Source: a virus. Taken from it: DNA of 64,000 nucleotides. Numbering within the stretch: position 1 is the stretch's first letter; the number at the start of each line of letters is the position of its first letter. The notes under the pieces are model-generated. The model did not search any database and had not been told where the DNA came from. It saw only the letters and a program-made list of their open reading frames with translations. Positions 1-64,000 of this stretch are shown here, piece by piece. The stretch lies in IMG/VR virus record IMGVR_UViG_3300011440_000001; one strand, written 5' to 3'. Position numbers and translations under genes: made by a program.

Positions 1-91
1 AGGTGAACTCTATGGGACGCAGACCATGCCTCGCCGGGCCTTTCCGCCCGTGCCGGCCGGCCATCGCCTCAGCCTTGCGAACGCTACCCAC

Positions 92-379
92 TTACTCTTC
101 GCCCTCCTGCTGGCGTGCCTGCTCGAGGATCTTGTTGCGCTCCTCGGCACACGCATTAAGCGCCTGCCTCGTGAGCGCGTGAATGGTCGCCATGGACCGC
201 GGCATGTCCCCCGTGTCCATCATCTGGAGCAGATACGCAAGCTGGGGGTTGCTGAGCTTCGGGGCCGGCGTGCGACCCCGCTCCCCCCCCGCCGAGCGCT
301 TTGGCATCGACACGAGCCTCGGCGCTGACTGTGGCGCGTCGGCGGCAGGTACTGTCTGTTCATCTTCTCCATCGCTCAT
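92..379 (-). CDS. small hypothetical protein (96 aa; start trimmed to the Met preceded by GGGAGGGAG)
   Basis: Very strong SD 7 nt upstream of ATG at 379. Last gene of the minus-strand late block. C-terminus has helix-turn-helix-like character. Confidence 0.4.
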   Translation of the reverse strand: MSDGEDEQTVPAADAPQSAPRLVSMPKRSAGGERGRTPAPKLSNPQLAYLLQMMDTGDMPRSMATIHALTRQALNACAEERNKILEQARQQEGEE

Positions 380-393
380 GTATAACTCCCTCC

Positions 394-972
394 CTAGCCG
401 AGTTGTTCGATGATCGCTGTCTGGCACGTTGCTGTCCCGCCGGAACCGCTCCACTGCCATGTGAATCCGAGCGTCGCCTCCTGAGTGGTGTCTACCCCAG
501 CGGTGGTGAAAAAGGTCTGCGGGGACAAATACGCGCCAAGGGCCGTAGTGGATTGGAACAGGAAGGTTCTGCCTATCGTGCCGTTCGGCCCACTCTTGCG
601 GCACACCATCACGAGTTCTGCGGACCATGACGTTATCCGTGACAGCCCGACATCGAGGGAGGCTGCGTCAACGAGCGTGGCCGCACCCAACTTGGCAGAG
701 AGCGCGAACGAGCCGACCAACGCCGGAGACGTGAGCTTGCCCGCGAGGCAAGCGCGGATCGTCCGCCCAGGGATCAGAGCATCCGCCGGAATGACGAGCG
801 ACCCGATGCCGGCACCGATAATGGATGCCTCGGCTGTCCCCGCGACGACACCATCTGCCGTCGCGACGTAGAGCAATCTGTAGCCGCCGCCGACATGGAA
901 TGTCGGATCGAATTCTGGGCCGTAGATGTCCACAGGCCGCAGTGTCTCCGTGTTGAGGTGCGTCATTCCCAC
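394..972 (-). CDS. hypothetical tail-associated protein (fiber assembly or distal fiber segment?)
   Basis: 192-aa Gly/Ala/Thr-rich ORF. Overlaps the 3' end of the fiber gene by 10 nt, so it is coupled to it. Confidence 0.45.
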   Translation of the reverse strand: MGMTHLNTETLRPVDIYGPEFDPTFHVGGGYRLLYVATADGVVAGTAEASIIGAGIGSLVIPADALIPGRTIRACLAGKLTSPALVGSFALSAKLGAATLVDAASLDVGLSRITSWSAELVMVCRKSGPNGTIGRTFLFQSTTALGAYLSPQTFFTTAGVDTTQEATLGFTWQWSGSGGTATCQTAIIEQLG

Positions 973-3044
973 TCCAGCTTCGTACAGTTGTAGCGTCCGA
1001 TGACGCCAGCATTCCCGGCAGTGCCGGCAACGCCGTTGAAGCTGCTGCCGATGCCACCGGCGCCTCCAGCACCGCCGGCCGCCTGGATGGTGCCAACGGT
1101 CGGGATGGTCTTGTAGCCGAGCAGAACCCAGCCTCCGCCACCTCCTCCACCACCACCACCGCCGCCATCATCGAGGCCCAACGAATTGCCGCCGTTGCCA
1201 CCGGCCCCTCCATTGGCTTTGATCGTCCCGCTGTTTACGATGGACATGGCAACGATGCAGGCCACTCCGCCACCCGAGCCGCCGCCGCCACCACCGCCCC
1301 CGGTGTCCCCAGCCCCTTCGGCCGAGCCGGATGTCCCGCCGCGTCCGCCCGTGCCACCCTGGATGACGGTAGCCGTCGCCCCGTGGTAATGGCGCCCAGT
1401 GAGATGCCGCCACTGCCTGAGCGACGCTGCGGTTCCAGCGCCAGAGCCTACATTGATTTGAGTAGTTGAGTCGCCGCCCTTGCCGCCCCCACCACCGTTG
1501 CCGCCCATGCCGGTCGCTGCCGTTGGAGCAGTAGCGAGAGCCCCAACAGATGGGCCAGCGACCCCGGTTGACCCGGTTGTGCCGGCCGTCGAACCTCCGA
1601 CGTTGCGGTTGGTGTTGCCGATCACCCCCACGCCGCCCACGGCTCCTGCTGCGTTCCCGCCGCCGGAACCATCGGCCTTGATCGTCCCATTGTTGGTGAG
1701 CGTCCCGCGCACGAATACCGCGAAGCCATCGAGCGTGAGTGTCACGGCGGCGTTGACCGTGAGCGACGAGTAGTACATATCCTGCGTGAGTGTCGTGTTC
1801 CCAGCGATGGTTACGGCGCCGTCTGAGCCATCCCCGAACAAGAAGTCGAGGAAGTCCGCGGGCCACGTCTCTGCTGTATCTCCGGTATCGACGCTCAACT
1901 GCCGCGCCGCCGTCAGGTCCGATGTGCATGCGATGGTCAGTTGGTGGGAGTCGTTGGAGTCGTTGATCTTGACGGTGTTGAAGGTTGGGTCTGCCGTCGT
2001 GGAAAGGTCCTGATTCGCCGTGACGTCGCCGGTGAGACGGAGAGTACGGTCGGCGTTCGCGAGGTCGAATGTGAGGAATCGATCCGCGGTATGCGCCGGG
2101 CTGCTGAGTGCGCGGAGGCCGAGGATATTCGTCCCCACGCCCGTCGCGTCATCGAAGAAACTCACGCCGGTGAAGAATGCCCCATGCAGCCACGGCTCGT
2201 CCGTCGCGTCGCCGAATATCAGCGCTGTCCCAATGCTGCCGCCACCGCCGGTAACGATGGAACTATTGAATGAGAAGTTAACCCCAGACAAAACTATGGA
2301 TGCCGCCCCGAGGTTGATGGCTGTACCAAGGTTGAGATTGCGCCACCGGATACCCGTAGTCCCCAGGTCTGCGGTATTATTACTCGTCCATCGCAATGCG
2401 CTTGCTTGCAGGATGAGGCGATTCGTATCCTTCAGGTCCCCCGCTGTGTTCAACCACGATGGTATCGAGTCACTCACGGTGGTGACAGGGCTGAGCGCGA
2501 CAGCGCCAATGGCAATGCCCGAGTCCTTGATGAGCTTCCCGGTGATCCCGTCGTAGGTCGCGATGTTGTCTGCGACCGCGACGGCTGGCCCGGTGACATC
2601 GCCTGCGCCCCCGCCGGGGATCCCGAGCAGGGCCTGGGTCTCAGCCACCGTCATGGGCCGGAAGTTTCCGGCATCGCGCCCGAGGACGGTATCCACCGGG
2701 ACAGCGATCTTGACCAGCGAGGAGCCCGCGCTCTGGCGGCCGAACAAAGATGGCTCATCGGCGAGCAGCTTCACGGGACCCGCGCCGTTGGAGCGCGCCA
2801 GGATGTAGTCGGTCTCGGGGCCGTCGTAGTCCAGCGCCGCGAGGGCCGCCTGCTCGGCGTCCGTGAATGCGTTGGTGTTGGGGTTGGACTCGTAGAGGCT
2901 CTTGATCTGGCCGGCGTCCAGACCTGCCACGAGCGGGCTGGGGATCCACTCCTCGATCACATCGTCCCAGACGACAGCTTCTTTGTCGTCCGCGTTGATC
3001 GGGACGCCACCGAGGACGGGGCGTTCCCCGCGCCTGTCGATCAT
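963..3044 (-). CDS. glycine-rich tail fibre / receptor-binding protein
   Basis: 693 aa with long GGxGG and poly-Gly tracts and Asn/Thr/Ser-rich beta-like segments. Last large gene of the structural block. SD GGAG upstream of ATG. Confidence 0.55.
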   Translation of the reverse strand: MIDRRGERPVLGGVPINADDKEAVVWDDVIEEWIPSPLVAGLDAGQIKSLYESNPNTNAFTDAEQAALAALDYDGPETDYILARSNGAGPVKLLADEPSLFGRQSAGSSLVKIAVPVDTVLGRDAGNFRPMTVAETQALLGIPGGGAGDVTGPAVAVADNIATYDGITGKLIKDSGIAIGAVALSPVTTVSDSIPSWLNTAGDLKDTNRLILQASALRWTSNNTADLGTTGIRWRNLNLGTAINLGAASIVLSGVNFSFNSSIVTGGGGSIGTALIFGDATDEPWLHGAFFTGVSFFDDATGVGTNILGLRALSSPAHTADRFLTFDLANADRTLRLTGDVTANQDLSTTADPTFNTVKINDSNDSHQLTIACTSDLTAARQLSVDTGDTAETWPADFLDFLFGDGSDGAVTIAGNTTLTQDMYYSSLTVNAAVTLTLDGFAVFVRGTLTNNGTIKADGSGGGNAAGAVGGVGVIGNTNRNVGGSTAGTTGSTGVAGPSVGALATAPTAATGMGGNGGGGGKGGDSTTQINVGSGAGTAASLRQWRHLTGRHYHGATATVIQGGTGGRGGTSGSAEGAGDTGGGGGGGGSGGGVACIVAMSIVNSGTIKANGGAGGNGGNSLGLDDGGGGGGGGGGGGWVLLGYKTIPTVGTIQAAGGAGGAGGIGSSFNGVAGTAGNAGVIGRYNCTKLEWE

Positions 3045-3117
3045 CTATTGGCTCCGCGCCGGTGTGGAAATAGGCGGGGCCAGGTCTTCACCCGGCCCCG
3101 CCCCTCGGGTGTATCTC

Positions 3118-3861
3118 TTACAGGACGTTGCTCATCGTCTGGCTGAGGACCACCATCTCGAACCCGACGCTCGTGTCGAGGAACGCCGTGGCGCCACCGG
3201 CGTTGGTGACATCCACGATGAGCAGATCACCGTTGCGGAAGATCATCTGGTCGTGGATCAGCTCATACGGCTCGCCGGCCACTGTCGCCGTGGCAAAGGC
3301 AGTCGGCACAGTGAAGGTCCCTGTGCCGCCCGAGTAGTCGCTCACCGGCCTGATCTCGCCTGTTGACAGGCGCTTGATCAGGCTGTTGAGGTAGGTATCG
3401 ACTCCCTCGAGCGCGTTGGTGTCCACCAGCGTCGTCGTGCTGCCGGCCCCGCTGGTGCTGGCGACCCTCGCGTTGCCGCGCCTCTCGTCCGGCGCCAGGG
3501 GAATGACGGTCCTGCGCCCCGCGGCGCCACCGGCGATCGGCTGCGTGATGGCGAGCGCGGTGCTGTTGATCGGGATGTCCACCCCCTCCACAGCGGCCAC
3601 GCGACCATTACCGACCGCGATCATCTTCTTGAGAACGAACGTCAGGTCGTTGCTCGCCGCAGCGTTGCTGGCTCCCTCCACCATGACCGCGCTGACAAGG
3701 CGCGCCTCCTTCCCACCGGGAAGCAGGATCGGCCGCATGAACCTGTCGATGGCTGCGGCGCTGAGAACCGCGATGCCTTGGAGCGGGATGGTGCCGCGAA
3801 TGCGTCTCCCTACGTGCTCGAGATCGAGGTCTCCTTCTGATGCTCCGCCGGTGTAGGACAT
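3118..3861 (-). CDS. hypothetical virion structural protein
   Basis: 247 aa, SD AGGGGG upstream of ATG. Sits in the structural block between capsid and fibre. Confidence 0.5.
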   Translation of the reverse strand: MSYTGGASEGDLDLEHVGRRIRGTIPLQGIAVLSAAAIDRFMRPILLPGGKEARLVSAVMVEGASNAAASNDLTFVLKKMIAVGNGRVAAVEGVDIPINSTALAITQPIAGGAAGRRTVIPLAPDERRGNARVASTSGAGSTTTLVDTNALEGVDTYLNSLIKRLSTGEIRPVSDYSGGTGTFTVPTAFATATVAGEPYELIHDQMIFRNGDLLIVDVTNAGGATAFLDTSVGFEMVVLSQTMSNVL

Positions 3862-3947
3862 AATTGTGACCCCCTATCGGTATCCCTGATGGTGGCGCGT
3901 CAGTGTCGGGCCATCGCGCGTGCGCCACGCCGCGCGGCAGCCAAGTC

Positions 3948-4802
3948 CTACTCGAACCGTTCGACCTCGCAGACCGAGTTGTTTATCGTGCCGGTGCCCT
4001 GCACGGTCATCGAGATGAACAGCGGATTGACGAAGCCGACTTCCTGCTGCCCGTAGATGTCTCGTGCCTTGCCAGGCGTCGCCGGGCCACCGGTGGAGGT
4101 GTAGTCCTCCAGCACGATCCGGCGCTCGGCGCTACCAGGCGCCACACCCCACACGAAGGGGCTGATGCGCCAGATCTCGCCGCGCTCGCTGAACTCCTTG
4201 GGGCGGATGCTCACCTGGTGGCACGGGTGATACAGATGCCCCTGAATCTCATAGTCGGTTGTGGCATCCGGGACCGTGAGCCACGGGGAGTTCACATATG
4301 CGATTCTGACTGTCGAGACTGTGGTTGGCTCGTAGGCGACGATCTCGCGCTGCTGGCCAGCACCCGTACCCCCAATGAGTTTGATGCGCAGGCCGGGGAA
4401 CCAGTTCCCGTTGGTGCGCTCGCGCACGCCAAGGTTGATGAAGTTCGCCCCGCTGCCAGCCTGGGCCTTCCCGAGGAACGGCTCCGCATGCAACATCGTC
4501 ACCACGTCGAAGGTGTCTTCATCCGCCGGGATCGTCCCGAACCCTGGCGGGTCCACGACGTAGTGCGCTCTGGTGCCGCCCACGTTCGTCTGGTCGATGA
4601 TGCGGAACGCCTTGCCGCGCAACAGGCCGGTCTTGAAGACGATCCAGAGCCCGTTATGGAGCCCCGTCGCGGTGTCTGGGTCGGCGTCGTCTGTTTCGAT
4701 CTCGGTGAGCGTGGGCGCGAAGTTCGACGCCTCCACCGAGCCGGAGGACGTGTCCAGCACGCTGATCGAGAACAGCCTGTGGTTCGTTACTCTCTCTGAC
4801 AC
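3948..4802 (-). CDS. hypothetical virion structural protein
   Basis: 284 aa, GTG start preceded by GAGGGGGAG. Confidence 0.5.
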   Translation of the reverse strand: MSERVTNHRLFSISVLDTSSGSVEASNFAPTLTEIETDDADPDTATGLHNGLWIVFKTGLLRGKAFRIIDQTNVGGTRAHYVVDPPGFGTIPADEDTFDVVTMLHAEPFLGKAQAGSGANFINLGVRERTNGNWFPGLRIKLIGGTGAGQQREIVAYEPTTVSTVRIAYVNSPWLTVPDATTDYEIQGHLYHPCHQVSIRPKEFSERGEIWRISPFVWGVAPGSAERRIVLEDYTSTGGPATPGKARDIYGQQEVGFVNPLFISMTVQGTGTINNSVCEVERFE

Positions 4803-4814
4803 GGTGTCTCCCCC

Positions 4815-5765
4815 TCAGTCGAGATCTGCAATCAGGTCGAATGGCATGACGGCACGCTGGCCCGGAGTGGGCATGTCCAACACGCTGATCCAGTTGTCGC
4901 GCGCCCGCTCGTACTTCGCGTACTTGCCGCTGGCATCTTCATCGGCCGTCTCGACAATATCGGCGCACGCCAGGTAGCGCACGAGGCGCGCCATCATGCG
5001 CGGGAATGGCAGCAGCAGCGCGTAACGGCTCCCCCCGGCAATCGTCGGGGGCGTCGTCCAGACGCTGTCGAGCGTCAGCTCCCGCGTCACCCCGTCGTAA
5101 TCCGTGACCCGCTTGCGCTGGCCGATACCGGTGCCCGCCACGATCTCGATCTCCATGGCGTTGTAGATGTCGTCGATGGGCTCCGCGGGGCGCTGGCCGA
5201 TGCTGTTGGAGAACGTCGATGCCAGCCTCAGCAGGTTCGTAGCGCCAGGGTCTGCTGCCTGGGTGCCGAACAGCAGGTCGGGGATGTCGTGCTCGTACCA
5301 GAGCTTGAGGTTGTTGGCGACGACCCCTGTTGGGGGCGGGTCGAGCAGGATCTTCCGGCCGACGATCTCGTACGTGGTCCTGCCTCCCAGTTGAGTCCCA
5401 TAGTTCGGATACTCGCTGCCCGCCTGGGCCTCGCTCTTCCTGTCCTCCGTGATCGTGACCCACCGGGTGGTGCTGAGGACCTGCGCCCGCACGAGGCGCA
5501 CGAAGTTCACCGGGAGATCGGCGCCCGGCGGGTCAGTCCCGTTGCCGGCCCCCACGGAGAGCAGCGTGGGGGTATCGGCGGTGTGCAGCAGCGTCCGGTA
5601 GCGCTCGTGGGTCTCGAGCACCTCCGCCAAGACATCGTCCTTGGCGCCGTTGATGGCCGGGTAGAGGTACTGCGGGGCGAAGAACGTCGTGGTCAGAGCA
5701 TCCTCGCCGGCCTCGGCCAGGACATCGAGGCCCAACTGGTAGAGATTGCCCCCTACACTCGACAT
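4815..5765 (-). CDS. hypothetical virion structural protein
   Basis: 316 aa, ATG with SD GAAGGGG. Confidence 0.5.
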   Translation of the reverse strand: MSSVGGNLYQLGLDVLAEAGEDALTTTFFAPQYLYPAINGAKDDVLAEVLETHERYRTLLHTADTPTLLSVGAGNGTDPPGADLPVNFVRLVRAQVLSTTRWVTITEDRKSEAQAGSEYPNYGTQLGGRTTYEIVGRKILLDPPPTGVVANNLKLWYEHDIPDLLFGTQAADPGATNLLRLASTFSNSIGQRPAEPIDDIYNAMEIEIVAGTGIGQRKRVTDYDGVTRELTLDSVWTTPPTIAGGSRYALLLPFPRMMARLVRYLACADIVETADEDASGKYAKYERARDNWISVLDMPTPGQRAVMPFDLIADLD

Positions 5766-5782
5766 TCAACACCCCTTCGGCG

Positions 5783-6556
5783 CTATCGGCGGCGCCGGCC
5801 GCCCGCGGGCTTCTTCTCCGCGGCATCCTCTGCCTTCTCCACATCCTCGAGCGTCTGAACCCCAGTGCGGGACGCCAGCTCGTCGTCAACCTGGCTCTTG
5901 GCCTGATCCGCCGGGATCCCGGCGTCCACCTTGTCGAGCGCCGAGATGAAGTCCTCCTTGGTCCAGCTCACGTTGGTCTTCATGCCCTTCTTGATTGCCA
6001 GCGCCCGCAGCTCGTCGCGGGTGAAGTCGGACAGGTCGATCGGCGTGCGGCTCTCGAACGCCGCGATCTGCTCCTCCGTCTGGACCTGCTCAGCAAGCAC
6101 CTGCTTCCTGCTCAGGTCGAGCTTCACGGCCTCAGCCAGCGCCAGCATACGGTTGTCGAGCGCGTCTCCGCGCCTGAGGGCCGAGTCCTTCACGCCCTGG
6201 CCGCGGTAGACCGCGTTGTCGGCCTCCCGGTGACGCAGGTACTGTTGCTCGACGTGATCGACGAACCTGTTCAGGCCCGCGCTCTCCATCTCCGCGAGGA
6301 TCGCCCGGCGCTCTGACTCTGGCAGCGGGTGGCCGTCGTCGTCGATGAAGCGCTCCACGCGGATCGGCGTCACCCCCCACCGACCCAGGTGCCGTCCCAC
6401 CATCTCCAGCGCGAAACGCTGGTCTACCTGGTCATCAGAGACGTGGAAGTTCGTCAGCTCCATCGGTTTGAAAAGGAATTTCTTCCCCCGGAACTCGAAG
6501 GTCAGGGGCTGTGGGCATGGGTTGTAAACAATGTCGCCCGCCGTCAGTGGTGCCAT
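5783..6556 (-). CDS. hypothetical structural protein (257 aa; start moved to Met32 of the ORF-track product)
   Basis: ATG at 6556 is preceded by GAGGAGG. The longer upstream extension overlaps the next gene by 215 nt in another frame. Confidence 0.45.
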   Translation of the reverse strand: MAPLTAGDIVYNPCPQPLTFEFRGKKFLFKPMELTNFHVSDDQVDQRFALEMVGRHLGRWGVTPIRVERFIDDDGHPLPESERRAILAEMESAGLNRFVDHVEQQYLRHREADNAVYRGQGVKDSALRRGDALDNRMLALAEAVKLDLSRKQVLAEQVQTEEQIAAFESRTPIDLSDFTRDELRALAIKKGMKTNVSWTKEDFISALDKVDAGIPADQAKSQVDDELASRTGVQTLEDVEKAEDAAEKKPAGGRRRR

Positions 6557-7097
6557 CGTGCGCCTCCTCGTTGTTGCTGGTGTCATCCAGCGGTCGCAGG
6601 CTCTCCCGCATCGCGCCGGCCACGCCAATGAAGTGGTCTGCCGAGGCAAAGCCCGTCAGTTGCAATGTCTCCGGGTTTTTCTCGAGGTACTCCATCCAGT
6701 CCTTGTGCCACTGCTGGTAGCGCTCGTCGTGCTCGTCATCAGCGCGTTGCTGGAGGGCCTCTTCCTTGCGCTCAAGGTCATCGAGGAACGCCTCGACCGT
6801 GCTGGCAAAGCGGCGCCAGTCGGTGCGGTAGAGCTTCCCGATCATCGACTCGTAGCCCGGCTCTTGCCGGACGCCGGCATCGTCCTCGAGGTAGAAAATG
6901 GGCCGTGGCGGATGGGTCCTGGACTGCTTGTTGCCCTCTGTCATCCAGGTGATGCACACCCAGCGAAGGCGAATCCGGTCCCACACCACGTCGTAGGCAG
7001 GGTCGTACCGGACAAGCGCGGCCATCGCATCAGGGAACCGGCGATGAGGATCCATCGCCGAATCGTCGAAAGCGAAGCGCCGCGGCTTGTCCAGCAC
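6435..7097 (-). CDS. hypothetical protein downstream of major capsid
   Basis: 220 aa, protein-like composition (W, Y, F, K rich). Its 3' 122 nt overlaps the start of 5783..6556 in a different frame. Confidence 0.45.
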   Translation of the reverse strand: MLDKPRRFAFDDSAMDPHRRFPDAMAALVRYDPAYDVVWDRIRLRWVCITWMTEGNKQSRTHPPRPIFYLEDDAGVRQEPGYESMIGKLYRTDWRRFASTVEAFLDDLERKEEALQQRADDEHDERYQQWHKDWMEYLEKNPETLQLTGFASADHFIGVAGAMRESLRPLDDTSNNEEAHDGTTDGGRHCLQPMPTAPDLRVPGEEIPFQTDGADELPRL

Positions 7098-7146
7098 GGG
7101 TATCCAGCCTTTCAGTTACTCAGTCGTTCAGTGAATCAACTGCTGT

Positions 7147-8448
7147 TTACGGCTCTGCGAGGTCCCTGATGCGGCCCCAAGCGTTGCTCTGCTTGATGCC
7201 GATGTTCATGTAGGTCCCGTAGGCCAGCTCGGCCACGTCGCGGTGCGGGAGCCTTTCCCCGCCAGCGACCTTGTCGATGCTGCCCCACGGCTTGACGATG
7301 AACCGGCAGATCTGGGCCAGGTTGCCCATGTAGATCTCGCGCAGCGGCGCCTGGCGATCGATGAAGAACTTCTTGCCGTTCCAATCGATCTCCGTGTAGC
7401 CCAGGTGCAGCTTCGCGCTCAGGTGCTGGACCTGAGGCAGGCCGATCGCGATCAGCTTGCGGCGCTGACCCTTGCCCATGCCGATGAACGTCACTTCCTT
7501 CCCACTGAAGGTCTGGATGGTGTCGTCCATGGACTGCATGAGGTCTTCGGTGATGTTGCGCAGCGTGCCGCCGTTAGCGTCGATGTGACTGCGCCACTCT
7601 GGAGTCGTGGTCCTGTTGATGAACTCCATGATGGCGACCGTGAGGGTGCCGTCATCCACGAGCTGCTGGAGCCCGGTGATTTCGTTGCCCTCGCCGGTGG
7701 CGCCGGTGCCGATGCCCACGTTCTCACGCACCACCACGTTGGTCGCGACCACCGCCGCCTGACCGATCGTGGCCAGGTTGACCGGAGCACCGGCGTTGTC
7801 CACAACATCGAACGTGCGCGCTGCGTAGTTCACGTTGGTGACGTTGAACCCGACATCGAGCGTCGTCTGGTTGGCCGCGCTGTTGCGTGTTACCAGCGTG
7901 GAGGTCCAGAAGTCCACTCGCATCGAGTGACGGATGTACTGCATGTTGCTGTCCGCTGTCAGCGTCACCCTGTCGTTGGTGCCGGCGCCATTGGCGACCG
8001 CCTGGACCGCCCCGAGATTGCCACGACCCGTCCCCCACATCTGGCGAGACATGTCGTTGCGGGCGTACTTCGTCTTGCTCTCGATGGAACGGTCCAGAGC
8101 GTCGAAGAATCCCTTGACACCCTTGGTGATGCTGGCCTCGGTCAGCCCCGTGATCCGCTCGGTGAGGTAGTTCAGCTTCGGGTTGATGCGACCCTGGGCA
8201 CCCCGCAGTGCGATCGAGCCTTCCGGCCCGCCGGGGAGATTGCCGCCTTCGGTCGCAGCACCCACGCTCTCACCGCCGGGGAGCTGCACGGGGAACAGCC
8301 AGTACTTGCCGCCCGAGTCGTAATCCATGGTCTCGTCTCGCTCGAGCAGCTCGAGGAGCATCGGCTCTACGTTCTCCTGCTCCACGATGTAGTTCGCGTA
8401 CCGCTCCTTGGCCATGAAAAGGAGCGCAGTCAGTGTTGACTCAGCCAT
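7147..8448 (-). CDS. major capsid protein (putative)
   Basis: 433 aa, directly downstream of a coiled-coil scaffold-like gene in a TerL-portal-scaffold-capsid order. ATG with SD AGGAG. Confidence 0.6.
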   Translation of the reverse strand: MAESTLTALLFMAKERYANYIVEQENVEPMLLELLERDETMDYDSGGKYWLFPVQLPGGESVGAATEGGNLPGGPEGSIALRGAQGRINPKLNYLTERITGLTEASITKGVKGFFDALDRSIESKTKYARNDMSRQMWGTGRGNLGAVQAVANGAGTNDRVTLTADSNMQYIRHSMRVDFWTSTLVTRNSAANQTTLDVGFNVTNVNYAARTFDVVDNAGAPVNLATIGQAAVVATNVVVRENVGIGTGATGEGNEITGLQQLVDDGTLTVAIMEFINRTTTPEWRSHIDANGGTLRNITEDLMQSMDDTIQTFSGKEVTFIGMGKGQRRKLIAIGLPQVQHLSAKLHLGYTEIDWNGKKFFIDRQAPLREIYMGNLAQICRFIVKPWGSIDKVAGGERLPHRDVAELAYGTYMNIGIKQSNAWGRIRDLAEP

Positions 8449-8452
8449 TTAC

Positions 8453-9445
8453 TTACTCCTGTGGGAGCCTCGACATCTCTCGGCGCGCGGCGTGGAATGT
8501 CGAGTCTTTGCCCGTGAGAGATCTCACCGGCTCTCGCTTCATCCCACCCCCCGTGCCCATTGGAGCCGAAGCATCTCGAAGGACTGATGGCGGGAATTTC
8601 TTCCCCTTCTTCATCAGTTCGCTGACTCCGTTTTCGACCTGTTTGTCCATGCGCGATTTCATCGCACGCCACACCGCGGCCACCTCGGCCCCGACGTTGT
8701 GCCACGTGCTGGTGTCTACCTTGTCCCTGCGGATGACCAGTGCCTTCACGTCCTCCGCCCAATCCGGGTCCACGCCTTCTGCCTTCGCTGCCTGGGAGAA
8801 CAGGCCCTCGAATTGCGAGATGCCTCGCTCGTTCTCCAGGCGTTCGCTTGAGGCGCCGAACTGCTCTTCCATCGCCTCGAGCCGCTCGAGCAGGGGGGCC
8901 GTGGCCGACTCCACTGCCTGCTTGGTCTCCCAGTTGTAGTGCTCCTTGGGGTGCGTCTCGGCATCCCAAGGGTTCTGCGGTGTCGCCTCCGGGCTGGTAC
9001 CCCGGCTCGGCTGCTGTCCACCGCCCGCCGCCAACTGGGCCATGCGCTCGTACCAGATCTGCTCCGACTTCTCGCGCTGCTGCTCCAGCGCCTGTGCGAT
9101 GCGCGCCTCGATGTCATCGGGCTGTGGCGCCGCCGCGGCAGGTGCTTTCTGGAGGCCCTGGATGTACTGGCTGAGAGCTTCCTGTGAGGTGAACTCCTGG
9201 TCGCCGTACTTGAACTTGAAGCTGGCCGGCTGGCTCGGTCCCATCTGCGCCAGCTCCTCCGGGGTGAGATCCGGAAGGTGAACACGCTGCGTTCCAGGAT
9301 CGAAATACCCATCGCCTGGGATTCCAGACATTCCAGGCGCCTGCGATGGATCCGCGCCCGGCGCAGCACCACTTCCCGCACCGGCATCACCGGCCGGGGC
9401 AGGCCCACCACCCATTTCCATCAGCGATTTCGGAATCCACGACAT
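8453..9445 (-). CDS. scaffolding protein (putative)
   Basis: 330 aa, acidic, Gln/Glu/Ala-rich helical protein with disordered Pro/Gly N-terminus. Immediately precedes the capsid gene. SD GAAGGAGG. Confidence 0.55.
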   Translation of the reverse strand: MSWIPKSLMEMGGGPAPAGDAGAGSGAAPGADPSQAPGMSGIPGDGYFDPGTQRVHLPDLTPEELAQMGPSQPASFKFKYGDQEFTSQEALSQYIQGLQKAPAAAAPQPDDIEARIAQALEQQREKSEQIWYERMAQLAAGGGQQPSRGTSPEATPQNPWDAETHPKEHYNWETKQAVESATAPLLERLEAMEEQFGASSERLENERGISQFEGLFSQAAKAEGVDPDWAEDVKALVIRRDKVDTSTWHNVGAEVAAVWRAMKSRMDKQVENGVSELMKKGKKFPPSVLRDASAPMGTGGGMKREPVRSLTGKDSTFHAARREMSRLPQE

Positions 9446-9540
9446 GGCTCAGCCTCCTTCGCATCCACTCGGGCCAGACCTCGGGGCACCACCTCCCGGT
9501 GATGCCTGATCCAGTCCCTGCAGACGACGGTGTTGCCTGA

Positions 9541-9576
9541 AAAAGCAAAAGGCCCGAGGGGGCTTTCGCCCTCTCG
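9541..9576 (-). terminator. rho-independent terminator or attenuator for minus-strand transcripts
   Basis: 8-bp GC-rich hairpin (CGAGGGGG/CCCTCTCG, loop CTTTCG). On the minus strand it is followed by UUUUGCUUUU. Confidence 0.35.
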
Positions 9577-9609
9577 AGCCTCAGTGGTCCTGATAGCCCG
9601 GCGCGTGCG

Positions 9610-9825
9610 CTACGTGCGGATCGATGTCACGCCGGTGGCTCCTGATGCAGCGCTGCTGTTCCGCAGCACCGCGTCGTACTCATTGACACTCTTGTATTGC
9701 CTGTTGACCTCAACGAGAGTTGGTCTCCCCGATTCGACCCTGATGGTGATGTTGCCGAAGAATGGGCTCCCTCGCCCTGGGTTCAACGTGCCCTTCACGA
9801 TATTGACAACATCATCGACTGTCAA
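9610..9825 (-). CDS. small hypothetical protein (71 aa)
   Basis: ORF in the operon between portal and scaffold. Confidence 0.35.
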   Translation of the reverse strand: MTVDDVVNIVKGTLNPGRGSPFFGNITIRVESGRPTLVEVNRQYKSVNEYDAVLRNSSAASGATGVTSIRT

Positions 9826-9837
9826 CAGTCCGCCCCG

Positions 9838-10056
9838 TTACGTTTGTTCCGTGAGCCTGCGCGCTTGTGTCCCGCCGGCCTTGCGGATCATCTCTTCGAG
9901 GCCACGACGCTGCTGCACGGGCGATTTGAAGAATCGCTTTTTTGTCTGCACGCCGAGGTATTCGCTGAGGCTCTCGCGGGAGCCGCCGGCCTCGTTATAC
10001 GCCTGGACCTGATCGCGCAGGGGGTTGGGTTTGATGGGCTTTCTTTCATTCGGCAT
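9838..10056 (-). CDS. small basic hypothetical protein (72 aa)
   Basis: ORF in the same operon. Confidence 0.35.
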   Translation of the reverse strand: MPNERKPIKPNPLRDQVQAYNEAGGSRESLSEYLGVQTKKRFFKSPVQQRRGLEEMIRKAGGTQARRLTEQT

Positions 10057-10058
10057 GG

Positions 10059-10253
10059 CTACGACCTCGTGTTGGTGTACATCTCGCGCAGGCTGCGCAG
10101 GTGCTTTTTCTGGATCGGGCGGCTCGGGTTGAACGAGCGGTAGTTCTGGCCCTTGAGTGGCTGATACGGCTTGTATGTTTTCAGGCCGTAGCGCTGCTTG
10201 GCGCCGAACTCCATGGTCTTGGTGGTTGTGGTGGTTCCGCCCATGCTGTTCAT
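10059..10253 (-). CDS. small hypothetical protein (64 aa)
   Basis: ORF. Start overlaps the stop of the upstream gene. Confidence 0.3.
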   Translation of the reverse strand: MNSMGGTTTTTKTMEFGAKQRYGLKTYKPYQPLKGQNYRSFNPSRPIQKKHLRSLREMYTNTRS

Positions 10254-10921
10254 CGTCTGGCAGTCACCCTGGTACGTTCGGTCTTCACCTGCTCTCCGCG
10301 CTCGCGCTGCTTGCCCCGCCGGAACACTTCCTCGATGGGTTCCTTCACCTTTCCGCCGATCGCCTTGTCGAACAGCGCCATGGATGCACCCTGGACGGCG
10401 CCAGGCAACGCGCCCTCGACGAGCCCCCTCGCTGCTCCCCTGGCGACTGCTCCGGCTCCCGATCGTGCGGCGCGGTACATACTCCCAAGGCTCGTGCCGC
10501 GCGCTGCCGTCGCGATGCGCGGGCGCGTGAGCGCGCTGGCCTTGAGTTTGCCTGCGAACTCGTCCACCGCGGCTTCGGTGTAGCCGTGCCGCGCCGTTCT
10601 CATGGCCGACCGACCGAAGCGCCGCGCTTCCGCGTCACGCGCGGCCCTCTGGCCAGCGGTCATCGCCCGCTCTGCGGCATGTTCGCTTCTTTCGGCCTGT
10701 CTGGCCGCCCCGATGTCGGCGGCGCGGTACTCGCGCAACGGGTCGCGCCTGGCCTTCTGCGCGATCCGAGCCTGGCCGCGACGTTCCCCACCACCCCGCC
10801 GATCCGCTGTCGCGAGCCGAGTGCGCAGGTTCTGGAGGCGCTCGGCAACGCGGCGCTCCGCGGGGTCGGTGTAACTGGAAAGCGGCCTTCGCGGGGCGGT
10901 CGTCGGGTCCTTGAGGGCCAT
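10250..10921 (-). CDS. Arg/Ala-rich hypothetical head-associated protein
   Basis: 223 aa, very basic, between portal and scaffold. Confidence 0.4.
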   Translation of the reverse strand: MALKDPTTAPRRPLSSYTDPAERRVAERLQNLRTRLATADRRGGGERRGQARIAQKARRDPLREYRAADIGAARQAERSEHAAERAMTAGQRAARDAEARRFGRSAMRTARHGYTEAAVDEFAGKLKASALTRPRIATAARGTSLGSMYRAARSGAGAVARGAARGLVEGALPGAVQGASMALFDKAIGGKVKEPIEEVFRRGKQRERGEQVKTERTRVTARR

Positions 10922-10931
10922 GTGCCTGCTC

Positions 10932-11195
10932 CTACTGGGCCTTCTGCCCGTACATCTGGCTCAGCGAACTGAAGTGCGCTCCACGCTTCGGGCCGCGCGG
11001 CGCAGCCTGCCTAGGCTGGTCCTTGCCGCGCTTGACGCCCATCCTACGAAGCTCGTTGGCCGCGTCGAGGACTGACTGCTGCCCGCGCTCGTACATCGGC
11101 TTGTTGTGCTTCGCCCAGCCGGACGCCTGCTGGCCGACGAGGTTCCGGTTGGTCTGCTTGATCTTGTCTTCGAGGTGCTCTCTCTTGCCGTACAC
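10932..11195 (-). CDS. small basic protein (87 aa)
   Basis: Lys/Arg-rich ORF following the portal. Confidence 0.35.
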   Translation of the reverse strand: MYGKREHLEDKIKQTNRNLVGQQASGWAKHNKPMYERGQQSVLDAANELRRMGVKRGKDQPRQAAPRGPKRGAHFSSLSQMYGQKAQ

Positions 11196-11198
11196 GGC

Positions 11199-11393
11199 CT
11201 ACTTGCCCCGTTCGCGATACATCGCCGAGAGCCTCTTCGGCCCACCGCGCTTCTTCTTGCGCACGCGCTCAGGCAGACTCTTGACGCCGCCCTTGGTGTG
11301 ATGCGCGAAGCGCGATGCGGTGCCCTTCTTCACGTCGCCGCGGGCCTCTGCGGCCCGCATGAATCTCGCCTGAGATTTGCTCGCGTAAGGCAC
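11199..11393 (-). CDS. small basic protein (64 aa)
   Basis: Lys/Arg-rich ORF following the portal. Confidence 0.35.
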   Translation of the reverse strand: MPYASKSQARFMRAAEARGDVKKGTASRFAHHTKGGVKSLPERVRKKKRGGPKRLSAMYRERGK

Positions 11394-11405
11394 GGTTGCA
11401 TCCCC

Positions 11406-13712
11406 CTACACTGCGCCCATTGGAGGTCCGGCTGGGCTCATCTGCTGGCGCGCAGCAGTCGGGCCGACTGTACCACGACCTCCAGGTTTCCCACTGCGGC
11501 CTGGTGGACCGCCGCCCGGAGGCGCCGCACCAGGTGGCGCTCCCGGTTCTTGCGACTCGCCACCGCCAGCGCCTGCAATCCCGCGCGGCACGCCCGGCGG
11601 CGGCTCAGGTTCCCCGCCAGCCGTCGCATCGGCCATGGCCTCCATGCGCGCTTCCTTGAACATCGCCCCCTGCTGCATCATGACCATGCGCTCCTGCAGC
11701 TCGCGCGCGTGCTCCTCGATCCGCATGCGGATGTCTTCAGAGGAGTTCTCAAAGCTGCTCGTCTTCATGTAGTCCACCGTGACCATGAAGTGGATGGCGA
11801 CGTTGTCGTAGGGGCCGATCTGGACTTCCTCGCCGTCTTCGAGCGCGGCGAGCAGGCTCTCGGCCTTCCTGATGTCGCCAGCGCTCTCGTCAACGAACTT
11901 CTCGTCGCCCACTCCCATCAGCTCGCGGATCCTGATGCGGTTGCGCGGGTCCATGATGTTGATGGCCCCCATGCCAACCAGGTCCACGACGGTCTGGGCC
12001 TTGCTGACCTCGTCCTGGATCGCCTTGGGCTCGGCCTCGATGCGGTAGACGTAGTTGTCGCGCATGTCGGAAGCGCGGAAATACCCGAGCGCCCGCCTGG
12101 ATCCGCGTCCTGGCAGGCTCACCCGGCGCGGGACAGTCCACGCAGGCGAGCGCTGGATGGCGTAGAGCCTGTGGGTCTCCATCTCCTCGTGGTGGCGGTG
12201 CAGGTGCGAGACCTTCGGGGCGAAGCGCACCGACGCTCGCTGGATGAGCTGACGCAGCGCGATACCAGCGCTGATCCCCTGAGGCCGCTCCCCGACCAGG
12301 ACTTGCTTGGAGCCGCTGACGCGCTCGAAGAACTCCTGAATGAACATCTGCATGTCGGCGACATACCCGGCGTCGGCCGGGTGCCGCCCCTGGACGAACT
12401 CCGGCTTCTCGCCGCGCGGGCCGGGTTTGTACTTGTAGATCGCCCCGACGTTCGCCATCAGATCCGCCTCGGTGAATGAGCCCTTTGCTTCTGTGGGGGC
12501 GAGCCAGAAGGGCACGGCCTGGACCTTGCGCGCCAGGGTGTTCTGCGCGACCGCGCTCTCGAGGTGCCGGTTCAGGCTGATGAGCGGATGCACCAGACCG
12601 AGCGACCATGGACTGCCAGGAATCGGCGTGTAGCGACTCTGCGTGATGAGGGACTTTGCCAGCGGCAGCGGCCCGCCGTACATGACCCCAGAACCTGCCA
12701 CCAGGAACAGCCGGCCCTCCGGGTACAGCCTCGACGGTGCGAACTCCACGTGGTGGACAACGATCTGCTTCTCGAAGCTGTTGAACTGCCCCGAACCCCT
12801 GTTCCAGGCGCTCGCCATCCCCGAGGAACTGATCTCGTGGAGCATCATCTCCTGCAGGCGCCACTGCCAGCTCGCGAGGGGATGGTCGCCCATGCTGTCG
12901 CCTACGTGGTCCCTGATGTGCGGGTACTGCTCCTTGAGCGCCTCGACACCCTGGAGCACGTGGACGTGGCGCACGCGCGCGTCAGCAGCGCACGTCGCTC
13001 CTGGGTTGAAGAAGATCTGGATCCCCATCAGCAGGCGCGTCTTGGCATCCGCGAGGGTGAGTTTCGCCTTCGTTGTGGAGCCATCGGGCAGCGGGATGTC
13101 GATCTCGACGGCCTCGTTGGCGTCCTCGTCGATCTCGGTGAGGGTGAACATATCGCCGGCAACGACTGTCCCGAGTACCAGCATCTGCTGCAACTCGTCC
13201 ATCCGGTCGGCGTCCCACTTGAACTGGCGGATGCGTTCTGCGACATCGGCGCCGAGGCGGTCGTAGGGGGCGTTGCTATTGGGGATGACGTGGCCCGTGA
13301 CGATGCCCTTGTTGAGGTCCCCGGCCACCGACTCGACCTTCTCGAGGCACAGGTTGATGGTGGGGCGCGGGATGCGCACGGCCTGCTCGTTCGTGACGAA
13401 ACGCATCCTGCGATCATCGACCCGGAGGTGGTGCTGGCCGATGAACCAGAGCCAGGCTTCGATGGTGCGCGCGTAGACGCGCATGAGGTTGGACTGCGCC
13501 CAGCCGTACTGCTTTTTCACCAGCGCGACGATGTCCTGCTCGAGCACCGGGTGGTCTGATTCCAGCAGGCCGCGCTGGATGGCTCCCTGGAGGCCCCGGT
13601 TGAGGTAATCCGAGTCGATGTGGCTCGAGCCAAGCTGCTGGGCAGAGTCGAGCACCGCGGGCGCGCGCGTGGGGACCGGGGGCATACCGCGAACGACGCT
13701 GGGTGTGGCCAC
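11406..13712 (-). CDS. portal protein (putative)
   Basis: 768 aa, immediately downstream of the terminase nuclease-domain gene. Acidic Gly/Pro-rich C-terminal tail. GTG start with SD AGGAG. Confidence 0.6.
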   Translation of the reverse strand: MATPSVVRGMPPVPTRAPAVLDSAQQLGSSHIDSDYLNRGLQGAIQRGLLESDHPVLEQDIVALVKKQYGWAQSNLMRVYARTIEAWLWFIGQHHLRVDDRRMRFVTNEQAVRIPRPTINLCLEKVESVAGDLNKGIVTGHVIPNSNAPYDRLGADVAERIRQFKWDADRMDELQQMLVLGTVVAGDMFTLTEIDEDANEAVEIDIPLPDGSTTKAKLTLADAKTRLLMGIQIFFNPGATCAADARVRHVHVLQGVEALKEQYPHIRDHVGDSMGDHPLASWQWRLQEMMLHEISSSGMASAWNRGSGQFNSFEKQIVVHHVEFAPSRLYPEGRLFLVAGSGVMYGGPLPLAKSLITQSRYTPIPGSPWSLGLVHPLISLNRHLESAVAQNTLARKVQAVPFWLAPTEAKGSFTEADLMANVGAIYKYKPGPRGEKPEFVQGRHPADAGYVADMQMFIQEFFERVSGSKQVLVGERPQGISAGIALRQLIQRASVRFAPKVSHLHRHHEEMETHRLYAIQRSPAWTVPRRVSLPGRGSRRALGYFRASDMRDNYVYRIEAEPKAIQDEVSKAQTVVDLVGMGAINIMDPRNRIRIRELMGVGDEKFVDESAGDIRKAESLLAALEDGEEVQIGPYDNVAIHFMVTVDYMKTSSFENSSEDIRMRIEEHARELQERMVMMQQGAMFKEARMEAMADATAGGEPEPPPGVPRGIAGAGGGESQEPGAPPGAAPPGGGPPGRSGKPGGRGTVGPTAARQQMSPAGPPMGAV

Positions 13713-13718
13713 GTCCGG

Positions 13719-14060
13719 CTACTCCTGTGGACTACCGAAACCGAACCCTGCCTCCGGGTCGCCCGGCTGGCCTCTCTCCAACTCTCCGAAGACTCTCTCC
13801 GCGACCGCGTGAGGATCCGATCCCGCGGTGTTGCCGTTGCGCTGTGCCTCGGCCCGCGCCGCGGCACCTGCCACCAGTCGGTCGCGCTCGTCGGTAAGCT
13901 GCGCGATGATGCGGCTGTACCCCACGCCGTGGAACTGCACGAGCAGGGCGTGGAGTTCCTTCACGCGCGCGCTTTCGGCCTCGAGCGCCTTCGTGACCAG
14001 CGCGATCGCCTCCTTGCAGATGGCGTGGTCGCACCGATGTGGCTCGCCGAACAGATTCAT
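13719..14060 (-). CDS. small hypothetical protein between TerL and portal (113 aa; start trimmed)
   Basis: ATG at 14060 preceded by AGGGGAGG. Overlaps the TerL-C stop. Confidence 0.4.
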   Translation of the reverse strand: MNLFGEPHRCDHAICKEAIALVTKALEAESARVKELHALLVQFHGVGYSRIIAQLTDERDRLVAGAAARAEAQRNGNTAGSDPHAVAERVFGELERGQPGDPEAGFGFGSPQE

Positions 14061-15286
14061 GCCGCCTCCCCTATCCAATCGGACTTTTTCTCTGCATCGC
14101 CGCGCTGCAATGCGGCCAGTTGCTGGCTGGCCTCGTTGAGCGCCTGCATGATCTCCTGTTGCCGCACTTTGCGCCAGTCCGTCAGCGGGTTGAGCACCCG
14201 ATCGCCGAGTCTCGCCGGTGTCCAGTCCTCGCTGAGCATGTACTTATTGGCGTCCCAGGTGTGGTTGTCGTAGTCCTGGATCGTCTCTGGGGCGTTGGAG
14301 TTCGGATCGGGGTTCTCCTGCCACTTGAGGTTGGCGATTTCGTGTCTCTGCGCCGCCATGTTGCTGCAGAAATAGCCCCCGAACAGCATGTAGCCCTCCG
14401 GCTTCGGGTCCAGGCCAAGCACCATGAGTGTGTCTGCGCTCAGGCTCGGGAAGTGCCGGCGCATGAAGACGGTCTTCCTGAAATGCTCGATCTCGATGGT
14501 CTCGCGCCCGCGCCTGCGCGGGGGGCGGCACGAGATGGCGTCGGGCTCGGCCTGGAGCTGCTCGAGCAGGTTGGTGCGCGGCGCCTCAGCACCGAAGCTG
14601 ATGAGCTGGCGCTGCTTGGAGGCCGGGTCGATGAAGATGTCATCGAAGACCTGGTTGCCCATCTTCTGATGGATGGTGTACTTCACGGCCGCCGTGCCCG
14701 TGAGATAGCGGTGGTCCTCATCGGTCTCGATCCGCAGGTCATAGGCGTTGCGGATGTAAAGCTCGTCGTACCAGACGATGATTCCCTCGGGGCTGATGGC
14801 GGCGAACGTCACGGCGAAGGGGTTCACGCTCGCCGGGTCGATGCCCATGCGCCTGGACCAGTAATCGGGGATCGGGATGCGCGGCTGGATGATGTGACTG
14901 ACCGATGGGTGCAGGTCGTCCTTGTTGATGAACTCGGGGAAGACCTTCAGGCCCTTGTGGATGGACCAATCGAGTTCCATGTAGCGCGCCCAGTCGTGCC
15001 CATCGATCCCCCCGGGCATGTGCGAGGCGGCTTCCGAGCGCCATTCATCCGATCGCTTCGTCGGATCCGCGGTGTAGTGGATCTCGGCGACTGCGAAGTG
15101 GTTGATGTTGTTCTCCCACGCCCTGACGCCGATGCACGGCGACTCCGGGTTCTCGTGCGCCGCCTTGCCGCTGCCTTCGGGAGAGAATCCAATGGGTGGC
15201 CGCTGCTCGAGGCGAGGGATCAGCATCTGTCGCAGGACATCGGACGGAGAGGGAGCGCTCGGTTGCGAGAGACTGTCCGTGCTCAC
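14057..15286 (-). CDS. terminase large subunit, C-terminal part (lid + RNase-H-fold nuclease domain only)
   Basis: Nuclease motif G-I-D-P-A ... FAVTFAAI ... GIIVWYDELYI, typical of the first catalytic Asp region of TerL nucleases. No Walker motifs. GTG start with weak SD, and the first ~40 aa are low complexity. Confidence 0.55.
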   Translation of the reverse strand: MSTDSLSQPSAPSPSDVLRQMLIPRLEQRPPIGFSPEGSGKAAHENPESPCIGVRAWENNINHFAVAEIHYTADPTKRSDEWRSEAASHMPGGIDGHDWARYMELDWSIHKGLKVFPEFINKDDLHPSVSHIIQPRIPIPDYWSRRMGIDPASVNPFAVTFAAISPEGIIVWYDELYIRNAYDLRIETDEDHRYLTGTAAVKYTIHQKMGNQVFDDIFIDPASKQRQLISFGAEAPRTNLLEQLQAEPDAISCRPPRRRGRETIEIEHFRKTVFMRRHFPSLSADTLMVLGLDPKPEGYMLFGGYFCSNMAAQRHEIANLKWQENPDPNSNAPETIQDYDNHTWDANKYMLSEDWTPARLGDRVLNPLTDWRKVRQQEIMQALNEASQQLAALQRGDAEKKSDWIGEAA

Positions 15287-15349
15287 GCTCGCAGCCTACA
15301 CAGCAATGGCACTTGAGTCAACGAAGCCCTCCTGCTACCGTGGAAGAGC

Positions 15350-16093
15350 ATGAGCGGCACCAACGGCAACAGCGCGGTGACGGTCGAAGAGGAAACGTCG
15401 GCAGAAGAAGGCAGCGTTGACCTCGACGCCGTAGTTGCCACCGTCGAGCCAGAAGACCCCCTCAAGCCCTTCCCCACGCCCTACAAGGGCAAGTTCCGCC
15501 GCGTCAGCGCGCAGATGTACGCACAGCGTGTGTTCGCCGTGCTCGCCAATCCCGCTTTCGATGACCTGAACATCGGGCAGAAAGCTGAGCATGCGGATAT
15601 GAAGGCATCCACGTTCAGCCGCTACTGCAGCGACGAGATGATCTACGCGGTGATGAAGTTCCGTAGGCGCCGGCTGATGGCGGAGATCCCGGCGATCGAC
15701 AAGGCACTCGTCAAGCGGGCCAAGATGGGCAGTCTCGGGCACATCGAACTGGCCTACGAGCGGCTCGAGGGGTACCATCGCGACCAGGCTGCGGCAGGCG
15801 TGGACGAGACCACGCGAAAACTCGCCGCCCAGGCATGGGGGATGCTCGATGCCAGCACCAGGGAGACCATCAGCGACGCAGTCGCACGCTCCTGGAGCAA
15901 CCGACACCGATCACCAGACGCTGGTGGCGACGATGGCGGCGCTCCAAAGGGCGAGCCTCGACCCGCAGTGGGCGATTCTGAACTCGGGCCTGTTCCACAC
16001 CTGGGACAAGGCAGACCCGAATCACCCGTACAAGCCACTGCCGAACTGGATGGATTACCTTCGGTTCGTGGTCCACTGGACCCACTCGCATGA
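15350..16093 (+). CDS. putative terminase small subunit / DNA-binding protein
   Basis: ATG with SD GGAAGAG. N-terminal ~170 aa look protein-like with a helix-turn-helix-like segment. The C-terminal ~60 aa are low complexity and overlap the TerL-N ORF in another frame. Confidence 0.35.
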   Translation: MSGTNGNSAVTVEEETSAEEGSVDLDAVVATVEPEDPLKPFPTPYKGKFRRVSAQMYAQRVFAVLANPAFDDLNIGQKAEHADMKASTFSRYCSDEMIYAVMKFRRRRLMAEIPAIDKALVKRAKMGSLGHIELAYERLEGYHRDQAAAGVDETTRKLAAQAWGMLDASTRETISDAVARSWSNRHRSPDAGGDDGGAPKGEPRPAVGDSELGPVPHLGQGRPESPVQATAELDGLPSVRGPLDPLA

Positions 16094-16637
16094 CCGGGTA
16101 GCGTTCGCCAAGTCGCGCGACGTGATGCTCACCCTCACCGTGAGCATGTACTGCCTCTGGTACTGCCTCTTCCGGTCGGGCACGGAAGCCATCGCTATTT
16201 CCGACAAGGCCGAGAAGGCCGAGCACAACCTGGGCCGCATCTGGACCGGGTATCGCTCGATGCCACAGATCGCGCGCCACCTGATGCCCGCCTCCCAGCG
16301 CCTCGGCACCTCCGGCCAGGCCCGCATCATCACCATGGACGAGCGGGTGTCCTTCATCCCAGGCCAGGCGGATTTCAAGGGGTCGCGGCTCGAAGCGATC
16401 GCCTCGGGGCCTGACAAGATCCAGGAATACCACCCCACCATCGTCTTCATCGACCAGGTGGACACCACGAGGCTGCTGCGCGACACCCTGGCCGCCATCT
16501 TCCCGGTCATGAAGCGGGGCACCAAGATCATCATGGTGGGGTGCCCGCATCCGGGTGTGTGGCGGGAGATCTGCTACGACATGGACGAGATGAGTTCGGT
16601 CAGGCTTTCTGGTCCGGCTGAGGTGGTGGCGGCGTAG
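15849..16637 (+). CDS. terminase large subunit, N-terminal ATPase domain only
   Basis: Deviant Walker A (A-K-S-R-D-V-M-L-T, lambda gpA-like K-S-x-R-x-G). Walker B I-I-T-M-D-E. Coupling motif I-I-M-V-G-C-P. The ORF stops right after motif III. SD GGGGGA upstream of ATG 15849. Confidence 0.5.
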   Translation: MPAPGRPSATQSHAPGATDTDHQTLVATMAALQRASLDPQWAILNSGLFHTWDKADPNHPYKPLPNWMDYLRFVVHWTHSHDRVAFAKSRDVMLTLTVSMYCLWYCLFRSGTEAIAISDKAEKAEHNLGRIWTGYRSMPQIARHLMPASQRLGTSGQARIITMDERVSFIPGQADFKGSRLEAIASGPDKIQEYHPTIVFIDQVDTTRLLRDTLAAIFPVMKRGTKIIMVGCPHPGVWREICYDMDEMSSVRLSGPAEVVAA

Positions 16638-17400
16638 GGGCTTTGCGCACCACCCCGCAGAGCCTCATGGCCTCTCGGCACGTCGGGCGGCGGCAGTCGC
16701 GCACGAACTGCTTGTGTCCGGTGAGCCGATGCACGCTCACGAAGTATTCGTAGAGCGCGACCCTGGCGCGCTGGAGGGATTCGCCGGCCAGGTCGTTGAG
16801 GTCGGCCACGCGATCGATGCACGCGCTCTCGATGATCCCCGCCAACACGCGGTACAGTTCCTTGATGTTCTGGTCCTGGGAGTATTCGCGGCGTTCCTCG
16901 TGCCGTAACTGCATGCCCTTGCGCTGCTTGCGGTTGCTATAGCGTTTGTAGGCCAGCCGGTCGGAGCCGACGATGTTGGTGAGATACGACTGGGTGAGGT
17001 TCGCCACCATATCGGCGCGCACGTTCCACAGGCTGCGCGCGAGGTCCTCAGGCTCGACTTTCCAGTGCCGCAGCGTCCAGCCAACCAGGCGGCACAGGCG
17101 CTGCTCGAACTGGCACATCTGGTACATGAAGCGCGCGCGATCCCGCCGGTCCAGCATCAGGTAGTCGAAGAGCTTCTCGGCAACCTCCGGCCCACCGCAC
17201 CTGGTGTGGTAGGCGATGGCCTCGAGATAGACGGGCGAGATGCCGAGTTCGTGGGCCAGATATTTGATGGTGAAGCCGCGCAGGTTGATGAGCCGCGCGA
17301 TCTCGCTCTTGCCGAGCGTCACGCGCACGCGCTGCCTGCCTTTCTTGAAGCCCCCCGGCACCGGAGGCAAGCCGTCAAGATCCAGGATGTTCTCGCTCAA
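16600..17400 (-). CDS. helix-turn-helix DNA-binding protein
   Basis: 266 aa with an HTH-like segment (IKYLAHELGISPVYLEAIAY). Last gene of a six-gene minus-strand operon. Confidence 0.45.
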   Translation of the reverse strand: MSENILDLDGLPPVPGGFKKGRQRVRVTLGKSEIARLINLRGFTIKYLAHELGISPVYLEAIAYHTRCGGPEVAEKLFDYLMLDRRDRARFMYQMCQFEQRLCRLVGWTLRHWKVEPEDLARSLWNVRADMVANLTQSYLTNIVGSDRLAYKRYSNRKQRKGMQLRHEERREYSQDQNIKELYRVLAGIIESACIDRVADLNDLAGESLQRARVALYEYFVSVHRLTGHKQFVRDCRRPTCREAMRLCGVVRKAPTPPPPQPDQKA

Positions 17401-17605
17401 TTTCGACCATCCTCGTCATCTCGTGGATCGGCTGGGCCATCCAGGCGTAGCCGTTGAACTCGATGCGCGTCTTTCTCCCGTTGACGTACCTGCAGGCGCC
17501 CTTGGGCACAGGCATTTTCTTGAGGATGACCTCGCCACCGCAGTACCGCGGCCAGTATGTGGCCTCCGAGCGCGCCAGGCAGTACGGGCAGATGGCGATG
17601 ATCAC
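17375..17605 (-). CDS. small zinc-ribbon protein (76 aa)
   Basis: CPYC ... C ... C spacing. Start overlaps the upstream stop. Confidence 0.4.
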   Translation of the reverse strand: MIIAICPYCLARSEATYWPRYCGGEVILKKMPVPKGACRYVNGRKTRIEFNGYAWMAQPIHEMTRMVEIEREHPGS

Positions 17606-17799
17606 CCGACTGGGTCTGCGATCTTCCGAAGCACCGGCCGCCCCTGGATGACCGTTATGGAGCGCACCCCTTCATCTGCGGCGGCGAGTGCGCAGTGCTC
17701 CCTCCAGACAAGAACAGCGTCAGCCAGGCTGTCGGCCTCGACGTAGTCTTTCACCGCACCAACACTTATTTTGTTCCAGATCACTTGGAAAAGCATCAT
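17602..17799 (-). CDS. small hypothetical protein (65 aa)
   Basis: ORF coupled to its neighbours by overlapping start/stop. Confidence 0.3.
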   Translation of the reverse strand: MMLFQVIWNKISVGAVKDYVEADSLADAVLVWREHCALAAADEGVRSITVIQGRPVLRKIADPVG

Positions 17800-17975
17800 C
17801 CCCCCTGTTCGTCTTCGTCGTCCCAGGTTTCCTCAGAGCACGGGTCGTTGGGGTCGCAGTTCACGCACGGTTCTTCACCGTGCTCCTCGTGGTCGCACTC
17901 CCTGCAGATCCCGTGGCCGCATTTGTCGCACACGTCCTCGAGATCGTGGTTGTCGCAGTCGTTGCCGTTGTCCAT
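17796..17975 (-). CDS. small acidic Cys-rich protein (59 aa; start trimmed)
   Basis: 8 Cys in CxxC/CxC patterns and many Asp/Glu. ATG overlaps the vWA stop (TGAgATG). Confidence 0.4.
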   Translation of the reverse strand: MDNGNDCDNHDLEDVCDKCGHGICRECDHEEHGEEPCVNCDPNDPCSEETWDDEDEQGG

Positions 17976-17976
17976 C

Positions 17977-18723
17977 TCACTTGCTGGTGTGCTCAGCGCT
18001 CCTCTTGCCGGGCCAGGTCGTGCTGTCTTGCGCGGGATCGACGTTGACGACGGGCGGCACGGTGGTGTTGGTGACCGGAGGGTATTGCTCCGCACCCGTC
18101 TCGGCGCCTTCGTCATGCTCGCGGCCGTAGAACGAACTCACCTGCTGGCCCCCGCCGCGCAGAAACGACTCGGTAGAGGCCGACATTCCGCGGACTGCGC
18201 GGATGGTGCCTTGCGGCGTGCCGTGGAAGTTCATGACGTTGCCCACGGGAATGCCCATGGCCATGCCGACTGCCCAGGCGTCCTGGTTCGCGCCGAGGTA
18301 CGTGAAGGTCCAGTTCTTGGTGGCCTCCTTCTCGGCGATGAGCGCCTTGAGCGAGTGGAGAGTGTGCTCACGGCTGGAGTTCTCCTCCCCATCGGTCAGC
18401 ACGCAGAACAGGACCTTGGTGTGCACGCAGATGCGCTTTTCGGTGTCGCGGATGCTCTCGAACACCGCGTCGTGGAGCGCCGTGCCACCATCGGGCTGGT
18501 AGCTCAGCAAGGTGAGCGGATGGCAATTCTTCACCGGCTCGCCGTTGTAGCGGGTCTCACGCGCCGTGTTGAACTGCACGAGCGTCATGCCAACGTCCGG
18601 GTACGACTTCTGGATCGAGCCGAGGTACTCGTTGAACGCCGAGATGGTCGCGGCCTTCTTACTCTCCATCGAGCCAGAGCGATCGAGCACGACGACGATT
18701 GTGATGTTCGGATCGGGAATCAT
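17977..18723 (-). CDS. von Willebrand factor A (vWA) domain protein
   Basis: MIDAS motif V-V-V-L-D-R-S-G-S-M near the N-terminus, with downstream T and D residues at expected spacing. Confidence 0.6.
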   Translation of the reverse strand: MIPDPNITIVVVLDRSGSMESKKAATISAFNEYLGSIQKSYPDVGMTLVQFNTARETRYNGEPVKNCHPLTLLSYQPDGGTALHDAVFESIRDTEKRICVHTKVLFCVLTDGEENSSREHTLHSLKALIAEKEATKNWTFTYLGANQDAWAVGMAMGIPVGNVMNFHGTPQGTIRAVRGMSASTESFLRGGGQQVSSFYGREHDEGAETGAEQYPPVTNTTVPPVVNVDPAQDSTTWPGKRSAEHTSK

Positions 18724-19085
18724 TGAGGTTGTCCCTCCTTCTCCGGTATTGTCGGTACGCGTATTTTCACTTCACGAACGCGGAAGAGGTAGTGCCCGCC
18801 GCGTCGTGACAACTCCCACGTGAACATCCAGAGCACGTGGTTTTGCTGCATCGCGCTGATGATGCTCTCGTTGCCAGACCAGCCGCCGGTCGCGATCTCG
18901 TAGATCCGCGGGCCGGCCGTCTCTGCGGCGCCTCTTGCGGCCCGCTCCCGCCAGCCCCAGTCCTCCGCCCACCAGCAGGATTTGATGAAGACGAACCAGG
19001 CGATCTGGCCTGCGCGCGTGAAAGCATCCCACCGCGCGATCTTCTCGAGTTCGTCTTCGGTGGGATACTGATTGTCGTCAGGCAT
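18720..19085 (-). CDS. hypothetical protein (Trp-rich, 121 aa)
   Basis: First gene of the minus-strand operon, divergent from the OMP promoter. Confidence 0.4.
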   Translation of the reverse strand: MPDDNQYPTEDELEKIARWDAFTRAGQIAWFVFIKSCWWAEDWGWRERAARGAAETAGPRIYEIATGGWSGNESIISAMQQNHVLWMFTWELSRRGGHYLFRVREVKIRVPTIPEKEGQPQ

Positions 19086-19110
19086 CGCAGAGTGGAAGAG
19101 TACATTCCGC

Positions 19111-19139
19111 TAGACACGGGTGTCAAGCGAAATTATACT
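19111..19139 (+). promoter_or_regulatory. sigma70-like promoter with embedded palindromic operator (copy 1)
   Basis: TAGACA-N17-TATACT. The -35 element is half of the palindrome TAGACA-CGGG-TGTCAA. Confidence 0.45.
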
Positions 19140-19179
19140 CCGCGGCGCGTGAGTTCACCCGCATGAGGAGGATGCTCTG

Positions 19180-19779
19180 ATGAAGTCTCTCAAGACTGAA
19201 CGGCTGTTAGCTTTCGGGTTGCTCGGGCTGCTGATAACACCGGCACTCGCGGTAGCCGATGGGCCGGGGAAGGTCGAGCTGCTCTACGGGCTGACCTCTC
19301 CTGCCGGCGACACTGGTGACGAGGAGCAGATCTACGGCGCCGGATGGGTGTACCACACCAGCGGGCCATGGCACGTCGAGGTGCGCGGGCTGCTGGGCGA
19401 GAGCGAGCAGATCGACACCGAAGATGCGGAAGTGGAGGTACCGGAGGCTCTGAAGCACTGGGGTACCACCTACGTGCCGCCGACCATCACCAAGAGAGTC
19501 GAGCGCACCGAAGACGGCCGGCTGGTCTCGCTGAGCTTCGGGCTGCGCAGGGTGCTGGGTTACGGCAAGTCGGTCAAGCCGTACCTGGCCGCAGGTGCAG
19601 GACCGAACATCACCGAGTTCGGCTCGGACTACGTGACCTACAACGCCGGGGCCGGGTTGCTGTTCGACCTGAGCGACACGGTGGACCTGGTCGTAGACGG
19701 GCGCTACGTCGGCCCCATCGACAAGCAGGACGACGTTCACGCCATCGCCGCGACCATCGGAGTGAGCATCGGCAAGTAA
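19180..19779 (+). CDS. outer-membrane beta-barrel protein (OmpX/Ail/Lom-like moron)
   Basis: Signal peptide (LLAFGLLGLLITPALAVA), alternating hydrophobic beta-strand pattern, aromatic-rich. SD GAGGAGG. Confidence 0.55.
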   Translation: MKSLKTERLLAFGLLGLLITPALAVADGPGKVELLYGLTSPAGDTGDEEQIYGAGWVYHTSGPWHVEVRGLLGESEQIDTEDAEVEVPEALKHWGTTYVPPTITKRVERTEDGRLVSLSFGLRRVLGYGKSVKPYLAAGAGPNITEFGSDYVTYNAGAGLLFDLSDTVDLVVDGRYVGPIDKQDDVHAIAATIGVSIGK

Positions 19780-19871
19780 GTTTCCCAAGTAGGCCCTGGC
19801 GTGCGGCGGGGGGCAGCGTCCCTGGTCAAACGCCCGCTCGCCGGGGCCTCCCCCACAGCGACGGTGCCCCA

Positions 19872-20198
19872 GTGCGACCCGACTCAGACTTCATCGACGC
19901 GAATCCCGGCAAGGCCATCGCCGCGGAGACCTTGCGCCACAACGTGGATAGATGGAAGGAAAACCGCGATCGGCCCCCAGGCAGGAAACCGGCGCTCAAC
20001 TCACACTCAGGCGCCGAGTCCCATATCGACACCAACGCCTGCACGGGCCATTCGTGGAACTGCGACTGCAGGCACTGCCTGGTGGACTGGTTCCTGCATC
20101 ACCCGGTCGGCCACGAGGGGTACCTGTCGTTCGCGCTGTGCTGCGATACCCTCGGGCTCAACCAGCAGGCCGTGCTCGAGAGACTCGGGCTGAGATGA
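19872..20198 (+). CDS. Cys/His-rich small protein (108 aa), not a separate call in the ORF track
   Basis: Protein-like frame (…HNVDRWKENRD…CTGHSWNCDCRHCLVDWFLHHPVGHEGY…) inside the long 19344..20198 ORF. First in-frame start after the OMP stop is GTG 19872. Ends 7 nt before tRNA-Pro. Confidence 0.3.
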   Translation: MRPDSDFIDANPGKAIAAETLRHNVDRWKENRDRPPGRKPALNSHSGAESHIDTNACTGHSWNCDCRHCLVDWFLHHPVGHEGYLSFALCCDTLGLNQQAVLERLGLR

Positions 20199-20204
20199 TT
20201 CCAT

Positions 20205-20280
20205 CGGGGTGTAGCGTAGTGGCCAACGCACTCGCTTTGGGAGCGAGGGACCGGAGGTTCGACTCCTCCCACCCCGACCA
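20205..20280 (+). tRNA. tRNA-Pro (anticodon TGG), CCA encoded
   Basis: Hand-folded cloverleaf. 7-bp acceptor CGGGGTG/CACCCCG. D-arm GCGT/ACGC. Anticodon stem CTCGC/GCGAG with loop TTTGGGA. T-arm GGAGG-TTCGACT-CCTCC. Discriminator A plus CCA. Confidence 0.85.
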
Positions 20281-20298
20281 TCACCACGGAATCACGGT

Positions 20299-20748
20299 GT
20301 GACAATGATCCTCGCCGTCTCCGGCTCGCGCCACTCCGGCCACGCCATCACCATCGCCAGGTTCATCGCGCGCTTCGGCCTGGCCCCCTCACGCATCGTC
20401 ACCGGCGAGCAGAAAGGTGTCGATGCCGCAGCCCGCGCATGGGCCACCGACCACGACATCCCCCTCACGGTTATCGAAGCCGAATGGACACGCTACGGGA
20501 AAGCCGCCGGCCCCATCCGCAGCCTCGCCGTCATCAAACGCGCCCATGCGCTCCTCGCGCTTCCCTGCAAACACTCCAAAGGGACGCTCAGGGCGATAGA
20601 CATTGCGAAGGAACTCGGCGTCGAATTGTTTTCCGAATACATCCGCTGCAATAGGAAGAACGATATTGTCACCGACCAATGGACCTGGCACCGTCCAGGC
20701 TGCCAATGCCTCTACTGCGTCGATACGAGGCGCGACCCACCTAGCTGA
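20299..20748 (+). CDS. DprA/Smf-like Rossmann (SLOG/DUF2493-type) protein
   Basis: Motifs ILAVSGSR and IVTGEQKGVDAAARAWA are typical of phage DUF2493/DprA-like proteins. Confidence 0.45.
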   Translation: MTMILAVSGSRHSGHAITIARFIARFGLAPSRIVTGEQKGVDAAARAWATDHDIPLTVIEAEWTRYGKAAGPIRSLAVIKRAHALLALPCKHSKGTLRAIDIAKELGVELFSEYIRCNRKNDIVTDQWTWHRPGCQCLYCVDTRRDPPS

Positions 20749-21180
20749 GGGGAATACCCGCCTTCTCCCTCCAGTTCGGCCCGAACCAGCGAACGAAGTA
20801 GTCCTCGTCTTCGTCGGTCATCGAGCCTTCGATGTCGAGCTTCCGGGCCATGAAAAGCTGGAACGACTCCTCCCGCTCATCCCCAGACTCGAGCCGCTTC
20901 CTGATGCGCCCTGCCTCGCGACGGTCGATCTTCCCGAGGCGCTCCTCCGGGCTGTCGTCGATCAGAACCCGCCCAACCTTCGCGAGCCGAAGTAAGTCCG
21001 CAGGCTTCGGGGGCCTCTCCCCCTCCTCCACGTGCCGCGCCAACGCCGCAAGACCCTCCGTGTCCGAAATCCGCACCATCACCTCGTACCATGCCTGCCC
21101 CGTCGCCGGATGAACCCTGAGGTTGTACAGCGCCGCTATCCGGTCCACAAGGTTCTTGATGCCTGCCTGAGTCAATGCGT
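20741..21180 (-). CDS. hypothetical protein (about 146 aa, TTG start)
   Basis: AGGAGG 7 nt upstream of TTG at 21180. Acidic C-terminus. Confidence 0.35.
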
Positions 21181-21945
21181 CCCCTCCTCTGCGTCGAAGA
21201 CGTAGGCGTCCACTTCCTTCGGCTTCGGGTTCGTCCACCACTCCCGCCGCAAATAGCGCGGCGTCCGCGGCAAGTACTGCAGCCCCTCCCCGCGGTACTT
21301 CTGCCAGCCAAGCTGCTCGTTCAACGCCCCCACAATGACCTCCGCGTCGATCTCGAGCTGGTGATCTCTCCAGAGTTTCTCGCATTCCCGGCCCGACTCC
21401 GGAAACGGATGCGCCCTCCAGAACGCACAAAACCCAGGAAGGTCTTCTGGCGGTTTCCATCTACTGCGGTTCGATGTCGAACGAGAACCCCGCGCCGGTT
21501 TTGGGCGCGGGTGTATGTTTTTAAGATCTTCTTCACTTACCTCTACTACACTACCCTTACCTAGTGACATTTTGTGACGCGGCGTGACATGGCGTGACAA
21601 AGAATCACGCTGTCGCTTAATCTGCTGTCGCTGTGCTGCTTTACCTCTGTCGCTGTTGAGCCATCCGCCACGGCCACGCTCGTTCCATCCGTGCAAGGAT
21701 CTTGGTTCGTCCATGTACCCAGATTCGATGAGCGCGACGATGAGTGCCTGCGGGTCCCCCTTGAAGCCGGCCGCTTCAGCGATGTCTTCGTCCGACCATA
21801 GCGATAGATCCCCGGTCGGGGCCTGGATCATCGCCGCCTCCCACAGTGCTATCAGGTAGGCGTGAGCTAGGGGCTCGTCAAGTAGTTTTCTAAGTCGGAT
21901 TGTCTTGCGGTGGTGATTGAAGCCGAGTTCAACCGGCACGTACAT
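21172..21945 (-). CDS. hypothetical protein (257 aa), possibly replication-associated
   Basis: ATG 21945 preceded by GAGGAGG. Basic central region. Confidence 0.4.
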   Translation of the reverse strand: MYVPVELGFNHHRKTIRLRKLLDEPLAHAYLIALWEAAMIQAPTGDLSLWSDEDIAEAAGFKGDPQALIVALIESGYMDEPRSLHGWNERGRGGWLNSDRGKAAQRQQIKRQRDSLSRHVTPRHKMSLGKGSVVEVSEEDLKNIHPRPKPARGSRSTSNRSRWKPPEDLPGFCAFWRAHPFPESGRECEKLWRDHQLEIDAEVIVGALNEQLGWQKYRGEGLQYLPRTPRYLRREWWTNPKPKEVDAYVFDAEEGTH

Positions 21946-22486
21946 CTTACGCACCTCCTCAAGATCGCCGGGGGGCTGTGGGGCTTGAGGTCCCCTCAAC
22001 CCCCCGGCAGGTGTGGCTGCGCCTTCCTGCTTCTGCCGCGGGGCGGGAACCCCGCGAGGCTCACCAACATTACCCCAGCCTCACTCAAAATGTCAAAACC
22101 AGAAAAACGCCCTACAAGGCATCATTTCCATGAGTCGCACCCCAAACTACCTGGACCAGAAAACGACGCGGCCTACACCGGTTTCCCGATGAATGCGGGC
22201 CATCCTGGCGCAAACCAGTAACCCAGATCCGGCAGGCACCACCAGAACAGCCAGACACACGGCCCACTGATCCACTCATGTGTCACCTAACGAGGACGGC
22301 ACTTCCGGGCCGCGAAAGTAGGGGTGGGGGCCATACCCTGAACCATGGGACTCCCCGCTGCTCGCGGGTCGGTCGGGACGCACGCGCGCACCACGCGGCG
22401 CACTCCCCCAGCTCCCACTCACCGGCCACGCGCTCTGCTGTTCCGCTTCGCACACCAGCCCCACTGTGTGCCCTTGTTCGCATTCG

Positions 22487-22680
22487 CTGCATAGGCGCAC
22501 CTCGCAACCAACATATGCGCATCTAAGTAGGCCGCATAGGCGCAATGTGGACGGGACGGGTACTGCGGGGTGTGCTGCCTGACGAATCAGTCACCGTCAG
22601 TCACCGTCAGTCACGCCAATCTGCATGGGCACATACTCACAGCCTGCATAGGCACAATCGCACAGGTTGCATATGCATCT
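22487..22680. repeat. iteron cluster: six or more copies of GCATAGGCRCA / GCATATGCR
   Basis: Copies read directly at 22487, 22513, 22533, 22621, 22644 and 22668. Partly palindromic (CATATG cores). Confidence 0.5.
22589..22616. repeat. tandem repeat CAGTCACCGT x2.8
   Basis: Direct reading of the sequence. Confidence 0.7.
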
Positions 22681-22911
22681 GTCGCAGAGTGTCGCGGCGT
22701 CACTCGGCTCGCGGCGCGGGTGTCGGGAACGACGTCGGCATCGGCACGCCTTCGAGGCGTTCCAAGGCCCATTCGAGCAGCGCGCGGGCGTGCGCCACGT
22801 CCAGGCGCGTCGGGCTGTCGTGAGCCAGCGAGTCGAGCGCGCCCCGCAGGCTGTCCTCAATCCATGCGTCCGTGACGGCGTTTTCGTCGGCGCAAACCGC
22901 ACGAAACAGGC

Positions 22912-22938
22912 GATTTAGGGGATTTATGGGATTTAGGG
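22912..22938. repeat. tandem repeat GATTTAGGG / GATTTATGGG x3
   Basis: Direct reading. Lies inside the doubtful minus-strand ORF 22700..23239. Confidence 0.6.
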
Positions 22939-23235
22939 CAGATGGGCTAAAGGGCGGGCGACGCATACCCATTCTCTCCGTTTCCCATATACGTATCAGT
23001 CTGCGACGCCCATGTGGAATGGCGGTGCTAACGTTCGTTAGCACCCCGGCGCCTTGCTTGGCGCGGGCCGTATCACGACTCATAACCCCCTCCATCTCTG
23101 TCCACTGGGTAGCGCCGCAGGAGCATGTATCCACGCGCAGGATGTTCCCGTGCGCCGCCGCCGACTCACAGTCGTCAGGCGCGACACAGTACGGCCAGGG
23201 GAGATCCACGCTCTTATCGCTGCGGTGCTGATGGC

Positions 23236-23481
23236 TCACGCCCGCACCGTAATGCGTCCGCCGCGGGAATCGTCCTGCCAGATTTCGCGGCCATCGGACA
23301 GCACGGCCACGGGGCCGTATCCGTTCGGGTCGGCTTCACGGGATGCCTGCTCGTCCACTGTCACGCCGATGGCCTGAAGAGCCAGGTCCAGCGCGTCGGC
23401 CCAGTTGTCGCCGCGTCGATTCGCGTCGTCGATGGCCTGGCGGACGGTCTCGCAGATTTCCTCGTCGGTCGCGTTTGTCAT
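23236..23481 (-). CDS. small acidic hypothetical protein (81 aa, start trimmed)
   Basis: Protein-like composition. Divergent from the 23502 promoter. No clear SD. Confidence 0.3.
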   Translation of the reverse strand: MTNATDEEICETVRQAIDDANRRGDNWADALDLALQAIGVTVDEQASREADPNGYGPVAVLSDGREIWQDDSRGGRITVRA

Positions 23482-23501
23482 GCGGGGAATGGTACGCCTA
23501 C

Positions 23502-23530
23502 TTGACAAAGCTGTCAAGTAGGGGTATATA
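23502..23530 (+). promoter_or_regulatory. consensus sigma70 promoter with embedded palindromic operator (copy 2)
   Basis: TTGACA-N17-TATATA. The -35 element is half of the 16-bp palindrome TTGACA-AAGC-TGTCAA (23502..23517). Confidence 0.55.
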
Positions 23531-23554
23531 GAGACCAACACATTGAGGGACCAC

Positions 23555-23752
23555 ATGAAGCTACCTCAAGGGCTAGACCCTGACACGATTGTAGAGGCTG
23601 CGGAGTCGGATGACGGTCGTGGTTTTTGTTTAGCGTGTGGTGAGGAGCATTACGACATTGAGCCGGACGCGCGGGAGTATTTGTGCGAGTCCTGTGGTGC
23701 GGATGAAGTCTACGGGGCGGAGGAGTTGTTGTTGATGGGGGCAGCGTCGTGA
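23555..23752 (+). CDS. small zinc-ribbon protein (65 aa)
   Basis: CxxC ... CxxC. SD GAGGGA. First gene after the 23502 promoter. Confidence 0.45.
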   Translation: MKLPQGLDPDTIVEAAESDDGRGFCLACGEEHYDIEPDAREYLCESCGADEVYGAEELLLMGAAS

Positions 23753-24189
23753 GCGCGGGCGCCGCGGTGTGTGAGCGGTGTTTGAGGGGGTACGCGCCGG
23801 TGCGGAAGGTATCGAGTCCGCTGGAAGCTGCGACCTTGTTCAAGACGTTGGCATCGCGCAGGACGGAGGCGTTGCGGGTTGCGTATCTGGATTCGCAGAA
23901 TCAGGTGCTCGCGGTGCGGACGGTATCGGTAGGCTCGCTCAACACGACGCGCACGGCGCCGCGGGAGATTCTACGGCCGGCGATAGAGGCGAACGCCCTT
24001 GGGTTCATTCTTGCGCACAATCACCCATCTGGGAGTGTGCGGCCATCGCAGGACGACATTGACTTCACGCGAGTGGTGAAGCGAGCAGGGGAGATGATGG
24101 GGATCTCGCTCTACGACCACGTGATCATCGCGAAGCAGAAGGGGCGGCCGTTGTCATGGGTGAGCCTGAAGGAAGAGGGGCACCTGTGA
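23749..24189 (+). CDS. radC: RadC-like JAB/MPN domain protein
   Basis: JAMM-like motif …AHNHPSG… with conserved upstream Glu and downstream Ser/Asp. Confidence 0.6.
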   Translation: MSAGAAVCERCLRGYAPVRKVSSPLEAATLFKTLASRRTEALRVAYLDSQNQVLAVRTVSVGSLNTTRTAPREILRPAIEANALGFILAHNHPSGSVRPSQDDIDFTRVVKRAGEMMGISLYDHVIIAKQKGRPLSWVSLKEEGHL

Positions 24190-24395
24190 GGCCTGGGCAT
24201 CTTACACCGATTATCAGGCACGTCGCGGTGTGTTGTGGGCAAGACGTTGTGTGTGAGTTGCAGGTCAACGTCTGTCCGACGTGCGGTGTTACCTACGACT
24301 GGGCGGCACGACGGATTCGCGGGCGTGTGGTTGATGCGGATGCGGTGTTGGCTCCGGTCTATGAATTCCCGAGCGGGAATCGGAGGGCACAGTGA
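24186..24395 (+). CDS. small Cys-rich protein (69 aa, GTG start overlapping upstream stop)
   Basis: GTGA overlap. CC ... C ... CxxC. Confidence 0.3.
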   Translation: MRPGHLTPIIRHVAVCCGQDVVCELQVNVCPTCGVTYDWAARRIRGRVVDADAVLAPVYEFPSGNRRAQ

Positions 24396-24832
24396 TCAGC
24401 GCGCGGCGGGGGCCGTACACGTTCGATGAGGCTGTGGCGATGGTGCGCGGGGCGGGGTTCACACACGTTCTCACGATGGCTGGGCCGACGCCCGTTGCCG
24501 AATGGTCTCCTTACGGTCAGGCGCGCGGCGAGCGGTATCGGGTTCGCGTGGACATTGTGAAGGGGCGTGTGTACGACGAGCCCCCGGAGCACTGTCCGCC
24601 GGGGTTCGGTCTAGGCGTGTGGACGCTGTTGTGGCTCGACGAGGCCGCCGGCGCGCTCGATCCGGACAACGCGATGGCCTACGTCTCGATGCTGCGTCGC
24701 GCGCACGAGCTGGGGGCGTTCCGTCAGGTGATCTTCGTTTCGCACAGTCAGGAAGTCTGGGAGGCGGCCGACGCGCGCCTCTTCGTCGCCGACGGGCGGG
24801 TCACTACAACTCTTCAGAGGGAGGCCGCATGA
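24392..24832 (+). CDS. hypothetical protein with ABC/SMC-ATPase C-terminal-like motifs (Walker B, D-loop, H-loop) but no Walker A
   Basis: TLLWLDEAAGALD followed by VIFVSHS. No P-loop or signature motif. Confidence 0.35.
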   Translation: MISARRGPYTFDEAVAMVRGAGFTHVLTMAGPTPVAEWSPYGQARGERYRVRVDIVKGRVYDEPPEHCPPGFGLGVWTLLWLDEAAGALDPDNAMAYVSMLRRAHELGAFRQVIFVSHSQEVWEAADARLFVADGRVTTTLQREAA

Positions 24833-25599
24833 AGATCGAGATCAAATCTTGGTGGACCGGCAACGTGCTGATCGAGGTAGAGGCCGACTCGATCCGCGCG
24901 GCGCTGGAGATCGCCGTCGGAAAGAAAACCGACCTCAGGGGCGCCGACCTCAGGGGCGCCGACCTCAGGGGCGCCCACCTCAGGGGCGCCGACCTCAGGG
25001 ACGCCGACCTCAGGGACGCCGACCTCAGGGACGCCGACCTCAGGGACGCCGACCTCAGGGGCGCCGACCTCAGGGACGCCGACCTCAGGGACGCCGACCT
25101 CAGGGGCGCCGACCTCAGGGACGCCGACCTCAGGGGCGCCGACCTCGGGGGCGCCGACCTCGGGGGCGCCGACCTCGGGGGCGCCGACCTCAGGGACGCC
25201 GACCTCAGGGACGCCGACCTCAGGGACGCCGACCTCAGGGGCGCCCACCTCAGGGACGCCGACCTCAGGGGCGCCCACCTCAGGGACGCCGACCTCAGGG
25301 GCGCCCGTCTGGAGACCGGAGAGACGATGGCTCAGTACATCGAGAGCGTCGTGCCGGCGCTGTGCACGGCTGGAGGGCGCACGATCGAGGAAGTCGCCAC
25401 CGCGTGGAACTGCCACGACTGGGGCAACTGCCCGATGCACGTGGCGTTCAACGGCGCGGAGAGTCCCGACGATCCGCGCGTGCCGATGTTGCTGCGCCCG
25501 CGCGTGCATCAGTTCGTGCGGCTGTTCGACGCGCGGCTACTGCCGAATCCGCTGGGGGAGAAGGCGTCGCCCGCGTGCCCGGTCACGCCAGGCCAATGA
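24829..25599 (+). CDS. pentapeptide-repeat protein (about 27 tandem A(D/N)LRx pentapeptides)
   Basis: N-terminal ~30-aa globular cap, then (ADLRG/ADLRD)n, then a ~95-aa C-terminal domain. SD GAGGGAGG. Confidence 0.65.
   Translation: MKIEIKSWWTGNVLIEVEADSIRAALEIAVGKKTDLRGADLRGADLRGAHLRGADLRDADLRDADLRDADLRDADLRGADLRDADLRDADLRGADLRDADLRGADLGGADLGGADLGGADLRDADLRDADLRDADLRGAHLRDADLRGAHLRDADLRGARLETGETMAQYIESVVPALCTAGGRTIEEVATAWNCHDWGNCPMHVAFNGAESPDDPRVPMLLRPRVHQFVRLFDARLLPNPLGEKASPACPVTPGQ
24931..25305. repeat. near-perfect 15-bp DNA tandem repeat (gacctcagggRcgcc) x~25 within the pentapeptide gene
   Basis: Direct reading. Units differ by 1-2 nt. Confidence 0.85.
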
Positions 25600-26120
25600 G
25601 CGTCCCGCAGGGCACCATCGCGCGCCAGCGCACTGACCTCGACCGCCTCCGCTGCGATCTCGCCGCGGCCCGCAGGGAAGCGGAGGCCAACGGTGCCACC
25701 GTGAAGGCCCAGCAGGCGGAGATCGGCAAGGCGCGCGCGCATCTCGCACACGCTCGAAGAGGAGGCTGGGTCATGAGGCTCCCGAAGCTCTATCCCTACC
25801 TGATCACGTACCGGCGGGGCGCGCGGCGGATTGGCTTCGGGATCCGCTTTTACCCGACCGACGCCGCGGCGAGCGAGGACGCGAGCCGACTCATCCCCAC
25901 GCTCGTTCCGCGCGCCCTGGAGATCCGCACGCGCGCGGTGCATCTGTGCTTGCACGCCGATCCGCCGTGTCCGTGGGCGAAGGACCGGGAGATCATGGGC
26001 GCGGCACACGCGATTGTTGACCGCATCACGGGAACGATCCTCGATGAGGAGCCCGACACCATCGTCCATTGGATAGCCGAAGAACTCAGCAAGCGCAGAT
26101 CACCAAGGGAGGGCAAATGA
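25596..26120 (+). CDS. hypothetical protein (174 aa)
   Basis: ATGA overlap with the pentapeptide gene stop. N-terminal coiled-coil-like segment. Confidence 0.4.
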   Translation: MSVPQGTIARQRTDLDRLRCDLAAARREAEANGATVKAQQAEIGKARAHLAHARRGGWVMRLPKLYPYLITYRRGARRIGFGIRFYPTDAAASEDASRLIPTLVPRALEIRTRAVHLCLHADPPCPWAKDREIMGAAHAIVDRITGTILDEEPDTIVHWIAEELSKRRSPREGK

Positions 26121-26545
26121 ACAACAAACGCATGACCCAGCTCATCGAGGCGATCCGCAGCGAGGCAGGGCGCAACATGTTCGATTTCTCTTACTTCACC
26201 CGCGTGCCGGAGGGGGCGAAACCAGTACACGAAGCGTTCAAGGCGGGGGGCACGTGCGGGACCACGGCGTGTATCGCAGGCATGGCCAAGGCGGTCGCTA
26301 TCATCAACGGTGACGAGCCTGCTGGTGGCCCCACCATCAGCCACTTCTGGTTGTCTGACTGGCTCGGGATATCGCTGTCGCACGCGAATCAAATCTGCTA
26401 CCCCGAGAATATTGCGTTGTGGCCGCGGTGTTGGCAGACGAAGGCGTTGGAGGCTGCGGACGTGCTGGAGCACTATCAGGCAACGGGGCGGCTGGAGCAC
26501 CCCTACCCCCCCACCCCTACCCAATACCCCAGGGAGCGCAAATGA
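26117..26545 (+). CDS. hypothetical protein, tandem paralog A (142 aa)
   Basis: ATGA overlap. Shares motif MF-F/M-S…EAF-AGG-CGTT-CI-GMA with the next gene. Confidence 0.45.
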   Translation: MNNKRMTQLIEAIRSEAGRNMFDFSYFTRVPEGAKPVHEAFKAGGTCGTTACIAGMAKAVAIINGDEPAGGPTISHFWLSDWLGISLSHANQICYPENIALWPRCWQTKALEAADVLEHYQATGRLEHPYPPTPTQYPRERK

Positions 26546-27003
26546 ACGAGACACGGCTCAAAGCATTGTCGGCGGCGCTGCGGACAGAGACGGCGGCGAA
26601 GATGTTCCACATGGCGTCTTGGGTACAGGAAGGCGAGCGCGCTCTGCCGGAGGCGTTTGCAGCGGGCGGGGGCTGCGGCACGACGGGTTGCATTCTCGGG
26701 ATGGCTGCGGCTATCGACCCGATCAGCCTCACGGCCTTCTTCGGCGACCACCGCAACTACGGAACGGTCGCGCTCAAAGCCAATCCGAGGGTGTCGGGCG
26801 CGGAAGCCTTCTCTCGCTGGCTCGACATCGACTTCTACGACGCGACGGAACTGTGCGGCGTTGGGGGCGGCGTCTGGGAGCGGTGGGGCGACCTTGGGAG
26901 CGTGCCCGCGAGCCTCGCCGCCGACGTGCTCGACGCCTACGCGCAGGGGGGCATCGCCGCGGCGCGCGAGGTTGCCAACTACGGGGCGGGGGGGGCACTC
27001 TGA
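26542..27003 (+). CDS. hypothetical protein, tandem paralog B (153 aa)
   Basis: ATGA overlap. Paralogous to 26117..26545. Confidence 0.45.
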   Translation: MNETRLKALSAALRTETAAKMFHMASWVQEGERALPEAFAAGGGCGTTGCILGMAAAIDPISLTAFFGDHRNYGTVALKANPRVSGAEAFSRWLDIDFYDATELCGVGGGVWERWGDLGSVPASLAADVLDAYAQGGIAAAREVANYGAGGAL

Positions 27004-27542
27004 TGGGTTACTCGACAGATTTCCACGGGCACTTCGCGATCACTCCGCCGCTCACGGCGGAGCAGCGGGCCACGCTCGTTGACTGGAGTCAGGAGCGGCA
27101 CGAGTGGTCGGGCGTACCCTCGTATTGGTGCCAATGGGTTCCCACCGACGACGGCAAAGCGATCCACTGGGACGGGGTGGAGAAGTTCTACGAGTACGAA
27201 GACTGGCTCCTGTACATCATCGAGCACTTCATCGCGCCGTGGGGCTGCAAGCTCAATGGGGAGGTGGAGTGGGCAGGCGAGGACTCCGAGGACCTTGGCA
27301 GGCTCGTCGTGAAGGACAACGTGCTGACGGTCTTCGATGGGGTGGTCGAGTATCGCGCGCGCGCGCGCGGCGGGGGGCCAAGGAAGCTCAGCGGATCGTG
27401 GCACTGCTACGTGTGCGGCGCCGACAGGCACATGGGCTGGGACGCAACGGCGCAACTGTTGGAGTGCTCCGGGTGTCGCGCACACTTCGAGTTCCACTTG
27501 CATCGGCAAGACGAGGGGCATGACTGCCCCTGCGGGCGGTAA
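27003..27542 (+). CDS. hypothetical protein with C-terminal Cys/His cluster (179 aa)
   Basis: TGATG overlap. Trp-rich. C-terminal CxxC…C…C…H…C.C. Confidence 0.4.
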   Translation: MGYSTDFHGHFAITPPLTAEQRATLVDWSQERHEWSGVPSYWCQWVPTDDGKAIHWDGVEKFYEYEDWLLYIIEHFIAPWGCKLNGEVEWAGEDSEDLGRLVVKDNVLTVFDGVVEYRARARGGGPRKLSGSWHCYVCGADRHMGWDATAQLLECSGCRAHFEFHLHRQDEGHDCPCGR

Positions 27543-27559
27543 CTGAGCATTTGGGGTTT

Positions 27560-27646
27560 CCCGGCGTGGTGGAATGGCAAACACAGCGGCCCTTAGGTGC
27601 CGCTGGGCTGTAATGGCCCATGCGGGTTCGACTCCCGCCGCCGGGA
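27560..27646 (+). tRNA. type-II tRNA-Leu(UAG)-like gene with 8-nt anticodon loop (CCUUAGGU); no encoded CCA
   Basis: Perfect 7-bp acceptor CCCGGCG/CGCCGGG. 3-bp D-stem. 5-bp anticodon stem GCGGC/GCCGC with an 8-nt loop. Long variable arm GGGC…GCCC. T-arm GCGGG-TTCGACT-CCCGC. Confidence 0.45.
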
Positions 27647-27684
27647 TCAAACGCATCAATTCGGCAAAGGGGGGGGGCGGGTAG

Positions 27685-36561: not shown

Positions 36562-36668
36562 CGGAAGGTGGCGTGGTGACTGTCGCGGTGCCGCGTTTCG
36601 CAGAGGGCGCGGGGCTCGGACCTGCCCACGAGCATGCACACGCCCGACAGTCACCACCAGGAACATGA

Positions 36669-36744
36669 TGCGGGGAGGTGCCCTGGTGGGCATGGATGGC
36701 TCATAACCATCACGTGGTCGGTTCGATTCCGACCCCCGCTACCA
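36669..36744 (+). tRNA. tRNA with anticodon CAU (Met or Ile2-type), CCA encoded; unusual U1·U72 mismatch
   Basis: Hand-folded. D-arm GTGC/GCAT. Anticodon stem GATGG/CCATC, loop CTCATAA. T-arm GTCGG-TTCGATT-CCGAC. Acceptor positions 2-7 paired. Confidence 0.65.
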
Positions 36745-36876
36745 GTGTTGAGGGTTGCAGCGGGTCGCCGCCACTCCGTAAGGAACGCGGACGGCTCTCT
36801 AAATTTCAAGCTGGGGAGTCGGCTTGACGGCCCGCTGCTTCAGATTCCACATCAGGGCGGATACGGGGAGGGGACA

Positions 36877-37098
36877 ATGACTGGCATCCTGAGCATGCCC
36901 TGGGGCACCGCCATCGTGATGGGAGTGGAAGACCGCCCGCCGAAGCGTTACTACATCCCGGTCTACCAGCCCATGTCGGTCTGGTCGCCCCACGAGACTC
37001 CCGACCAGCATGATGGCGCCTATCGGCTTGTCTTCGGGTTGGTCGAGGTCATTGGCGACGCGGCCCGGTACGAATTCCTCGAGATCTCGAGATTCTAA
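36877..37098 (+). CDS. small hypothetical protein (73 aa; start trimmed so it does not overlap the tRNA)
   Basis: SD GGGGAGGGG upstream of ATG 36877. Confidence 0.4.
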   Translation: MTGILSMPWGTAIVMGVEDRPPKRYYIPVYQPMSVWSPHETPDQHDGAYRLVFGLVEVIGDAARYEFLEISRF

Positions 37099-37126
37099 CG
37101 CGCCCACGTGGCGCAGGAGGGTGTGA

Positions 37127-37975
37127 ATGGGATTCTTCACTCGCAAGGTCGTGGACACGAGGTTCAACAGCTTCCACACCGAGCCCAGGGTCGGGCGTAT
37201 CTTCGGCACAGCGATCGGCGCCGTCGTCGGGCTCATCGTCCTGTTCGGGTCGCTGTTCACCGTGGATGCCGGCGAGCGCACAGTGATCCTGCGCTTCGGG
37301 AAGGTCAACCGGATTGCCGAGCCGGGGCTCAACATCAAGCTGCCGCTCATCGAGGCCCGGCGCACCATCGACGTGCGCGTCCGCAAGATGCTCACGGAGT
37401 CGGACGCCTCCAGTAAGGACCTCCAGATCATCCACTCGGAAATCGCGCTGAACTACAACGTCCAGCCCGATCGCGTGGCCTCCGTCTACGAGACCATCGG
37501 TGGTGAATGGGAGTCCCGCATCATCGAGCCAGCCATCCGCGAAGCCTTCAAGAGCGTCACGGCTCGCTACACCGCCGAGGATCTGATCCAGAAGCGGCCC
37601 GAGGTCAGCGCCGCGATGGCCGAGAAGCTGCGCGCGGACATGGGCGAGTACGGCCTGAACGTAGCCGACATCAGCATCACGGACTTCGACTTCTCCGAGG
37701 AGTTCAACAGCGCCATCGAGGCCAAGCAGACGGCCGAGCAGCACGCCCTCAAGGCTGTCCGGGATCTCGAGCGGATCAAGACAGAGGCAGAGCAGCGCGT
37801 TGTCGAGGCGCGCGGGCAGGCCGAAGCGCTCAAGGTCCAGAAGCAGGAAGTCACGCCCGAGCTGATTCGCCTGCGCGAGGTCGAGAACCAGAAGGCGGCG
37901 ATCGAGAAGTGGAACGGCGTGCTCCCCACCGTGACGGGCGGCGGCGCGATTCCATTCATCAACGTCAAGCCGTGA
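37127..37975 (+). CDS. SPFH/band-7 (prohibitin/HflC-like) membrane protein
   Basis: N-terminal TM helix, SPFH-like core, then a long Glu/Ala/Lys/Gln coiled coil. Confidence 0.6.
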   Translation: MGFFTRKVVDTRFNSFHTEPRVGRIFGTAIGAVVGLIVLFGSLFTVDAGERTVILRFGKVNRIAEPGLNIKLPLIEARRTIDVRVRKMLTESDASSKDLQIIHSEIALNYNVQPDRVASVYETIGGEWESRIIEPAIREAFKSVTARYTAEDLIQKRPEVSAAMAEKLRADMGEYGLNVADISITDFDFSEEFNSAIEAKQTAEQHALKAVRDLERIKTEAEQRVVEARGQAEALKVQKQEVTPELIRLREVENQKAAIEKWNGVLPTVTGGGAIPFINVKP

Positions 37976-38145
37976 GCCGCCGTGGGCACCGCCAGCAACT
38001 CAAGGGCGGCCGGGAGTACGACTGGGTCGGCCGGTGGCGCCGCTTCTACCACTGGGGCTCAGGTGTGGGCAAGTACGTCAAGAGCCGGATGAGCAGGCGG
38101 AGCCGCCGGCTGGCGAAGGCCGAAGCGAGAAGGCAGGATACTTGA

Positions 38146-38516
38146 TGGCCGCGAAGCCGCGTAAGGACCTGAAGTTCCACGGATGGGACTGGACTGAACT
38201 GCTCGCCATCTGGCCCGAGTCCAGGCGCGTGGAGTGGCCGAAAGACACGAAGGCGAATCACTACAAGGAGGAGGCGCAGGCCAACTGGATCCTTCACCGT
38301 CTCGATGAGATGTACGCCCTCGAATACCCGACATTGGGGGGAGAGGCTACGCCCGAGACGAAGTGGCGCTACCGGCAGGTCAGACGGTTCGCCAAGAAGT
38401 GCGCGGCGAGCAGCCATCACACCGGCCGAGGCATCATGAAGGCCATCGCCAACGAGAAAGACCTGACCGCATTCCTGGGGTGGTTCTCGATGTCGCTGCG
38501 CGCCTGGTGGACATGA
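38146..38516 (+). CDS. hypothetical protein (123 aa)
   Basis: Trp-rich. First of a long run of coupled small genes. Confidence 0.35.
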
Positions 38517-38737
38517 TGGCCGCCACCCATGCCTACATCGGGCGCAAGCCGTGCGGGTGCGTCGTGGCAGCCTGCGTGGATGACGAGAGCGACAGGGCCG
38601 AGAGCGCGCGCTTCACGGCGCGCCTGATCCGCCAGGGCATGACAGTGGAGCGGCGCGAGACCACATGGGTCCGTGACAACCTCAAGGGATGTCGCTGCGC
38701 GCCGTCGCAGCGGAGCCTGCCGAAAGACGAGCGATGA
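38513..38737 (+). CDS. small Cys-containing protein (74 aa)
   Basis: ATGA overlap. Confidence 0.3.
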   Translation: MMAATHAYIGRKPCGCVVAACVDDESDRAESARFTARLIRQGMTVERRETTWVRDNLKGCRCAPSQRSLPKDER

Positions 38738-38946
38738 GCGAGCCTGCGGTGCCCACGCCACCAGCGCGAGGATCATGCTGGCTGTTTCATGCCTGGAGCA
38801 GATGGAGCAAGCCGGAGTCCAAGAAAATCAGCAAGTTCATCATGGGGCGCGTCGTTGCGCCACCGGAGGGCCAGGAGTTCGTCGTGTGGCGCCAGCAGCG
38901 GGAGTGCTACAAGTGCAGCAAGGTCGAGGTGCGCGAGGTCACGTGA
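38734..38946 (+). CDS. small protein (70 aa)
   Basis: ATGA overlap. C-terminal CxxC. Confidence 0.3.
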   Translation: MSEPAVPTPPARGSCWLFHAWSRWSKPESKKISKFIMGRVVAPPEGQEFVVWRQQRECYKCSKVEVREVT

Positions 38947-39033
38947 ATAGGAGCGCAGGGGCCAAGAACCCCAGGTTCGACCCATACGGACGCTCACGGC
39001 GATTCGTCACAGGACATAACACCGGAGATCCTC

Positions 39034-40119
39034 GTGGCCGATTCCGCGATTGAATGGACAGACAAAGTCTGGAACGTCGTGCGCGGCTGTTCTCGCGTGT
39101 CGGCTGGCTGCGGTGGGCCTGGCAACGCCGGTGGCTGCTACGCAGAGCGGCAAGCCTACCGCTTCTCTGGCCCAGGTCAACCGTATGAAGGGCTGGTGCG
39201 TATGACTCCGTCAGGTCCACGCTGGACCGGCAAGGTCGCCCTTATCCCGGAGAAGCTCGAGGAACCGTTGCGCTGGAGAAAGCCGCAGAAGATCTTCGTG
39301 AACTCGATGAGCGACCTGTTCCACGAGGGGGTGTCGGACGTCGAGATCGACCGCGTGTTCGTCACGATGTGGTACGCGCGCCAGCACACCTTCCAGGTGC
39401 TCACGAAGCGCCCGCGGCGGATGCTCGCGTGGTCGCGCGGGATGCTCAACAGCGACCGATGGGACGCGGCGCGCCTCCCCCTGTATCAGGCGTTCCGTGA
39501 GCAGTCGCGCGCGGCCAAGGGCGCGCACAGAATCGGACTGGCCCTGAACCGCGCGGAACGGGTTGGCGTCATGGGCGCGTGGCCGGAGTGGCCGCTCCCG
39601 AACGTCTGGCTCGGGGTCAGTGTTGAGGACCAGGCGACGGCCGACGAGCGGATCCCGTTTCTGCTCGAGACCCCGGCGGCGAAGCACTTCGTCTCCTATG
39701 AACCTGCTCTCGGGCCGGTGGACTTCAAGAAGTGGCACGGCATTTGTGAGAACAGCAACTGCCCGCACACCATCTACGACTGTCGCAATGGCCCCGATGT
39801 GTCCCTGCTCGACCTCGTGATCGTCGGGGGCGAGTCCGGCCCAGGGGCGCGCCCGTGCGACGTGGCGTGGATCCGCAGCGCGGTGCGCCAGTGCCGGGAG
39901 GCTCAAGTCGCGTGTTTCGTGAAGCAGCTCGGGGCGCGGCCCATCCTAGACGTGCGCGAGGAAGACGTGTTCTCCGAGTTGTGCGCCGCGAAGCATCGCC
40001 GCTGGCACGATCCAGGAGGGGCCGAGCCCAGACGGCAAGTTCTCGCGCTCAAGGACCGCAAGGGAGGCGACCCATCCGAGTGGCCCGAGGATCTCCGTGT
40101 CCGCGAGTTCCCATCATGA
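39034..40119 (+). CDS. phage Gp37/Gp68 family protein (DUF5131-like)
   Basis: N-terminal IEWTD…W.VV.GC…GC…CYAE signature. 361 aa. GTG start. Confidence 0.5.
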   Translation: MADSAIEWTDKVWNVVRGCSRVSAGCGGPGNAGGCYAERQAYRFSGPGQPYEGLVRMTPSGPRWTGKVALIPEKLEEPLRWRKPQKIFVNSMSDLFHEGVSDVEIDRVFVTMWYARQHTFQVLTKRPRRMLAWSRGMLNSDRWDAARLPLYQAFREQSRAAKGAHRIGLALNRAERVGVMGAWPEWPLPNVWLGVSVEDQATADERIPFLLETPAAKHFVSYEPALGPVDFKKWHGICENSNCPHTIYDCRNGPDVSLLDLVIVGGESGPGARPCDVAWIRSAVRQCREAQVACFVKQLGARPILDVREEDVFSELCAAKHRRWHDPGGAEPRRQVLALKDRKGGDPSEWPEDLRVREFPS

Positions 40120-40277
40120 AGTGTGAGGTCTGTGAGGCCCCGATTCACTTCAACGAAGGCAGGATGCAGGGGTCCACAATGGACTCGAAGGTCCATACCG
40201 ACCCGCACATCTGCAAATGGAACCTGCTGATCGCCGCGCTCCATCATATCAAGGACGCGCTCTACATGGTGAGATGA
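40116..40277 (+). CDS. small zinc-finger-like protein (53 aa)
   Basis: ATGA overlap. CEVCE…HICKW. Confidence 0.3.
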   Translation: MKCEVCEAPIHFNEGRMQGSTMDSKVHTDPHICKWNLLIAALHHIKDALYMVR

Positions 40278-40825
40278 TGCCAGAGACGAAGACGGCGCTG
40301 GATCGACTTCTCGAGGCGGCGTGGGAGGCCGTGGGCGAAGTGGGCTGCAATGGCTCGCTGGAAGTGCTGGAGGATGCCCTGCACGCGTTCGAGGCTGCGG
40401 CGCCGGATGCGTTCTTGTGCCCTGGCAGTGATGAGGACCCGTTGACGGCCTACCCGAACACGCCGAATCAGGAGTACGGGGAGATGTGCGCGACGGACAT
40501 CCCCCTCTTCGCCCTCCCCCGGCGGGAGCAGCGGGAGGACGTGGCAGGCACGGCACTATGTCAGCACACAAGGACTCGCCGCTTCATGCAGCCAGCCTCG
40601 ACGAATTATGTATCGTGTGAGGATTGCGGCGCTACATGTCCCGATGCCCTCGACCGCTTCGGAGACCCCGGCGGCAGGGGGCTGTGGGCGATGCGGAAGA
40701 GGGACGAGCCCTCCAGCGCCGAGCCGGTGCGGCATTGTGAGGGGTGTATAGGCACATGGCCGGTGTCCGACGAGGACGGAGCCCCAGAGGTGTCCTGCCC
40801 CGGCATCGGCAAGGAGGCGCGATGA
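40274..40825 (+). CDS. Cys-rich hypothetical protein (183 aa)
   Basis: ATGATG start. Multiple C…C pairs. Confidence 0.35.
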   Translation: MMPETKTALDRLLEAAWEAVGEVGCNGSLEVLEDALHAFEAAAPDAFLCPGSDEDPLTAYPNTPNQEYGEMCATDIPLFALPRREQREDVAGTALCQHTRTRRFMQPASTNYVSCEDCGATCPDALDRFGDPGGRGLWAMRKRDEPSSAEPVRHCEGCIGTWPVSDEDGAPEVSCPGIGKEAR

Positions 40826-41022
40826 CCAAGCCCACGCCCCGTCGGCGCGCGGTGTGTAGAGCCGTGACGTGGATTCACCCTCAGAGCGGTTTCAGTCGTA
40901 AGCGTAGGTGCGCTCGTCGCAGTGGCCACATTGGAGATCATCTCGACTTCGAGTACGCCAATGACGGAACCAAGGTCCCTCAGTGTTGGCCGCGCACCAG
41001 CGCAATGAGGCCGAGGCGATGA
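40822..41022 (+). CDS. small basic protein (66 aa)
   Basis: ATGA overlap. Confidence 0.25.
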   Translation: MTKPTPRRRAVCRAVTWIHPQSGFSRKRRCARRSGHIGDHLDFEYANDGTKVPQCWPRTSAMRPRR

Positions 41023-41393
41023 ACGCGACCGCGCGTTGCACCGACTGCCGTTCGGAGTTCACCGAGGCGCAGATTACCGGGGTGAACGCCTGTCCCGTGT
41101 GCGGCACTGATGGCGTGCCGATGAATATCGCTGACGACGTGACCATCGCTATCAACTGGCACGAGCTGCGCATTCTCGGGATATGGGCGAGCAACTGGGC
41201 GGAGAAGTTCTGTGAGGCTAAGTCTCGCAGGACCCTTGGGAGCATTCTCCGCTCCATCGCCGCACAGCATCCCGGACGCGGTGCCCTCACGATGGTCGGT
41301 GAGCTACAGGAGGTCGCGGACCACTTCGGGACCGATATCACCGCGGCCGAGGGGGACACAACAAGGACAATTAAAGGAGTGAAACCTTCATGA
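41019..41393 (+). CDS. zinc-ribbon protein (124 aa)
   Basis: CTDC…CPVC. ATGA overlap. Confidence 0.35.
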   Translation: MNATARCTDCRSEFTEAQITGVNACPVCGTDGVPMNIADDVTIAINWHELRILGIWASNWAEKFCEAKSRRTLGSILRSIAAQHPGRGALTMVGELQEVADHFGTDITAAEGDTTRTIKGVKPS

Positions 41394-41572
41394 CCCCCGA
41401 GATGCGAGCGGCAGTCGAGTCGTGTCGCCACGAATGGCGCAGCGGGCACAGCCCCATCTGCGAAAACCTAATGGACCATCAGGGGACGTGCTGCTGTGGC
41501 AAATGGGAACATGAGAGCCGTTGCCTCGCCGCCGTGCGCCGCGAGATGGCGAAGGAGGGGGTAGATGGGTAA
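41390..41572 (+). CDS. small Cys-rich protein (60 aa)
   Basis: Cys/His cluster …CCCGKWEHESRC…. Confidence 0.35.
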   Translation: MTPEMRAAVESCRHEWRSGHSPICENLMDHQGTCCCGKWEHESRCLAAVRREMAKEGVDG

Positions 41573-41816
41573 GCGCCTGAACGACGTGACACTTGAGGAG
41601 ATCCGCGAGGACGCGCGCCGCGAGCGCGAGCACGAAGATTCCGAGGCGCGGCGGGAGGGGCCATGCGAACGATGCGACATGCCGCGCTCGCAGCACTTCC
41701 ATCCTGAGGAGTGGCCCCAGGAGACCCGATGGCATTGTGCTCAGTGCGGGAAGCCGATGCAATTTGCCGATGGAATCTGCTTCGCGTGCAACGGCGGTGA
41801 GGACCCCGGACGATGA
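41565..41816 (+). CDS. small Cys-rich acidic protein (83 aa)
   Basis: CERCD…CAQCG…CFAC. Confidence 0.35.
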   Translation: MGKRLNDVTLEEIREDARREREHEDSEARREGPCERCDMPRSQHFHPEEWPQETRWHCAQCGKPMQFADGICFACNGGEDPGR

Positions 41817-41865
41817 TCCTCCTCGCCGCCGCCGCCCTCACCGTCTCGCAGCCTCGGGGGGCACG

Positions 41866-42396
41866 ATGATTCTATCTCGGACGTGGGCAATGCCGAGTGC
41901 GGCCACGTTCTCGATCCCGCCGATACGGTTCCTGATCGAGCGATGGCTACCGGCAGGCGACACCCTGGACCCATTTGCCCGCGGCTCTCTGATGACAACG
42001 GTACGCAACGACATTGACCCGGCCCACGGAACAGAGTTCACGCTGGACGCGAGAGAGTTTCTGGCGGCGATGGCTGGGCGTAGTTTTGCCGGCGCACTGA
42101 TGGACCCGCCCTACTCTCCGCGCCACATCTCCGAGTGCTACAAGGCCATCGGGAGAAATGTATCCGGCATCGACACACAGAACGCGGCCCTTTACTCGTC
42201 CGTGCGCGATCTTCTCGCTCCGCTCATTGAGTTCGATGGCATCGTCATCTCCTTCGGGTGGAATAGTGTTGGGATGGGGATTAAGCGCGGGTTCGCTCAG
42301 GAGGAGATCTTGCTGGTCTGCCACGGGGCGGCACACAACGACACCATTTGCGTCGTGGAGCGCAAAGTGGAGGAGCAACATTGCCTACCGTCATGA
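41866..42396 (+). CDS. small DNA (N6-adenine / N4-cytosine) methyltransferase
   Basis: Motif I-like TLDPFARGS and catalytic motif IV ALMDPPYSP (DPPY). Confidence 0.5.
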   Translation: MILSRTWAMPSAATFSIPPIRFLIERWLPAGDTLDPFARGSLMTTVRNDIDPAHGTEFTLDAREFLAAMAGRSFAGALMDPPYSPRHISECYKAIGRNVSGIDTQNAALYSSVRDLLAPLIEFDGIVISFGWNSVGMGIKRGFAQEEILLVCHGAAHNDTICVVERKVEEQHCLPS

Positions 42397-42713
42397 CCGC
42401 TCTCGCGCTGACCGTCTCGCAGCTCTGCGGCCACTGGTATAGCTCGCCCCCGCAGACCGACGCCCCGTGCGGCGTCGATGGCGTGGCCATCTACCTGCAG
42501 TCCGCGCCGCGGCCTGCGTGCGCCCCCGGGAAGATTGTCGAGGGCGCGTCCATCGAGTCGATGGTCGTGGCGCTGCGCGAGCTGGCTGCGCGTGCCAAGG
42601 AGAGGGGGGCGGACACCGTGCATCTGAGTCAGTACGACCGGCGCTCACGAGGTGACGCGGGACCGACGTGGACGGCGCGGGGGCGGTGGTTCCGGTGCGG
42701 GGGCGCGAGATGA
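42393..42713 (+). CDS. hypothetical protein (106 aa)
   Basis: ATGA overlap with the MTase stop. Confidence 0.35.
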   Translation: MTALALTVSQLCGHWYSSPPQTDAPCGVDGVAIYLQSAPRPACAPGKIVEGASIESMVVALRELAARAKERGADTVHLSQYDRRSRGDAGPTWTARGRWFRCGGAR

Positions 42714-42988
42714 ACAAGGCCGCACACGTTCGCAGCGCATCGCAGTCGCGCAAACATCACTGTCACTGGCCCGGATGCGTCGTTCAGGTCCCTCCAGCCA
42801 TGTGGGGATGCAGATACCACTGGTTCCGTATTCCACGGCACCTCCGCAACAACATCTGGCACGCCTACAGGCCGGGACAGGAGGACGACATGCAGGTGTC
42901 GAGTGTGTACGAGGCCGCAGCGAAGGCGGTGCAGGACTGGATCGCATTGCAGGCCGCCGCTGATGGCGGGGGGAAGGGGAGCGAGTGA
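42710..42988 (+). CDS. small Cys/His-rich protein (92 aa)
   Basis: ATGA overlap. HCHWPGC…CRYHW. Confidence 0.35.
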   Translation: MNKAAHVRSASQSRKHHCHWPGCVVQVPPAMWGCRYHWFRIPRHLRNNIWHAYRPGQEDDMQVSSVYEAAAKAVQDWIALQAAADGGGKGSE

Positions 42989-43143
42989 AGGGTGACATCT
43001 GGTATTGCGTCTGTGGGAGACCATTCGCCCCTGACGATGGTCCGCTACCGAGAGAATGCGATTGTCCGTGCCATGAGGCAAACGTGGACCGCTCCGACTG
43101 CCCAGAGGAGTCTCGTCCACTTTCACTTGAGTAACCGCGCGGC
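42985..43143 (+). CDS. small Cys-rich protein (51 aa)
   Basis: GTGA overlap. CVCG…CDCPCH. Confidence 0.25.
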
Positions 43144-43166
43144 TCCGGCCGCAACAGGAGGAAGGG

Positions 43167-43448
43167 ATGGCTGCGAAGTTTCGCAAGAGGCCCGTCGTGA
43201 TCGAAGCGATGCAATTTGACGGGCACAACTACCCGGAGGTCGTCTCGTGGATTGAGAGTCACGCGGGACACCCTGAGATGGCGTACTCGCCAGCGGGCAC
43301 GCTGTCGATGATGATCCCGACGCTTGAGGGAGACCATCGGGCTAATCCTGGCGACTGGATCATCCGCGGCGTGAGGGGCGAGTTCTACCCATGTAAAGAC
43401 GAGATTTTCAGGATGACTTACGAGCCAGCAGGTCCCGATGAGACTTGA
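43167..43448 (+). CDS. hypothetical protein (93 aa)
   Basis: SD AGGAGGAAGGG. Confidence 0.4.
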   Translation: MAAKFRKRPVVIEAMQFDGHNYPEVVSWIESHAGHPEMAYSPAGTLSMMIPTLEGDHRANPGDWIIRGVRGEFYPCKDEIFRMTYEPAGPDET

Positions 43449-43638
43449 CCGAGTGACAGGTCGCCCGACGCCCTCGCAGCAGCATCAAAGGACGTGCCCG
43501 AAGTGCCGCGCGCGGGAGTGGTGCGTCACGGCCATGGACCTCATCGCGCAGGCGAAGGGATACCTGTCGTGGGACTTTATGGTGGCGGAGATTCGGGCCG
43601 AGCAGATGAGGATGGCCAAGCCAACGAAGGGGGCGTGA
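43438..43638 (+). CDS. small protein with CPKC motif (66 aa)
   Basis: ORF. Confidence 0.3.
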   Translation: MRLDRVTGRPTPSQQHQRTCPKCRAREWCVTAMDLIAQAKGYLSWDFMVAEIRAEQMRMAKPTKGA

Positions 43639-43964
43639 TGGATGACCTGGTGAACCGATGTGACGAGCCTGGGTACATCGGCCTGGATTCAGAGGCGGGT
43701 AAGCGCTTCGGGTTCACGTCGGACAAATACGGCGGCTGGCTGTGGGAGCGCGACGGCGCGATCTACGTGTCATTCATCGCCACGAGGGACGAGGGGCGCG
43801 GGGATCTGTCGGCCCTCTTCAATGCCATCCTGGCGGCTGGCCTGACCGTGAAGGTCCCGACCCCACTCGGGAAGATGCGGAACATCCTGGAGCGCAAGGA
43901 GTTCACACTCACCCATGAGCCCACGGAGCTTGGTGACTGCGAGGTCTGGGTGAAGCGCCCATGA
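43638..43964 (+). CDS. hypothetical protein (108 aa)
   Basis: TGATG overlap. Confidence 0.35.
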   Translation: MDDLVNRCDEPGYIGLDSEAGKRFGFTSDKYGGWLWERDGAIYVSFIATRDEGRGDLSALFNAILAAGLTVKVPTPLGKMRNILERKEFTLTHEPTELGDCEVWVKRP

Positions 43965-44155
43965 GGGACGTCGTCCCTGCCGACATGTACGCCCTGCTCT
44001 ACTGGATGGTCAGGAGCGCGCCGGGCCAGCGCATCGAGGTCCCCTGCCGCGAGATCGCCGGCGCACGGTTCCACATCAAGCTGCAGATGATCGAGCGGGA
44101 CGGCGCACCGCTCCTGGTCGCCTCCCTGGAGCAAGAGAATAATTTACCCTCTTGA
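43961..44155 (+). CDS. small hypothetical protein (64 aa)
   Basis: ATGA overlap. Confidence 0.3.
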   Translation: MRDVVPADMYALLYWMVRSAPGQRIEVPCREIAGARFHIKLQMIERDGAPLLVASLEQENNLPS

Positions 44156-44169
44156 GGGGGCCGTCATCC

Positions 44170-44198
44170 TTGACCTGAGTGTCAAGTCGGCGTATTCT
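44170..44198 (+). promoter_or_regulatory. sigma70-like promoter with embedded palindromic operator (copy 4)
   Basis: TTGACC-N17-TATTCT with TTGACC-TGAG-TGTCAA. Confidence 0.45.
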
Positions 44199-44206
44199 TC
44201 TGCAGC

Positions 44207-44449
44207 ATGCCAGCGCCGCAACTGACCCGAACACGGTGTCCACACTGCAGATCCATCCTCACCCGTATCCACTACCCATGGTTCCGGCGCACGCGGATCC
44301 GCGCCGGGCTCAAGATGATCGACGTGGCGAAGGCCACCGGCTACACCGAGTCGTTCATCAGCGTGGTGGAGCGCGGTAAGCGCCGGTGCCCACCGACGCT
44401 CGAGGGGTACTACCGGGATCTGGGGGCCAAGCCTGGTGGGGCGGCGTGA
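44207..44449 (+). CDS. small HTH (XRE-like) DNA-binding protein
   Basis: MIDVAKATGYTESFISVVERGKRR helix-turn-helix. N-terminal CxxC. Confidence 0.45.
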   Translation: MPAPQLTRTRCPHCRSILTRIHYPWFRRTRIRAGLKMIDVAKATGYTESFISVVERGKRRCPPTLEGYYRDLGAKPGGAA

Positions 44450-44859
44450 GCCACAGCATCTTCGTCGTGCGTGAGCCGGTAGGCTACGTGCGCATGACTC
44501 GCGACAGCAAGTGGAGCAAGTCGGCCGCCAGGTACTTCAAGTTCAAGCAGGACGTGGCTCAGAGCGCGAAGATGGTGGGGATGCGGCTGCCCCTGGTCGC
44601 CACCAGGAGGGCGCCGGTGATGGTGATCACGGCCTGCTCGTTCGTCAACATGCGCTCGCCAGACCCAGGCAACGTCCAGAAGGCGGTCGAGGACGCGCTA
44701 TTCTACAAGTCCGAGGGCGGTGACAAGCACGTCGCGGGACTCTACTGGCCGGCCGAATACGGCTCAGACATCAACGAGGTGGAGATCATGGTCATGAAGT
44801 GGCACGACCCGGCGCTCGATGACCTGCGCAACGCTATCCTGCGCCTCGCTACCACGTGA
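44446..44859 (+). CDS. rusA: RusA-family Holliday junction resolvase
   Basis: …ITACSF…PDPGNVQKAVEDALF… matches the RusA DxDN-x-KAxxDAL catalytic core. GTGA overlap start. Confidence 0.6.
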   Translation: MSHSIFVVREPVGYVRMTRDSKWSKSAARYFKFKQDVAQSAKMVGMRLPLVATRRAPVMVITACSFVNMRSPDPGNVQKAVEDALFYKSEGGDKHVAGLYWPAEYGSDINEVEIMVMKWHDPALDDLRNAILRLATT

Positions 44860-45340
44860 GCAAGGTGGTCTTCGGCCCGAGCCCGCTGCCTGACCTCTTG
44901 CGCCTCAACTCCCTGGTGCGAGTCTTGATGTTGGACGCCTCTGTGGGGCCGGCGACCAGCCCGGCGATCGGCGTTGAGGACGGCCCGCCCACGCACTCAG
45001 ACACCCCCTCCTCGAAGTCCACGGCATAGACGCAGCCCCAGACCACTCCACCGAGAGGCACCGCGGATTCGATGTGGACGCCGAAGGCAGGCCCCCCTGG
45101 CTGGTTCGCCAGGATGGTGCAGGCGATGGGCTGCGGAGGGCCGATGACCATACATGGCGCCGGGCAGTCAGGCGTCGCCGGCACCATGACGTTGACCCGC
45201 ATGCTGGTGCGGCAGACGTACCCATCGACTCCGGGCGACGGGCTCGGGTCGAATGTGAGGATCAGGGATAGAGCAAGGGCCTTGCACCGCATTCTGGACT
45301 CACCACAGGCTAACCCCGCAGCCGAGCCCAACCCCGGCAA
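44849..45340 (-). CDS. secreted Cys-rich protein (start probably at the MRCKALALSLIL signal peptide)
   Basis: Signal-peptide-like N-terminus and 8 Cys. Last gene of the lysis block. Confidence 0.35.
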   Translation of the reverse strand: MPGLGSAAGLACGESRMRCKALALSLILTFDPSPSPGVDGYVCRTSMRVNVMVPATPDCPAPCMVIGPPQPIACTILANQPGGPAFGVHIESAVPLGGVVWGCVYAVDFEEGVSECVGGPSSTPIAGLVAGPTEASNIKTRTRELRRKRSGSGLGPKTTLLTW

Positions 45341-45788
45341 CAGACTCTGAATCCAGGCCGATGGTGACGCTCGGCCCGACGAAGCATCCCAGCCGGTCGT
45401 ACCACCGCTCTTGCTGGGCCGTGGTGGACGCCTTCATGGCCTTCTCCCACTCCTGTTTCCACTGCTTCGCGTCCTGGCCCTCCAGGGTGGCGATCTCTTT
45501 CCACCGCTCTCGCAGGGCCTGCTGGTCGGCAAGCTGCGCCCTGGTAACAGCCACCAACGCGCAGAGGGCCTTCCTCTCGCGGGCGTAACTGCGGATGACC
45601 GTGATCGCGTCGGCGACGGCCTCGGCATTCCGCAGCTCGAGCTGTGCCGCGGCGATGCTCATGGCGGCGAGCAGCCCCTCTGGATCCGGATCCGGCGGGC
45701 AGATTTCAGGCCCGGCGGCCAGCACGACGGCCAGCATGAGGGCCATCATGGCTTCGTCCCGTTCGTGTCGGCCGTGTCGTCGTTCCAC
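45300..45788 (-). CDS. membrane/coiled-coil protein (spanin-like?)
   Basis: Hydrophobic N-terminus followed by a coiled coil. Confidence 0.35.
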   Translation of the reverse strand: MERRHGRHERDEAMMALMLAVVLAAGPEICPPDPDPEGLLAAMSIAAAQLELRNAEAVADAITVIRSYARERKALCALVAVTRAQLADQQALRERWKEIATLEGQDAKQWKQEWEKAMKASTTAQQERWYDRLGCFVGPSVTIGLDSESVAGVGLGCGVSLW

Positions 45789-46276
45789 TTCTCGAGGATG
45801 CCCTCGCGCTCCTTGGCGGCGTCGGCTGCCTCGCGCTCGTGCTGCTTGGCCTCTTCGGCCTTGGTCTCGGCGATGGCGCCCTCCCTCTCGGCCAGGATGC
45901 GCGCCTCGTCGATGCCGCGCTGCCTCTGCCTGGCATCTGCCATCGCGCGCAGGCGGGTCACGTCAGCGGCCATCTGCGCCGCCCGGCGCTGAGCCGCCCG
46001 CCTCCTCGCTGACGCTACCCCGAGTGCTGCCCCAAGGGCCAGGATCAGGCCCCACAGTGGGTTGCGCGACAGCCAGCGCAGGAGGGCTGTCATGGGATCG
46101 TGGGCGGATCTAACGGCGGTGTTTCTGGCGGCGCTGCCGGCGGTGTTGCTGGCGGCTTCACTGGTTCGCTCATCCGCTCTTTCACCCTCGACGGGATGAC
46201 CGGGTTGGCCAGCTTGTCGTGAATCATGCCGGCGCCGATAGTGCCCATGAAGCCCATCGCCGCGGCCTCTACCCAT
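45746..46276 (-). CDS. i-spanin-like protein (TM anchor + Arg/Glu-rich coiled coil)
   Basis: LWGLILALGAALGVA TM segment then a long charged helix. Real start may be Met62. Confidence 0.4.
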   Translation of the reverse strand: MGRGRGDGLHGHYRRRHDSRQAGQPGHPVEGERADERTSEAASNTAGSAARNTAVRSAHDPMTALLRWLSRNPLWGLILALGAALGVASARRRAAQRRAAQMAADVTRLRAMADARQRQRGIDEARILAEREGAIAETKAEEAKQHEREAADAAKEREGILEKWNDDTADTNGTKP

Positions 46277-46509
46277 GCGCGGGGGCCGGTAGCCCCCTCA
46301 CTGAATGTCTGGATCAGCCCCATGTAGAAGCCACTCATGCCCACCAGCGGGCCGATCATCACGGCCAGGGTGTCCTGCGGGATCTTCTTGAGCCAGGGCA
46401 CTGCCTTGCCGAGGGCTTCTGTCACCCCGTAGGTGATGCCGCACAGCAGCGCCAACTGCTCGAGCATCGCAACCATCTGGGGGCTCAGGGAACTCTGCAG
46501 CGTGTCCAT
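46090..46509 (-). CDS. holin-like membrane protein
   Basis: 139 aa with 2-3 predicted TM segments and Pro-rich C-tail. Adjacent to the endolysin. Confidence 0.4.
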   Translation of the reverse strand: MDTLQSSLSPQMVAMLEQLALLCGITYGVTEALGKAVPWLKKIPQDTLAVMIGPLVGMSGFYMGLIQTFSEGATGPRAWVEAAAMGFMGTIGAGMIHDKLANPVIPSRVKERMSEPVKPPATPPAAPPETPPLDPPTIP

Positions 46510-46537
46510 TGCGGGGCTCCTTTCCGGGAGTGAATCG

Positions 46538-46876
46538 TTACGGCACGTCCAGCGCTTCTACAACTGCCGCGCTGGCGCTCTGCTTGGATTCTTCCGCCTT
46601 GAGGCTGTCCACGTATTCCTGGGAGCGGCCCCACTCCTCGCGGTTCATCATCGCGTCGAGCCGGCCTTCGAGCCTATCGACACGCGCGCGAAGCTCTTCC
46701 TCCTGGGCCTCTCTCGCCGCCTCGACCATCGCCTGGTCGTGGGCATCATCCACCTTCCAGCCGACAGAGCCGGCCGCGCCGATGGCCGCGGTGAGCAGCA
46801 GCCTGCGGATCAGAGGGTTCTCCATGGCCGCGGCGAACCACGACGGTGCGGGGGTATTTCCTCCAGCGTCGCTCAT
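46538..46876 (-). CDS. membrane/coiled-coil lysis-associated protein
   Basis: One TM segment plus acidic coiled coil. Confidence 0.35.
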   Translation of the reverse strand: MSDAGGNTPAPSWFAAAMENPLIRRLLLTAAIGAAGSVGWKVDDAHDQAMVEAAREAQEEELRARVDRLEGRLDAMMNREEWGRSQEYVDSLKAEESKQSASAAVVEALDVP

Positions 46877-46901
46877 TTGGTTTTTTGCCGATCCGGGGCT
46901 T

Positions 46902-47237
46902 TCATGTCGTGCTCCCGCTGACGTGACGGACCTCCTTCACAAGCTCATCGATCTTCGCGTGCGTGGCCCCCTGGCCACGGATGTTCTCCGTGATGAGGCG
47001 CTTGATCTCGTCGAAGATCCGCTCCCAGTACGCCGGGTCCAGAGACCCGGCGGTGCCCTGCATCGCCTGGGCAATGGCCCTGCCGACTGCCTCAGCGGTG
47101 GTGCGGATGATGGCTTCGGCTTCCTCCTGGTGCAGCGCGCCGCTGTCAGTATTCCGCGCCGTCAGTCTGCCAGCCATGAACAGCGCGACCGATATGACGA
47201 GGCCGAGAAGGCCGAGCAGCACCTGCTCGTTACTCAA
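46902..47237 (-). CDS. small membrane protein (holin/antiholin candidate)
   Basis: N-terminal TM LLGLLGLVISVALFMAG. Confidence 0.35.
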   Translation of the reverse strand: MSNEQVLLGLLGLVISVALFMAGRLTARNTDSGALHQEEAEAIIRTTAEAVGRAIAQAMQGTAGSLDPAYWERIFDEIKRLITENIRGQGATHAKIDELVKEVRHVSGSTT

Positions 47238-47734
47238 CCAGCGCCTCCAGGAAGTGCTGGCGTTGAGGTCACGAAGTTACCGGCAATGCGGTCGAGCTTG
47301 TCGGCGAGCAACTTGTACTGCGCGAACGGATCCAGGGGCTTGCCGTCGATGCTGCTCAGCTCGAAGTGTACCGGGTCGCCCCAGTCAGCACCGCAGCGCA
47401 AGCCGATCTCGCGCGCCAGATCGATCACGCGCTGTTGCTTGGCGTTCTTGTCGGCGCGGTCCTTCGCGTTGGTGATGCCGGCGTCGAAGGCTGCGGCTTT
47501 GCCGTTGTAGAAGGGATGGTGACGCGACAGGCCCACGGGGGCAGGCTGCGCGACGACACCGTACTTGGTGCGCGCCACGCCTGGGTTGCGCCTCCAGGTC
47601 TCGTAGAGCACTGCCTGGTAGCCGTACCCACGAGCGCCGGATGTCTTGGCGATGCTGATGCCTTCGGCGGCGGCGCGGGATTCCAATTCGTTAGCTTTTG
47701 TACCGAGTTCAGGGAGAAGGTCTGCTACGTCCAC
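47234..47734 (-). CDS. endolysin, peptidase M15 (VanY / L-Ala-D-Glu peptidase)-like
   Basis: Zn-ligand-like motifs SRHHPFYNGKAAAFD and DPVHFE. GTG with SD AGGAGGG. Overlaps the 3' end of the giant gene. Confidence 0.5.
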   Translation of the reverse strand: MDVADLLPELGTKANELESRAAAEGISIAKTSGARGYGYQAVLYETWRRNPGVARTKYGVVAQPAPVGLSRHHPFYNGKAAAFDAGITNAKDRADKNAKQQRVIDLAREIGLRCGADWGDPVHFELSSIDGKPLDPFAQYKLLADKLDRIAGNFVTSTPALPGGAG

Positions 47735-50700
47735 GTCCGCGCCCTCCTGCGCCGTACATCTGCTGCAGTCCGGGGCGGACCCCCTGGAGGCCGATTGGCT
47801 GGCGGTATCCTACCGCACTTCGGGCCAGCGCGTCTGCCTCTGCCCGAAGCCGCTCTTTCTCTTCGCCTCCCGCCACGTGCTCGCGCTTCCTGAGGCGGTT
47901 TACCTGCTCGACAGTGTTGCGCAGCCGCGGAAGGGCCTTGAGTGCATCGACGTGCTCCTCGCGGAACCTCTTGGCCCGCACCTCGTCGCGCATCTCGCCG
48001 GTGGTGTAGAACGTGAGAGTCGCGTGTGCATTGGCGGCGTCCATGTACTGCTCGTAGAGCTGACGCACCGGCTCGGTGTTGAACGGCGTGACGTAGTGGA
48101 ACACCCTGCCGATGCCGGTGGTCCCAGGGCTCAGGTCGTAGCGCTCCGGCGTGATCCCCGCCTTGGCGCCAGCGAGTTCTGCCCAGTCGATGATTTCCGT
48201 TCCAAGGCCGGGGACGTACCCAGAGATGAGGTTCTCGACCTTCGCAGGCGAGGTCAGCATCTCAATCTCCTTGAGCCCTGGCAGTGAACCCATCAGATCT
48301 GCGATGGCCTTGGCGGTGTTGGAGGTGCTGACGTAGTACTGGGCCTCTGGGAGCCGGCGCTCCTGTGACCCGCTGACGATCTTGGTGTTGGAGTAGCCCC
48401 TCCAGTTGGCGTAGTTCTGGATGATGGGGGCCAGCAGCGTCGGGGTTGGGTCCGGTATGCTGCGCCACATCTCCGCCGCCCACGCCTCGAACGCCCCGGG
48501 ATCTTCGTGGCGTGCCCACTCGAAGAGCGCCTCGAGCGATGTCGCGAACGCCAGGCCGAACTCGTGAGGCTTCGGCATCTGGTACCAGCCGCCGTTGGGC
48601 AACGGGATCATCCAGTACCTGGTCCTGATGTGGATCGGGATCGAGTCGAAGTCCTTCTCGCGCTCGAGAGCGTGGCGCAGCAGCACCAGGGCGATCGTCG
48701 GCAGGGTGATGCCCAGCACCGCGTTTCTCCAGGCGGTCGAGCGCGTCTTCGGGTCGGTGAAGGTATCTACGGACATCTTCCAGCCGAGCACGTTTGGTTT
48801 GAAGAACGCGCTGGTGACGGCCCACTTCTTGGCCCACGCTCCGCCCTGGGCGAAGTCGATCGTCACCATCCTGCCGGCGTAGCCCACGCGGATCATGTCG
48901 TCTTCCGTGGCGATGGTATCGGCGCCCATGGCGCGCATCTCGGTGAGCCGCGGGGCCATCTCAACAGCCATACCGAACTGCCGCATCACGTCGAGGACCC
49001 CGTTCGCCCAGCGCACCGGGGAAGTCGGATGCAGAGCGACGAGCTGCCGGACCTTGGCCATCTTTCCCCTGGCTGCCGTGCTGTAGGGCTTCGAGCTGAT
49101 GTGCTTGAGGATGAACTTCTCCATCTGCAGCGGGTCCAGCGACAGGAAGTGCGCCATGCTCGCGTAGGTTCCAGGCCCGCGCACCAGCAGTTCATCCATC
49201 TCGGTAGGGGTGATGCTGTTCCATCTGGCGACGAGCCCCTTGACCTTGCTGTGCTTGTCGATCCGCTCGAGGATCGAGCGGGCGAAGTCGGTCCCGATCA
49301 GCGCCATCCCAAAGTTCTTCGGGACATGGCGGATCTTGGCATCTTTCTGGGTCCTGACCTTCATGGCGAAGAGGTCGCGGGCCTGCCTCGCCCAGAACGG
49401 CGGCCACAGGACAATGCTCTCGCGCATGATGCGGGCGGCCGGCCCGAACAGCCAGCTCAGGATGGACACGTCCCCGCCGTCCAGGCCGAGCATCGCCTGG
49501 TAGGTCTGCTCCTCGCTCTCGCGGAACTGGAAGTACTTCTTCTTGCCACCGATCCACGCCGAGATGGTGCGCTTGCGAGGGTCGCGGCTGCTCGGCATCC
49601 AGAAGGTGAGCACGTCATCGAGCAGGTCAACATCGCCGCCGATCATATCGACCAGTTCTTTGGGCGACACTCCAAGGGCCTCGGCGATACGCGCGAAGGG
49701 GATCTTCGCCGGCTCAACCGGCGGTGGGACCTCGTTGCCCCAGCGCGCTACCTCCGGGTGGCTGCGGGCGAGCCTGATGAGCAACTGCCCCACGCGGTTG
49801 CCTTCCACGGACGCCATCAGATCGCGAGTCTGCTTGAGGGTGCTCTGAATCGGCGAGACGATGGGCCACACACCGCCTTCACGGCGGTAGATGCCCTTGG
49901 CGCGCCCTGCGAACTTCGCCGCGCCGCTTCCAGAAGCCTGGTCGGCCTCGATGAACTCCCTCCAGCGCATCAGCGGGGTGTAGACCTCGTTCATGTTCTT
50001 GATCCTGATGTACTGCGCGCGCGTGAGGAACCCCGCCTTCCAGCGGAACCGCAGCAGCCAGTTGTTGTACTCCTGGTACTTGTCGTATGCCTGCTTCATG
50101 GCGTCGTCAACGGCGTGGCGGGCCAGGACGGAATCGACCTCCTTGCCGGTGAGCCCGGTGTAGCGCTCGGGGCTCCATCCCCGCGTGCGCCTCAGGTAGT
50201 CGGCCTCGCGCGCCACGAAGTACAGGTCGATCTCGGTGATGGCGCGGTCGGCCACCGACCCGAGCGCTTGCTTCAGGCTGATGCCACGGCCCACCTCGTA
50301 GCTGGCCCCGTACTCCCAGGTGTCGGTCAGGATCGCGCGCATCGTCAGGCCATCTCGGGCCGCCTGTGTCGTGGCGATCATCCTGAGGTCCTCGGTGGGG
50401 TCGGGCACTGGCGCGCCCTCTCTCACCAGGGCATCGCCCAGCTTCTTGACGCTGTCGAGCGAGTCCAGGAAGCGGTACATGAACTTCTGCCACTTGGTGG
50501 GGAATGGGTTGTCGCCGGGGTAGTGCAGGTGGGTCATGGCGCGGGCGTACTCCGGGCTGGCGTCCCATGCCTGCTGGACGGAACGCGCCCAATCGACCAT
50601 GTCCTGAAGCTCTGGGAACTCGCGCACGGTTGCCGCCCAGATGGCAGAGAGTGTCGGCGCGCGGCGCTGCGCCTCCGCCGGGTCCTCCACCGTCAGGCGC

Positions 50701-53700
50701 GCCCACTCGGCGAACGCCTCCGAATAGATCGGCGTGCCCTTGGAGACCGCGTAGTCGCGCAGCAGCGCCCGGATCTCGGCCTGGATGCGCTTGCGCACAA
50801 GGCGCCGATCCGCAGGCTTCCCGCCGGTCGCGCGCTGCATGTCCGCGATGATGGCCTCGACGGCCATGTGCATCGTCTGGGCGAACTTGTTCGGGCTGCC
50901 CCCGTAGATCATCATCTGGAAGTGGTGGCCCAGGTCTTCGTGCGCGAGCGTGCCGAACGTCGGCGCCCCCTTGGTCCTGGTGAGTTGCGTGCCGGGGTGG
51001 TAGTCGGCCAGGGCACGCGCGTCGTTGCGGATGGCGTTGATGCGGATGTTGCGCTGCATCTTGCGGCTCATCTCGATGGCGAACTGGATCCGGCCCTTGA
51101 GTTCGCTCTTCTCGGATTCAGTGAACCGCCGCGGCAGCCACTGGCGCACCGCGTGCCACAGGGAGAACGGGTCCACACCGCGGAACGCCGAGCGCTTCGT
51201 CCTGGTCGGCCACTTCACCGCCGCCGCACCGGGGAGATCTGGCGGGAACGACGTGGGCGACTGCCCCGATGGCTGCTGAGGCGGCATGGGCGCCCGGCTG
51301 GCGGCAGCCCCCCTCTTCGGCTTGAGCCCGAACGCCTTGCCCGCGCCCCCAGGCGGCGGGGTCGTGTCGTCCCTGACGTTGGGAGCGATGCGGAACGTCC
51401 GGGCGAAAGACGCCAGGTGCGCTCCGGGCACGTGCCACTGCTCGCCGGAAGCGTTCGCCGCGGCATAGATGTCCACCTCGCGGATGCCGTTGCCGGCGGC
51501 CCACTCCGACAGCTCCGGGCGGTCCTTCATGACGGCGTTGCCGATGAGGTACTGGCCCTTGGTGTTGCGCCGCATGACCCACTGCTTGCCGGCTGCGCCA
51601 ACCTTCACCATGGGGACCTTCTCGCCGGCATCGAGGAATGACTGGAGGGTATCTGGTGTCGCGGCCAGGTCGATGATGTTGAACACGCGGGCGAGGCGGT
51701 CCCGGCGGCCGGGCGGCACGCGGTGCCCGCTGATGATGGCGTCTGAGGTCTCGATGGTCACGTAGTGGCGCATGTCGCGCTGCTCGAGGACCTGGCGCAC
51801 CCTGTTCATGTGGTTCAGGTCGCTCGACATGACGATGCCAGAGACCACGCTGAAATGGTGGCTCTCCTTGCTGACCCATCCCGACTCGCCGCCCTTGGCC
51901 CCAGGCACCCAGGCGAACATGTGCCCGGTGGCAACGTCGTGGATGGTGAGGTCTTCGGCCAGCGGCATGGACCTGAGGATCCGCCCCTTGCCGCGCTCGG
52001 TCTGGAGTCGCTCGCCATGGTCGAGCGCCATCTTGTACTCAACGGCGTAGCGCTTCATGAACATGTCGTGCAGGTCGTTGGCGACCTTGTGTGGCATCAG
52101 CAGCAGGTCGTTGAGGTACTCGCGCGAGCCGGCCCGCACGTCGAGCGCAGTGTGGGCGATCTTGTTGTTGTGGTAGAAGCCCTTGTTGAGGAACAGGCTC
52201 TTGTAGTCCGGGGGGATCCGGTCCCAGATGTTCTGGACGACATTGCGCCCGATGCGGTGGTCTATCTCGTGAGTGCTGAGGTTCGAGGTCGTCACCACAT
52301 CGGCCTGGCCGCGGCTCGTCACACCAAGCATCCTGAGCCTGTTGGCCACGGTGGTGAGGAACTTCAGCTCCGACCGGAACGGCATCTTCACCAGCGCGAT
52401 GATGGGGCTGGTGATCTGGTTGGCGCGGTCAACGCGCCCCATGCGCTGGAAGAACTTCGTCGCCGACCAGTCGTAGTCGATCGGCAGGAACACGCGCTGG
52501 CGATGGCCTGGCCCTGAGTCATAGACGTGGTGGGCGTCGAGCCCCGCAGAGCCAGCGTCCGAGATGATGAGGATGGGTTTTTCGCCCTTCTGGAAGGAAT
52601 CGAGCATGGCGATGCGCTCGTTGAGCGAATGGATCTGCCCCGTGATGATGGCGACCTTGTTCTCGCCGAAGCGCTCCTGGAAGGTCTTCACGATGTCGCG
52701 AAGCTGCGGCATGGTCTCGAGTTCGTCGGCCAGCATCTGCTTTGCGACCTGGGCGTCGGAGATCGTGTCGCCCTCTTTATCCATGTCGTTGATGAGCGAG
52801 ATCGCGGCGTCGAGCCGGCCGGCGCGCTCCTCGGCCACGGCCCCAGCCCCTCCCTTGGCTGCACCCTCGACGATGCTCACCACGATGCTCTTGGGGATCT
52901 CGCCCTCGGGGACGTTGTCCAGGTAGCCCTGGACCATGTCGAGGGTTGGGTCGAGCCTCCACTCCGCCATCATGCGCTTGACGTGGTTGGTGAGCTGCGC
53001 GAGCACCAGCATGCGGCTGCGGGCTGCCGATTTGCTGAAGCTCTTGCCCGTGCGCTTGTCCTTCGTGAACTCGGTCGCGGTGGTGTAGATCCGCCGCACA
53101 AAGTCAACGTAGGTGTCGAACACCCCCATGCGCTCCTCGGCCACCTCTGGCTCGTGGACCTGGTACTGCTGGCCGCCCTTCCACATCGACCGCGCGGCCC
53201 ACTTGCCCTTGCCCTTCCACTCGCGGACGAGCTGCTCCATCTCCGGCACGGTGATGGAGGTGTCGCCCGTGCTGGCGGCGCCTGCGACTCCTTGCGTGTT
53301 GCCCTGCTGGTCGGCATGGCCCGTGATCCAGTTGGCGTAGTTGTCGAAGTCCTGCGCCAGCGGGCCGAACTCGCGCAGGCCGACGTAGACGCGCAATTCG
53401 TCGGGGTCCTCGGCGGGGGTCGCCGTGAAGTAGAAGATCTGGGAGTTCTCGTCATCCAGCACCGCGCGCTGGAGGTTCATGAACGACTCAGCGCTGGCGG
53501 CAGGCGTTGTCCCGTAGACGTTCTTCAGCTCGTGGACTTCGTCGGCAATCCACACCACTGGGCCGGGGCTGGTATTGATCCAGTGCGCCATGGCCTGCTC
53601 GAACCCCACCATGTGGACCGGGATATTGGGGATGGCGATGAGGCGCACGTCCGTGGGGAACGGCGTCCATGGGTCCGATGGCCGGTCGGTCTTCGCCGCT

Positions 53701-56700
53701 GGGTAGTCCACCGCCTGCATCCAGGGGATGTCCTTGCCACCGACCTGCAGGCCCCCGACGTTCTTCACCTCCTCGGCGAAGAACTTGTAGATGTTCTGGT
53801 GGTTCTTGGTGCTGTAGATGATCCGCGCGGCGCCGCGGGTGCCGTTGCTCGTGTCGTACTCCCCGATGAGCCACTTCATCAGTCCGAGCGCCATGCGGCT
53901 CTTGCCGGTACCAACGTCGTAACCGGCGACCCTTCCATGGCCGGCGGAGAACGCCTGGGCGAGCAGGTCCACCTCTGAGCGCTGCTCATCGGACAGGCCC
54001 TCGAGGTACTTGTCGTCCACCGGAACGGCGATGGCCGGGTCCTGGACGGCAGCGAGCGAGCGCGGCTCTACGAAAAGTCGGAGATGGGGGTTTCCCCGTC
54101 GCCCAGGTTGCGGTGGAGAGAACTCAAAATGCGGAGAAGCCTGTACCTCATAGAAGTCGCGGATGCGTCTGACTTTGAACCGCGGCGCGAGTCCAGTTGT
54201 GTCGAGATCTGTCGTGCGAAGGCCCGCGCCCGAACGAATGGTGACGGTGGTTCGCCCGTCTCGTTGTGTCTCGGCCACCACGTCGGGAGCAGGTACCCCT
54301 GGTCCTCCTCCCACAGGTTCTCCAGGTCCTGGAGGCTGAACTGGTCCCGCGCCTGCAGGAGCCTGTCCTCCAGAGGCCGCTCCACCTCCACCGGGTCCTC
54401 TTGGAGGTTGTCCACCCACCCCTGGAGTTGGAGCTGGAGCTTTTGTGTCAGGTCTTTCCTCGGGTATGCCATCGGGGTTCTCCTCACTTCCGACCATCAG
54501 GTCGGCCACCTTGCCGATGCCTGGGATGGCGGTATCCTTGTGCTCCACGCGCTGGATGCGGCGCCACACACGCGGCAGCAGCGACACCACCTCGGGACCG
54601 AACTTCTGCGCCATGGTCTCGGCCCAGGCGCCGTAGGTGACAACCGGCGGCCCGTGCTGGATGCGCGCCGATGTCTCCACCGCTGCGGTGCCGACCTTCA
54701 CCAGCGCCTGCATGATCTTCGGCGGGATGGGCCGGACGGCTCCAGGCTCTTCCGGTGGTGGCCCGCCGGTGGGCTCCTGCGCCGCCACCACGCGGCCGAA
54801 CATCCCGCGACGCGGCCGGCGTCCAGCAGGGGGCTGTTTGGTTGGCTCACCGAGCCATTTGCGGATGTCGTCTTCCGCGGCCTCAGCCTCCTCTGGAGAC
54901 ACCAGCGTGTTCTGCGGTGGCGTGGGCGGGGCCACAGGCTCTTTCGTCGGGCGCGGGGCTGTGTTCGTCGGCTCGATCTTGTCTGCCGCGATGAGCGCCT
55001 CGCCCCACGTGCTCGCCTGGGCCACATGCTCCCGCAGCGGGGTCGGTGTCGTCTCCGCCTGCCCCTTGCGCGCCACGACGATGACGCTGCCGACGTTGGT
55101 GCCGCGGGTCTTGTAGCTGTCCGGCGGCATGGCGATGATGCCTTCCAGGGTGTGCTCGTTCCTGAGCCAGGAGATGAGCCCCTTGGCCTTGCCTTCGGTG
55201 ACGGACTCCATGTAGTGCTCTGGGAGCACAGCCACCAGGCGCGCGCCATCCTTGAGCAGCTTCATCGTCTTGAACACAAAGGCGTCTGCGATGTCGTCCT
55301 GCTCGAACGGCACGCGCGCTACGAAGCGGGTGCCCTTCTCCCACGGCGGGTTCATGATGGCCCCGTCGTAGACGGCTGTGTCCTGGTGCCTGAAGATGTC
55401 GGCCGCCGTGGCCACGTAGTCGAGTTCCCTCAGGACATCGGCGCGCCGCTGGTCCATCTCGATGGGGACCACATCATGTCCGCGCAGGCGGGCGGCCTCC
55501 GCGAGGTTCCCCGTGCCGGCGCTGGGCTCGAGCACAAGACCACCCTCGACCGGCGGCCCGAGCAGGTGCGCGGCGATCTGCGCGATCGGCAGGGGCGTTG
55601 AGAACTGCTGCTTGTCGCGGATCCCGAGCGTGCGCGTGCGGCTTCCGAAGATGCCTTCGACATCGGCGGCTGTGGCGATGGCGCTCGCTAGATGCGCACC
55701 GTGCGGAAACTTCTCGGCGAACAGGATGCTGGCCGCGCCCTCGAGCCCGTCGTAGACGGCGTCGATGAAGTCGGCGTCGATGGCGTCCACCGGCCTGCCG
55801 GTGAGGCTCACTGCAAGCTGCCTGAGTTCGGACGGCTTCTTGGGGATCTCGACCCCTTCGCGCAGGCGCGTGGCGAACGCCCGCGTGAGCAGCCGCACGG
55901 GAGTGTCAGTCGGCACAGCCTCTTCGGGCGGCGCGACGGCACGCTCCTTCGACGCGAGCACTCCGACCATCTTGTTGGCGATGAAAGAACCGAAGGCAGA
56001 GCGCGATGCGCCGCCTGCCTCCTGCAGCCCCTTGCGGTATTGCTCGAACTGCTCGCGCGTGGCCTCGCCACTCTTCACGCGCTCCCAGATGGCGAGATCG
56101 TCCTCGGTGAGTTCCGCAGGGTCGAATCCAGGCTTGAGGAAATGGCCGGTCTTGCCCTGCTCTTCCTCTTCGCGCTTGAGTGCCGCGATCTCTTCGTGGA
56201 ACGCTGCAAGCCGAACTGCGGCATCCTGGGGGGGCGCGCCAGCGCCGGTTGGAGGTTCAGCGACAGCGACGCCTGCCTCAGGTGGGGCCGGCGCTGGCGC
56301 GATCTGTTCCACGTGGAACACCTGACGTGTCACTTGAGGTTCCTGACCGACCTCCACCATGGCCCTGCCGCCAGGCTGCGGTCGTGCGACCTGCGCGCCC
56401 TTGTCGTTGATGTAGCTGACGAAGCGACCTTCACCGAAGTGCGGCACCACCACGCGGTCGCCTGGCGCGAACGTCACCTTCGGGGCAGCGGTCTCCGTGG
56501 GCGCCTCTGGCGGCGGCGCCTCAACCGGGGCCTCCATCGCCAGGTCATCGAGCAGATCCATGACGACCGCGCGCGCCTTGCCCTTGTCCGAATCTGGGTC
56601 AGCGAGCACCGGCAGGCCGCTCTCTCCACGCGCCACGAGCACTCCGGCGTCAGCCAGAGCGTCGATCAGCCTCTGATGCGCTTCCGGCGGCACGTGTTCG

Positions 56701-58565
56701 ATGCCTGGGATGGCGCGCGGGTCAGGTGCCGCTGGCGGTGGAGGGGGAGGCGGTTCAGTCGGTGGCACTTCCTGCGGCGGCACCGCGGCCGGGGCTGGCG
56801 GCTCCACGACGGGCGCGCCAGCACCTGGCTGGGCAGTAGCATCGGCGGGAGGGGCGACGCCGGGGCCAGGCGCCGGTGATGGCGGCGTGACAGGCGCAGT
56901 GCCGGGGGGCACCGCCGCAGGAGATGGTGGCTCAATGGGGGGCTGTGGCGGTGGCGCGGAAGGGGGCGGCGCAACCTCTGGGCCTTCCGGAGCGGGCACG
57001 CCTGGACCTGGCATCACACCGGGCGGCGGCTGACCGATTGTGGGACCCGGCGGAACGGCTCCCGGCGGAGCCTGCCCTGGCTGAGGCTGTGGAGGCTGAT
57101 ACCCAATCTGCCCCTGGAGATCGACGAGCGCCTTTCTGGCAGCCCCCCTAACCTGAGAGTCTGCCTTGACCTCGTAGATGACCGCCATCAGGGGGTCGCC
57201 AGAGCCTGCCCTGTGGGCGACCTCCTTGAACGCCTCGACCATGCCGGCTTCGTAGGTCAGCCCCTGGATTCCGTCAATGCCCATCGCGATCGCCGCGGAG
57301 ATGCGCTCGGCCATCGGACTGAGGGGCGCCGCCGGGGCGCCAGGCGTAGCAAGAGGAGGCTGCCCCTGGGGCACAGCGGCACCCGGAGTTTGAGGTGTGG
57401 GGGGTGCTGGCCCTCCAGCGGCAGCCTGAGGCGGAACCTGTGGCCCTGGGATTGGTTGTGCCTCTGGCGCGGCCCGCGGCGCCAGCGCTCCCATCCCGAG
57501 ACCGAGAGCCCCGCCAAGGACCCCGGCCTCCGGGACGCCCTCGGACACCGGACGGCCAGTGAGGATGTTGGAAGTCGCCTCCTGCCCCATCTCCTGGCCG
57601 GCCTCGGCAGCGAACCCGCCAACCAGTTGGCGCGCCACGCTCCTGCCGGGGCCGCCACCGAAGATCTCCTGAGCCGGCACAGCCGTCATCGGCACGTTGA
57701 TGGCGAACGCCAGGGCCGCAGCGCGGCCGGCCTCCTGGTCGGAGGCCCCAGATCTCTTCTTCTCGTCCCAGACGAGCGCCCCCTCGAAGAAGCTCTCGGT
57801 GATGATCGGCAGCGCGATCGCGCCAGTCTTCCCGGCGATGGCAGCACCTCCAACGCCAGTCACGAAGAACGGCGCGCTCGAGACCGCGGCTGCCGGCCCA
57901 TGAGCCATCCACCACGATGGGTTCAGGAGCAGCCCAGGCTTGTCGATGATGCTCTCGGCCAGATCTGGAGGCACCGGGTATTGGGTGCCGATCTTCTCGC
58001 CCTTGCCACGCAGCCTCTCGCCGATGTCTGTCGGGCCGTATGGCTGTGCTCTGCGCTCCTGGAGGACCTTCGCGTACGAACCATCCGGGAGGCCCCTACG
58101 CTGCTCCCACTCCCGGCGTGCCTGCGGGTCTTCGATGGGCGGCCATGTCAGGCGCTCCAGCATCTCCAGCCCAGAACCAGCGCCGGACACAAGTGAACTG
58201 ACTCCGCGCATGATGCTCGGGCCGATTTCCGCTGCCGCCGGTGGCATGGGCTCTGTGCGGAACTGACCGCGCTGCGTGGGCAGCGATGGCGGCGGTGGCT
58301 GCTGAGTCGCCCCGGCCCCCGGAGGGTGTGATGCTTCAGGGGCCAGGGCGGCTGCTGGCAGAGGCGGCGATGGCGAGCCGGCCCCTACAGGTGGGATCCC
58401 TTCATCTTGCTGCAGGTACGGCAGGCGAAGCTGCGCCGGGTCGGGCAGTTCACCAGCGCTCTCGATGAGGTCGTGGTACTTCTGCCGCACCCGCATCGGG
58501 TCGTGACGGTATTTGCGGCGGCCTGTCGTCGTTCCCGGTGGAGATGTGGTGGTGGCTGTGGCCAT
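47709..58565 (-). CDS. 3618-aa multidomain protein: Pro-rich disordered N-terminal ~900 aa, N6-adenine DNA MTase domain, SNF2/DExH helicase (N and C lobes), then an ~1100-aa C-terminal region (DarB-like antirestriction / virion megaprotein)
   Basis: MTase motif I VLEPSAGTGNL and motif IV AIMNPPW. Helicase Walker A VGTGKSRMALG, DExH box WIADEVHELKN, motif VI QRMGRVDRANQ. Single uninterrupted ORF. Confidence 0.7.
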   Translation of the reverse strand: MATATTTSPPGTTTGRRKYRHDPMRVRQKYHDLIESAGELPDPAQLRLPYLQQDEGIPPVGAGSPSPPLPAAALAPEASHPPGAGATQQPPPPSLPTQRGQFRTEPMPPAAAEIGPSIMRGVSSLVSGAGSGLEMLERLTWPPIEDPQARREWEQRRGLPDGSYAKVLQERRAQPYGPTDIGERLRGKGEKIGTQYPVPPDLAESIIDKPGLLLNPSWWMAHGPAAAVSSAPFFVTGVGGAAIAGKTGAIALPIITESFFEGALVWDEKKRSGASDQEAGRAAALAFAINVPMTAVPAQEIFGGGPGRSVARQLVGGFAAEAGQEMGQEATSNILTGRPVSEGVPEAGVLGGALGLGMGALAPRAAPEAQPIPGPQVPPQAAAGGPAPPTPQTPGAAVPQGQPPLATPGAPAAPLSPMAERISAAIAMGIDGIQGLTYEAGMVEAFKEVAHRAGSGDPLMAVIYEVKADSQVRGAARKALVDLQGQIGYQPPQPQPGQAPPGAVPPGPTIGQPPPGVMPGPGVPAPEGPEVAPPPSAPPPQPPIEPPSPAAVPPGTAPVTPPSPAPGPGVAPPADATAQPGAGAPVVEPPAPAAVPPQEVPPTEPPPPPPPAAPDPRAIPGIEHVPPEAHQRLIDALADAGVLVARGESGLPVLADPDSDKGKARAVVMDLLDDLAMEAPVEAPPPEAPTETAAPKVTFAPGDRVVVPHFGEGRFVSYINDKGAQVARPQPGGRAMVEVGQEPQVTRQVFHVEQIAPAPAPPEAGVAVAEPPTGAGAPPQDAAVRLAAFHEEIAALKREEEEQGKTGHFLKPGFDPAELTEDDLAIWERVKSGEATREQFEQYRKGLQEAGGASRSAFGSFIANKMVGVLASKERAVAPPEEAVPTDTPVRLLTRAFATRLREGVEIPKKPSELRQLAVSLTGRPVDAIDADFIDAVYDGLEGAASILFAEKFPHGAHLASAIATAADVEGIFGSRTRTLGIRDKQQFSTPLPIAQIAAHLLGPPVEGGLVLEPSAGTGNLAEAARLRGHDVVPIEMDQRRADVLRELDYVATAADIFRHQDTAVYDGAIMNPPWEKGTRFVARVPFEQDDIADAFVFKTMKLLKDGARLVAVLPEHYMESVTEGKAKGLISWLRNEHTLEGIIAMPPDSYKTRGTNVGSVIVVARKGQAETTPTPLREHVAQASTWGEALIAADKIEPTNTAPRPTKEPVAPPTPPQNTLVSPEEAEAAEDDIRKWLGEPTKQPPAGRRPRRGMFGRVVAAQEPTGGPPPEEPGAVRPIPPKIMQALVKVGTAAVETSARIQHGPPVVTYGAWAETMAQKFGPEVVSLLPRVWRRIQRVEHKDTAIPGIGKVADLMVGSEENPDGIPEERPDTKAPAPTPGVGGQPPRGPGGGGAASGGQAPAGAGPVQPPGPGEPVGGGPGVPAPDVVAETQRDGRTTVTIRSGAGLRTTDLDTTGLAPRFKVRRIRDFYEVQASPHFEFSPPQPGRRGNPHLRLFVEPRSLAAVQDPAIAVPVDDKYLEGLSDEQRSEVDLLAQAFSAGHGRVAGYDVGTGKSRMALGLMKWLIGEYDTSNGTRGAARIIYSTKNHQNIYKFFAEEVKNVGGLQVGGKDIPWMQAVDYPAAKTDRPSDPWTPFPTDVRLIAIPNIPVHMVGFEQAMAHWINTSPGPVVWIADEVHELKNVYGTTPAASAESFMNLQRAVLDDENSQIFYFTATPAEDPDELRVYVGLREFGPLAQDFDNYANWITGHADQQGNTQGVAGAASTGDTSITVPEMEQLVREWKGKGKWAARSMWKGGQQYQVHEPEVAEERMGVFDTYVDFVRRIYTTATEFTKDKRTGKSFSKSAARSRMLVLAQLTNHVKRMMAEWRLDPTLDMVQGYLDNVPEGEIPKSIVVSIVEGAAKGGAGAVAEERAGRLDAAISLINDMDKEGDTISDAQVAKQMLADELETMPQLRDIVKTFQERFGENKVAIITGQIHSLNERIAMLDSFQKGEKPILIISDAGSAGLDAHHVYDSGPGHRQRVFLPIDYDWSATKFFQRMGRVDRANQITSPIIALVKMPFRSELKFLTTVANRLRMLGVTSRGQADVVTTSNLSTHEIDHRIGRNVVQNIWDRIPPDYKSLFLNKGFYHNNKIAHTALDVRAGSREYLNDLLLMPHKVANDLHDMFMKRYAVEYKMALDHGERLQTERGKGRILRSMPLAEDLTIHDVATGHMFAWVPGAKGGESGWVSKESHHFSVVSGIVMSSDLNHMNRVRQVLEQRDMRHYVTIETSDAIISGHRVPPGRRDRLARVFNIIDLAATPDTLQSFLDAGEKVPMVKVGAAGKQWVMRRNTKGQYLIGNAVMKDRPELSEWAAGNGIREVDIYAAANASGEQWHVPGAHLASFARTFRIAPNVRDDTTPPPGGAGKAFGLKPKRGAAASRAPMPPQQPSGQSPTSFPPDLPGAAAVKWPTRTKRSAFRGVDPFSLWHAVRQWLPRRFTESEKSELKGRIQFAIEMSRKMQRNIRINAIRNDARALADYHPGTQLTRTKGAPTFGTLAHEDLGHHFQMMIYGGSPNKFAQTMHMAVEAIIADMQRATGGKPADRRLVRKRIQAEIRALLRDYAVSKGTPIYSEAFAEWARLTVEDPAEAQRRAPTLSAIWAATVREFPELQDMVDWARSVQQAWDASPEYARAMTHLHYPGDNPFPTKWQKFMYRFLDSLDSVKKLGDALVREGAPVPDPTEDLRMIATTQAARDGLTMRAILTDTWEYGASYEVGRGISLKQALGSVADRAITEIDLYFVAREADYLRRTRGWSPERYTGLTGKEVDSVLARHAVDDAMKQAYDKYQEYNNWLLRFRWKAGFLTRAQYIRIKNMNEVYTPLMRWREFIEADQASGSGAAKFAGRAKGIYRREGGVWPIVSPIQSTLKQTRDLMASVEGNRVGQLLIRLARSHPEVARWGNEVPPPVEPAKIPFARIAEALGVSPKELVDMIGGDVDLLDDVLTFWMPSSRDPRKRTISAWIGGKKKYFQFRESEEQTYQAMLGLDGGDVSILSWLFGPAARIMRESIVLWPPFWARQARDLFAMKVRTQKDAKIRHVPKNFGMALIGTDFARSILERIDKHSKVKGLVARWNSITPTEMDELLVRGPGTYASMAHFLSLDPLQMEKFILKHISSKPYSTAARGKMAKVRQLVALHPTSPVRWANGVLDVMRQFGMAVEMAPRLTEMRAMGADTIATEDDMIRVGYAGRMVTIDFAQGGAWAKKWAVTSAFFKPNVLGWKMSVDTFTDPKTRSTAWRNAVLGITLPTIALVLLRHALEREKDFDSIPIHIRTRYWMIPLPNGGWYQMPKPHEFGLAFATSLEALFEWARHEDPGAFEAWAAEMWRSIPDPTPTLLAPIIQNYANWRGYSNTKIVSGSQERRLPEAQYYVSTSNTAKAIADLMGSLPGLKEIEMLTSPAKVENLISGYVPGLGTEIIDWAELAGAKAGITPERYDLSPGTTGIGRVFHYVTPFNTEPVRQLYEQYMDAANAHATLTFYTTGEMRDEVRAKRFREEHVDALKALPRLRNTVEQVNRLRKREHVAGGEEKERLRAEADALARSAVGYRQPIGLQGVRPGLQQMYGAGGRGRGRSRPSP

Positions 58566-60271
58566 CAGTCGATGAGCCCGGCGAGGGCGAACATCCTGAC
58601 GACGAAGTCATCGATCGTCTCGCCCGCCGCGGCCTCATCGTACCCCTGCGCGAGCAACTCGTCCACAAGGGTCTGACCGATCTCTTCGTTTTCCATTCCC
58701 TCGTTGCGCAGATCGATCATGTAGTCCACGATCGCAGCCTCGCTCGAGAGATCCGGCCGGTCTTCTTCGTCCGGCACCTGCCCGCCGGTGGTGGGCGTGA
58801 TCGGCGCGCCGGGCATCTGAACTGTCGTCTGCCCGCCAGCCTGCCCTGTCGGCGCGGGCGCCCCAGGTGGCTGCATCAGGGTCGCCTCAGTTGGTGCGCC
58901 GGGAATCCCGGCTTCCGACATCAACTGGCTCGCGACCCGAGCCTCGAATCCGAGATCGATGAGTTCCCTGTACAGCAGCTCTGGCGTGCCGCTGCCGGCC
59001 TGGTAGCGCTTCGAGACGTAGGTGACTGCGGTGGCCGGGTCGATGATCGTCCCTACGACTCCAGCCCTCCCGGCAGCCCCTGCCCCCACCGCTGCCGGCG
59101 CCTGCCCTCCGGCCGCGGGTTCGTTTGGTTGCGGCGGGCCTGCTGGCGCCTGCTGTGGCGCCGGTGGTGCCGCGCCAGGCTCGCGCCACGACGGCGTCCC
59201 AGACGGTGGCCGCGGCGGAGAGCCAAGCTCGAGATCCCCGTTGCGCTTCATCTGGCGGTCGAGTTCGCGCCGCGCCTCGTTGAGTTCGCCTTCCAACCGC
59301 GCGATCTGCGTCTCGTTGAACGTCGCCTCAGCGGCTGCGAGCTGCCCCTCGATCGTCCCGACCTTGTCTCGCGCCGCCTCCTGGTCGCTGAAGATCGTCT
59401 GCCAGCGCTGCAGCTTCTTGATCTTCCAAGCGTTGTCGAGGTAGTGGTACTTGTCCCACGACTCATCGACTTTGCCCTGCTTGGGGGCGCCGGTCTGCTC
59501 GGAGCGCTTCTGCTGCATCCACACCGGATCGACAATCCATTTGCCTGGGCCAGTCTGGACGTATGGCACCTGCTCGCCTGTGGTTGGGTGCGGGACGATC
59601 TTCCGGTAGTTCGGGTCATCTGGAGCCATGCCCCCCGCGGCGGTGTCCGGCACGCGAGTGACGTGGCCAGTCATCGGATCCCTCATGAAGGTGATTGGGG
59701 CCTTGGTGACAGGATGGGGCTCGGTGAACAGCGGCACCTCGGCGCTGGTGACTGGCATCCCCAACAGCGAGAAGTCCCAGTACGGCGCGGTGAGGAAGTC
59801 ATGCTGCTTTTTCGGGTCGTAGACGTTGATGGGGATCCCGGCTGCCTTCAATTCCGCGAGGCGCCTGGAGGCGCGCTGGTGCATGACCGTCTCTGTGACC
59901 TTCGCGTCGTAAATGTTCGCCAGGTTCGAGCGGCCGGATTCGAGTGCCTCTGGTGTCGCGAACTCGCTCGGCGGGCGATGCACACCTTGCTGCAGGTAGA
60001 GGTCCGAGAGTTTGTTGGCGCCCTGGACCTGGGCTCTCCACTGCTGCACCGCGAGGGGCCACTTGAGGCCGCTCTTCCAGAAGCTCGGCGGCTTGATGAG
60101 GGGATCGTAGGTGGGGGCTGGCTGCCGCCTGGCTGGTTCTGCTGGCGGTGGGGTTGCGGCAGAGTCTGGTGTCGGCTCAGGCGAGGCTGCGCCGCGGCGG
60201 CGGCGGCGCGGCGGTGCTGCCGCCGGCATACCCGCCATCGCTGCCATGCGAGCCAGTCCAGGTCCAGGCAT
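58565..60271 (-). CDS. Pro/Ala-rich hypothetical virion protein (568 aa)
   Basis: Stop overlaps the start of the giant gene. Central coiled coil. Confidence 0.4.
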   Translation of the reverse strand: MPGPGLARMAAMAGMPAAAPPRRRRRGAASPEPTPDSAATPPPAEPARRQPAPTYDPLIKPPSFWKSGLKWPLAVQQWRAQVQGANKLSDLYLQQGVHRPPSEFATPEALESGRSNLANIYDAKVTETVMHQRASRRLAELKAAGIPINVYDPKKQHDFLTAPYWDFSLLGMPVTSAEVPLFTEPHPVTKAPITFMRDPMTGHVTRVPDTAAGGMAPDDPNYRKIVPHPTTGEQVPYVQTGPGKWIVDPVWMQQKRSEQTGAPKQGKVDESWDKYHYLDNAWKIKKLQRWQTIFSDQEAARDKVGTIEGQLAAAEATFNETQIARLEGELNEARRELDRQMKRNGDLELGSPPRPPSGTPSWREPGAAPPAPQQAPAGPPQPNEPAAGGQAPAAVGAGAAGRAGVVGTIIDPATAVTYVSKRYQAGSGTPELLYRELIDLGFEARVASQLMSEAGIPGAPTEATLMQPPGAPAPTGQAGGQTTVQMPGAPITPTTGGQVPDEEDRPDLSSEAAIVDYMIDLRNEGMENEEIGQTLVDELLAQGYDEAAAGETIDDFVVRMFALAGLID

Positions 60272-60285
60272 TTACGTGCGCGACC

Positions 60286-60570
60286 TCAGTATTCGGGGAT
60301 CGGCTTGCTCTTGCGCTTTGGCGCTCCAGGCGCCGGCTGTCTCTTGGCGTACATCGTCTTGATCGATGGTGCGCGCTTTTTCCGGTCGCCGAAGCCTGGG
60401 TATTTGGCACGAGCGCTCCGGTAGCCCTGCAGTGCCGCTGCCCAGCCGCTCGGCTGCTGCGGCGCGGCCATTCCAGGGTTCGGTGCTGGCGTCACGGTAA
60501 TTGGTGGCGGCTGCAGCTCCGGTCGAGCCGACCCTGGGTTCGCCATTCGTGGCGGGTTGAATGCTGCCAT
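60286..60570 (-). CDS. small Pro-rich basic protein (94 aa)
   Basis: ORF. Confidence 0.3.
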   Translation of the reverse strand: MAAFNPPRMANPGSARPELQPPPITVTPAPNPGMAAPQQPSGWAAALQGYRSARAKYPGFGDRKKRAPSIKTMYAKRQPAPGAPKRKSKPIPEY

Positions 60571-60585
60571 TGGCCTACCCTCCTT

Positions 60586-61161
60586 TCATCCTGCCATGCC
60601 GCCGGTGTAGAAGTCGGCGACGGCCCCGGCAGCGCGCCCCACGGCCTCGTAACGCTGCTTTCTGCGATTGAACTTCTCGAGATTCGCCTGGTAGCTAGCA
60701 GCCGCGTTCTGGTTGTAGAGATCCGCGGACTGCCCATACGCTTCACTCACGCCGCCCATCCTGAAGGCCAGGTCCGCGCGCGCCTGGCGCTCGCCCTCGA
60801 GCCCAACACGCTCGCCAAGCCTCATGCGGTCTTCGCGCTGGCCGCGCTCCACTCCTTCCTGGGCTTTGAGGTACGCCGTGCCCTTGGTGCCGTAGGGGCT
60901 CGTCGCGTAGATGTCGTGGACGCGCTGCTTCTCGGCCCCGCGCGCACCCTCCGACAACCCATACATCGTGGCCAGCGAGCGCTGCGAGTACCCCAGGCCC
61001 TGCTGGCCATATGGATCGGCACCGTAGAGCCCCTCGATGTCCTGCTTCTGGCGAGTCTCGTAGCCGCGGATCGTGCCCTTCTTCGGCTTGTAACCGCGGT
61101 ACTTCGGGCCACTGCCGCCGAATGCTCCCGTGATCTGCGCGCCCTGCTCTGCGAACGACAT
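60586..61161 (-). CDS. hypothetical virion protein (Gly/Tyr/Arg-rich, 191 aa)
   Basis: ORF. Confidence 0.4.
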   Translation of the reverse strand: MSFAEQGAQITGAFGGSGPKYRGYKPKKGTIRGYETRQKQDIEGLYGADPYGQQGLGYSQRSLATMYGLSEGARGAEKQRVHDIYATSPYGTKGTAYLKAQEGVERGQREDRMRLGERVGLEGERQARADLAFRMGGVSEAYGQSADLYNQNAAASYQANLEKFNRRKQRYEAVGRAAGAVADFYTGGMAG

Positions 61162-61179
61162 TGCCTGTCCTCCTGAACT

Positions 61180-62784
61180 TTACAAGAGCGTCTTCACCAC
61201 GGTGAGTTCGGTGCCGGCGCTATTGTACCAGCACACATACAGATACGTCCCATCACTCGTGACGCCACAGGCAACCTGGTTCGCCTGGCCGGCCTTCCAT
61301 GGGTTGTTCTGGCTGATGTTGCCATTGCCGGCGGGCCACAGCGAAATCTCTCCGTCGCCTTCCTGCCAGATCCGGTAGTGCCCGTCGAAGTATCCCGTGT
61401 TCGCCGTGGCCACTACGGTGCTGCCAAACACGAAGCTCGCATCCAAGAACTGCCGGCCGACGCTGTAGTAGTTACCGCCGGTAGAAGTAGTGCTTATGAA
61501 CGTGTCGCCATCGAAGATGAGCGGCGCCCCGCAGTCCGCACCTCCGACGTTGATGCGGATGTCACCTGTATCGAGGCAGTTGCTTGACTGGTCAATGTCG
61601 CACGATCCCAGGTTCGCCGGGTCGCAACTCCTGATGCAGCACTCAGCAGAGCCAGCGTTCTCGGCCCACAGGATGGCTACCCGCTCTGTCCCGTCCCACT
61701 TCCACATCACCAGATCGCGCCCGTCCACGTCAGTGTCGATGTCGTAGGTGAGCTTCGTGGTGTCGCCTGTGGCGGCGACGGTGCGGTAGATAATCCGATC
61801 GTTGGTCATTGTGTTGTCTTGGCCGAGGGTGAAGATGGCGACCCCGCTCGTCTCAATCACGCTCGTCACAACGGCATCCACCGAATCGCTCGCCTCGAGG
61901 TCTTCGAGCGTCGTGACACCGTCGTTGGTCGCGATCTTCAGGAGACTTGGGTTGCGCGCGCCAGCGTTGCCGGCGGTGAGCACATAGACCGACCCATCGG
62001 GATGGCACTCCAGGTCCGCGGGGTTGTCCTCAGCCGTGAGCGAGATCGACGAGGTCTGCGTCATCGCCTCCTTGTTGAGTTTGAGCACATAGTCGAGCCC
62101 TGTGCTGGTGTCGTTCACGGCGACGTAGAGCTGTGCGTTGCAGTAGATGAGGTCCACACCGGCATCGGCCGTCAGCCCTGTCGTCTTGAACCGCGTCCTG
62201 ACATCGCCGACGAACACCTGGTCGCGGGCGGTGGCCAGATCGACGACATGCGCCGCCGAGCCGCCCAGCGAGTTCTGCAGCGCCGTGTCCAGCATTGAGA
62301 GGGTGATGGACCCTGACGTGAGTGGGTCTGCCCCGCCCGAGGCATGCCGCGAGGCGTGAAGGCTTACCAGCGTGCCGGTCTCCAGGATCTCGAGGTCTTC
62401 AATCTCGTCGGCGCCGCCGTTCTCGTGGCGCGCGCTATGGTCCTTGAACTGCGTGCTGCCATTGACCGGGTCGTCGATTGGGACCAGCTTGCTCCACACG
62501 ATGCTCGCGTTGGTCGCGATGTTGTCGTTGGTGATCTGGCCGTTGAGCACCGTGCAGGCCGCCGCCCAGTTATCGTTGAAGTCCGCGGCGCTGGGAACCT
62601 GGTTGAAGACGAAGATGTTCGGGATCTCGCAGGTCGTCGCGAGCACGGCCGTGGGGCCGAGAAGCTGCATGGACACCGTGAAGGCCGCCACCAGCAGGAA
62701 GGCCAGGCCGCCGATGATCCCGAGGCGCGCCCACGGCGGAAGCGTCATCACTGGCGAGGGTCGTCGCATTGGCTCATTGATCAT
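61180..62784 (-). CDS. tail fibre / receptor-binding-like protein with N-terminal TM/signal segment
   Basis: 534 aa, Asn/Thr/Ser/Gly-rich beta-like, repeated H-x-x-GGAD motifs, Cys-rich C-terminus. Confidence 0.45.
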   Translation of the reverse strand: MINEPMRRPSPVMTLPPWARLGIIGGLAFLLVAAFTVSMQLLGPTAVLATTCEIPNIFVFNQVPSAADFNDNWAAACTVLNGQITNDNIATNASIVWSKLVPIDDPVNGSTQFKDHSARHENGGADEIEDLEILETGTLVSLHASRHASGGADPLTSGSITLSMLDTALQNSLGGSAAHVVDLATARDQVFVGDVRTRFKTTGLTADAGVDLIYCNAQLYVAVNDTSTGLDYVLKLNKEAMTQTSSISLTAEDNPADLECHPDGSVYVLTAGNAGARNPSLLKIATNDGVTTLEDLEASDSVDAVVTSVIETSGVAIFTLGQDNTMTNDRIIYRTVAATGDTTKLTYDIDTDVDGRDLVMWKWDGTERVAILWAENAGSAECCIRSCDPANLGSCDIDQSSNCLDTGDIRINVGGADCGAPLIFDGDTFISTTSTGGNYYSVGRQFLDASFVFGSTVVATANTGYFDGHYRIWQEGDGEISLWPAGNGNISQNNPWKAGQANQVACGVTSDGTYLYVCWYNSAGTELTVVKTLL

Positions 62785-63290
62785 GTCGTCGGTCTCCTCT
62801 GCGCTGCGTCACGTTCCCAACGTTTCAGATACGCCACTGCCTTCACGAGGATCGCGTGGTCGTCCTTGACTCGGCCAAGCACCCAGTTGCACTGACGACA
62901 CAGAACGCCGCGTGGTCCGCGACCATCGTGCCAGTGGTCAGCGTGGGCGCCCGCCGGGCCACGACCTGTCGTCATCTGGATCCCGCAGATCGCGCATCTA
63001 CCCCCCTGCTCTGCCATCCGGGCTGAGTAGACCTCTGGGGTGAAGCCGTTCTTCAGTCGCTTCGCGGCGACGGCCAACTCCGCGAGCTTAGCTCGGTTCT
63101 TGCGCTTCCACTCTTCCGCCTTCGCTGCGTGCCGCTGCGGGTTGGCGTGATAGCGCGCCCGCATCGCTGCGAGCAGCCGCTCCCGGTGCTTGTAGTAGTA
63201 CGCCCGTCTCTCAGCTCGCGTTTTGGCTGGGGCGGCCTTGCGCCTCCGGCGCTGGGTCTCGTTGCGTCTCTCTTGGTGCGTTTGCATCAC
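62781..63290 (-). CDS. endonuclease VII-like HNH nuclease
   Basis: CAICG…AHADHWHDG…RGVLCRQCN matches the T4 endoVII/HNH zinc-binding pattern. Confidence 0.5.
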   Translation of the reverse strand: MMQTHQERRNETQRRRRKAAPAKTRAERRAYYYKHRERLLAAMRARYHANPQRHAAKAEEWKRKNRAKLAELAVAAKRLKNGFTPEVYSARMAEQGGRCAICGIQMTTGRGPAGAHADHWHDGRGPRGVLCRQCNWVLGRVKDDHAILVKAVAYLKRWERDAAQRRPTT

Positions 63291-63302
63291 TGGCCCCCGC
63301 GG

Positions 63303-63707
63303 CTATGTAGTGGGGCGACGGGTTAAGCGAAAAGTCAAGTTCGTCTCCTTGCCCACCGTGCATCGTAACACCACGCTCTTGTCTGTCCACAGCAGCTTGT
63401 CCTCGGGGGTCGCGTAGACGATCCCGCCGTAGTCGCCGTTGTCCACCATCGCCACGCGCTCTGGCAGATAACCGAGGTTGTGGGTGACGACGAACCGCAC
63501 GTCCTCGACGGGCGGCGTAGGCCCCGCGTACTCAATCTCCACCCCAGCGAGCAGCGCGATGGCCTGCTCGGTCTTGCGCCACAGCTCCTCTTCGTCGGCG
63601 TCCTTCATCTTGCGGCGCTTCTTGATCCTCAGCACGTAACCCCTGATCCCGCTTCCGGTGGTTGCCATCAGATCTTCCTTGCCGCCAGGCGCACCGGGTT
63701 GGCCCAC
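63303..63707 (-). CDS. hypothetical protein
   Basis: ORF. Real start may be Met14. Confidence 0.35.
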   Translation of the reverse strand: MGQPGAPGGKEDLMATTGSGIRGYVLRIKKRRKMKDADEEELWRKTEQAIALLAGVEIEYAGPTPPVEDVRFVVTHNLGYLPERVAMVDNGDYGGIVYATPEDKLLWTDKSVVLRCTVGKETNLTFRLTRRPTT

Positions 63708-64000
63708 AGGAAGAAGTTGCTGATGTAGGGAGCTTCATCGAGCCGGTTGTTGCGCCAGCGGATCGCGATCGTCCTGTGGCGCCCCATGCTCAGCACGCCT
63801 CGCTGAACATGGCCGGCCTTGCCGCCGATGGCGCTCACGCCAATAGTGAACGTGACGCCGATGGCCGCACCAAGCATGGGCGCGATCGAACCTGAGTCAC
63901 CCGCACCGCCTTCCCAGTCGTAGAATGCCTCGTAGTCCAGAGGCCAGTTCCCCCCGCCACGCATCACCATGTCGATGTAGTGGTAGCGCTTGAGTACCAC
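63668..64000 (-). CDS. hypothetical protein, 5'-partial at window edge
   Basis: ORF runs to the window boundary. Confidence 0.3.
   Translation of the reverse strand: MVLKRYHYIDMVMRGGGNWPLDYEAFYDWEGGAGDSGSIAPMLGAAIGVTFTIGVSAIGGKAGHVQRGVLSMGRHRTIAIRWRNNRLDEAPYISNFFLWANPVRLAARKI

Follow-up and report, generated by a model that had tools for sequence, protein, structure and literature searches.

A probable two-chain large terminase, divided within its ATPase domain and encoded on opposite strands of a tailed-phage genome

The phage genome analysed here encodes its large terminase (TerL) as two polypeptides that probably act together as one enzyme, functioning as a heterodimer. One of these, TerL-N, is the ATPase core of TerL. 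The other, TerL-C, is by sequence comparison the remainder of the protein, comprising the segment that completes the ATPase core together with the lid subdomain and an RNase H-like nuclease. Textbooks describe TerL, in tailed phages as in herpesviruses, as a single-chain motor, and its gene is the most used phage marker gene.

The window, that is, the whole stretch of 64,000 nucleotides that was analysed (IMG/VR record IMGVR_UViG_3300011440_000001), makes up most of a ~66-kb tailed-phage genome. The features of the terminase locus are collected in Table 1; the ORF coordinates and strands that an earlier, sequence-only reading had given for the two TerL halves are correct. Alternative starts exist for both. 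TerL-C possibly begins at ATG 15226, the start used by database calls (389 aa), which would widen the spacer between TerL-C and the TerS-like ORF to 123 bp, and the true start of TerL-N may be ATG 15933. The sequence-only reading had the ATPase ORF facing the nuclease ORF across the 63-bp spacer; it is actually the TerS-like ORF that faces TerL-C, and TerL-N follows it with an overlap of 245 nt in a different frame. The spacer presumably holds the signals for divergent expression. A promoter scan found no σ70-like promoter for the divergent units, a negative that is uninformative for this host.

Table 1. Features of the terminase locus, in positions of the window.
Feature	Coordinates	Strand	Description
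TerL-C (ORF A)	14057..15286	-	409 aa as maximal ORF
Divergent intergenic spacer	15287..15349	.	63 bp, from TerL-C start to TerS-like start
TerS-like ORF (ORF C)	15350..16093	+	247 aa; start 63 bp from ORF A start
TerL-N (ORF B)	15849..16637	+	262 aa; ATPase core of large terminase
Small conserved ORF	13719..14078	-	119 aa, between TerL-C and portal gene
Portal protein gene	11406..13712	-	Immediately 3' of TerL-C and small ORF; PHROG phrog_156, 1e-4
Flanking gene, weak HTH match	16600..17400	-	Marks distal edge of inverted two-gene cassette

Seven related loci (L001-L007), with identities of 42-63%, were compared with the window. The small ORF has tblastn matches in L001 and L004, and its slot is filled by a gene of 90-173 aa in the six relatives that reach that far (the L002 contig is cut there); the fused relative L008 also has a small gene of this size in the slot before the portal gene. 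The portal gene of the window is 49-69% identical to genes of 726-751 aa in the matching slot of the relatives, and in a fused relative a Pfam P22_portal gene occupies the portal slot. In the window itself, Pfam finds nothing on either TerL half, the TerS-like ORF, or the portal. At the other end of the locus, the flanking gene matches Pfam HTH_3 with an E value of 0.016, under the curated cutoff; its 3' end and that of TerL-N overlap convergently by 38 nt (16600..16637), and no homologue of it was found in the related loci. A repeat search of positions 13500-18000 returned only chance-level matches and no inverted repeats at the cassette junctions, in agreement with what had been seen by eye. 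Three sources, JGI, Logan, and ENA, contain the identical proteins, on 12-13 contigs of up to ~66.45 kb, and thus, the arrangement is not an assembly artefact.

Multiple comparisons identify TerL-N as the ATPase core. Its AF2 model (pLDDT 80) has TerLs for all of its top 17 Foldseek matches in the PDB: the best is the ATPase domain of T4 gp17 (E 7e-10, TM 0.63), followed by the TerLs of P74-26, HK97, T7, D6E, and Sf6. Sequence identity to gp17 is ~16-17%, and two PHROG TerL families are matched with E values of 8e-7 and 4e-3. By the definition that requires an arginine at position 3-4 and a terminal Ser/Thr (PMC6379665), Walker A is KSRDVMLT (residues 88-95, K88-S-R90-D-V-M-L-T95), with the conserved arginine present; three of its residues, K, R, and T, do not vary among the 149 relatives whose Walker B is readable. 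The Walker B strand is IVFIDQ, residues 198-203. Motif III, IIMVGCP (VGTP or VSTP in relatives), aligns to TTT285-287 of gp17, and the protein ends ~25 residues past it. KSRDVMLT and IIMVGCP had both been picked out in the sequence-only reading, but the IITMDE that it also listed is not Walker B and is unconserved, being replaced by IIRFLP or IIAFNR in relatives. The TerL-N homologues (7 of 7) are all separate proteins of 189-280 aa, and the family alignment contains 56 invariant columns. A tblastn search of 50,697 GenBank phages gave a single match, at 25% identity.

The assignment of TerL-C rests on profiles. A profile made only from the C-terminal portions of 36 fused TerLs, which pass Pfam Terminase_6C and Terminase_6N, matches residues 48-358 of TerL-C with an E value of 3e-46; the fused relative P0023 passes Terminase_6C at 9.8e-9. 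A PDB profile search with TerL-C has a single match, which covers the DNHTWDA motif and is to the SPP1 G2P nuclease, and phrog_6672, a TerL family, is matched weakly by 7 of the 8 members of the TerL-C family. Acidic residues D150, E175, D340, and D345 are invariant within this family, whose alignment contains 83 invariant columns, and all eight homologues are separate proteins of 349-408 aa. The AF2 model of TerL-C is unusable (pLDDT 42). With TerL-C, tblastn against the same 50,697 phages found zero matches, and scans of IMG/VR and GTDB genomes with the TerL-C-family alignment yielded zero confirmed relatives. Nor did tblastn against these GenBank phages reveal a cultured relative, which could show infectivity.

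Placed one after the other, the two halves are colinear with a fused TerL. A concatenated profile of TerL-N and TerL-C finds the fused 604-aa protein P0017 with an E value of 6e-33, and hhalign of P0017 against TerL-N and then TerL-C gives 99.8%, colinear over 511 columns, with TerL-N colinear with the N-terminal half. P0017 is a TerL (phrog_2, 1e-20) whose gene is followed by a small gene and then a portal gene. The cut falls within the ATPase domain, at a place equivalent to about residues 300-304 of T4 gp17, past motif III and ahead of the lid, and not at the hinge between ATPase and nuclease. The alignment of TerL-N to gp17 stops at residue 304, and the T4 lid comprises residues 314-357 (PMC6379665). 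Pfam Terminase_6N extends to residue 299 in the fused protein P0037, in which the part equivalent to TerL-N stops at ~245. The break site corresponds to a poorly conserved linker in fused relatives, and TerL-C retains a strongly conserved strand, 'F.V.E.HYTADP..R...W', together with the lid segment, both of which are parts of the ATPase domain in the fused relatives. With the break inside the ATPase domain, the final segment of the ATPase core and the lid belong to the "nuclease half" too. The earlier division into ATPase and nuclease halves was right in taking both ORFs as parts of TerL, but placed the break between domains rather than within one. In the window, ATPase and nuclease do not share a single polypeptide but come from separate ORFs, one on each strand, and their close homologues are all separate too.

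The divergent layout recurs among the related loci. All seven have TerL-C, with the small gene and the portal gene on its strand where the contig reaches. Five of them (L001, L002, L003, L005, and L006) have TerL-N and the TerS-like ORF on the strand opposite TerL-C; L004 has the TerS-like ORF at the contig end, again on the opposite strand, and the L007 contig stops 0.7 kb upstream of TerL-C. The length of the TerS-like/TerL-N cassette among the relatives ranges from 1.3 to 3.9 kb, and its orientation is constant wherever it is readable. Purifying selection on both TerL halves is strong. Because diverged relatives keep the same layout, the locus is read as a working two-piece enzyme and not as a broken gene. 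A two-piece, divergently expressed terminase was one of the two explanations offered by the sequence-only reading, and it is supported by the finding that every homologue of each half is separate and by the layout kept in related loci. Relatives sharing the divergent arrangement, which had been raised beforehand as bearing on the choice, do exist, at the 42-63% identity given above.

The TerS-like ORF has a conserved core from 15350 to ~15940, and its last ~50 codons look like an out-of-frame translation of TerL-N. A homologue is found at the TerS position in six relatives, in five of which TerL-N is seen as well. Four of the seven family members match phrog_24579, annotated "terminase small subunit" (best E 6.5e-4), and these matches, with the position, weakly support the original TerS call; against it, the window copy reaches just 0.097, and neither Pfam nor PDB searches gave a convincing match. 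The ORF may tentatively be regarded as a TerS gene. A programmed +1 frameshift that fuses the TerS-like ORF to TerL-N was also considered. The two ORFs stand in a conserved frame relation, but GC-rich genes such as these generally have few stops in that frame.

From these findings, we infer that the two chains would associate non-covalently to restore a single TerL protomer, in which the sheet of TerL-N would receive the N-terminal strands of TerL-C. The packaging motor on the portal would then consist of five of these heterodimers, and the TerS-like protein would be co-expressed with TerL-N. In the ancestor, the gene would already have been split; later, in the lineage of the window, the TerS/TerL-N cassette would have been inverted, leaving the halves to be expressed in opposite directions from one short intergenic region that they share.

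Several other explanations must be weighed against a two-chain TerL. The halves might be independent products, TerL-N a stand-alone packaging ATPase and TerL-C a separate, portal-proximal nuclease, as the freedom of their genes to sit kilobases apart and on different strands could suggest; such spacing means that co-translational assembly is not needed. However, the cut falls within Pfam Terminase_6N, TerL-C keeps the ATPase-domain strand and the lid segment, and the two families co-occur wherever the contig suffices, so that independence is unlikely. Metagenomes are known to contain TerL genes with split inteins inside them. Inteins, like group I introns, are also known in TerL (PMC7156551; PMC12880540), and the halves could be rejoined after expression, either by protein trans-splicing through a split intein or by RNA trans-splicing through intron halves. 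Yet the extra sequence at the junction amounts to ~65 aa, compared with a ~43-aa linker in a fused relative (~22 aa more), and thus there is no space for an intein; the position after the conserved Asn in TerL-C is occupied by H, D, or G and in no case by Cys, Ser, or Thr; and the halves lie on opposite strands with an intergenic spacer of just 63 bp. Rfam, at its gathering threshold, detected no intron in the window, where a tRNA was its one match, and had no match in nine related loci. Rejoining by either route is very unlikely.

The second explanation of the sequence-only reading was a recent inversion that broke terL and left a decaying, packaging-defective prophage. As that reading had noted, flipping 15300..16640 yields a tidy colinear operon, in which the TerL-N stop lands ~16 nt from the TerL-C start. 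But loci only 42-63% identical share the layout and both halves are strongly constrained, findings that refute the claim of a disabling inversion; moreover, the identical genome has been assembled ~12 times at ~66.4 kb, and split relatives with both halves on the same strand make it likely that the break preceded the inversion. A recent, disabling event is extremely unlikely. The geometry alone would also fit a programmed invertible DNA switch of which one orientation was captured, and to this we attach virtually no credence: the cassette lacks inverted repeats at its borders, no recombinase gene is called beside it, the orientation is the same in every relative with a readable cassette despite the range in length, and even in the flipped state the halves would still be separated by a stop codon plus 16 nt.

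The two-chain TerL is not confined to the window and its nearest relatives. Among the 157 closest 50%-cluster representatives, 109 end 0-35 residues past the same split point. The partner gene of these split relatives can be adjacent, 0.3-3 kb downstream, or, in a second lineage (L059 and L072, 70% GC), on the other strand. Since relatives with same-strand halves widely share this split point, the split probably predates the inversion and was not created by it; most likely, a terminase that was already encoded by two genes had its TerS/TerL-N cassette inverted. A crude NJ tree suggests at least 33 changes between split and fused states, a number that is not trustworthy.

The Walker B of the window has a further peculiarity, in that the catalytic Glu is replaced by Gln (IVFID202-Q203). 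D-Q is present in all 10 members of the window's clade and D-E in 135 other relatives, Gln being limited to the lineage of the window. In lambda terminase, the E179Q substitution is lethal and leaves 0.2-0.7% of ATPase activity (PMC6379665); consequently, the ATPase competence of the window TerL cannot be assumed. The Walker B +3 position is acidic in 10 of 10 clade members, and the Walker A residue after the arginine is Asp in nine of the 10. It is quite possible that the window represents a large, undescribed clade of uncultured tailed phages with a two-chain TerL cut inside the ATPase fold, core on one chain and lid plus nuclease on the other, whose genes are free to separate and invert, and that in the window's lineage, where Glu became Gln, the carboxylate has perhaps moved to the Walker B +3 position and/or to the residue after the Walker A arginine.

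Several known systems resemble parts of this arrangement. The gp16 protein of phi29 is a complete packaging ATPase without a nuclease domain, and phi29 requires no terminase nuclease. In contrast to gp16, the ATPase polypeptide of the window has no lid of its own; lid and nuclease come from a partner gene. With TerLs of the T4 gp17 type (Terminase_6N plus Terminase_6C), the window TerL shares the fold, the motif order, the K-S-R Walker A with its conserved arginine, the Walker B strand, motif III, the lid, an RNase H-like nuclease with conserved acidic residues, and a gene that adjoins the portal gene. Unlike gp17, it consists of two polypeptides from opposite strands, its Walker B reads D-Q rather than D-E, and Pfam misses both halves. 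The intron- or intein-interrupted terL genes of the Jug phages and of cyanophage Mic1 are likewise annotated as several ORFs (PMC12880540; PMC7156551); there, however, the pieces share a strand and are transcribed together, and RNA or protein splicing joins them again, whereas the halves in the window have no ribozyme or intein, lie on opposite strands, and each have their own start and stop. In Parabacteroides phage phiPDS1, two CDSs also represent parts of TerL (PMC10773633). These are adjacent, and the report on them raises the codon table or the assembly as a possible cause (PMC10773633). A literature search returned no naturally two-chain or opposite-strand TerL, only the intron- or intein-split terL genes and this one unexplained case of two adjacent CDSs.

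Current models place mechanochemical coupling at the interface of the ATP-binding core and the lid, for example through a Walker A "arginine toggle" that switches back and forth between the catalytic Glu and one in the lid (PMC6379665). A natural TerL severed at this place, with the ATP-binding core on one chain and lid and nuclease on the other, would provide a ready-made system to test this coupling in trans, and the D-Q Walker B challenges the view of the catalytic glutamate as irreplaceable. Half-length TerLs of this kind are missed by Pfam; they will be mistaken for truncated genes or defective prophages and will skew TerL-based phylogenies and completeness estimates.

The large terminase (TerL) of this phage is encoded in two halves by genes on opposite strands. 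ORF calling returned the same coordinates and strands for TerL-N, TerL-C and a TerS-like ORF as the sequence-only reading had given (see the table). A Pfam search recognized neither half. TerL-N matches two TerL families in PHROG (8e-7 and 4e-3), and the best PDB matches of its AlphaFold model (pLDDT 80, pTM 0.79) are solved TerL ATPase domains, T4 gp17 first (E 7e-10, TM 0.63), followed by P74-26, HK97, T7, D6E, and Sf6. The structure model of TerL-C failed (pLDDT 42), and thus this half is assigned by sequence. A profile built from the C-terminal parts alone of 36 fused relatives, which pass both Pfam Terminase_6N and Terminase_6C, matches TerL-C residues 48-358 at E 3e-46. Against the PDB, the TerL-C family profile matches one entry only, the nuclease of the SPP1 terminase (at motif DNHTWDA), and acidic residues D150, E175, D340, and D345 are invariant across the family alignment. 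On this basis, the identity of the two halves is confirmed.

Coordinates of features in the window and in related loci
Feature	Locus	Position	Strand	Remark
TerL-C	window	14057..15286	-	409 aa
TerL-N	window	15849..16637	+	262 aa
TerS-like ORF	window	15350..16093	+	247 aa; start 63 bp from start of TerL-C
TerS-like/TerL-N overlap	window	15849-16093		
Walker A of TerL-N	window	16110-16133		residues 88-95
Walker B of TerL-N	window	16440-16463		residues 198-205
Portal gene	window	11406..13712	-	
Small ORF	window	13719..14078		119 aa; between portal gene and TerL-C
Gene with weak HTH match	window	16600..17400	-	convergent; 38-nt 3' overlap with TerL-N
Large polyvalent protein ORF	window	47709-58565	-	3618 aa
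tRNA-Pro(TGG), tRNA-Met(CAT), and tRNA-like sequence	window	20205-20280, 27559-27648, 36667-36744	+	ARAGORN; tRNA-like sequence odd, 90 nt, four-base anticodon (TTAG)
HNH-like ORF	L004	1928-2368	-	146 aa
TerL halves	L059	2395-3282 / 7785-8567	- / +	
TerL halves	L072	68-934 / 7749-8567	- / +	

In the window (GC ~64%), minus-strand genes occupy ~0-23 kb and 45-64 kb and plus-strand genes the part between, so the TerS-like ORF and TerL-N form a two-gene plus-strand island within a minus-strand block. Proteins identical to TerL-N and TerL-C occur on 12-13 contigs from three sources (JGI, Logan, and ENA), the longest of 66,453 and 66,471 bp; this rules out a one-off misassembly and indicates that the window is most of a repeatedly assembled phage genome of ~66 kb. 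Elsewhere in the window, a very long ORF of the "large polyvalent protein" type, known from phages and plasmids, matches Pfam LPD38 (2.8e-32) as well as the C-terminal domain of a Strawberry-notch-type helicase (6.9e-25). Among the three ARAGORN calls, Rfam at gathering score confirmed tRNA-Pro(TGG) alone.

A profile of the concatenated TerL-N and TerL-C sequences finds a fused relative of 604 residues, P0017 (E 6e-33), itself a TerL by its phrog_2 match (1e-20), which is colinear with TerL-N followed by TerL-C (hhalign 99.8%, 511 columns). Downstream of its gene come a small gene and then a portal gene of the P22 type, matching the order after TerL-C in the window. The cut had been placed between the ATPase and nuclease halves; instead of falling at that hinge, it lies inside the ATPase domain. 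TerL-N ends past the helix that comes after motif III (...VGCPHPGVWREICYD), and the homology of TerL-C begins at the strand ...FAVAEIHYTADP. In the fused relative P0037, Pfam Terminase_6N extends to residue 299, while the part equivalent to TerL-N reaches only ~245, and alignment to gp17 puts the break at about residue 300-304, directly before the lid (residues 314-357; PMC6379665). TerL-C thus carries the nuclease, the lid, and the last part of the ATPase core.

The sequence-only reading offered two explanations, a recent inversion yielding a defective prophage or a genuine two-piece terminase. The former is refuted: relatives with identities to the window down to 42-43% keep the divergent layout, which thus did not arise by a recent accident. 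Seven related loci (L001-L007) have TerL-C on one strand and, wherever the contig extends that far, the small gene and portal after it (the L002 contig is cut directly after TerL-C). Upstream lies an opposite-strand island of 1.3 to 3.9 kb with the TerS-like ORF, TerL-N, and 0-5 extra genes. Both island genes are seen in five loci (L001, L002, L003, L005, and L006); the L004 contig ends past the TerS-like ORF, before TerL-N, and that of L007 extends just 0.7 kb upstream of TerL-C. The L004 island also holds, between TerL-C and the TerS-like gene, an ORF in which an HNH-like Cys/His pattern (CQIC...HVDH...CEDCH) was read by eye. A genuine two-piece terminase is supported both by this layout and by the database homologues, all separate proteins: 7/7 for TerL-N (189-280 aa) and 8/8 for TerL-C (349-408 aa), with 56 and 83 invariant alignment columns, respectively.

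The split itself extends well beyond these loci. An exhaustive HMMER search with the TerL-N family profile (E <= 0.001) gave 660 matches. The closest 157 cluster representatives include 109 short proteins (172-360 aa), which end 0-35 residues past the same point, and 45 fused ones (414-854 aa). Two stand-alone TerL-N relatives, P0026 and P0044 (284-285 aa), carry an N-terminal zinc-ribbon-like insertion with two CxxC pairs, which the window protein lacks. One readable context has TerS (DUF2280), TerL-N, and then a 373-aa gene (4-nt overlap, faint Terminase_6C match); in L010 and L011, TerL-N, 3-4 small genes, TerL-C, and portal share a single strand. L010 (NCBI GCA_001003965.1, contig LCQD01000002.1, 40.7 kb), placed in a 'Candidatus Gottesmanbacteria' genome bin, looks phage-like: besides its split TerL it encodes two N6/N4 DNA methyltransferases and, in the slot of the portal, a 650-aa ORF; its genes are nearly all on one strand. 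A survey of 80 IMG/VR loci from one subgroup counted 44 fused forms and 15 same-strand splits (gaps of 30-2950 nt); 2, L059 and L072, have TerL-C on the opposite strand 4.8-7.2 kb away, and TerL-C was not found within the examined stretch of the other 19. L059 and L072 (~70% GC, canonical D-E Walker B) represent a second lineage with opposite-strand halves. Because the same split is common in relatives and a crude tree places the window's clade among split forms, the split is probably older than the inversion. In the simplest history, the terminase would already have been two genes when the TerS/TerL-N cassette inverted; flipping the cassette restores the gene order of same-strand relatives.

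Split terL genes are known from introns or inteins (PMC7156551, PMC12880540), and an adjacent two-CDS TerL has been ascribed to a possible artefact (PMC10773633). In the intron and intein cases the pieces share a strand and are rejoined by splicing, whereas here they lie on opposite strands. Rfam searches of the window and of 9 related loci found no introns, the junction is only ~22 aa longer than the linker of a fused relative, and the Cys/Ser/Thr position that an intein requires in TerL-C is H, D, or G. A repeat search found no inverted repeats at the island borders, in agreement with the earlier inspection by eye. To the extent that sequence can show it, both splicing and DNA switching are thus excluded. 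A full-text literature search, of incomplete coverage, turned up no account of a TerL that is naturally two-chain or encoded on opposite strands.

The TerS-like call gains from the conserved core of the ORF and from its location, where a small terminase subunit is usually encoded, while its homology is weak (phrog_24579, 4/7 family members, best E 6.5e-4). In 6/6 genomes its frame continues without a stop for 117-196 codons into TerL-N, whose own frame is +1 to that of the TerS-like ORF, and a +1 frameshift fusion of the two is possible. Since this frame is generally stop-poor in these genes, the overlap is probably incidental; in the window, the conserved part of the TerS-like ORF stops about where that of TerL-N starts (near 15933).

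The Walker B strand of TerL-N is IVFID202-Q203; 'IITMDE', previously taken as an ATPase motif, is not conserved and is not Walker B. The window's clade has the D-Q pair throughout (10/10 members); D-E is found instead in 135 other relatives, split and fused alike. In lambda terminase, any substitution of the Walker B Glu is lethal, and E179Q keeps 0.2-0.7% of ATPase activity (PMC6379665). The Walker B +3 position is acidic in 10/10 of the D-Q clade versus 9/135 elsewhere, and the position following the Walker A arginine holds Asp in 9/10 versus 11/135. A relocated catalytic carboxylate is plausible in this clade.

It is more difficult to square independent action of TerL-N and TerL-C with the position of the cut, inside the ATPase domain, and with how strongly TerL-C conserves the remnant of that domain at its start. 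Most likely, the two act as one rebuilt protomer. They would bind non-covalently, the first strands of TerL-C completing the TerL-N sheet and the lid, supplied by TerL-C, closing over the ATP site, and five of these pairs would then dock on the portal.

What the first reader, a model, noticed from the sequence alone, without database searches (positions are those of the whole stretch)
19111..44198. Four copies of one promoter with embedded palindromic operator: (T)TGACA-N4-TGTCAA overlapping the -35, 17-bp spacer, TAnAnT -10
The same architecture was read at 19111 (TAGACA cggg TGTCAA … TATACT, upstream of the OMP moron), 23502 (TTGACA aagc TGTCAA … TATATA, start of the early operon), 29397 (TTGACA acgg TGTCAA … TACATT, upstream of the Y-RNA-like element and rsr) and 44170 (TTGACC tgag TGTCAA … TATTCT, upstream of the HTH gene and rusA). 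The -35 hexamer is half of a 16-bp inverted repeat. A dimeric repressor or activator bound there would occlude RNA polymerase. This looks like a phage regulon controlled by a single DNA-binding protein. Candidates are the HTH proteins at 44207..44449 or 16600..17400.
Basis: seen in the sequence. Interest (0 to 1): 0.6.

Follow-up and report, generated by a model that had tools for sequence, protein, structure and literature searches.

The report
Phage promoters sharing one palindromic operator
A rare, previously undescribed 66-kb phage carries five host-type promoters that each contain the same 18-bp palindrome where RNA polymerase binds, which most likely lets one small phage repressor switch off a set of non-structural genes together; this is a textbook design in a new phage.

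Summary
CTTGACA-N4-TGTCAAG occurs five times, not four; the extra site is at 28708. All five sit on the + strand, with the left half as the -35 hexamer and a -10-like hexamer exactly 6 bp after the right half (17-bp spacer). Simulations expect about 0.01 such sites.

The spacer half, TGTCAAG, is identical in 5 of 5 sites. The -35 half is perfect in only 2 of 5, and the N4 and N6 stretches are unrelated between sites. Other promoter-like sites in the same genome, and those in the only relatives found, lack the palindrome. It is therefore an add-on to a subset of promoters.

Two sites (19111, 23502) also fit leftward promoters. The other three do not, so back-to-back -35 boxes cannot explain the set.

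Best reading: a dyad operator centred near -27.5, bound by a dimeric HTH repressor that occludes RNA polymerase. The leading candidate is the orphan 80-aa Xre protein at 44207-44449, which sits behind its own, weakest site. A 97-aa zinc-ribbon/HTH protein (27718-28011) is the runner-up.

No binding data, mapped transcription start sites, or relatives carrying the motif exist. This is a new member of a known kind, of modest interest.

The parts
19110..19127 (.). Dyad O1: CTAGACA-cggg-TGTCAAG (left half has 1 mismatch)
19111..19139 (+). Rightward promoter TAGACA-17-TATACT. It leads through a leader with a GAGGAGG ribosome-binding site to the OMP beta-barrel gene (19180-19779), a 108-aa gene, tRNA-Pro and a YAcAr gene.
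19097..19126 (-). Possible leftward promoter TTGACA-18-TACTCT, 11 nt before ATG 19085. It would serve the 121-aa, VWA, 59, 64, 76 and 266-aa genes.
   Evidence: inferred, weaker than the others
23501..23518 (.). Dyad O2: perfect 18-bp palindrome CTTGACA-aagc-TGTCAAG
23502..23530 (+). Rightward promoter TTGACA-17-TATATA. It leads to the acidic 65-aa zinc-ribbon gene (ATG 23555), RadC, the pentapeptide-repeat gene and onward.
23489..23517 (-). Leftward promoter TTGACA-17-TACCAT, with 7 nt to ATG 23481. This gives a leaderless mRNA for the acidic 81-aa protein.
28708..28725 (.). Dyad O3 (new, fifth site): ATCGACA-ctgc-TGTCAAG. It lies inside the last codons of gene 28393-28755.
28709..28737 (+). 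Weak promoter-like TCGACA-17-CAATCT, 20 nt before GTG 28758 (117-aa membrane-like protein). It may act as an operator only.
   Evidence: inferred
29396..29413 (.). Dyad O4: perfect palindrome CTTGACA-acgg-TGTCAAG
29397..29425 (+). Promoter TTGACA-17-TACATT. It leads to about 400 nt of structured non-coding RNA, including a YrlA-like element, then rsr/TROVE (29832-31190).
29561..29683 (+). YrlA-like RNA, a downstream target of P29397. The Rfam match is sub-threshold but covers the full model.
   Evidence: 37.8 bits against a gathering score of 69, E 7.7e-7
44169..44186 (.). Dyad O5: CTTGACc-tgag-TGTCAAG (left half has 1 mismatch)
44170..44198 (+). Promoter TTGACC-17-TATTCT, with 8 nt to ATG 44207. 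This gives a leaderless or near-leaderless mRNA.
44207..44449 (+). Xre-type HTH protein, 80 aa, pI 10.7. It is the leading candidate regulator, autoregulated from O5, and is followed by a RusA-like gene at 44446-44859.
27718..28011 (+). 97-aa zinc-ribbon plus HTH_23/GerE/sigma-70-region-4-like protein, pI 11.3. It is the alternative candidate regulator.
16600..17400 (-). 266-aa protein whose N-terminus has a sub-threshold HTH_3 match.

Best explanation
Five host-RNA-polymerase (sigma-70-type) promoters of a novel ~66-kb phage carry one 18-bp dyad operator, CTTGACA-N4-TGTCAAG. The operator spans -36 to -19, so its left half is the -35 hexamer and its right half fills the upstream spacer.

A dimeric phage HTH protein binds the two 7-bp half-sites. 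Their centres are 11 bp apart, about one helical turn. Binding competes with sigma region 4 and RNA polymerase, so the whole set is repressed together.

The set covers:
- the OMP/tRNA-Pro unit;
- both arms of the 23502 divergent early region;
- a small membrane-protein unit;
- the YrlA-like RNA and rsr unit;
- the regulator's own gene.

The most likely regulator is the orphan 80-aa Xre protein at 44207-44449. It is made from a leaderless mRNA behind the site with the poorest left half, which would give negative autoregulation and graded shut-off. The perfect dyads at 23502 and 29397 would be repressed first.

The structural and packaging genes use promoter-like sites without the dyad and would escape repression.

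**Shown:** the sites, their geometry, their statistics, their restriction to this lineage, and the HTH domains.
**Inferred:** promoter activity, protein binding, the sign of regulation, and the identity of the regulator.
For: **Enrichment and geometry.**
- Motif enrichment: 5 observed against 0.94 expected; 7 against 0.013 expected for the stricter pattern.
- It is the only recurrent long dyad in the window.
- The -35/17/-10 geometry is fixed at all sites, and every site is co-oriented with a downstream gene or RNA.

**Evidence that the spacer half is selected.**
- TGTCAAG is 5/5 identical, the -35 half is perfect in 2/5, and N4 and N6 are unrelated.
- The 7-mer occurs 8 times in the window, 7 of them inside the five sites, against 5.1 expected overall.

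**Promoter-like sites that lack the dyad.**
- In the window: 15321(-), 15313(+), 9825(-) and 22096(-).
- In the four relatives, plain TTGACA-17-TAnnnT sites lack it, and the relatives have no hit at up to 2 mismatches.

**Leftward promoters.** A leftward -10 exists only at 19111 and 23502. It is absent at 28709, 29397 and 44170 (read from the sequence).

**Candidate regulators.**
- Xre80 has HTH_31/HTH_3, is basic, resembles the 434 repressor and a phage immunity repressor only weakly, and has no homologue anywhere. The dyad is likewise lineage-specific.
- The genes flanking 23502 encode acidic non-HTH proteins, so the regulator is encoded elsewhere.
Against: - There are no binding data and no mapped transcription start sites.
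- No relative carries the motif, so there is no covariation of protein and site.
- Three HTH candidates cannot be separated. A host factor cannot be excluded because the host is unknown.
- The 23502 rightward -10 (TATATA) lacks the conserved final T. The fifth site has a poor -10 and lies in coding sequence, with a chance expectation for one such extra site of roughly 0.05-0.15.
- No integrase or lysogeny module was found, so the biological role of a repressor (temporal shut-off or immunity) is open.
- The predicted structural-gene promoters look fairly strong on their own, which leaves the timing logic incomplete.
Confidence: 0.6

Rival explanations
1. There is no separate regulator. The palindrome is simply two back-to-back -35 hexamers of bidirectional host-type promoters separated by 4 bp. 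The unidirectional sites are relics or copies of such a cassette.
For: - 23502 fits promoters in both directions: TTGACA-17-TATATA rightward and TTGACA-17-TACCAT leftward, with a leaderless ATG.
- 19111 fits a leftward TTGACA-18-TACTCT.
- Another divergent pair at 15313-15321 also makes a palindrome from overlapping -35s.
- Several unrelated metagenome contigs match the 30-nt pattern on both strands.
Against: - At 28709, 29397 and 44170 there is no leftward -10 at 16-19 bp and no leftward gene. Leftward transcription there would be antisense to the upstream + strand genes.
- Even so, TGTCAAG is 5/5 identical while the surrounding N4 and N6 are randomised. A relic would have decayed in the same way.
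- The flanking C/G that makes the half-site 7 bp is absent from the non-palindromic -35s.
Confidence: 0.12
2. The dyad is bound by a host transcription factor, or by a phage activator, rather than a phage repressor. This would tie the phage units to a host signal.
For: - The half-site equals the host -35 consensus.
- No phage protein has been tied to the site.
- The units include moron-like cargo (OMP, rsr/YrlA) that a host signal could plausibly control.
Against: - The site centre near -27.5, the 17-bp spacer and near-consensus hexamers fit neither class I/II activation (centres near -61.5 or -41.5) nor MerR-type activation (19-20-bp spacers). This rests on established promoter geometry.
- The relatives of this phage lack the dyad.
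- I recalled no host regulator with this consensus. That is from memory, not a test.
Confidence: 0.15
3. The inverted repeat acts as a DNA hairpin or cruciform, for example as an N4-type hairpin promoter for a virion RNA polymerase, or as an origin or recombination site, and not as a duplex operator.
For: - A 7-bp stem with a 4-nt loop could extrude.
- The genome encodes a 3618-aa virion-module protein, about the size of N4 vRNAP.
Against: - The giant protein has methyltransferase-like, helicase and LPD38 segments. It shows no similarity to any solved RNA polymerase, including N4 vRNAP.
- The exact sigma-70 geometry and the fixed -10 at every site are unexplained by a hairpin model.
- The N4 loop sequence is not conserved.
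Confidence: 0.03

Closest known systems
434/lambda/P22-type Cro and CI repressors with dyad operators overlapping promoters
   Same: - A small Xre/Cro-type HTH protein. Xre80 hits HTH_31/HTH_3 and, weakly, the 434 repressor.
- Dyad operators with half-sites about one helical turn apart, inside the promoter core.
- Repression by occlusion.
- Likely autoregulation, and leaderless regulator mRNA as for lambda cI from PRM (my own knowledge).
   Different: - There are single dyads at five dispersed promoters, not tandem OR1-3/OL1-3 arrays.
- No divergent repressor/cro gene pair flanks any site. The 23502 neighbours are acidic non-HTH proteins.
- There is no C-terminal oligomerisation or peptidase domain.
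- No integrase was found.
- The half-site is the -35 consensus itself.
Cluster A mycobacteriophage (L5, Bxb1) repressor sites and stoperators
   Same: - One repressor acts on many sites dispersed across the genome.
- The L5 consensus GGTGGMTGTCAAG ends in the same TGTCAAG, the complement of CTTGACA (PMC3029335).
- The sites are oriented with transcription.
   Different: - L5 sites are 13-bp asymmetric sites bound by a monomer with two domains. There are more than 20 of them, mostly outside promoters, and they block elongation (PMC9283540).
- Here the sites are symmetric, only five in number, and all in promoter position.
- No sequence relationship of the proteins was detected, apart from a weak hit (E 0.028) to an 'immunity repressor' chain, 8bny.
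Controller (C) proteins of restriction-modification systems and their C-boxes
   Same: - An HTH dimer of about 80 aa related to the lambda repressor DNA-binding domain.
- It autoregulates its own promoter.
- A single dimer site can simply repress, as at the Esp1396I M promoter (PMC2691842).
   Different: - The C-box consensus is GACTnnnAGTCnnnGACTnnnAGTC, with two cooperative dimers giving activation and then repression (PMC2691842).
- Here there is one dyad with a different sequence.
- The downstream gene is RusA-like, not a restriction endonuclease.
Streptomyces phage phiC31 repressor and its conserved inverted repeats (from my own knowledge; no paper retrieved)
   Same: One phage repressor acts on many near-identical inverted repeats placed at a family of early promoters scattered along the genome.
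   Different: - phiC31 early promoters are not sigma-70-consensus promoters.
- The repeats are 17 bp, of different sequence, and more numerous.
- phiC31 is a temperate phage with an integrase.

Membership tests
Sigma-70-type (housekeeping) bacterial promoter | -35 hexamer close to TTGACA | tested here: met
   The hexamers are TAGACA, TTGACA, TCGACA, TTGACA and TTGACC, each 5-6 of 6.
Sigma-70-type (housekeeping) bacterial promoter | Spacer of 17 +/- 1 bp and a -10 hexamer with A at position 2 and T at position 6 | tested here: inconclusive
   The spacer is 17 bp at all five sites. The -10 is TAnnnT at three (TATACT, TACATT, TATTCT). TATATA lacks the final T, and CAATCT is poor.
Sigma-70-type (housekeeping) bacterial promoter | Transcription starts 6-8 nt downstream of the -10 | not testable with these tools
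   No transcript data are available. ATG codons 7-8 nt after the -10 at 23481 and 44207 fit leaderless starts.
Cro/CI-type (Xre HTH) repressor-operator system | Small HTH_3/HTH_31 DNA-binding protein encoded by the element | tested here: met
   Xre80 hits HTH_31 at E 2.4e-6 (28.2 bits against a cut-off of 27). It also gives weak hits to the 434 repressor.
Cro/CI-type (Xre HTH) repressor-operator system | Dyad-symmetric operator overlapping the promoter core | tested here: met
   The 7-N4-7 dyad spans -36 to -19 at five sites.
Cro/CI-type (Xre HTH) repressor-operator system | Tandem operators between divergent repressor and cro genes (a bistable switch) | tested here: not met
   Only single dyads are present. 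The 23502 neighbours are acidic proteins (pI 4.1) with no HTH. No integrase was found among the proteins scanned.
Cro/CI-type (Xre HTH) repressor-operator system | The protein binds the operator | not testable with these tools
   This needs EMSA or footprinting. No homologues exist for covariation analysis.
Cluster A mycobacteriophage stoperator system | 13-bp asymmetric sites, more than 20 per genome, bound by a monomeric two-domain repressor | tested here: not met
   The sites here are symmetric and number five. The 7-mer TGTCAAG is almost confined to them. The family definition comes from PMC3029335 and PMC9283540.
R-M controller (C) protein / C-box | C-box GACTnnnAGTC repeats upstream of a C gene that overlaps a restriction endonuclease gene | tested here: not met
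   The dyad sequence differs. The downstream gene is RusA-like (phrog_6537, E 0.0018). The consensus comes from PMC2691842.
N4-like hairpin promoters for a virion RNA polymerase | A giant virion RNA polymerase encoded by the phage | tested here: not met
   The 3618-aa protein gives no PDB hit at E below 0.01. Its PHROG and Pfam hits are methyltransferase, helicase and LPD38.

The most novel reading that the evidence does not exclude
The binder is not the Xre protein. Instead it is the 97-aa zinc-ribbon protein, whose HTH scores against GerE and sigma-70 region 4 models. Because both half-sites are the -35 consensus itself (CTTGACA), this protein would act as a dimeric mimic of sigma region 4 and compete directly for -35 hexamers. 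That would give an apparently non-temperate phage a dedicated shut-off of its own early, anti-host and Ro60/Y-RNA units.
Probability: 0.1. Interest if true: 0.6.

Novelty: new member of a known kind. Interest (0 to 1): 0.3.

Why it matters
The finding gives a compact and testable regulatory map for a phage lineage with almost no relatives. It identifies five co-regulated promoters, a defined 18-bp operator, and three candidate proteins small enough to synthesise.

One regulated unit is a phage-borne YrlA-like RNA plus Ro60 (rsr) module. The operator therefore offers a handle on when a phage deploys such an RNA-quality-control system.

The operator-promoter pair could also serve as a compact repressible part for GC-rich Gram-negative hosts. 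The regulatory principle itself is textbook.

Tried and rejected
**Searches for relatives carrying the motif.**
- INPHARED DNA and protein searches found only Rsr-gene matches and distant capsid hits.
- IMG/VR scans with the replication initiator, the capsid protein and a portal alignment found nothing.
- A scan of GTDB genomes with the portal alignment found no prophage.
- Homologue searches returned only self-hits for Xre80 and essentially none for the replication initiator.
- Portal relatives (47-69% identity) were fetched as L136-L139. They share only the structural module and lack the dyad.

**Pattern scans of public collections.**
- None of those matches shares DNA or protein similarity with the window.
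- They therefore say nothing about enrichment.

**Near-identical variants.** Metagenome contigs 99.6-99.9% identical to the window show no variation at any site.

**N4-like virion RNA polymerase idea.** Rejected.

**cI/cro-type switch at 23502.** Rejected. The flanking proteins are acidic. The 81-aa protein folds confidently (pLDDT 85) but has no significant structural match. The 132-aa model was too poor to use (pLDDT 46).

**Additional weaker sites.** With 3 mismatches only 3682 and 23579 appear, which is about the chance number.

**GANTC methylation link.** GANTC is only mildly under-represented, with 188 sites against about 298 expected. I did not pursue this.

**Literature.** No paper describing this motif was found.

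Full report
**What the window is**

The window is 64,000 bp of a circularly permuted phage genome of about 66.3 kb with 65% G+C. The genome was assembled repeatedly from metagenomes, as ENA k141 contigs of 65.7-66.2 kb and as Logan and JGI contigs. These copies are 99.6-99.9% identical to the window, and the missing 2.3 kb joins window end to window start.

The gene layout is as follows.
- Structural and packaging genes lie on the - strand, from 15286 down to 1 and from 64000 down to 44849. They include the major head protein (7147-8448), the portal (11406-13712) and a 3618-aa methyltransferase/helicase/LPD38 protein.
- A long + strand block runs from 23555 to 44859. It holds RadC, a pentapeptide-repeat protein, Rsr/TROVE, a Gp3-like protein, an exonuclease-like protein, DUF5131 and a RusA-like protein.
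- A - strand block from 23481 to 20741 holds a replication-initiator-like gene.
- A small + strand unit from 19180 to 20748 holds an OMP beta-barrel gene, tRNA-Pro and a YAcAr gene.
- No integrase or partition gene was seen among about 90 proteins scanned.

The lineage is isolated. There are no close relatives in INPHARED, IMG/VR or GTDB genomes. Only eight portal homologues, at 47-69% identity, were found among 5.8 billion proteins.

**Checking the observation**

TTGACANNNNTGTCAA with at most 1 mismatch occurs at the four reported positions and at a fifth, 28709. That is 5 matches against 0.94 expected, and 0 of 100 shuffles reached 5.

Aligned, the unit is CTTGACA-N4-TGTCAAG-N6-[-10 hexamer]. 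The left half is the -35 hexamer and the spacer is exactly 17 bp at all five sites.
- 19110: CTAGACAcgggTGTCAAGcgaaatTATACT
- 23501: CTTGACAaagcTGTCAAGtaggggTATATA
- 28708: ATCGACActgcTGTCAAGcggctcCAATCT
- 29396: CTTGACAacggTGTCAAGccacggTACATT
- 44169: CTTGACCtgagTGTCAAGtcggcgTATTCT

A stricter pattern gives 7 strand-hits against a simulated mean of 0.013. Enumerating every 5-7-bp dyad with gaps of 0-11 bp shows this is the only recurrent long dyad in the window, apart from pentapeptide-repeat DNA and a CG run. The independent consensus promoter scan lists 19111(+), 23517(-), 29397(+) and 44170(+) among its very few best hits.

The sites are also not copies by descent, since nothing outside the motif aligns.

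**Why the palindrome is more than a -35 box**

- The spacer half is the better conserved half. TGTCAAG, which lies in a part of the promoter that sigma-70 does not read, is identical in 5 of 5 sites. The -35 half is perfect in only 2 of 5, and N4 and N6 are unrelated.
- The 7-mer is almost confined to these sites. It occurs 8 times on both strands, 7 of them inside the five sites, against 5.1 expected overall. Only one copy lies elsewhere.
- The genome has other promoter-like sites with the same -35/17/-10 geometry, and often the same leaderless layout, but without the dyad.
  - TTGACT-17-TAGGCT, 6 nt before GTG 15286, at the head of the terminase/portal genes.
  - TTGAGT-17-TACCGT, 8 nt before ATG 15350.
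  - TTGACA-17-TATCGT at 9825(-), in the 390-nt gap before the scaffold and capsid genes.
  - TTGACA-18-TAATGT at 22096(-), before the replication gene.
- Four relatives (loci L136-L139, portal +/- 10 kb) have plain TTGACA-17-TAnnnT sites, several followed 6-7 nt later by ATG. They have no TTGACA-N4-TGTCAA even with 2 mismatches and no recurrent dyad of their own.

The dyad is therefore an add-on carried by a subset of promoters in one lineage.

**Both strands**

At 23502 the palindrome lies between divergent genes, and both directions fit promoters.
- Rightward: TTGACA-17-TATATA, then a short leader with GAGGGA, then ATG 23555.
- Leftward: TTGACA-17-TACCAT, then 7 nt, then ATG 23481, which implies a leaderless mRNA.

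At 19111 a leftward TTGACA-18-TACTCT lies 11 nt before ATG 19085.

At 28709, 29397 and 44170 no leftward -10 exists at 16-19 bp. Leftward transcription there would be antisense to + strand genes. Back-to-back -35 boxes explain two sites at most, and they do not explain the perfect conservation of TGTCAAG at the other three.

**What the promoters drive**

- P19111-R drives the OMP beta-barrel gene, a 108-aa gene, tRNA-Pro and a YAcAr gene.
- P19111-L (possible) drives a 121-aa gene, a VWA protein, three small genes and the 266-aa protein.
- P23502-L drives a leaderless, acidic 81-aa protein and a 132-aa protein.
- P23502-R drives an acidic 65-aa zinc-ribbon protein, RadC, a pentapeptide-repeat protein and further genes.
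- P28709 is weak. It lies in the last codons of 28393-28755 and would drive a 117-aa membrane-like protein.
- P29397 drives about 400 nt of structured RNA (z = -3.2), then rsr. The RNA contains a full-length but sub-threshold YrlA match at 29561-29683 (37.8 bits, E 7.7e-7).
- P44170 drives the leaderless 80-aa Xre protein and then a RusA-like gene.

The dyad class thus covers the early, accessory and regulatory units found here. The packaging and head genes, and the internal promoter-like site upstream of the replication initiator, use dyad-free promoter-like sites.

**Mechanism**

If transcription starts about 7 nt after the -10, the dyad spans -36 to -19 and is centred near -27.5. The half-site centres are 11 bp apart, about one turn of the helix, which is the usual arrangement for an HTH dimer. 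The hexamers are near consensus and the spacer is the optimal 17 bp, so these promoters should not need an activator.

A protein at -27.5 cannot act as a class I or class II activator. The spacer length also excludes the MerR mode. This follows from established promoter geometry and is an inference here. Repression by occlusion is therefore the most likely action.

Candidate regulators:
- **Xre80 (44207-44449).** It hits HTH_31/HTH_3, has pI 10.7, and shows weak similarity to the 434 repressor and to a phage immunity repressor. It has no homologue in 5.8 billion proteins, which parallels the lineage-specific dyad. It has its own dyad promoter, with the poorest left half (TTGACC). That fits autoregulation, with its own promoter being the last to shut.
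- **HTH97 (27718-28011).** It has a zinc ribbon plus HTH_23/GerE/sigma-70-region-4-like hits and pI 11.3.
- **p266 (16600-17400).** It has only a sub-threshold HTH_3 match (E 0.0075).

The genes flanking 23502 encode proteins with pI about 4.1 and no HTH. The 81-aa protein folds with pLDDT 85 but matches nothing in the PDB. That region is therefore not a cI/cro switch.

My rough odds for the binder are Xre80 0.45, HTH97 0.25, and p266, another phage protein or a host factor 0.3.

**Comparison with known systems**

The design works like the 434/lambda class: an Xre HTH dimer on a dyad inside the promoter. It lacks the tandem operators, the divergent repressor/cro pair and a lysogeny module.

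It shares the idea of many dispersed sites for one repressor with Cluster A mycobacteriophages, and even shares the heptamer TGTCAAG (L5 consensus GGTGGMTGTCAAG; PMC3029335). Those sites, however, are asymmetric, number more than 20, are bound by a monomer and block elongation (PMC9283540). The shared heptamer is best explained by both systems overlapping a -35 box.

It resembles R-M controller proteins in size, fold class and autoregulation. The C-box sequence, the two-dimer logic and the gene context differ (PMC2691842).

An N4-type hairpin promoter is excluded, because there is no virion RNA polymerase.

**Verdict**

This is a new member of a well-known kind of regulatory design. The specific operator and its orphan regulator are new, but the principle is not. 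Interest is modest, at 0.3.

Noticed in passing
window 15293-15341: A divergent promoter-like pair without the dyad. Its two -35 hexamers overlap in the 9-bp palindrome TTGAGTCAA (15313-15321), which contains a GANTC site. The pair reads (-) TTGACT-17-TAGGCT, 6 nt before GTG 15286 (terminase/portal genes), and (+) TTGAGT-17-TACCGT, 8 nt before ATG 15350. Relatives L137 (8281-) and L139 (8193-) also have TTGACTC in the equivalent gap.
   Followed up: partly
window 9797-9825 (-): TTGACA-N11-TGTCAA immediately followed by TATCGT, in the 390-nt gap upstream of the scaffold and major head genes. It has the same half-site words as the dyad but at a different spacing. The homologous promoter-like site in L136 lacks the TGTCAA.
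   Followed up: no
window 29432-29830: About 400 nt of structured non-coding sequence lies between P29397 and rsr (z = -3.2). It holds a full-length but sub-threshold YrlA (Y RNA-like) match at 29561-29683 (37.8 bits, E 7.7e-7), with tRNA-like T- and D-arm segments. About 130 nt upstream of that match is unassigned and could be a second Y-like RNA.
   Followed up: partly
window 27559-27648 and 36667-36744: ARAGORN calls an odd tRNA with a 4-base anticodon (ttag) and a tRNA-Met. Rfam at gathering threshold reports only the tRNA-Pro at 20205-20277.
   Followed up: no
window 23236-23481 (-) and 23555-23752 (+): The two genes on either side of the perfect dyad encode very acidic small proteins (pI 4.16 and 4.05). 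The 81-aa protein folds confidently from a single sequence (pLDDT 85; three helices plus a three-stranded sheet) with no significant PDB match. They may be early anti-host or DNA-mimic proteins.
   Followed up: partly
window 24829-25599: The pentapeptide-repeat gene differs in length by about 300 bp of repeat units between otherwise 99.6-99.9% identical metagenome variants (L130 against the window).
   Followed up: partly
window 47709-58565 (-): A 3618-aa protein in the virion module has DNA-methyltransferase-like, helicase (Helicase_C_4) and LPD38 segments, so it resembles a polyvalent protein. It is not related to N4 virion RNA polymerase.
   Followed up: partly
window 21945-22700: A gene-free stretch of about 750 nt lies upstream of the replication-initiator-like gene. 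It contains a promoter-like site (22096-) and terminator-like hairpins (22106-22123, 22164-22180) and may be an origin or a non-coding RNA region.
   Followed up: no
whole window; loci L136, L139: Many predicted promoters are followed by a start codon 6-8 nt after the -10 (23481, 44207, 15350; L136 177 and 5604; L139 1729). This suggests that leaderless mRNAs are common in this phage family.
   Followed up: partly
whole window: GANTC sites are moderately under-represented: 188 observed against about 298 expected from first-order Markov simulations.
   Followed up: no

What the first reader, a model, noticed from the sequence alone, without database searches (positions are those of the whole stretch)
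24829..25599. Early-expressed pentapeptide-repeat protein built from ~25 near-identical 15-bp DNA repeats: DNA-mimic anti-defence candidate and slippage-prone locus
The protein is essentially (ADLRG/ADLRD)n flanked by short globular ends. Pentapeptide-repeat proteins (Qnr/MfpA type) fold into a right-handed quadrilateral beta-helix that mimics B-DNA. Here it is co-transcribed with RadC right after the early promoter, where phages usually place anti-restriction functions. The repeats are almost identical at the nucleotide level (gacctcagggRcgcc). This implies recent expansion and makes repeat-number variation by slippage or recombination likely. The ORFs shown on both strands and in other frames across this tract (24814..25509, 24849..26120) are repeat artifacts.
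Basis: partly seen in the sequence, partly recalled or inferred. Interest (0 to 1): 0.65.

Follow-up and report, generated by a model that had tools for sequence, protein, structure and literature searches.

The report
Phage pentapeptide protein with variable repeat number
A real phage gene encodes a pentapeptide-repeat rod whose length changes between otherwise near-identical phages (6, 14 or 26 repeats), attached to a conserved end domain of unknown fold; the repeat instability is well supported, but the proposed DNA-mimic anti-defence role is not.

Summary
Window 24829-25599 (+) is a real 256-aa gene with 25 near-identical 15-bp units, (ADLRG/ADLRD)n, between a 33-aa N-cap and a 97-aa C-terminal domain.

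The slippage prediction is strongly supported. Ten independent assemblies of the same ~66-kb phage (99.6-100% identical flanks) carry 6, 14 or 26 units. Six 26-unit alleles have 8 segregating sites in the 375-bp array and none in the next 2.5 kb.

The gene belongs to a metagenome-only phage family of at least 313 clusters, defined by the C-terminal domain. That domain is helical with a W.CH.W.NCPM motif and matches nothing in Pfam, NCBIfam, PHROGs, PDB or BFVD. Family arrays span about 1 to 29+ units and are homogenised within each genome.

The DNA-mimic anti-defence reading is not supported:
- The same phage exists with only 1.5 helix coils.
- Family arrays are not consistently acidic.
- Qnr and MfpA models score far below their cutoffs.
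- RadC adjacency is a recent rearrangement.
- No early promoter was detected.

Best reading: the conserved C-domain is the working module, carried on a length-unstable solenoid. Function is unknown. The AlphaFold model of the expanded array was inconclusive.

The parts
24829..25599 (+). Pentapeptide-repeat protein gene (256 aa plus stop)
   Evidence: ORF with an ATG start and GGGAGG at 24819-24824. Pfam PF00805 E = 8e-50. Homologues start at the same MKIEIK. dN/dS of the non-repeat ends is 0.20-0.27.
24829..24927 (+). N-terminal cap (residues 1-33, MKIEIKSWWTGNVLIEVEADSIRAALEIAVGKK): two beta strands plus a helix
   Evidence: AlphaFold pLDDT 91-96; strands at residues 2-7 and 13-18, helix at 22-31. 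The same cap occurs in many family members and in Ralstonia phage PQ43W gp58.
24928..25317 (+). Array of 25 near-identical 15-bp units plus a degenerate terminal unit (ARLET); in-frame variable-number tandem repeat
   Evidence: TRF: 25.1 copies, 94% match. Unit order is ebbfaaaabaababcccaaabdbdbg. Alleles of 6, 14 and 26 units occur in the same phage. There are 8 segregating sites in 375 bp against 0 in 2,500 bp downstream. The longest exact internal repeat is 74 bp.
25306..25596 (+). Conserved C-terminal domain (97 aa) that defines the family; motifs TGET..Y...VPAL.TAGG, W.CH.W.NCPM..AF, LLRPR..QF..LFDA
   Evidence: Profile searches find 210 clusters at 90% identity and 313 clusters at 50% identity. 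AlphaFold pLDDT is 87.5, with four helices. There is no match in Pfam, NCBIfam, PHROGs, PADLOC, PDB or BFVD. Invariant and near-invariant residues include W34, C36, H37, W39, C42, P43 and D75 of the domain.
24392..24832 (+). Upstream ORF (146 aa) whose last 70 residues are a remnant of an ~820-aa SbcC/SMC-like ATPase
   Evidence: 74% identity to residues 751-820 of the ATPase directly upstream of the homologous gene in L004. A full-length copy is also present in L005. The L004 protein matches phrog_77, the SbcC-like family, at E = 2.6e-48.
23749..24189 (+). RadC-like JAB-domain gene in the same co-directional block; a neighbour specific to this lineage
   Evidence: Pfam PF04002 E = 1.3e-35. 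It is present in L001 and the other assemblies of this phage, but absent from L004 and L005.
25596..26120 (+). Downstream gene (174 aa), start overlapping the PRP stop codon by ATGA; its first ~53 residues are conserved next to the PRP gene in relatives
   Evidence: tblastn: 100% identity over residues 1-53 in L005 and 61% in L004. A 1-nt indel splits it into 59-aa and 115-aa genes in L166 and L167.

Best explanation
This is a functional accessory gene of a ~66-kb tailed phage. It belongs to a phage family, known only from metagenomes, that is defined by a conserved ~85-97-aa helical C-terminal domain.

The protein has three parts: a small N-terminal cap, a pentapeptide-repeat solenoid and the C-terminal domain.

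The solenoid is encoded by near-identical 15-bp units. Because the unit length is a multiple of three, in-register slipped-strand mispairing or unequal recombination between identical units adds or removes whole units without breaking the frame. Gene-conversion-like exchange shuffles the three variable nucleotides among units. All three specify outward-facing residues. The result is a rod whose length and surface change much faster than the rest of the genome, and each lineage's array is repeatedly re-homogenised (concerted evolution).

The C-terminal domain, with its near-invariant W.CH.W.NCPM motif, is inferred to be the working or binding module. The solenoid is inferred to be a length-tolerant scaffold or spacer, and not a calibrated DNA mimic.

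Shown: gene reality, family membership, the length polymorphism, the array hot spot, purifying selection on both ends, and the lack of a conserved partner gene.

Inferred: the slippage or recombination mechanism, the beta-helix fold of the expanded array, and the division of labour between the domains.

Unknown: the molecular target.
For: - Same phage, different array lengths. Ten assemblies are 99.65-100% identical to the window over 5-7.6 kb and carry 6, 6, 14, 26 (x6) and at least 20 units. The 26-unit allele was recovered from both ENA and JGI data, with one identical array string in both.
- The short alleles can be derived from a 26-unit allele by one or two in-register deletions between identical units.
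- Among six 26-unit alleles there are 8 segregating sites in 375 bp of array, 0 in 2,500 bp downstream and 1 in 679 bp upstream. All 8 lie at unit positions 4, 10 and 14 (Fisher p = 6e-7 for one pair).
- No synonymous variation exists among the 25 units. L004 uses GCG for Ala in every unit while the window and L005 use GCC, which indicates concerted evolution.
- Family-wide, every array is a 15-bp DNA tandem repeat with 81-100% unit identity.
- 10 of 12 near-identical protein pairs differ in length.
- 12 of 35 viral contigs begin inside the repeat array.
- The C-domain is the constant feature. It is found in 313 clusters at 50% identity, in proteins of 73-430 aa, and it is also fused to a different ~19-aa repeat in L079 and L039.
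- dN/dS of the N-cap plus C-domain is 0.27 and 0.20.
- The variable residues are pentapeptide positions 2, 4 and 5, which face outward in the PRP fold (PMC10886550).
Against: - No experiment or structure ties the C-domain to any activity, and its fold has no known relative.
- AlphaFold gave pLDDT 44-51 for residues ~55-145 of the array, and the full model matched nothing in the PDB. The beta-helix of the expanded array therefore rests on sequence homology to solved PRPs.
- The short alleles come from short-read MEGAHIT assemblies. Collapse is unlikely, because those arrays are shorter than k = 141 and assemblers usually break at such arrays, but it was not excluded with reads.
- Long arrays of 20-29+ units are common in the family, so solenoid length could matter functionally.
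- The window's array is moderately acidic (net -12, pI 4.5).
Confidence: 0.6

Rival explanations
1. DNA-mimic anti-defence protein. The acidic beta-helix imitates B-DNA and titrates a DNA-binding host enzyme, such as a type I restriction enzyme, gyrase or another nucleic-acid sensor, early in infection.
For: - Canonical PRP repeats with homology to solved PRPs, including Qnr and MfpA.
- The window array has net charge -12 and pI 4.5.
- 26 units make about 6.5 coils, similar to a Qnr or MfpA monomer. Those proteins dimerise through C-terminal helices (PMC10886550), so the C-domain could be a dimeriser.
- Family members sit among orphan methylases, ParB_N and recombination genes in early or accessory regions, as does orf232 of phage L, which lies beside ral.
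Against: - The same phage (99.7-99.8% identical flanks) exists with 6 units, about 1.5 coils, which is too short to imitate a DNA segment.
- Family arrays run from 1 to at least 29 units. Net charge per unit spans -1.0 to +0.62 (median -0.11), and several arrays are net basic.
- Qnr and MfpA models score 50.8 and 62 bits against cutoffs of 240 and 360.
- There is no PADLOC hit.
- McbG and QnrB did not inhibit BREX, and the authors conclude that mimicry alone is not sufficient (PMC7261183).
- No literature links phage PRPs to anti-restriction.
Confidence: 0.15
2. Selected contingency locus. Array length and surface are not neutral. They are kept hypermutable because different lengths adapt the protein to different host targets, or let it escape recognition by a host defence.
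For: - Three length alleles coexist in related samples.
- Polymorphism is concentrated in the array, at outward-facing residues only.
- Homogenised arrays occur in every lineage of the family.
- The allele lengths 6, 14 and 26 differ by multiples of four units, that is by whole coils. 6 of 10 close pairs change by multiples of four (binomial p = 0.02).
Against: - Hypermutability follows automatically from identical tandem units and needs no selection.
- With only about 4 underlying mutational differences, 'all nonsynonymous' is not significant.
- Spacing between the N-cap and the C-domain shows no preference modulo 20 residues across 92 family members (chi-square p = 0.34).
- No phenotype data exist.
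Confidence: 0.15
3. Assembly artefact. The differences in unit number, or the 26-unit array itself, are produced by short-read assembly of a repeat.
For: - All contigs are short-read metagenome assemblies (k141 MEGAHIT or JGI).
- Contigs often break inside these arrays.
Against: - The longest exact internal repeat is 74 bp, shorter than k = 141 and shorter than typical reads.
- The 26-unit allele was assembled seven times, and the identical unit string appears in ENA and JGI data (L170 = L172).
- The 6-unit arrays (90 bp) are shorter than one k-mer.
- Whole-contig lengths of 66,471, 66,295 and 66,173 bp track array length.
- Cultured Ralstonia phage PQ43W has a comparable array of 26 x 15 bp.
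Confidence: 0.04
4. Functionless or decaying passenger. After loss of the adjacent SbcC-like ATPase the gene is no longer needed, and the array drifts freely.
For: - The upstream ATPase is reduced to a 70-aa remnant in this lineage.
- The array in this lineage ranges widely in length.
Against: - The non-repeat ends are identical in all assemblies of this phage and are under purifying selection relative to L005 and L004 (dN/dS 0.27 and 0.20).
- There are no frameshifts or stop codons in any allele.
- ATPase linkage is confined to one sub-clade and is not family-wide.
Confidence: 0.06

Closest known systems
Qnr / MfpA / McbG / AlbG pentapeptide-repeat proteins (topoisomerase-protecting DNA or T-segment mimics)
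   Same: Tandem A(D/N)LXX pentapeptides. Sequence homology to solved members: 3pss at 7e-13, 2bm4 at 2e-11 and 6zt4 at 2e-11. An acidic array of similar length in the 26-unit allele.
   Different: - Scores are far below the family cutoffs.
- There are no Qnr-type loops.
- The terminal domains differ: an N-cap plus a 97-aa helical C-domain with no known relative.
- Array length varies from 6 to 26 units within one phage.
- It is phage-borne and has no known link to gyrase.
Structural PRPs of cyanobacteria and designed derivatives (Np275/Np276 2j8k, HetL 3du1, Alr5209 6omx, 'beta1' designs 4yfo/4yc5)
   Same: These are the best sequence matches (2e-42 to 3e-18), covering residues 33-183. They have regular repeats without loops, which is the basis for inferring the right-handed quadrilateral beta-helix.
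   Different: They have fixed repeat numbers, their repeats are not near-identical at the DNA level, and they lack the C-domain. NCBIfam equivalog cutoffs are not reached (113 bits against 125 for Alr5209, 92 against 260 for HetL).
orf232 of Salmonella phages L and ST64T (P22-like, early left operon)
   Same: A phage pentapeptide-repeat gene of unknown function in an early operon beside recombination and anti-restriction genes. The two >99.9% identical phages differ by one 15-bp repeat unit, in frame (PMC8022706).
   Different: It has 15 imperfect repeats and a single-unit difference was reported. No homology to the C-domain was found in any deposited phage. Here the differences are 8-20 units, among at least three alleles.
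Ralstonia phage PQ43W gp58 (PP405626.1, 40372-41172)
   Same: The same N-terminal cap (60% identity over residues 1-48) and almost the same array architecture: 26.2 copies of a 15-bp unit at 94% match, in a 266-aa protein.
   Different: A different C-terminal domain with a W.H.ACGTTHCRAGH motif, and a different genomic position, in a small + strand insert between head genes.
In-frame intragenic tandem-repeat (VNTR / contingency) loci of bacteria, for example the tolA repeat tract
   Same: Repeat units that are a multiple of 3 bp, and copy-number variation among close strains through slippage or recombination (PMC3477136, listed).
   Different: This is a phage gene. The repeat encodes a folded solenoid, not a flexible linker. 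No phenotype has been linked to length.

Membership tests
Pentapeptide-repeat proteins (Pfam PF00805; Rfr fold) | Tandem pentapeptides A(D/N)LXX, with a small residue at position 1 and Leu/Phe at position 3 | tested here: met
   PF00805 E = 8e-50, 166 bits against a cutoff of 20.2. All 25 units have Ala or Thr at position 1 and Leu at position 3.
Pentapeptide-repeat proteins (Pfam PF00805; Rfr fold) | Right-handed quadrilateral beta-helix with four units per coil | tested here: inconclusive
   AlphaFold with the family alignment gave pLDDT 44-51 for residues ~55-145, because relatives leave those alignment columns empty. The model has no PDB match. The fold is inferred only from homology to solved PRPs at 2e-42.
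Qnr family | Score at or above the NCBIfam Qnr cutoff; about 214-218 aa with loops A and B | tested here: not met
   NF033086 scores 50.8 bits against a cutoff of 240, and all Qnr subfamily models fall below 52 bits against cutoffs of 425-500. The repeats are uninterrupted.
MfpA | Score at or above the NCBIfam MfpA cutoff; associated with the mfp conservon | tested here: not met
   NF000349 scores 62 bits against a cutoff of 360. The context is a phage, with no MfpB-like GTPase.
Qnr/MfpA-type function | Binds gyrase or topoisomerase IV and protects it from poisons | not testable with these tools
   Requires biochemistry.
DNA-mimic anti-restriction proteins (Ocr, ArdA type) | Extended, strongly and regularly acidic surface of fixed geometry | tested here: inconclusive
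   The window array is net -12 (35 acidic and 23 basic residues, pI 4.5). Family arrays range from -1.0 to +0.62 per unit, and the same phage has a 6-unit allele with net charge 0. There is no sequence relation to Ocr or ArdA.
Family defined here by the C-terminal domain (N-cap, PRP array, C-domain) | C-terminal ~85-aa domain with the motifs VPAL.TAGG, W.CH.W.NCPM..AF and RPR..QF..FDA | tested here: met
   Profile hits: 210 clusters at 90% identity and 313 clusters at 50% identity, 240 of them at E <= 1e-10. Invariant residues are listed. The window protein is the seed of the profile, so its own match is by construction.
Family defined here by the C-terminal domain (N-cap, PRP array, C-domain) | Phage-borne | tested here: met
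   There are 35 IMG/VR viral loci. The window encodes a major head protein and a portal. No deposited phage or plasmid carries the domain.
In-frame variable-number tandem repeat (contingency-type) locus | Copy number differs among otherwise near-identical genomes, always in frame | tested here: met
   6, 14 and 26 units in assemblies that are 99.65-100% identical in the flanks, and every allele is an open reading frame.
In-frame variable-number tandem repeat (contingency-type) locus | Length change alters a phenotype under selection | not testable with these tools
   There are no phenotype data. A test for conserved rotational register across the family was negative (p = 0.34).

The most novel reading that the evidence does not exclude
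A phage-specific protein family displays a C-terminal domain of a previously undescribed fold on a beta-solenoid. The length and outer surface of that solenoid are continually reset by intra-array recombination. Under this reading the array acts as an in-frame contingency locus: it lets a phage population pre-adapt an interaction with a host target, or evade a host defence that senses the protein. This would be a viral counterpart of bacterial phase-variable and VNTR loci.
Probability: 0.15. Interest if true: 0.7.

Novelty: new variant of a known kind. Interest (0 to 1): 0.45.

Why it matters
Pentapeptide-repeat proteins are common in phages but almost none has a known role. This analysis contributes three things.

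1. **A distinct family.** It defines a phage family by a conserved, structurally unplaced C-terminal domain.
2. **A natural length polymorphism.** The solenoid part is a population-level length polymorphism (6, 14 or 26 units in one phage) and the most variable stretch of its neighbourhood.
3. **A database bias.** Such arrays break short-read assemblies, so protein databases under-represent long alleles.

Together these give a natural allelic series for testing whether solenoid length matters. They are also a caution against reading every phage PRP as a DNA mimic.

Tried and rejected
1. **Window as a length outlier.** The first protein search suggested this: the top 120 relatives are all 175 aa or shorter, with a median of 6 units. 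I rejected it. Viral contigs hold many arrays of 20-29+ units, the exhaustive search finds members up to 430 aa, and 12 of 35 viral contigs start inside the array, so the databases are censored.
2. **Functional coupling to an SMC/SbcC-like ATPase.** The ATPase is adjacent in L004 and L005, leaves a remnant in the window, and a different AAA_23 gene lies nearby in L002 and L017. This is not family-wide, and all-against-all BLAST of 35 neighbourhoods found no conserved partner.
3. **Structure of the whole protein.** The array part of the model has low confidence, and Foldseek against the PDB found nothing.
5. **Rosetta-stone link.** I tested a link between the PQ43W C-domain (CGTTHCRAG motif) and the window's downstream paralogues (CGTTACIAG motif). 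The pairwise E-value is only 0.016 over 21 residues, and the last homology search returned only the query itself.
6. **Whole-coil rule.** Length changes in multiples of 4 units are suggestive in close pairs (p = 0.02) but absent family-wide (p = 0.34).
7. **AGG rare-codon idea.** AGG makes up 14% of Arg codons in 22 other genes of the phage, so it is not especially rare here.
8. **Positive selection on the variable sites.** There are too few independent mutations to test this.
9. **Host identification via reference genomes.** Two scans yielded only two MAG contigs.
Full report
**1. The observation**

Tandem Repeats Finder reports a single array at 24929-25305: period 15, 25.1 copies, 94% matches, no indels, score 628. 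The ORF 24829-25599 (+) encodes 256 aa: MKIEIKSWWTGNVLIEVEADSIRAALEIAVGKK, then 25 pentapeptides, ARLET, and a 92-aa tail.

GGGAGG lies at 24819-24824. The start and stop codons overlap the neighbouring genes by ATGA. Pfam Pentapeptide PF00805 matches at E = 8e-50.

In codon register the units are 10 ADLRD, 8 ADLRG, 3 ADLGG, 2 AHLRD, 1 AHLRG and 1 TDLRG. All share one backbone, GCC-NAC-CTC-RGG-GRC. Only unit positions 4, 10 and 14 vary. All three changes are nonsynonymous, and no third codon position varies in any of the 25 units.

The alternative-frame ORFs are artefacts of the repeat, with one exception: the 3' part of ORF 24849-26120 is the real downstream gene 25596-26120.

**2. The genome**

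The window is a tailed phage.
- Major head protein at 7147-8448 (-) and a portal at 11406-13712 (-).
- A 3,618-aa polyvalent protein with Strawberry-notch helicase and LPD38 domains at 47709-58565 (-).
- A Ro60/TROVE gene at 29832-31190.
- GC content about 65%.

A GC3-based gene map shows a + strand block from about 23.5 to 44.9 kb between two - strand arms. The PRP gene is the fifth gene of that block. No deposited phage resembles the region at the DNA level.

A consensus scan finds no + strand sigma-70-like promoter and no + strand terminator between 23.5 and 27 kb. Co-transcription with RadC (23749-24189, PF04002) is therefore plausible, but 'early' is inferred from position only.

**3. The family**

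A search with the C-terminal 97 aa alone found relatives with the same architecture but different repeat numbers. A profile of that domain finds 210 clusters at 90% identity. An exhaustive HMMER scan of 1.84 billion representatives finds 313 clusters at 50% identity, 240 of them at E <= 1e-10, with lengths of 73-430 aa and the domain nearly always at the C-terminus.

Invariant or near-invariant residues of the domain include Y11, P17, A18, L19, G23, G24, W34, C36, H37, W39, N41, C42, P43, M44, A47, F48, P60, F70 and D75.

The family is essentially viral and uncultured:
- 35 IMG/VR loci carry it.
- Only two MAG contigs among the pattern hits in reference genomes are true relatives.
- Nothing was found in 50,697 deposited phages or 72,556 plasmids.

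In L079 and L039 the same C-domain follows a different ~19-aa repeat. This marks the C-domain as the constant module.

**4. Repeat-number variation, the decisive result**

The protein encoded about 500 bp downstream (26117-26545) occurs unchanged on many contigs. Fetching ten of them gave independent assemblies of the same ~66-kb phage, 99.65-100% identical to the window over 5-7.6 kb. L168 is identical to the window.

Unit strings, where a = ADLRD, b = ADLRG, c = ADLGG, d = AHLRD, e = TDLRG, f = AHLRG, A = ADLGD and g = ARLET:

| Assembly | Units | Unit string |
|---|---|---|
| Window = L168 | 26 | ebbfaaaabaababcccaaabdbdbg |
| L169 | 26 | ecbdaaaabaabdbcAaaaabdbdbg |
| L170 (ENA) = L172 (JGI) | 26 | ecbdaaaababbdbcAaaaabdbdbg |
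| L171 | 26 | ecbdaaaabaabdbcccaaabdbdbg |
| L173 (JGI) | 26 | ecbdabaabaabdbcAaaaabdbdbg |
| L167 | 14 | ecbdbaaabdbdbg |
| L166 | 6 | ecbdbg |
| L165 = L001 | 6 | ecfdbg |
| L174 | at least 20 | contig starts inside the array |

L166 equals L169 minus units 4-23, which is one deletion between identical d units. L167 needs one or two such events. Whole-contig lengths of 66,471, 66,295 and 66,173 bp track array length.

Among the six 26-unit alleles there are 8 segregating sites in 375 bp of array, 0 in the next 2,500 bp and 1 in 679 bp upstream. All 8 lie at unit positions 4, 10 and 14.

A more distant relative, L005 (96% identical C-domain), has 14 units with Asn variants on the same codon backbone. 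L004 (84% identical) has 4-5 units that all use GCG for Ala where the window uses GCC. This is the pattern expected from concerted evolution.

Across the family:
- Every array is a 15-bp DNA tandem repeat with 81-100% unit identity.
- 10 of 12 near-identical protein pairs differ in length.
- 12 of 35 viral contigs begin inside the repeat. Long arrays are therefore under-represented in protein databases, which explains why the first search made the window look like an outlier.

Assembly artefact is unlikely:
- The longest exact internal repeat is 74 bp.
- The 26-unit allele recurs in two data sources.
- The 6-unit arrays are shorter than one 141-mer.
- Cultured Ralstonia phage PQ43W has a 26.2 x 15-bp array of the same kind.

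There is a literature precedent. Phages L and ST64T are more than 99.9% identical yet differ by one 15-bp pentapeptide unit in the early-left-operon gene orf232 (PMC8022706).

**5. Selection**

The N-cap and C-domain are identical in all assemblies of this phage. Relative to L005 and L004 they give dN/dS of 0.27 and 0.20. The gene is functional and is not decaying. The three variable unit positions encode pentapeptide residues 2, 4 and 5, which face outward in the PRP fold, while the inward-facing residues 1 and 3 are invariant (geometry from PMC10886550). There are too few independent mutations to claim positive selection.

**6. Neighbourhood**

RadC adjacency is recent. L004 and L005 have an ~820-aa SbcC-like ATPase directly upstream (phrog_77, E = 2.6e-48). 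The window's upstream ORF 24392-24832 keeps only its last 70 residues, at 74% identity.

No neighbour family is conserved across the 35 loci. The recurring theme is the early, accessory and recombination region of often-temperate phages: integrase, orphan methylases, Mom, ParB_N, RecT, ERF, YqaJ and RusA.

**7. The DNA-mimic hypothesis**

In favour:
- Canonical PRP repeats homologous to solved PRPs, including Qnr and MfpA.
- The window array is net -12 with pI 4.5.
- About 6.5 coils, comparable to a Qnr or MfpA monomer.
- The genomic context is of the kind where anti-restriction genes sit.

Against:
- The same phage functions with 6 units, which is 1.5 coils with net charge 0.
- Family arrays span 1 to at least 29 units. 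Net charge per unit runs from -1.0 to +0.62 (median -0.11), and several arrays are basic.
- Qnr and MfpA models score 51 and 62 bits against cutoffs of 240 and 360.
- There is no defence or anti-defence library hit.
- PRP 'DNA mimics' McbG and QnrB did not block BREX (PMC7261183).
- No paper in the library links phage PRPs to anti-restriction.

The N-cap and C-domain are confident, while residues ~55-145 have pLDDT 44-51 because relatives leave those alignment columns empty. The model matches nothing in the PDB.

**8. Conclusion**

This is a real phage gene. It is a member of a previously undescribed C-domain-defined family of pentapeptide-repeat proteins. Its solenoid is an in-frame variable-number tandem repeat that changes by whole units and by exchange among units much faster than the flanking genome.

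The most economical mechanism is slipped-strand mispairing or unequal recombination between identical 15-bp units. The conserved C-domain would be the working module and the solenoid a length-tolerant scaffold.

Whether length is selected remains open, as does the identity of the target. The local pattern of whole-coil differences (p = 0.02 in close pairs) is not seen family-wide (p = 0.34).

I rate it a new variant of a known kind, of moderate interest.

Noticed in passing
window 29561-29683 (+), next to 29832-31190 (+): A YrlA-like (bacterial Y RNA) match lies directly upstream of a phage Ro60/TROVE-vWA gene. It scores 37.8 bits, E = 4.8e-6, below the Rfam gathering score of 69. The pairing suggests a phage-encoded Ro60-Y RNA module.
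   Followed up: partly
window 27559-27648 (+): A tRNA-like element. ARAGORN calls a 90-nt 'tRNA-???' with a 4-base anticodon, ttag. Rfam tRNA scores 47.4 bits in a local scan, but the element was not reported in the whole-window gathering scan. It could be a suppressor or frameshift-type tRNA, or a tRNA-like part of a Y RNA.
   Followed up: partly
window 47709-58565 (-): A 3,618-aa ORF with gene-like GC3 (0.83) carries Strawberry-notch helicase (AAA_34, Helicase_C_4) and LPD38 domains. It is a 'large polyvalent protein' of the kind that some phages and conjugative elements use against host defences.
   Followed up: partly
window 24392-24832 (+): This ORF is a chimera. Residues 77-146 are the C-terminal end (Walker B to the C-terminus) of an SbcC/SMC-like ATPase that is full length (820-831 aa) in relatives L004 and L005. 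Residues 1-76 are unrelated. It records a deletion or replacement that brought RadC next to the PRP gene.
   Followed up: yes
window 25596-26120 (+); L166 2981-3504, L167 2981-3504: The downstream gene is a single 174-aa ORF in the window and in most assemblies. A 1-nt indel splits it into 59-aa and 115-aa genes in L166 and L167. Only the first ~53 residues are conserved next to the PRP gene in L004 and L005.
   Followed up: partly
window 26117-26545 and 26542-27003 (+); L164 4001-4801: Two adjacent paralogous small genes carry a GG.CGTT.CI.GMA motif. The PRP of Ralstonia phage PQ43W has a C-terminal domain with a similar WHNACGTTHCRAGH motif behind a 26-unit array. The pairwise similarity is marginal (E = 0.016), so the link is unproven.
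   Followed up: partly
L079 about 3950-5040 (+); L039 1-408: The family's C-terminal domain also occurs behind a different repeat type of ~19-20 residues (LPNAKTADLSGCTGLTEVE-like), in an Acidobacteriaceae MAG contig and in one viral contig.
   Followed up: no
L012-L014, L016-L020, L029, L036, L037, L039, L157, L174 (contig ends): Many metagenomic contigs begin inside the repeat array: 12 of the 35 viral loci, plus one MAG contig and one contig of this phage. Short-read assemblies break at these arrays, and long alleles are under-counted in protein databases.
   Followed up: yes
window 24928-25317 and the alleles in L165-L173: The three allele lengths (6, 14 and 26 units) differ by 8, 12 and 20 units, all multiples of four, which means whole beta-helix coils. 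6 of 10 close pairs in the family also change by multiples of four (p = 0.02), but spacing across 92 family members shows no such register (p = 0.34). This is unexplained.
   Followed up: yes
window 24929-25305: The array concentrates palindromic restriction-type sites. It holds 22 of the window's 37 CCTNAGG sites and 13 of its 90 GGCGCC sites within 377 bp. The significance is unknown.
   Followed up: no
window 36667-36744 (+): ARAGORN calls a tRNA-Met (CAT) here, but the Rfam gathering scan of the whole window did not report it. Only tRNA-Pro at 20205-20277 was confirmed by both tools.
   Followed up: no

Follow-up and report, generated by a model that had tools for sequence, protein, structure and literature searches.

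The giant protein encoded at the end of the virion genes of this phage is probably a packaged and ejected phage-type polyvalent protein that delivers a DarB-like methylase-translocase. Both enzymatic domains of the cargo were identified and their catalytic motifs are intact. The most widely conserved part of the protein is its C-terminal module, common to more than 4000 sequence clusters.

Coding status and position of the giant gene

The window, i.e. the whole 64,000-nucleotide stretch analysed, carries a giant ORF at 47709..58565 on the minus strand, with an ATG start and a length of 10,857 nt (3618 aa plus stop). Its translation has zero internal stops and its codon-position GC of 0.68/0.50/0.83 follows the same pattern as the other genes of the window. 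From base composition alone (65% GC, about 2.5% stops per random codon), 3618 stop-free codons would arise by chance with a probability of about 1e-40. The ORF list, the stop-free translation and the codon-position GC agree that the uninterrupted 10.9-kb ORF of the original prediction is a real gene. The long antisense ORFs pointed out there also exist, for example at 48507-51641 on the plus strand (1044 aa); antisense frames with so few stops are usual for a gene of 65% GC.

The placement of the gene in a late, virion block was likewise borne out by genes for the major head protein, portal, endonuclease VII and endolysin, all encoded on its strand. The portal-like, terminase-like and major head protein genes share the strand of the giant gene and the endolysin lies directly downstream. 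The giant gene closes the virion operon, following genes of 191, 94 and 568 aa:

60586..61161, minus strand: 191-aa Cys-free gene, candidate small ejection protein
60286..60570, minus strand: 94-aa gene without Cys, lying between those of 191 and 568 aa
58565..60271, minus strand: 568-aa Cys-free gene, candidate middle ejection protein; its stop overlaps the ATG of the giant gene (TGATG)
47234..47734, minus strand: 166-aa endolysin-like gene that shares 26 nt with the 3' end of the giant ORF; the virion block ends and the lysis genes begin here

The gene order 908-121-534-191-94-568-giant (sizes in aa) compares with 815-121-486-195-82-496-3602 at the full-length orthologue P0126, where the 195-aa gene is 46% identical to the 191-aa gene at the same position. 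The last-in-operon, pre-lysis position is also seen in Bcep22, Pony and metagenomic relatives. Terminator and promoter scans around the giant gene gave background-level results, no tandem DNA repeats were found under its Pro-rich regions, and no special CCA bias in it matched the phage tRNA-Pro(UGG). Megablast of the 44-64 kb region against 50,697 phage records gave no match. The neighbouring structural proteins returned nothing by tblastn against Bcep22 or by phmmer against N4 proteins. Thus, the phage is neither a Lessievirus nor a recognisable schitovirus. The source phage is of roughly 66 kb and 65% GC, and its gene content suggests a short tail.

Domain organisation of the giant protein

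The regions delineated in the protein are listed from the N-terminus to the C-terminus.

58416..58511, minus strand: aa 19-50, short motif with 47% identity to P0126
57483..57962, minus strand: aa 202-361, conserved hydrophobic island rich in Gly/Ala, with KD19 maxima at aa 225-255 and 344-362
56706..57098, minus strand: aa ~490-620, most extreme Pro-rich linker, not alignable with P0126
54930..55940, minus strand: aa 876-1212, helical N-domain and N6-adenine methyltransferase (QFSTP, EPSAGTG, NPPW), type I HsdM/DarB-like
54072..54929, minus strand: aa 1213-1498, linker rich in Pro/Gly, with pLDDT <50 across most of aa ~1172-1487
52011..54071, minus strand: aa 1499-2185, SNF2-clade, Strawberry-notch-type ATPase/translocase (GTGKS, DEVH, QRMGRVDRANQ; Helicase_C_4)
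51321..52010, minus strand: aa 2186-2415, region after the helicase, conserved with P0126 only, no family matched
51129..51320, minus strand: aa 2416-2479, Pro-rich linker before the C-terminal module
50526..51128, minus strand: aa 2480-2680, putative zincin-like (MPTase, ATLF/PPEP-like) domain (cf. PMC5512222)
49341..50525, minus strand: aa 2681-3075, conserved central block (sub-block 1 of the family) with neither a Pfam family nor a PDB match
47856..49028, minus strand: aa 3180-3570, second conserved block containing LPD38 and a hydrophobic helix at aa 3278-3300
47712..47855, minus strand: aa 3571-3618, helical, Arg/Glu-rich tail ending in GAGGRGRGRSRPSP

The methylase and the ATPase carry intact catalytic motifs

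The original prediction described an N6-adenine methyltransferase fused to an SNF2-clade DExH ATPase, and both folds were confirmed by Pfam and Foldseek. In Pfam, N6_Mtase scored 22.1 bits (cut-off 20.4) and Helicase_C_4 1e-25; Helicase_C was also matched. The AAA_34 match was weak in the giant protein (22.2 bits, below the cut-off of 27) and above the cut-off in P0126 (55.5 bits). An AlphaFold model covering aa 876-2075 was searched with Foldseek. The SNF2 remodelers Chd1, SMARCAD1, Mot1 and ISWI, and also ZorD, were recovered with E values of 1e-11 to 1e-8, and the type I HsdM protein 2okc with an E value of 5e-9. In the model, a helical region (aa 886-985) precedes the TP motif, and short stretches of intermediate confidence lie within aa ~1228-1339 of the linker. 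Only with P0126 is the segment of aa ~1280-1500 conserved.

All five motifs quoted earlier are present: VLEPSAGTGNL (aa 1011-1021), NPPW (1072-1075), GTGKS (1552-1556), DEVH (1675-1678) and QRMGRVDRANQ (2040-2050). In a 40-sequence alignment with Strawberry-notch methylase-helicases, all of them occupy invariant columns, with Walker A, Walker B and motif VI preserved. The orthologue P0126 retains the whole cassette at only ~32% identity, which points to purifying selection. PDB sequence searches with aa 900-2460 and aa 2440-3618 gave no match, and no RNAP family was found in the protein with Pfam, PHROGs or NCBIfam. LPD36 is said to sit before the methylase of such dyads (PMC5512222); no Pfam match to it was returned there. 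NCBIfam gave a weak match to DISARM DrmD (17.6 bits vs a 610-bit cut-off).

The closest relatives of the ATPase are ~1450-aa methylase-helicases of conjugative plasmids. These Strawberry notch proteins, which also occur on ICEs, are collinear with the giant protein over methylase, AAA_34 and Helicase_C_4 at 24-28% identity, and all catalytic residues are invariant between them. Homologues were found in 488 plasmids, of which 289 are conjugative. Unlike the giant protein, however, they stand alone, with a normal Cys content (0.50%) and with neither the Pro-rich N-terminus nor the zincin-LPD38 module; their C-terminal ~300 aa could not be aligned with aa 2186-2415.

A widespread C-terminal module

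The ~1140 aa at the C-terminus had been described as a region with no assignable motif after the helicase. This does not hold, since a putative zincin-like domain and LPD38 were found there. LPD38 (PF18857) was matched in Pfam at 1.5e-33 over aa 3304-3467 (nt 48165-48656); outside it, roughly 900 aa of the module had no Pfam match. The zincin-like domain carries the variant motif HEDLGH (aa 2542-2547) together with SEAFAEW (aa 2615-2621) as a Glu helix. Peptidase activity is uncertain because the motif has a one-residue insertion (HExxxH), which is seen in just 4 of the 153 family members. The hydrophobic helix at aa 3278-3300 was considered as a transmembrane segment of the family and rejected, as the family consensus is polar there and the model puts the helix in a helical-bundle region.

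In exhaustive phmmer searches, 4092 sequence clusters matched the module at E<=1e-3, always at the C-terminus of proteins of 850-4100 aa. The matches fall in two blocks (query 110-595 and 700-1090), the second with LPD38. The N-terminal cargos differ across the family and include lysozyme, ddrB-ParB and RelA/SpoT. A profile of the module matched Bcep22 gp75 at aa 3703-4581 (E 1.7e-42), and also Bacillus phage Pony gp20 and a 2668-aa protein of Vibrio phage 41E34.2; it gave no match to P1 DarB. As the module is present in more than 4000 clusters and in Bcep22 gp75, and not in DarB, the protein belongs primarily to the class of giant ejection/polyvalent proteins, with the methylase-helicase as one exchangeable cargo. 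Capsid incorporation and/or ejection is the most likely role of the C-terminal chassis, which may also take part in self-processing.

The N-terminal region is Pro-rich with conserved islands

A Pro-rich, disordered N-terminus of ~900 aa had been proposed. The region is indeed Pro-rich, with up to 40% Pro in aa 501-600, but it is not uniformly disordered, as conserved islands are present at aa 19-50 and 202-361. The methylase unit starts already at about aa 876. The hydrophobic island of aa 202-361 was found in two relatives only, P0126 and P0141 (E 4.5e-13 for P0141), and a dedicated search with aa 195-370 returned nothing. With KD19 of ~1.3-1.5 it is only moderately hydrophobic. The island is a candidate for the membrane-interacting part of an N-terminal ejection domain.

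Cysteine is avoided across the candidate ejection-protein block

No Cys is present in the 3618 aa of the giant protein, compared with 0.87% in the other genes (P ~2e-14), and the whole four-gene block formed with the 191-, 94- and 568-aa neighbours is cysteine-free. Across the 153 family members, 48 Cys were counted in 293,022 aa, and 125 members have none; the non-phage Strawberry-notch homologues contain 0.50%. The ejection proteins N4 gp50/51/52 have 0 Cys and T7 gp14/15/16 have 1/0/0. The absence of cysteine as a feature of the family is our own observation and not a published criterion. Cysteine depletion could alternatively reflect life in the oxidising, extracellular virion rather than unfolding.

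Comparison with P1 DarB

DarB is the only experimentally characterised methylase-helicase of such architecture and guards against type I restriction (PMC5512222). The proposed likeness to DarB was upheld for the architecture and the methylase alignment; it failed for the ATPase subtype, the Dar partners and the C-terminal module. As in P1 DarB (2255 aa), the methylase is N-terminal to an SNF2-clade ATPase in a single polypeptide, which is encoded among late genes. BLASTP of the methylase against DarB gave 24% identity over 196 aa (E 2e-4), with FSTPLPIA/YYTPKPIA (TP motif), LEPSAGTG and NPPW/NVPF aligned. The ATPase of DarB, however, matches SNF2-rel_dom, ResIII and Helicase_C, whereas that of the giant protein is of the Strawberry-notch type, AAA_34 with Helicase_C_4 (PF13871/PF13872). 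When the two helicases were compared pairwise, motif VI alone aligned, and weakly (E 0.007). DarB also lacks the zincin-LPD38 module and the long Pro-rich N-terminus, and it has 9 Cys. P1 is a myovirus and requires DarA, Hdf, DdrA and Ulx for packaging. Matches to DarA, DdrA, DdrB, Hdf and Ulx by tblastn against the window, outside which ~2.3 kb of the genome lies, were at chance level (E >= 0.047).

Comparison with other giant virion proteins

Giant proteins of this kind have been described before, in other phages. Those of podophages carry the label 'DarB-like', and virions have been found to contain one of them (PMC9144972). The 'DarB-like antirestriction proteins' of the Burkholderia phages Bcep22 (gp75, 4602 aa) and JC1 (gp69, 4515 aa) are 79% identical, and 51 unique peptides of JC1 gp69 were obtained by mass spectrometry from CsCl-purified virions (PMC9144972); the same paper also refers to Gill et al. 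2011, who analysed Bcep22 by mass spectrometry. Further parallels in size and label are the 'DarB-like' proteins of Serratia phage Parlo (3764 aa) and Erwinia phage Pavtok (gp27, 5007 aa), and methylase and helicase domains are predicted in Agrobacterium phage Atu_ph08 gp21 (4877 aa) (PMC6630229). Like the giant gene, the genes of Bcep22 gp75 and JC1 gp69 end the virion module, after genes of ~190 and ~510-570 aa and before the lysis genes. Bcep22 gp75 has the same C-terminal module by profile HMM and zero cysteines. No pairwise similarity to it was detected by BLASTP or phmmer, and the proposed link between the two proteins rests on a profile built from family members. The giant protein is about 1000 aa shorter. 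Moreover, gp75 and Atu_ph08 gp21 carry an N-terminal lytic transglycosylase/cell-wall hydrolase (PMC6630229), whereas none was found by Pfam in the giant protein.

Phage-type polyvalent proteins (Iyer et al. 2017, PMC5512222) combine several unrelated enzymatic domains in a giant polypeptide encoded among virion genes. The methylase-helicase dyad, zincin-like MPTases with HEXXXH variants and the phage-only LPD38 are described among them, and a Strawberry-notch-type helicase in only a few (PMC5512222). Here methylase, SNF2 ATPase, putative zincin-like domain and LPD38 occur in one polypeptide.

The giant protein also resembles gp50 of coliphage N4, a tripartite ejected protein of ~3500 aa with an enzymatic middle (PMC13434306). 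In gp50, the N-terminal region serves ejection and membrane contact, and the C-terminal region, which starts zincin-like, is needed for encapsidation (PMC13434306). Its gene occupies the same slot, after the small and middle ejection-protein genes gp52/gp51, and both proteins are Cys-free with flexible linkers between domains. The N4 vRNAP gene also ends a run of virion genes, but the lysis genes of N4 lie elsewhere, and the cargo of gp50 is an RNA polymerase whereas that of the giant protein is a methylase-translocase. No similarity to gp50 was found by phmmer or HMM. By hhalign, the module alignment compared with 12 N4-like C-termini gave an E value of 0.046 and a probability of 1.2%, with only the HExxH motifs lining up. 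Thus, in the absence of detectable sequence homology, N4 gp50 is a functional analogy only. In T7, gp16 is the largest of three consecutive ejection-protein genes (196/747/1318 aa, vs 191/568/3618 here) and is annotated with an endolysin domain; relatives of the giant protein have an N-terminal lysozyme. The size series 191/94/568/giant parallels that of the ejection proteins T7 gp14/15/16 and N4 gp52/51/50.

Discussion

The results suggest that the giant protein is probably the "third ejection protein" of a short-tailed phage, injected with the genome against host restriction. It would have a beads-on-a-string build of N-terminal linkers, methylase-translocase cargo and C-terminal chassis; beads-on-a-string translocation and the N4 ejection proteins are published models (PMC13434306). 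Its synthesis would be late and coupled to the upstream 568-aa gene, and a few copies would be packaged. Once the phage has adsorbed, the small and middle ejection proteins (191/94/568 aa) would leave first; the giant protein would follow them, pass the narrow tail channel partly unfolded and refold at or in the cytoplasm. The family-wide absence of cysteine is consistent with such a partly unfolded route. By analogy with the N-terminal domain of N4 gp50, the first ~870 aa may engage the ejection conduit or the inner membrane. The translocase would track along the entering genome while the methylase modifies or occludes the DNA, which would be protected before type I-like restriction enzymes of the host act, as P1 DarB does in cis. 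Presence in the virion, ejection, methylation and an anti-restriction function are inferred for the protein.

The translocase might instead serve as a genome-internalisation motor, tethered through the N-terminus at the inner membrane and pulling the genome in. Its role would be like that of transcription by RNA polymerase in T7, a role also discussed for the N4 vRNAP, and methylation would be a by-product or a second function. The closest structural neighbours are dsDNA translocases that track the duplex without unwinding it, no variation is seen in Walker A, Walker B or motif VI, which are all intact, and the gene lies in the N4 gp50 slot with a similar gene order. The N4 paper leaves open whether the ejected enzyme is part of the ejection motor (PMC13434306), and the title of the DEV paper mentions a genome ejection motor. 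However, many family members have no ATPase at all (lysozyme with LPD38, RelA/SpoT), so that this class of phages generally needs no such motor for DNA entry, and the same cassette is common on conjugative plasmids, whose DNA is moved by the conjugation machinery. We consider a motor unlikely. Quite unlikely, too, is a role in counter-defence or host take-over beyond classical restriction, directed at DNA-sensing systems (BREX, DISARM, Zorya-like) or at host DNA, or remodelling or stripping off proteins bound to it. SNF2-type ATPases are parts of defence systems, as reflected here in the weak DrmD match and the structural neighbour ZorD, which suggests mimicry or competition, and polyvalent proteins have been proposed to strike several targets (PMC5512222). 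But the DrmD match lies far below its cut-off (17.6 vs 610 bits), and DarB, the sole characterised case, protects against type I restriction (PMC5512222).

That it is the chassis rather than the cargo which is conserved in more than 4000 clusters could also mean that the protein is mainly structural, an internal-core or conduit protein in which the chassis builds the channel, retains the DNA end or controls capsid pressure and the enzymatic domains are relics. The lysozyme-plus-chassis relatives do resemble T7 gp16 with its N-terminal endolysin-like domain. Relics, however, would not fit the catalytic motifs of both enzymes, all intact and on invariant columns, or the retention of the whole cassette by P0126 at ~32% identity, which makes this reading very improbable. 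Phages commonly methylate progeny DNA, and the protein could act as a late cytoplasmic methylase-helicase on DNA before packaging and itself stay out of the virion. This is extremely unlikely, given a gene within the virion operon, a C-terminal module common with Bcep22 gp75, whose close homologue JC1 gp69 is in virions, and an extreme avoidance of cysteine not seen in non-phage Strawberry-notch homologues.

A more elaborate scheme, which we regard as quite doubtful, is a membrane-tethered, self-processing DNA import machine. The hydrophobic island would anchor the protein where the ejectosome ends at the inner membrane, the genome would be actively drawn in by the Strawberry-notch SNF2 translocase and marked on entry by the fused methylase, and the PPEP-like (Pro-Pro-endopeptidase-fold) zincin would cut the protein's own poly-proline linkers, freeing the modules.

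The preferred reading, an ejected polyvalent protein with an anti-restriction cargo, leaves the current picture of how giant ejected proteins work unchanged. The protein represents a deep-branching lineage: its closest full-length relative is about 32% identical, and it has no relative among annotated phages. Of all phage products, giant injected proteins encounter the defences of the host first, and their cargo domains show what has to be neutralised in the opening seconds of an infection. Here a plasmid-type Strawberry-notch cassette is carried on a common podophage ejection chassis, which links the counter-restriction tool kits of phages and conjugative elements. A composition free of cysteine may serve as a general signature by which proteins ejected through the phage tail can be recognised; a contiguous cysteine-free gene block is a simple compositional marker that could help to annotate the ejection proteins of uncultivated phages.

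Coding status and the methylase-ATPase cassette

The original prediction of one uninterrupted open reading frame at window 47709-58565 (minus strand), carrying all the motifs quoted for it, was borne out by the ORF listing, translation and invariant alignment columns. The frame has an ATG start and 3618 codons with no internal stop; by our own arithmetic on base composition alone, a frame this long would stay free of stops by chance with a probability of ~1e-40. At 0.68/0.50/0.83, its codon-position GC follows the coding signature of the window's other genes. The long plus-strand ORFs predicted over the gene were present in the ORF listing; antisense frames poor in stops are usual for a gene of 65% GC. 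The five motifs start at aa 1011, 1072, 1552, 1675 and 2040, at the invariant columns QQFSTP, EPSAGTG, NPP, GxGK, DE and QxxGRxxR of an alignment with 39 Strawberry-notch methylase-helicases. The central regions of the protein were assigned as follows.

aa 876-1212, methylase (Pfam, PHROG, AF2/Foldseek, DarB alignment)
aa 1213-1498, Pro/Gly-rich linker
aa 1499-2185, ATPase (Pfam, Foldseek)
aa 2186-2415, post-helicase region (conservation with the orthologue P0126 only)

The predicted methylase-helicase fusion was confirmed by Pfam, Foldseek and alignment, which recovered the folds of both enzymes with intact catalytic motifs. At the methylase, the Pfam N6_Mtase score exceeds the cut-off, many PHROG 'DNA methyltransferase' families match, and the AF2 model (pLDDT 85-93 across aa 876-1212) matches the type I HsdM protein 2okc (Foldseek, E 5e-9). 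P1 DarB aligns solely over this domain, where 24% of residues in a 196-aa stretch are identical and the TP motif, LEPSAGTG and NPPW/NVPF line up. Model confidence is below pLDDT 50 across most of aa ~1172-1487, with short intermediate-confidence stretches within aa ~1228-1339. The ATPase gives Pfam matches to Helicase_C_4 (Strawberry notch C-terminal domain, 1e-25), Helicase_C and, weakly, AAA_34. The top structural neighbours of its model are SNF2 dsDNA translocases (Foldseek, E 1e-11 to 1e-8), in a list comprising Chd1, SMARCAD1, Mot1, ISWI, INO80, CSB, ZorD and SsoRad54. The entire cassette aligns collinearly with methylase-helicases of ~1450 aa from the 'strawberry notch family', and tblastn located homologues in 488 plasmids, which are mostly alphaproteobacterial and include 289 conjugative ones.

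The C-terminal module defines a large phage protein family

The C-terminal region had been considered to lack assignable content. This did not hold, as a family module (aa 2480-3618), LPD38 in its second block and a zincin-like start were found. An exhaustive HMMER search of 1.84 billion cluster representatives matched the module in 4092 clusters at E<=1e-3, of which 468 reached E<=1e-30, always C-terminally in proteins of 850-4100 aa. The matches split into two blocks (aa ~2590-3075 and ~3180-3570), and a described domain, Pfam LPD38, overlaps the second block only (29/30 members). The N-terminal cargo varies among members: phage lysozyme in P0002-4, ddrB-ParB plus helicase in P0128, RelA/SpoT elsewhere, and methylase-helicase in the giant protein and P0126. 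The family profile matches aa 3703-4581 of the giant podophage protein Bcep22 gp75 (E 1.7e-42), Bacillus phage Pony gp20 and a 2668-aa protein of Vibrio phage 41E34.2; P1 DarB, DdrB, DarA and Sit gave no match. The module gene closes the virion module beside lysis genes in Pony, Bcep22 and metagenomic relatives; in Vibrio phage 41E34.2 it is followed by one 750-aa gene, with no lysis gene annotated nearby.

At the module start, the family alignment shows the conserved pattern HExGH...EGxAEF, with canonical HExxH in 122 of 153 members. The giant protein has a one-residue insertion, HEDLGH (aa 2542-2547; window 50925-50942, minus strand), followed by SEAFAEW at aa 2615-2621. The insertion is rare in the family (4/153) and is kept in the nearest relatives, as HEVLGH in P0001 and HEAIWH in P0126. 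HEXXXH variants have been described explicitly for the polyvalent-protein metallopeptidase, whose core runs from an N-terminal helix through a three-stranded sheet to the HExxH helix and then a Glu helix (Iyer et al., PMC5512222). The AF2 module model (pLDDT 70 overall, 79-93 in the zincin part) shows the same element order and places HEDLGH within helix 58-75 and the Glu motif within helix 134-148 (module numbering). A zincin fold is considered likely, and peptidase activity is putative. The best structural neighbours of the domain include Pro-Pro endopeptidases, and it occurs in a protein full of poly-proline linkers. LPD38 aside, the remaining ~900 aa of the module gave no structural or family match.

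Among the 1.84 billion representatives, a handful of relatives at 29-40% identity and one full-length orthologue were found. The latter, P0126 (3602 aa), is collinear over aa 19-3459 at ~32% identity. The N-terminus had been described as disordered and Pro-rich; its very high proline content stood (20% in aa 1-100, 40% in aa 501-600), but it is not uniformly featureless. Residues 19-50 and 202-305 are kept in P0126, and aa 229-361 are common to P0141, a second family member (E 4.5e-13). The conserved island is Gly/Ala-rich and of moderate hydrophobicity. The rest could not be aligned even with P0126, which fits a flexible linker.

Operon context

The window is phage DNA, and megablast of 44-64 kb against 50,697 phage records found no DNA-level similarity to any annotated phage. 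Genes referred to here are as follows.

7147-8448, minus strand, major head protein gene
11406-13712, minus strand, portal-like gene
47234-47734, minus strand, endolysin-like gene overlapping the 3' end of the giant gene by 26 nt
62781-63290, minus strand, endonuclease VII gene (PHROG 2914, E 2.5e-21)

An identical giant protein is encoded on a 63.5-kb (63,510 bp) Logan contig; across 26,292 compared positions, contig and window differ at 3. Mapping leaves a gap of ~2.3 kb between the window's two ends on a map, circular or permuted, of roughly 66.3 kb, and the two minus-strand blocks are thus one late operon. The missing ~2.3 kb falls inside a 908-aa virion gene; the window and public contig assemblies differ in length. 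The operon ends, in aa lengths, 693-190-95-908-121-EndoVII-534-191-94-568-GIANT-endolysin, and in the sequence TGATG the stop codon of the 568-aa gene shares bases with the ATG of the giant gene. Gene order in this region is conserved with the phage of the orthologue P0126.

The endonuclease VII gene sits between the 121-aa and 534-aa genes, within the tail/ejection gene run. It is absent from the orthologous run beside P0126 and so resembles a mobile insertion or one acquired recently. The 534-aa protein (61180-62784, minus strand) is conserved beside P0126 (33% identity); its 12 cysteines and strongly hydrophobic N-terminal segment (KD19 2.25, aa 21-39) suggest a virion or assembly protein that is secreted or anchored in a membrane.

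Elsewhere, the phage encodes a tRNA-Pro (anticodon UGG; 20205-20280, plus strand). Proline makes up 9.3% of the giant gene, the largest, versus 5.6% in other genes; no special CCA codon bias was found in it, and a link to the tRNA stays unproven. A tRNA-Met lies at 36667-36744. ARAGORN reports a 90-nt tRNA-like gene (27559-27648, plus strand) whose anticodon has four bases (TTAG) and to which no amino acid is assigned; it may be an artefact or a tRNA of the frameshift/suppressor type. In the strand-switch region, a 365-aa ORF (24502-25599, plus strand) matches nine PHROG families of unknown function, in several stretches per family (four for phrog_7713), suggesting an internally repetitive product.

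Cysteine avoidance marks a proposed ejection block

The giant protein contains no cysteine, versus 0.87% in the other 32 called genes (P about 2e-14). It belongs to a contiguous Cys-free block of four genes (47709-61161, minus strand; 191, 94, 568 and 3618 aa), while immediately upstream of it the 534-aa protein contains 12 cysteines and the 908-aa protein 5. Beside P0126, the corresponding 195-, 82-, 496- and 3602-aa proteins have 0, 0, 0 and 1, and the two upstream genes 8 and 6. This pattern marks a candidate four-gene ejection block. Family members in hand have 48 cysteines in 293,022 aa (125 of 153 have none), while non-phage Strawberry-notch homologues (n=120) have 0.50% and none is Cys-free; the methylase-helicase cassette thus shed its cysteines upon joining the family.

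The ejection proteins N4 gp52, gp51 and gp50 also lack cysteine, as do 11 N4-like vRNAP C-termini. T7 gp14/gp15/gp16 have 1/0/0 versus 2-5 in most other T7 virion proteins. P1 DarB has 9. No mention of ejection proteins together with lack of cysteine was found in the searchable literature. N4 gp50 has been argued to cross the envelope un- or partly folded via a ~35 Å channel (PMC13434306), and such passage has been argued more generally for ejection proteins of very large size (PMC8402733). Cysteine avoidance would fit, by our own inference, with crossing the envelope in this state.

Relation to known systems and proposed role

The class is well documented, both as giant DarB-like proteins in podophages, Bcep22-like phages among them (PMC9144972, PMC6630229, PMC6606913, PMC8402733), and as polyvalent proteins (PMC5512222); the giant protein adds another member. 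The DarB-like interpretation of the original prediction held in part: the architecture was right, the function is putative, and the main identity as an ejection-chassis protein was overlooked. An orthologue of DarB was rejected: the DarB ATPase is of the SNF2-rel_dom subtype whereas that of the giant protein is of the Strawberry-notch subtype, N- and C-terminal modules are added, and tblastn of P1 proteins found no Dar partners in the window (E >= 0.047; ~2.3 kb of the genome lies outside it). A close relative of Bcep22 gp75 was likewise rejected, pairwise similarity being absent. The giant protein ranks as a deep-branching member of the C-terminal-module family with a plasmid-type Strawberry-notch cassette.

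On the most likely reading, the giant protein would be packaged via its C-terminal chassis and would leave the virion behind the smaller ejection proteins. Its N-terminal region would engage the conduit or inner membrane, and the methylase-translocase would then act on the incoming genome like DarB (PMC5512222). The zincin domain may cleave the Pro-rich linkers; the resemblance to Pro-Pro endopeptidases makes this a concrete test, no more. Virion association has been shown in relatives only, by 51 unique peptides from JC1 gp69, a protein with 79% identity to Bcep22 gp75 (PMC9144972). That the giant protein is never packaged seems most improbable. A role of the translocase as a genome-import motor is unlikely; family members without an ATPase count against a general need for one. 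It is slightly less likely again that the enzymes are directed at another defence system or at host DNA. The intact, selected catalytic motifs count against a purely structural role, and a mainly structural one is very doubtful.

Most worth pursuing are the family-wide Cys-free signature and the question of how far the ~1100-aa chassis, largely undescribed, extends. Absence of cysteine may be a general compositional marker of tail-ejected proteins.
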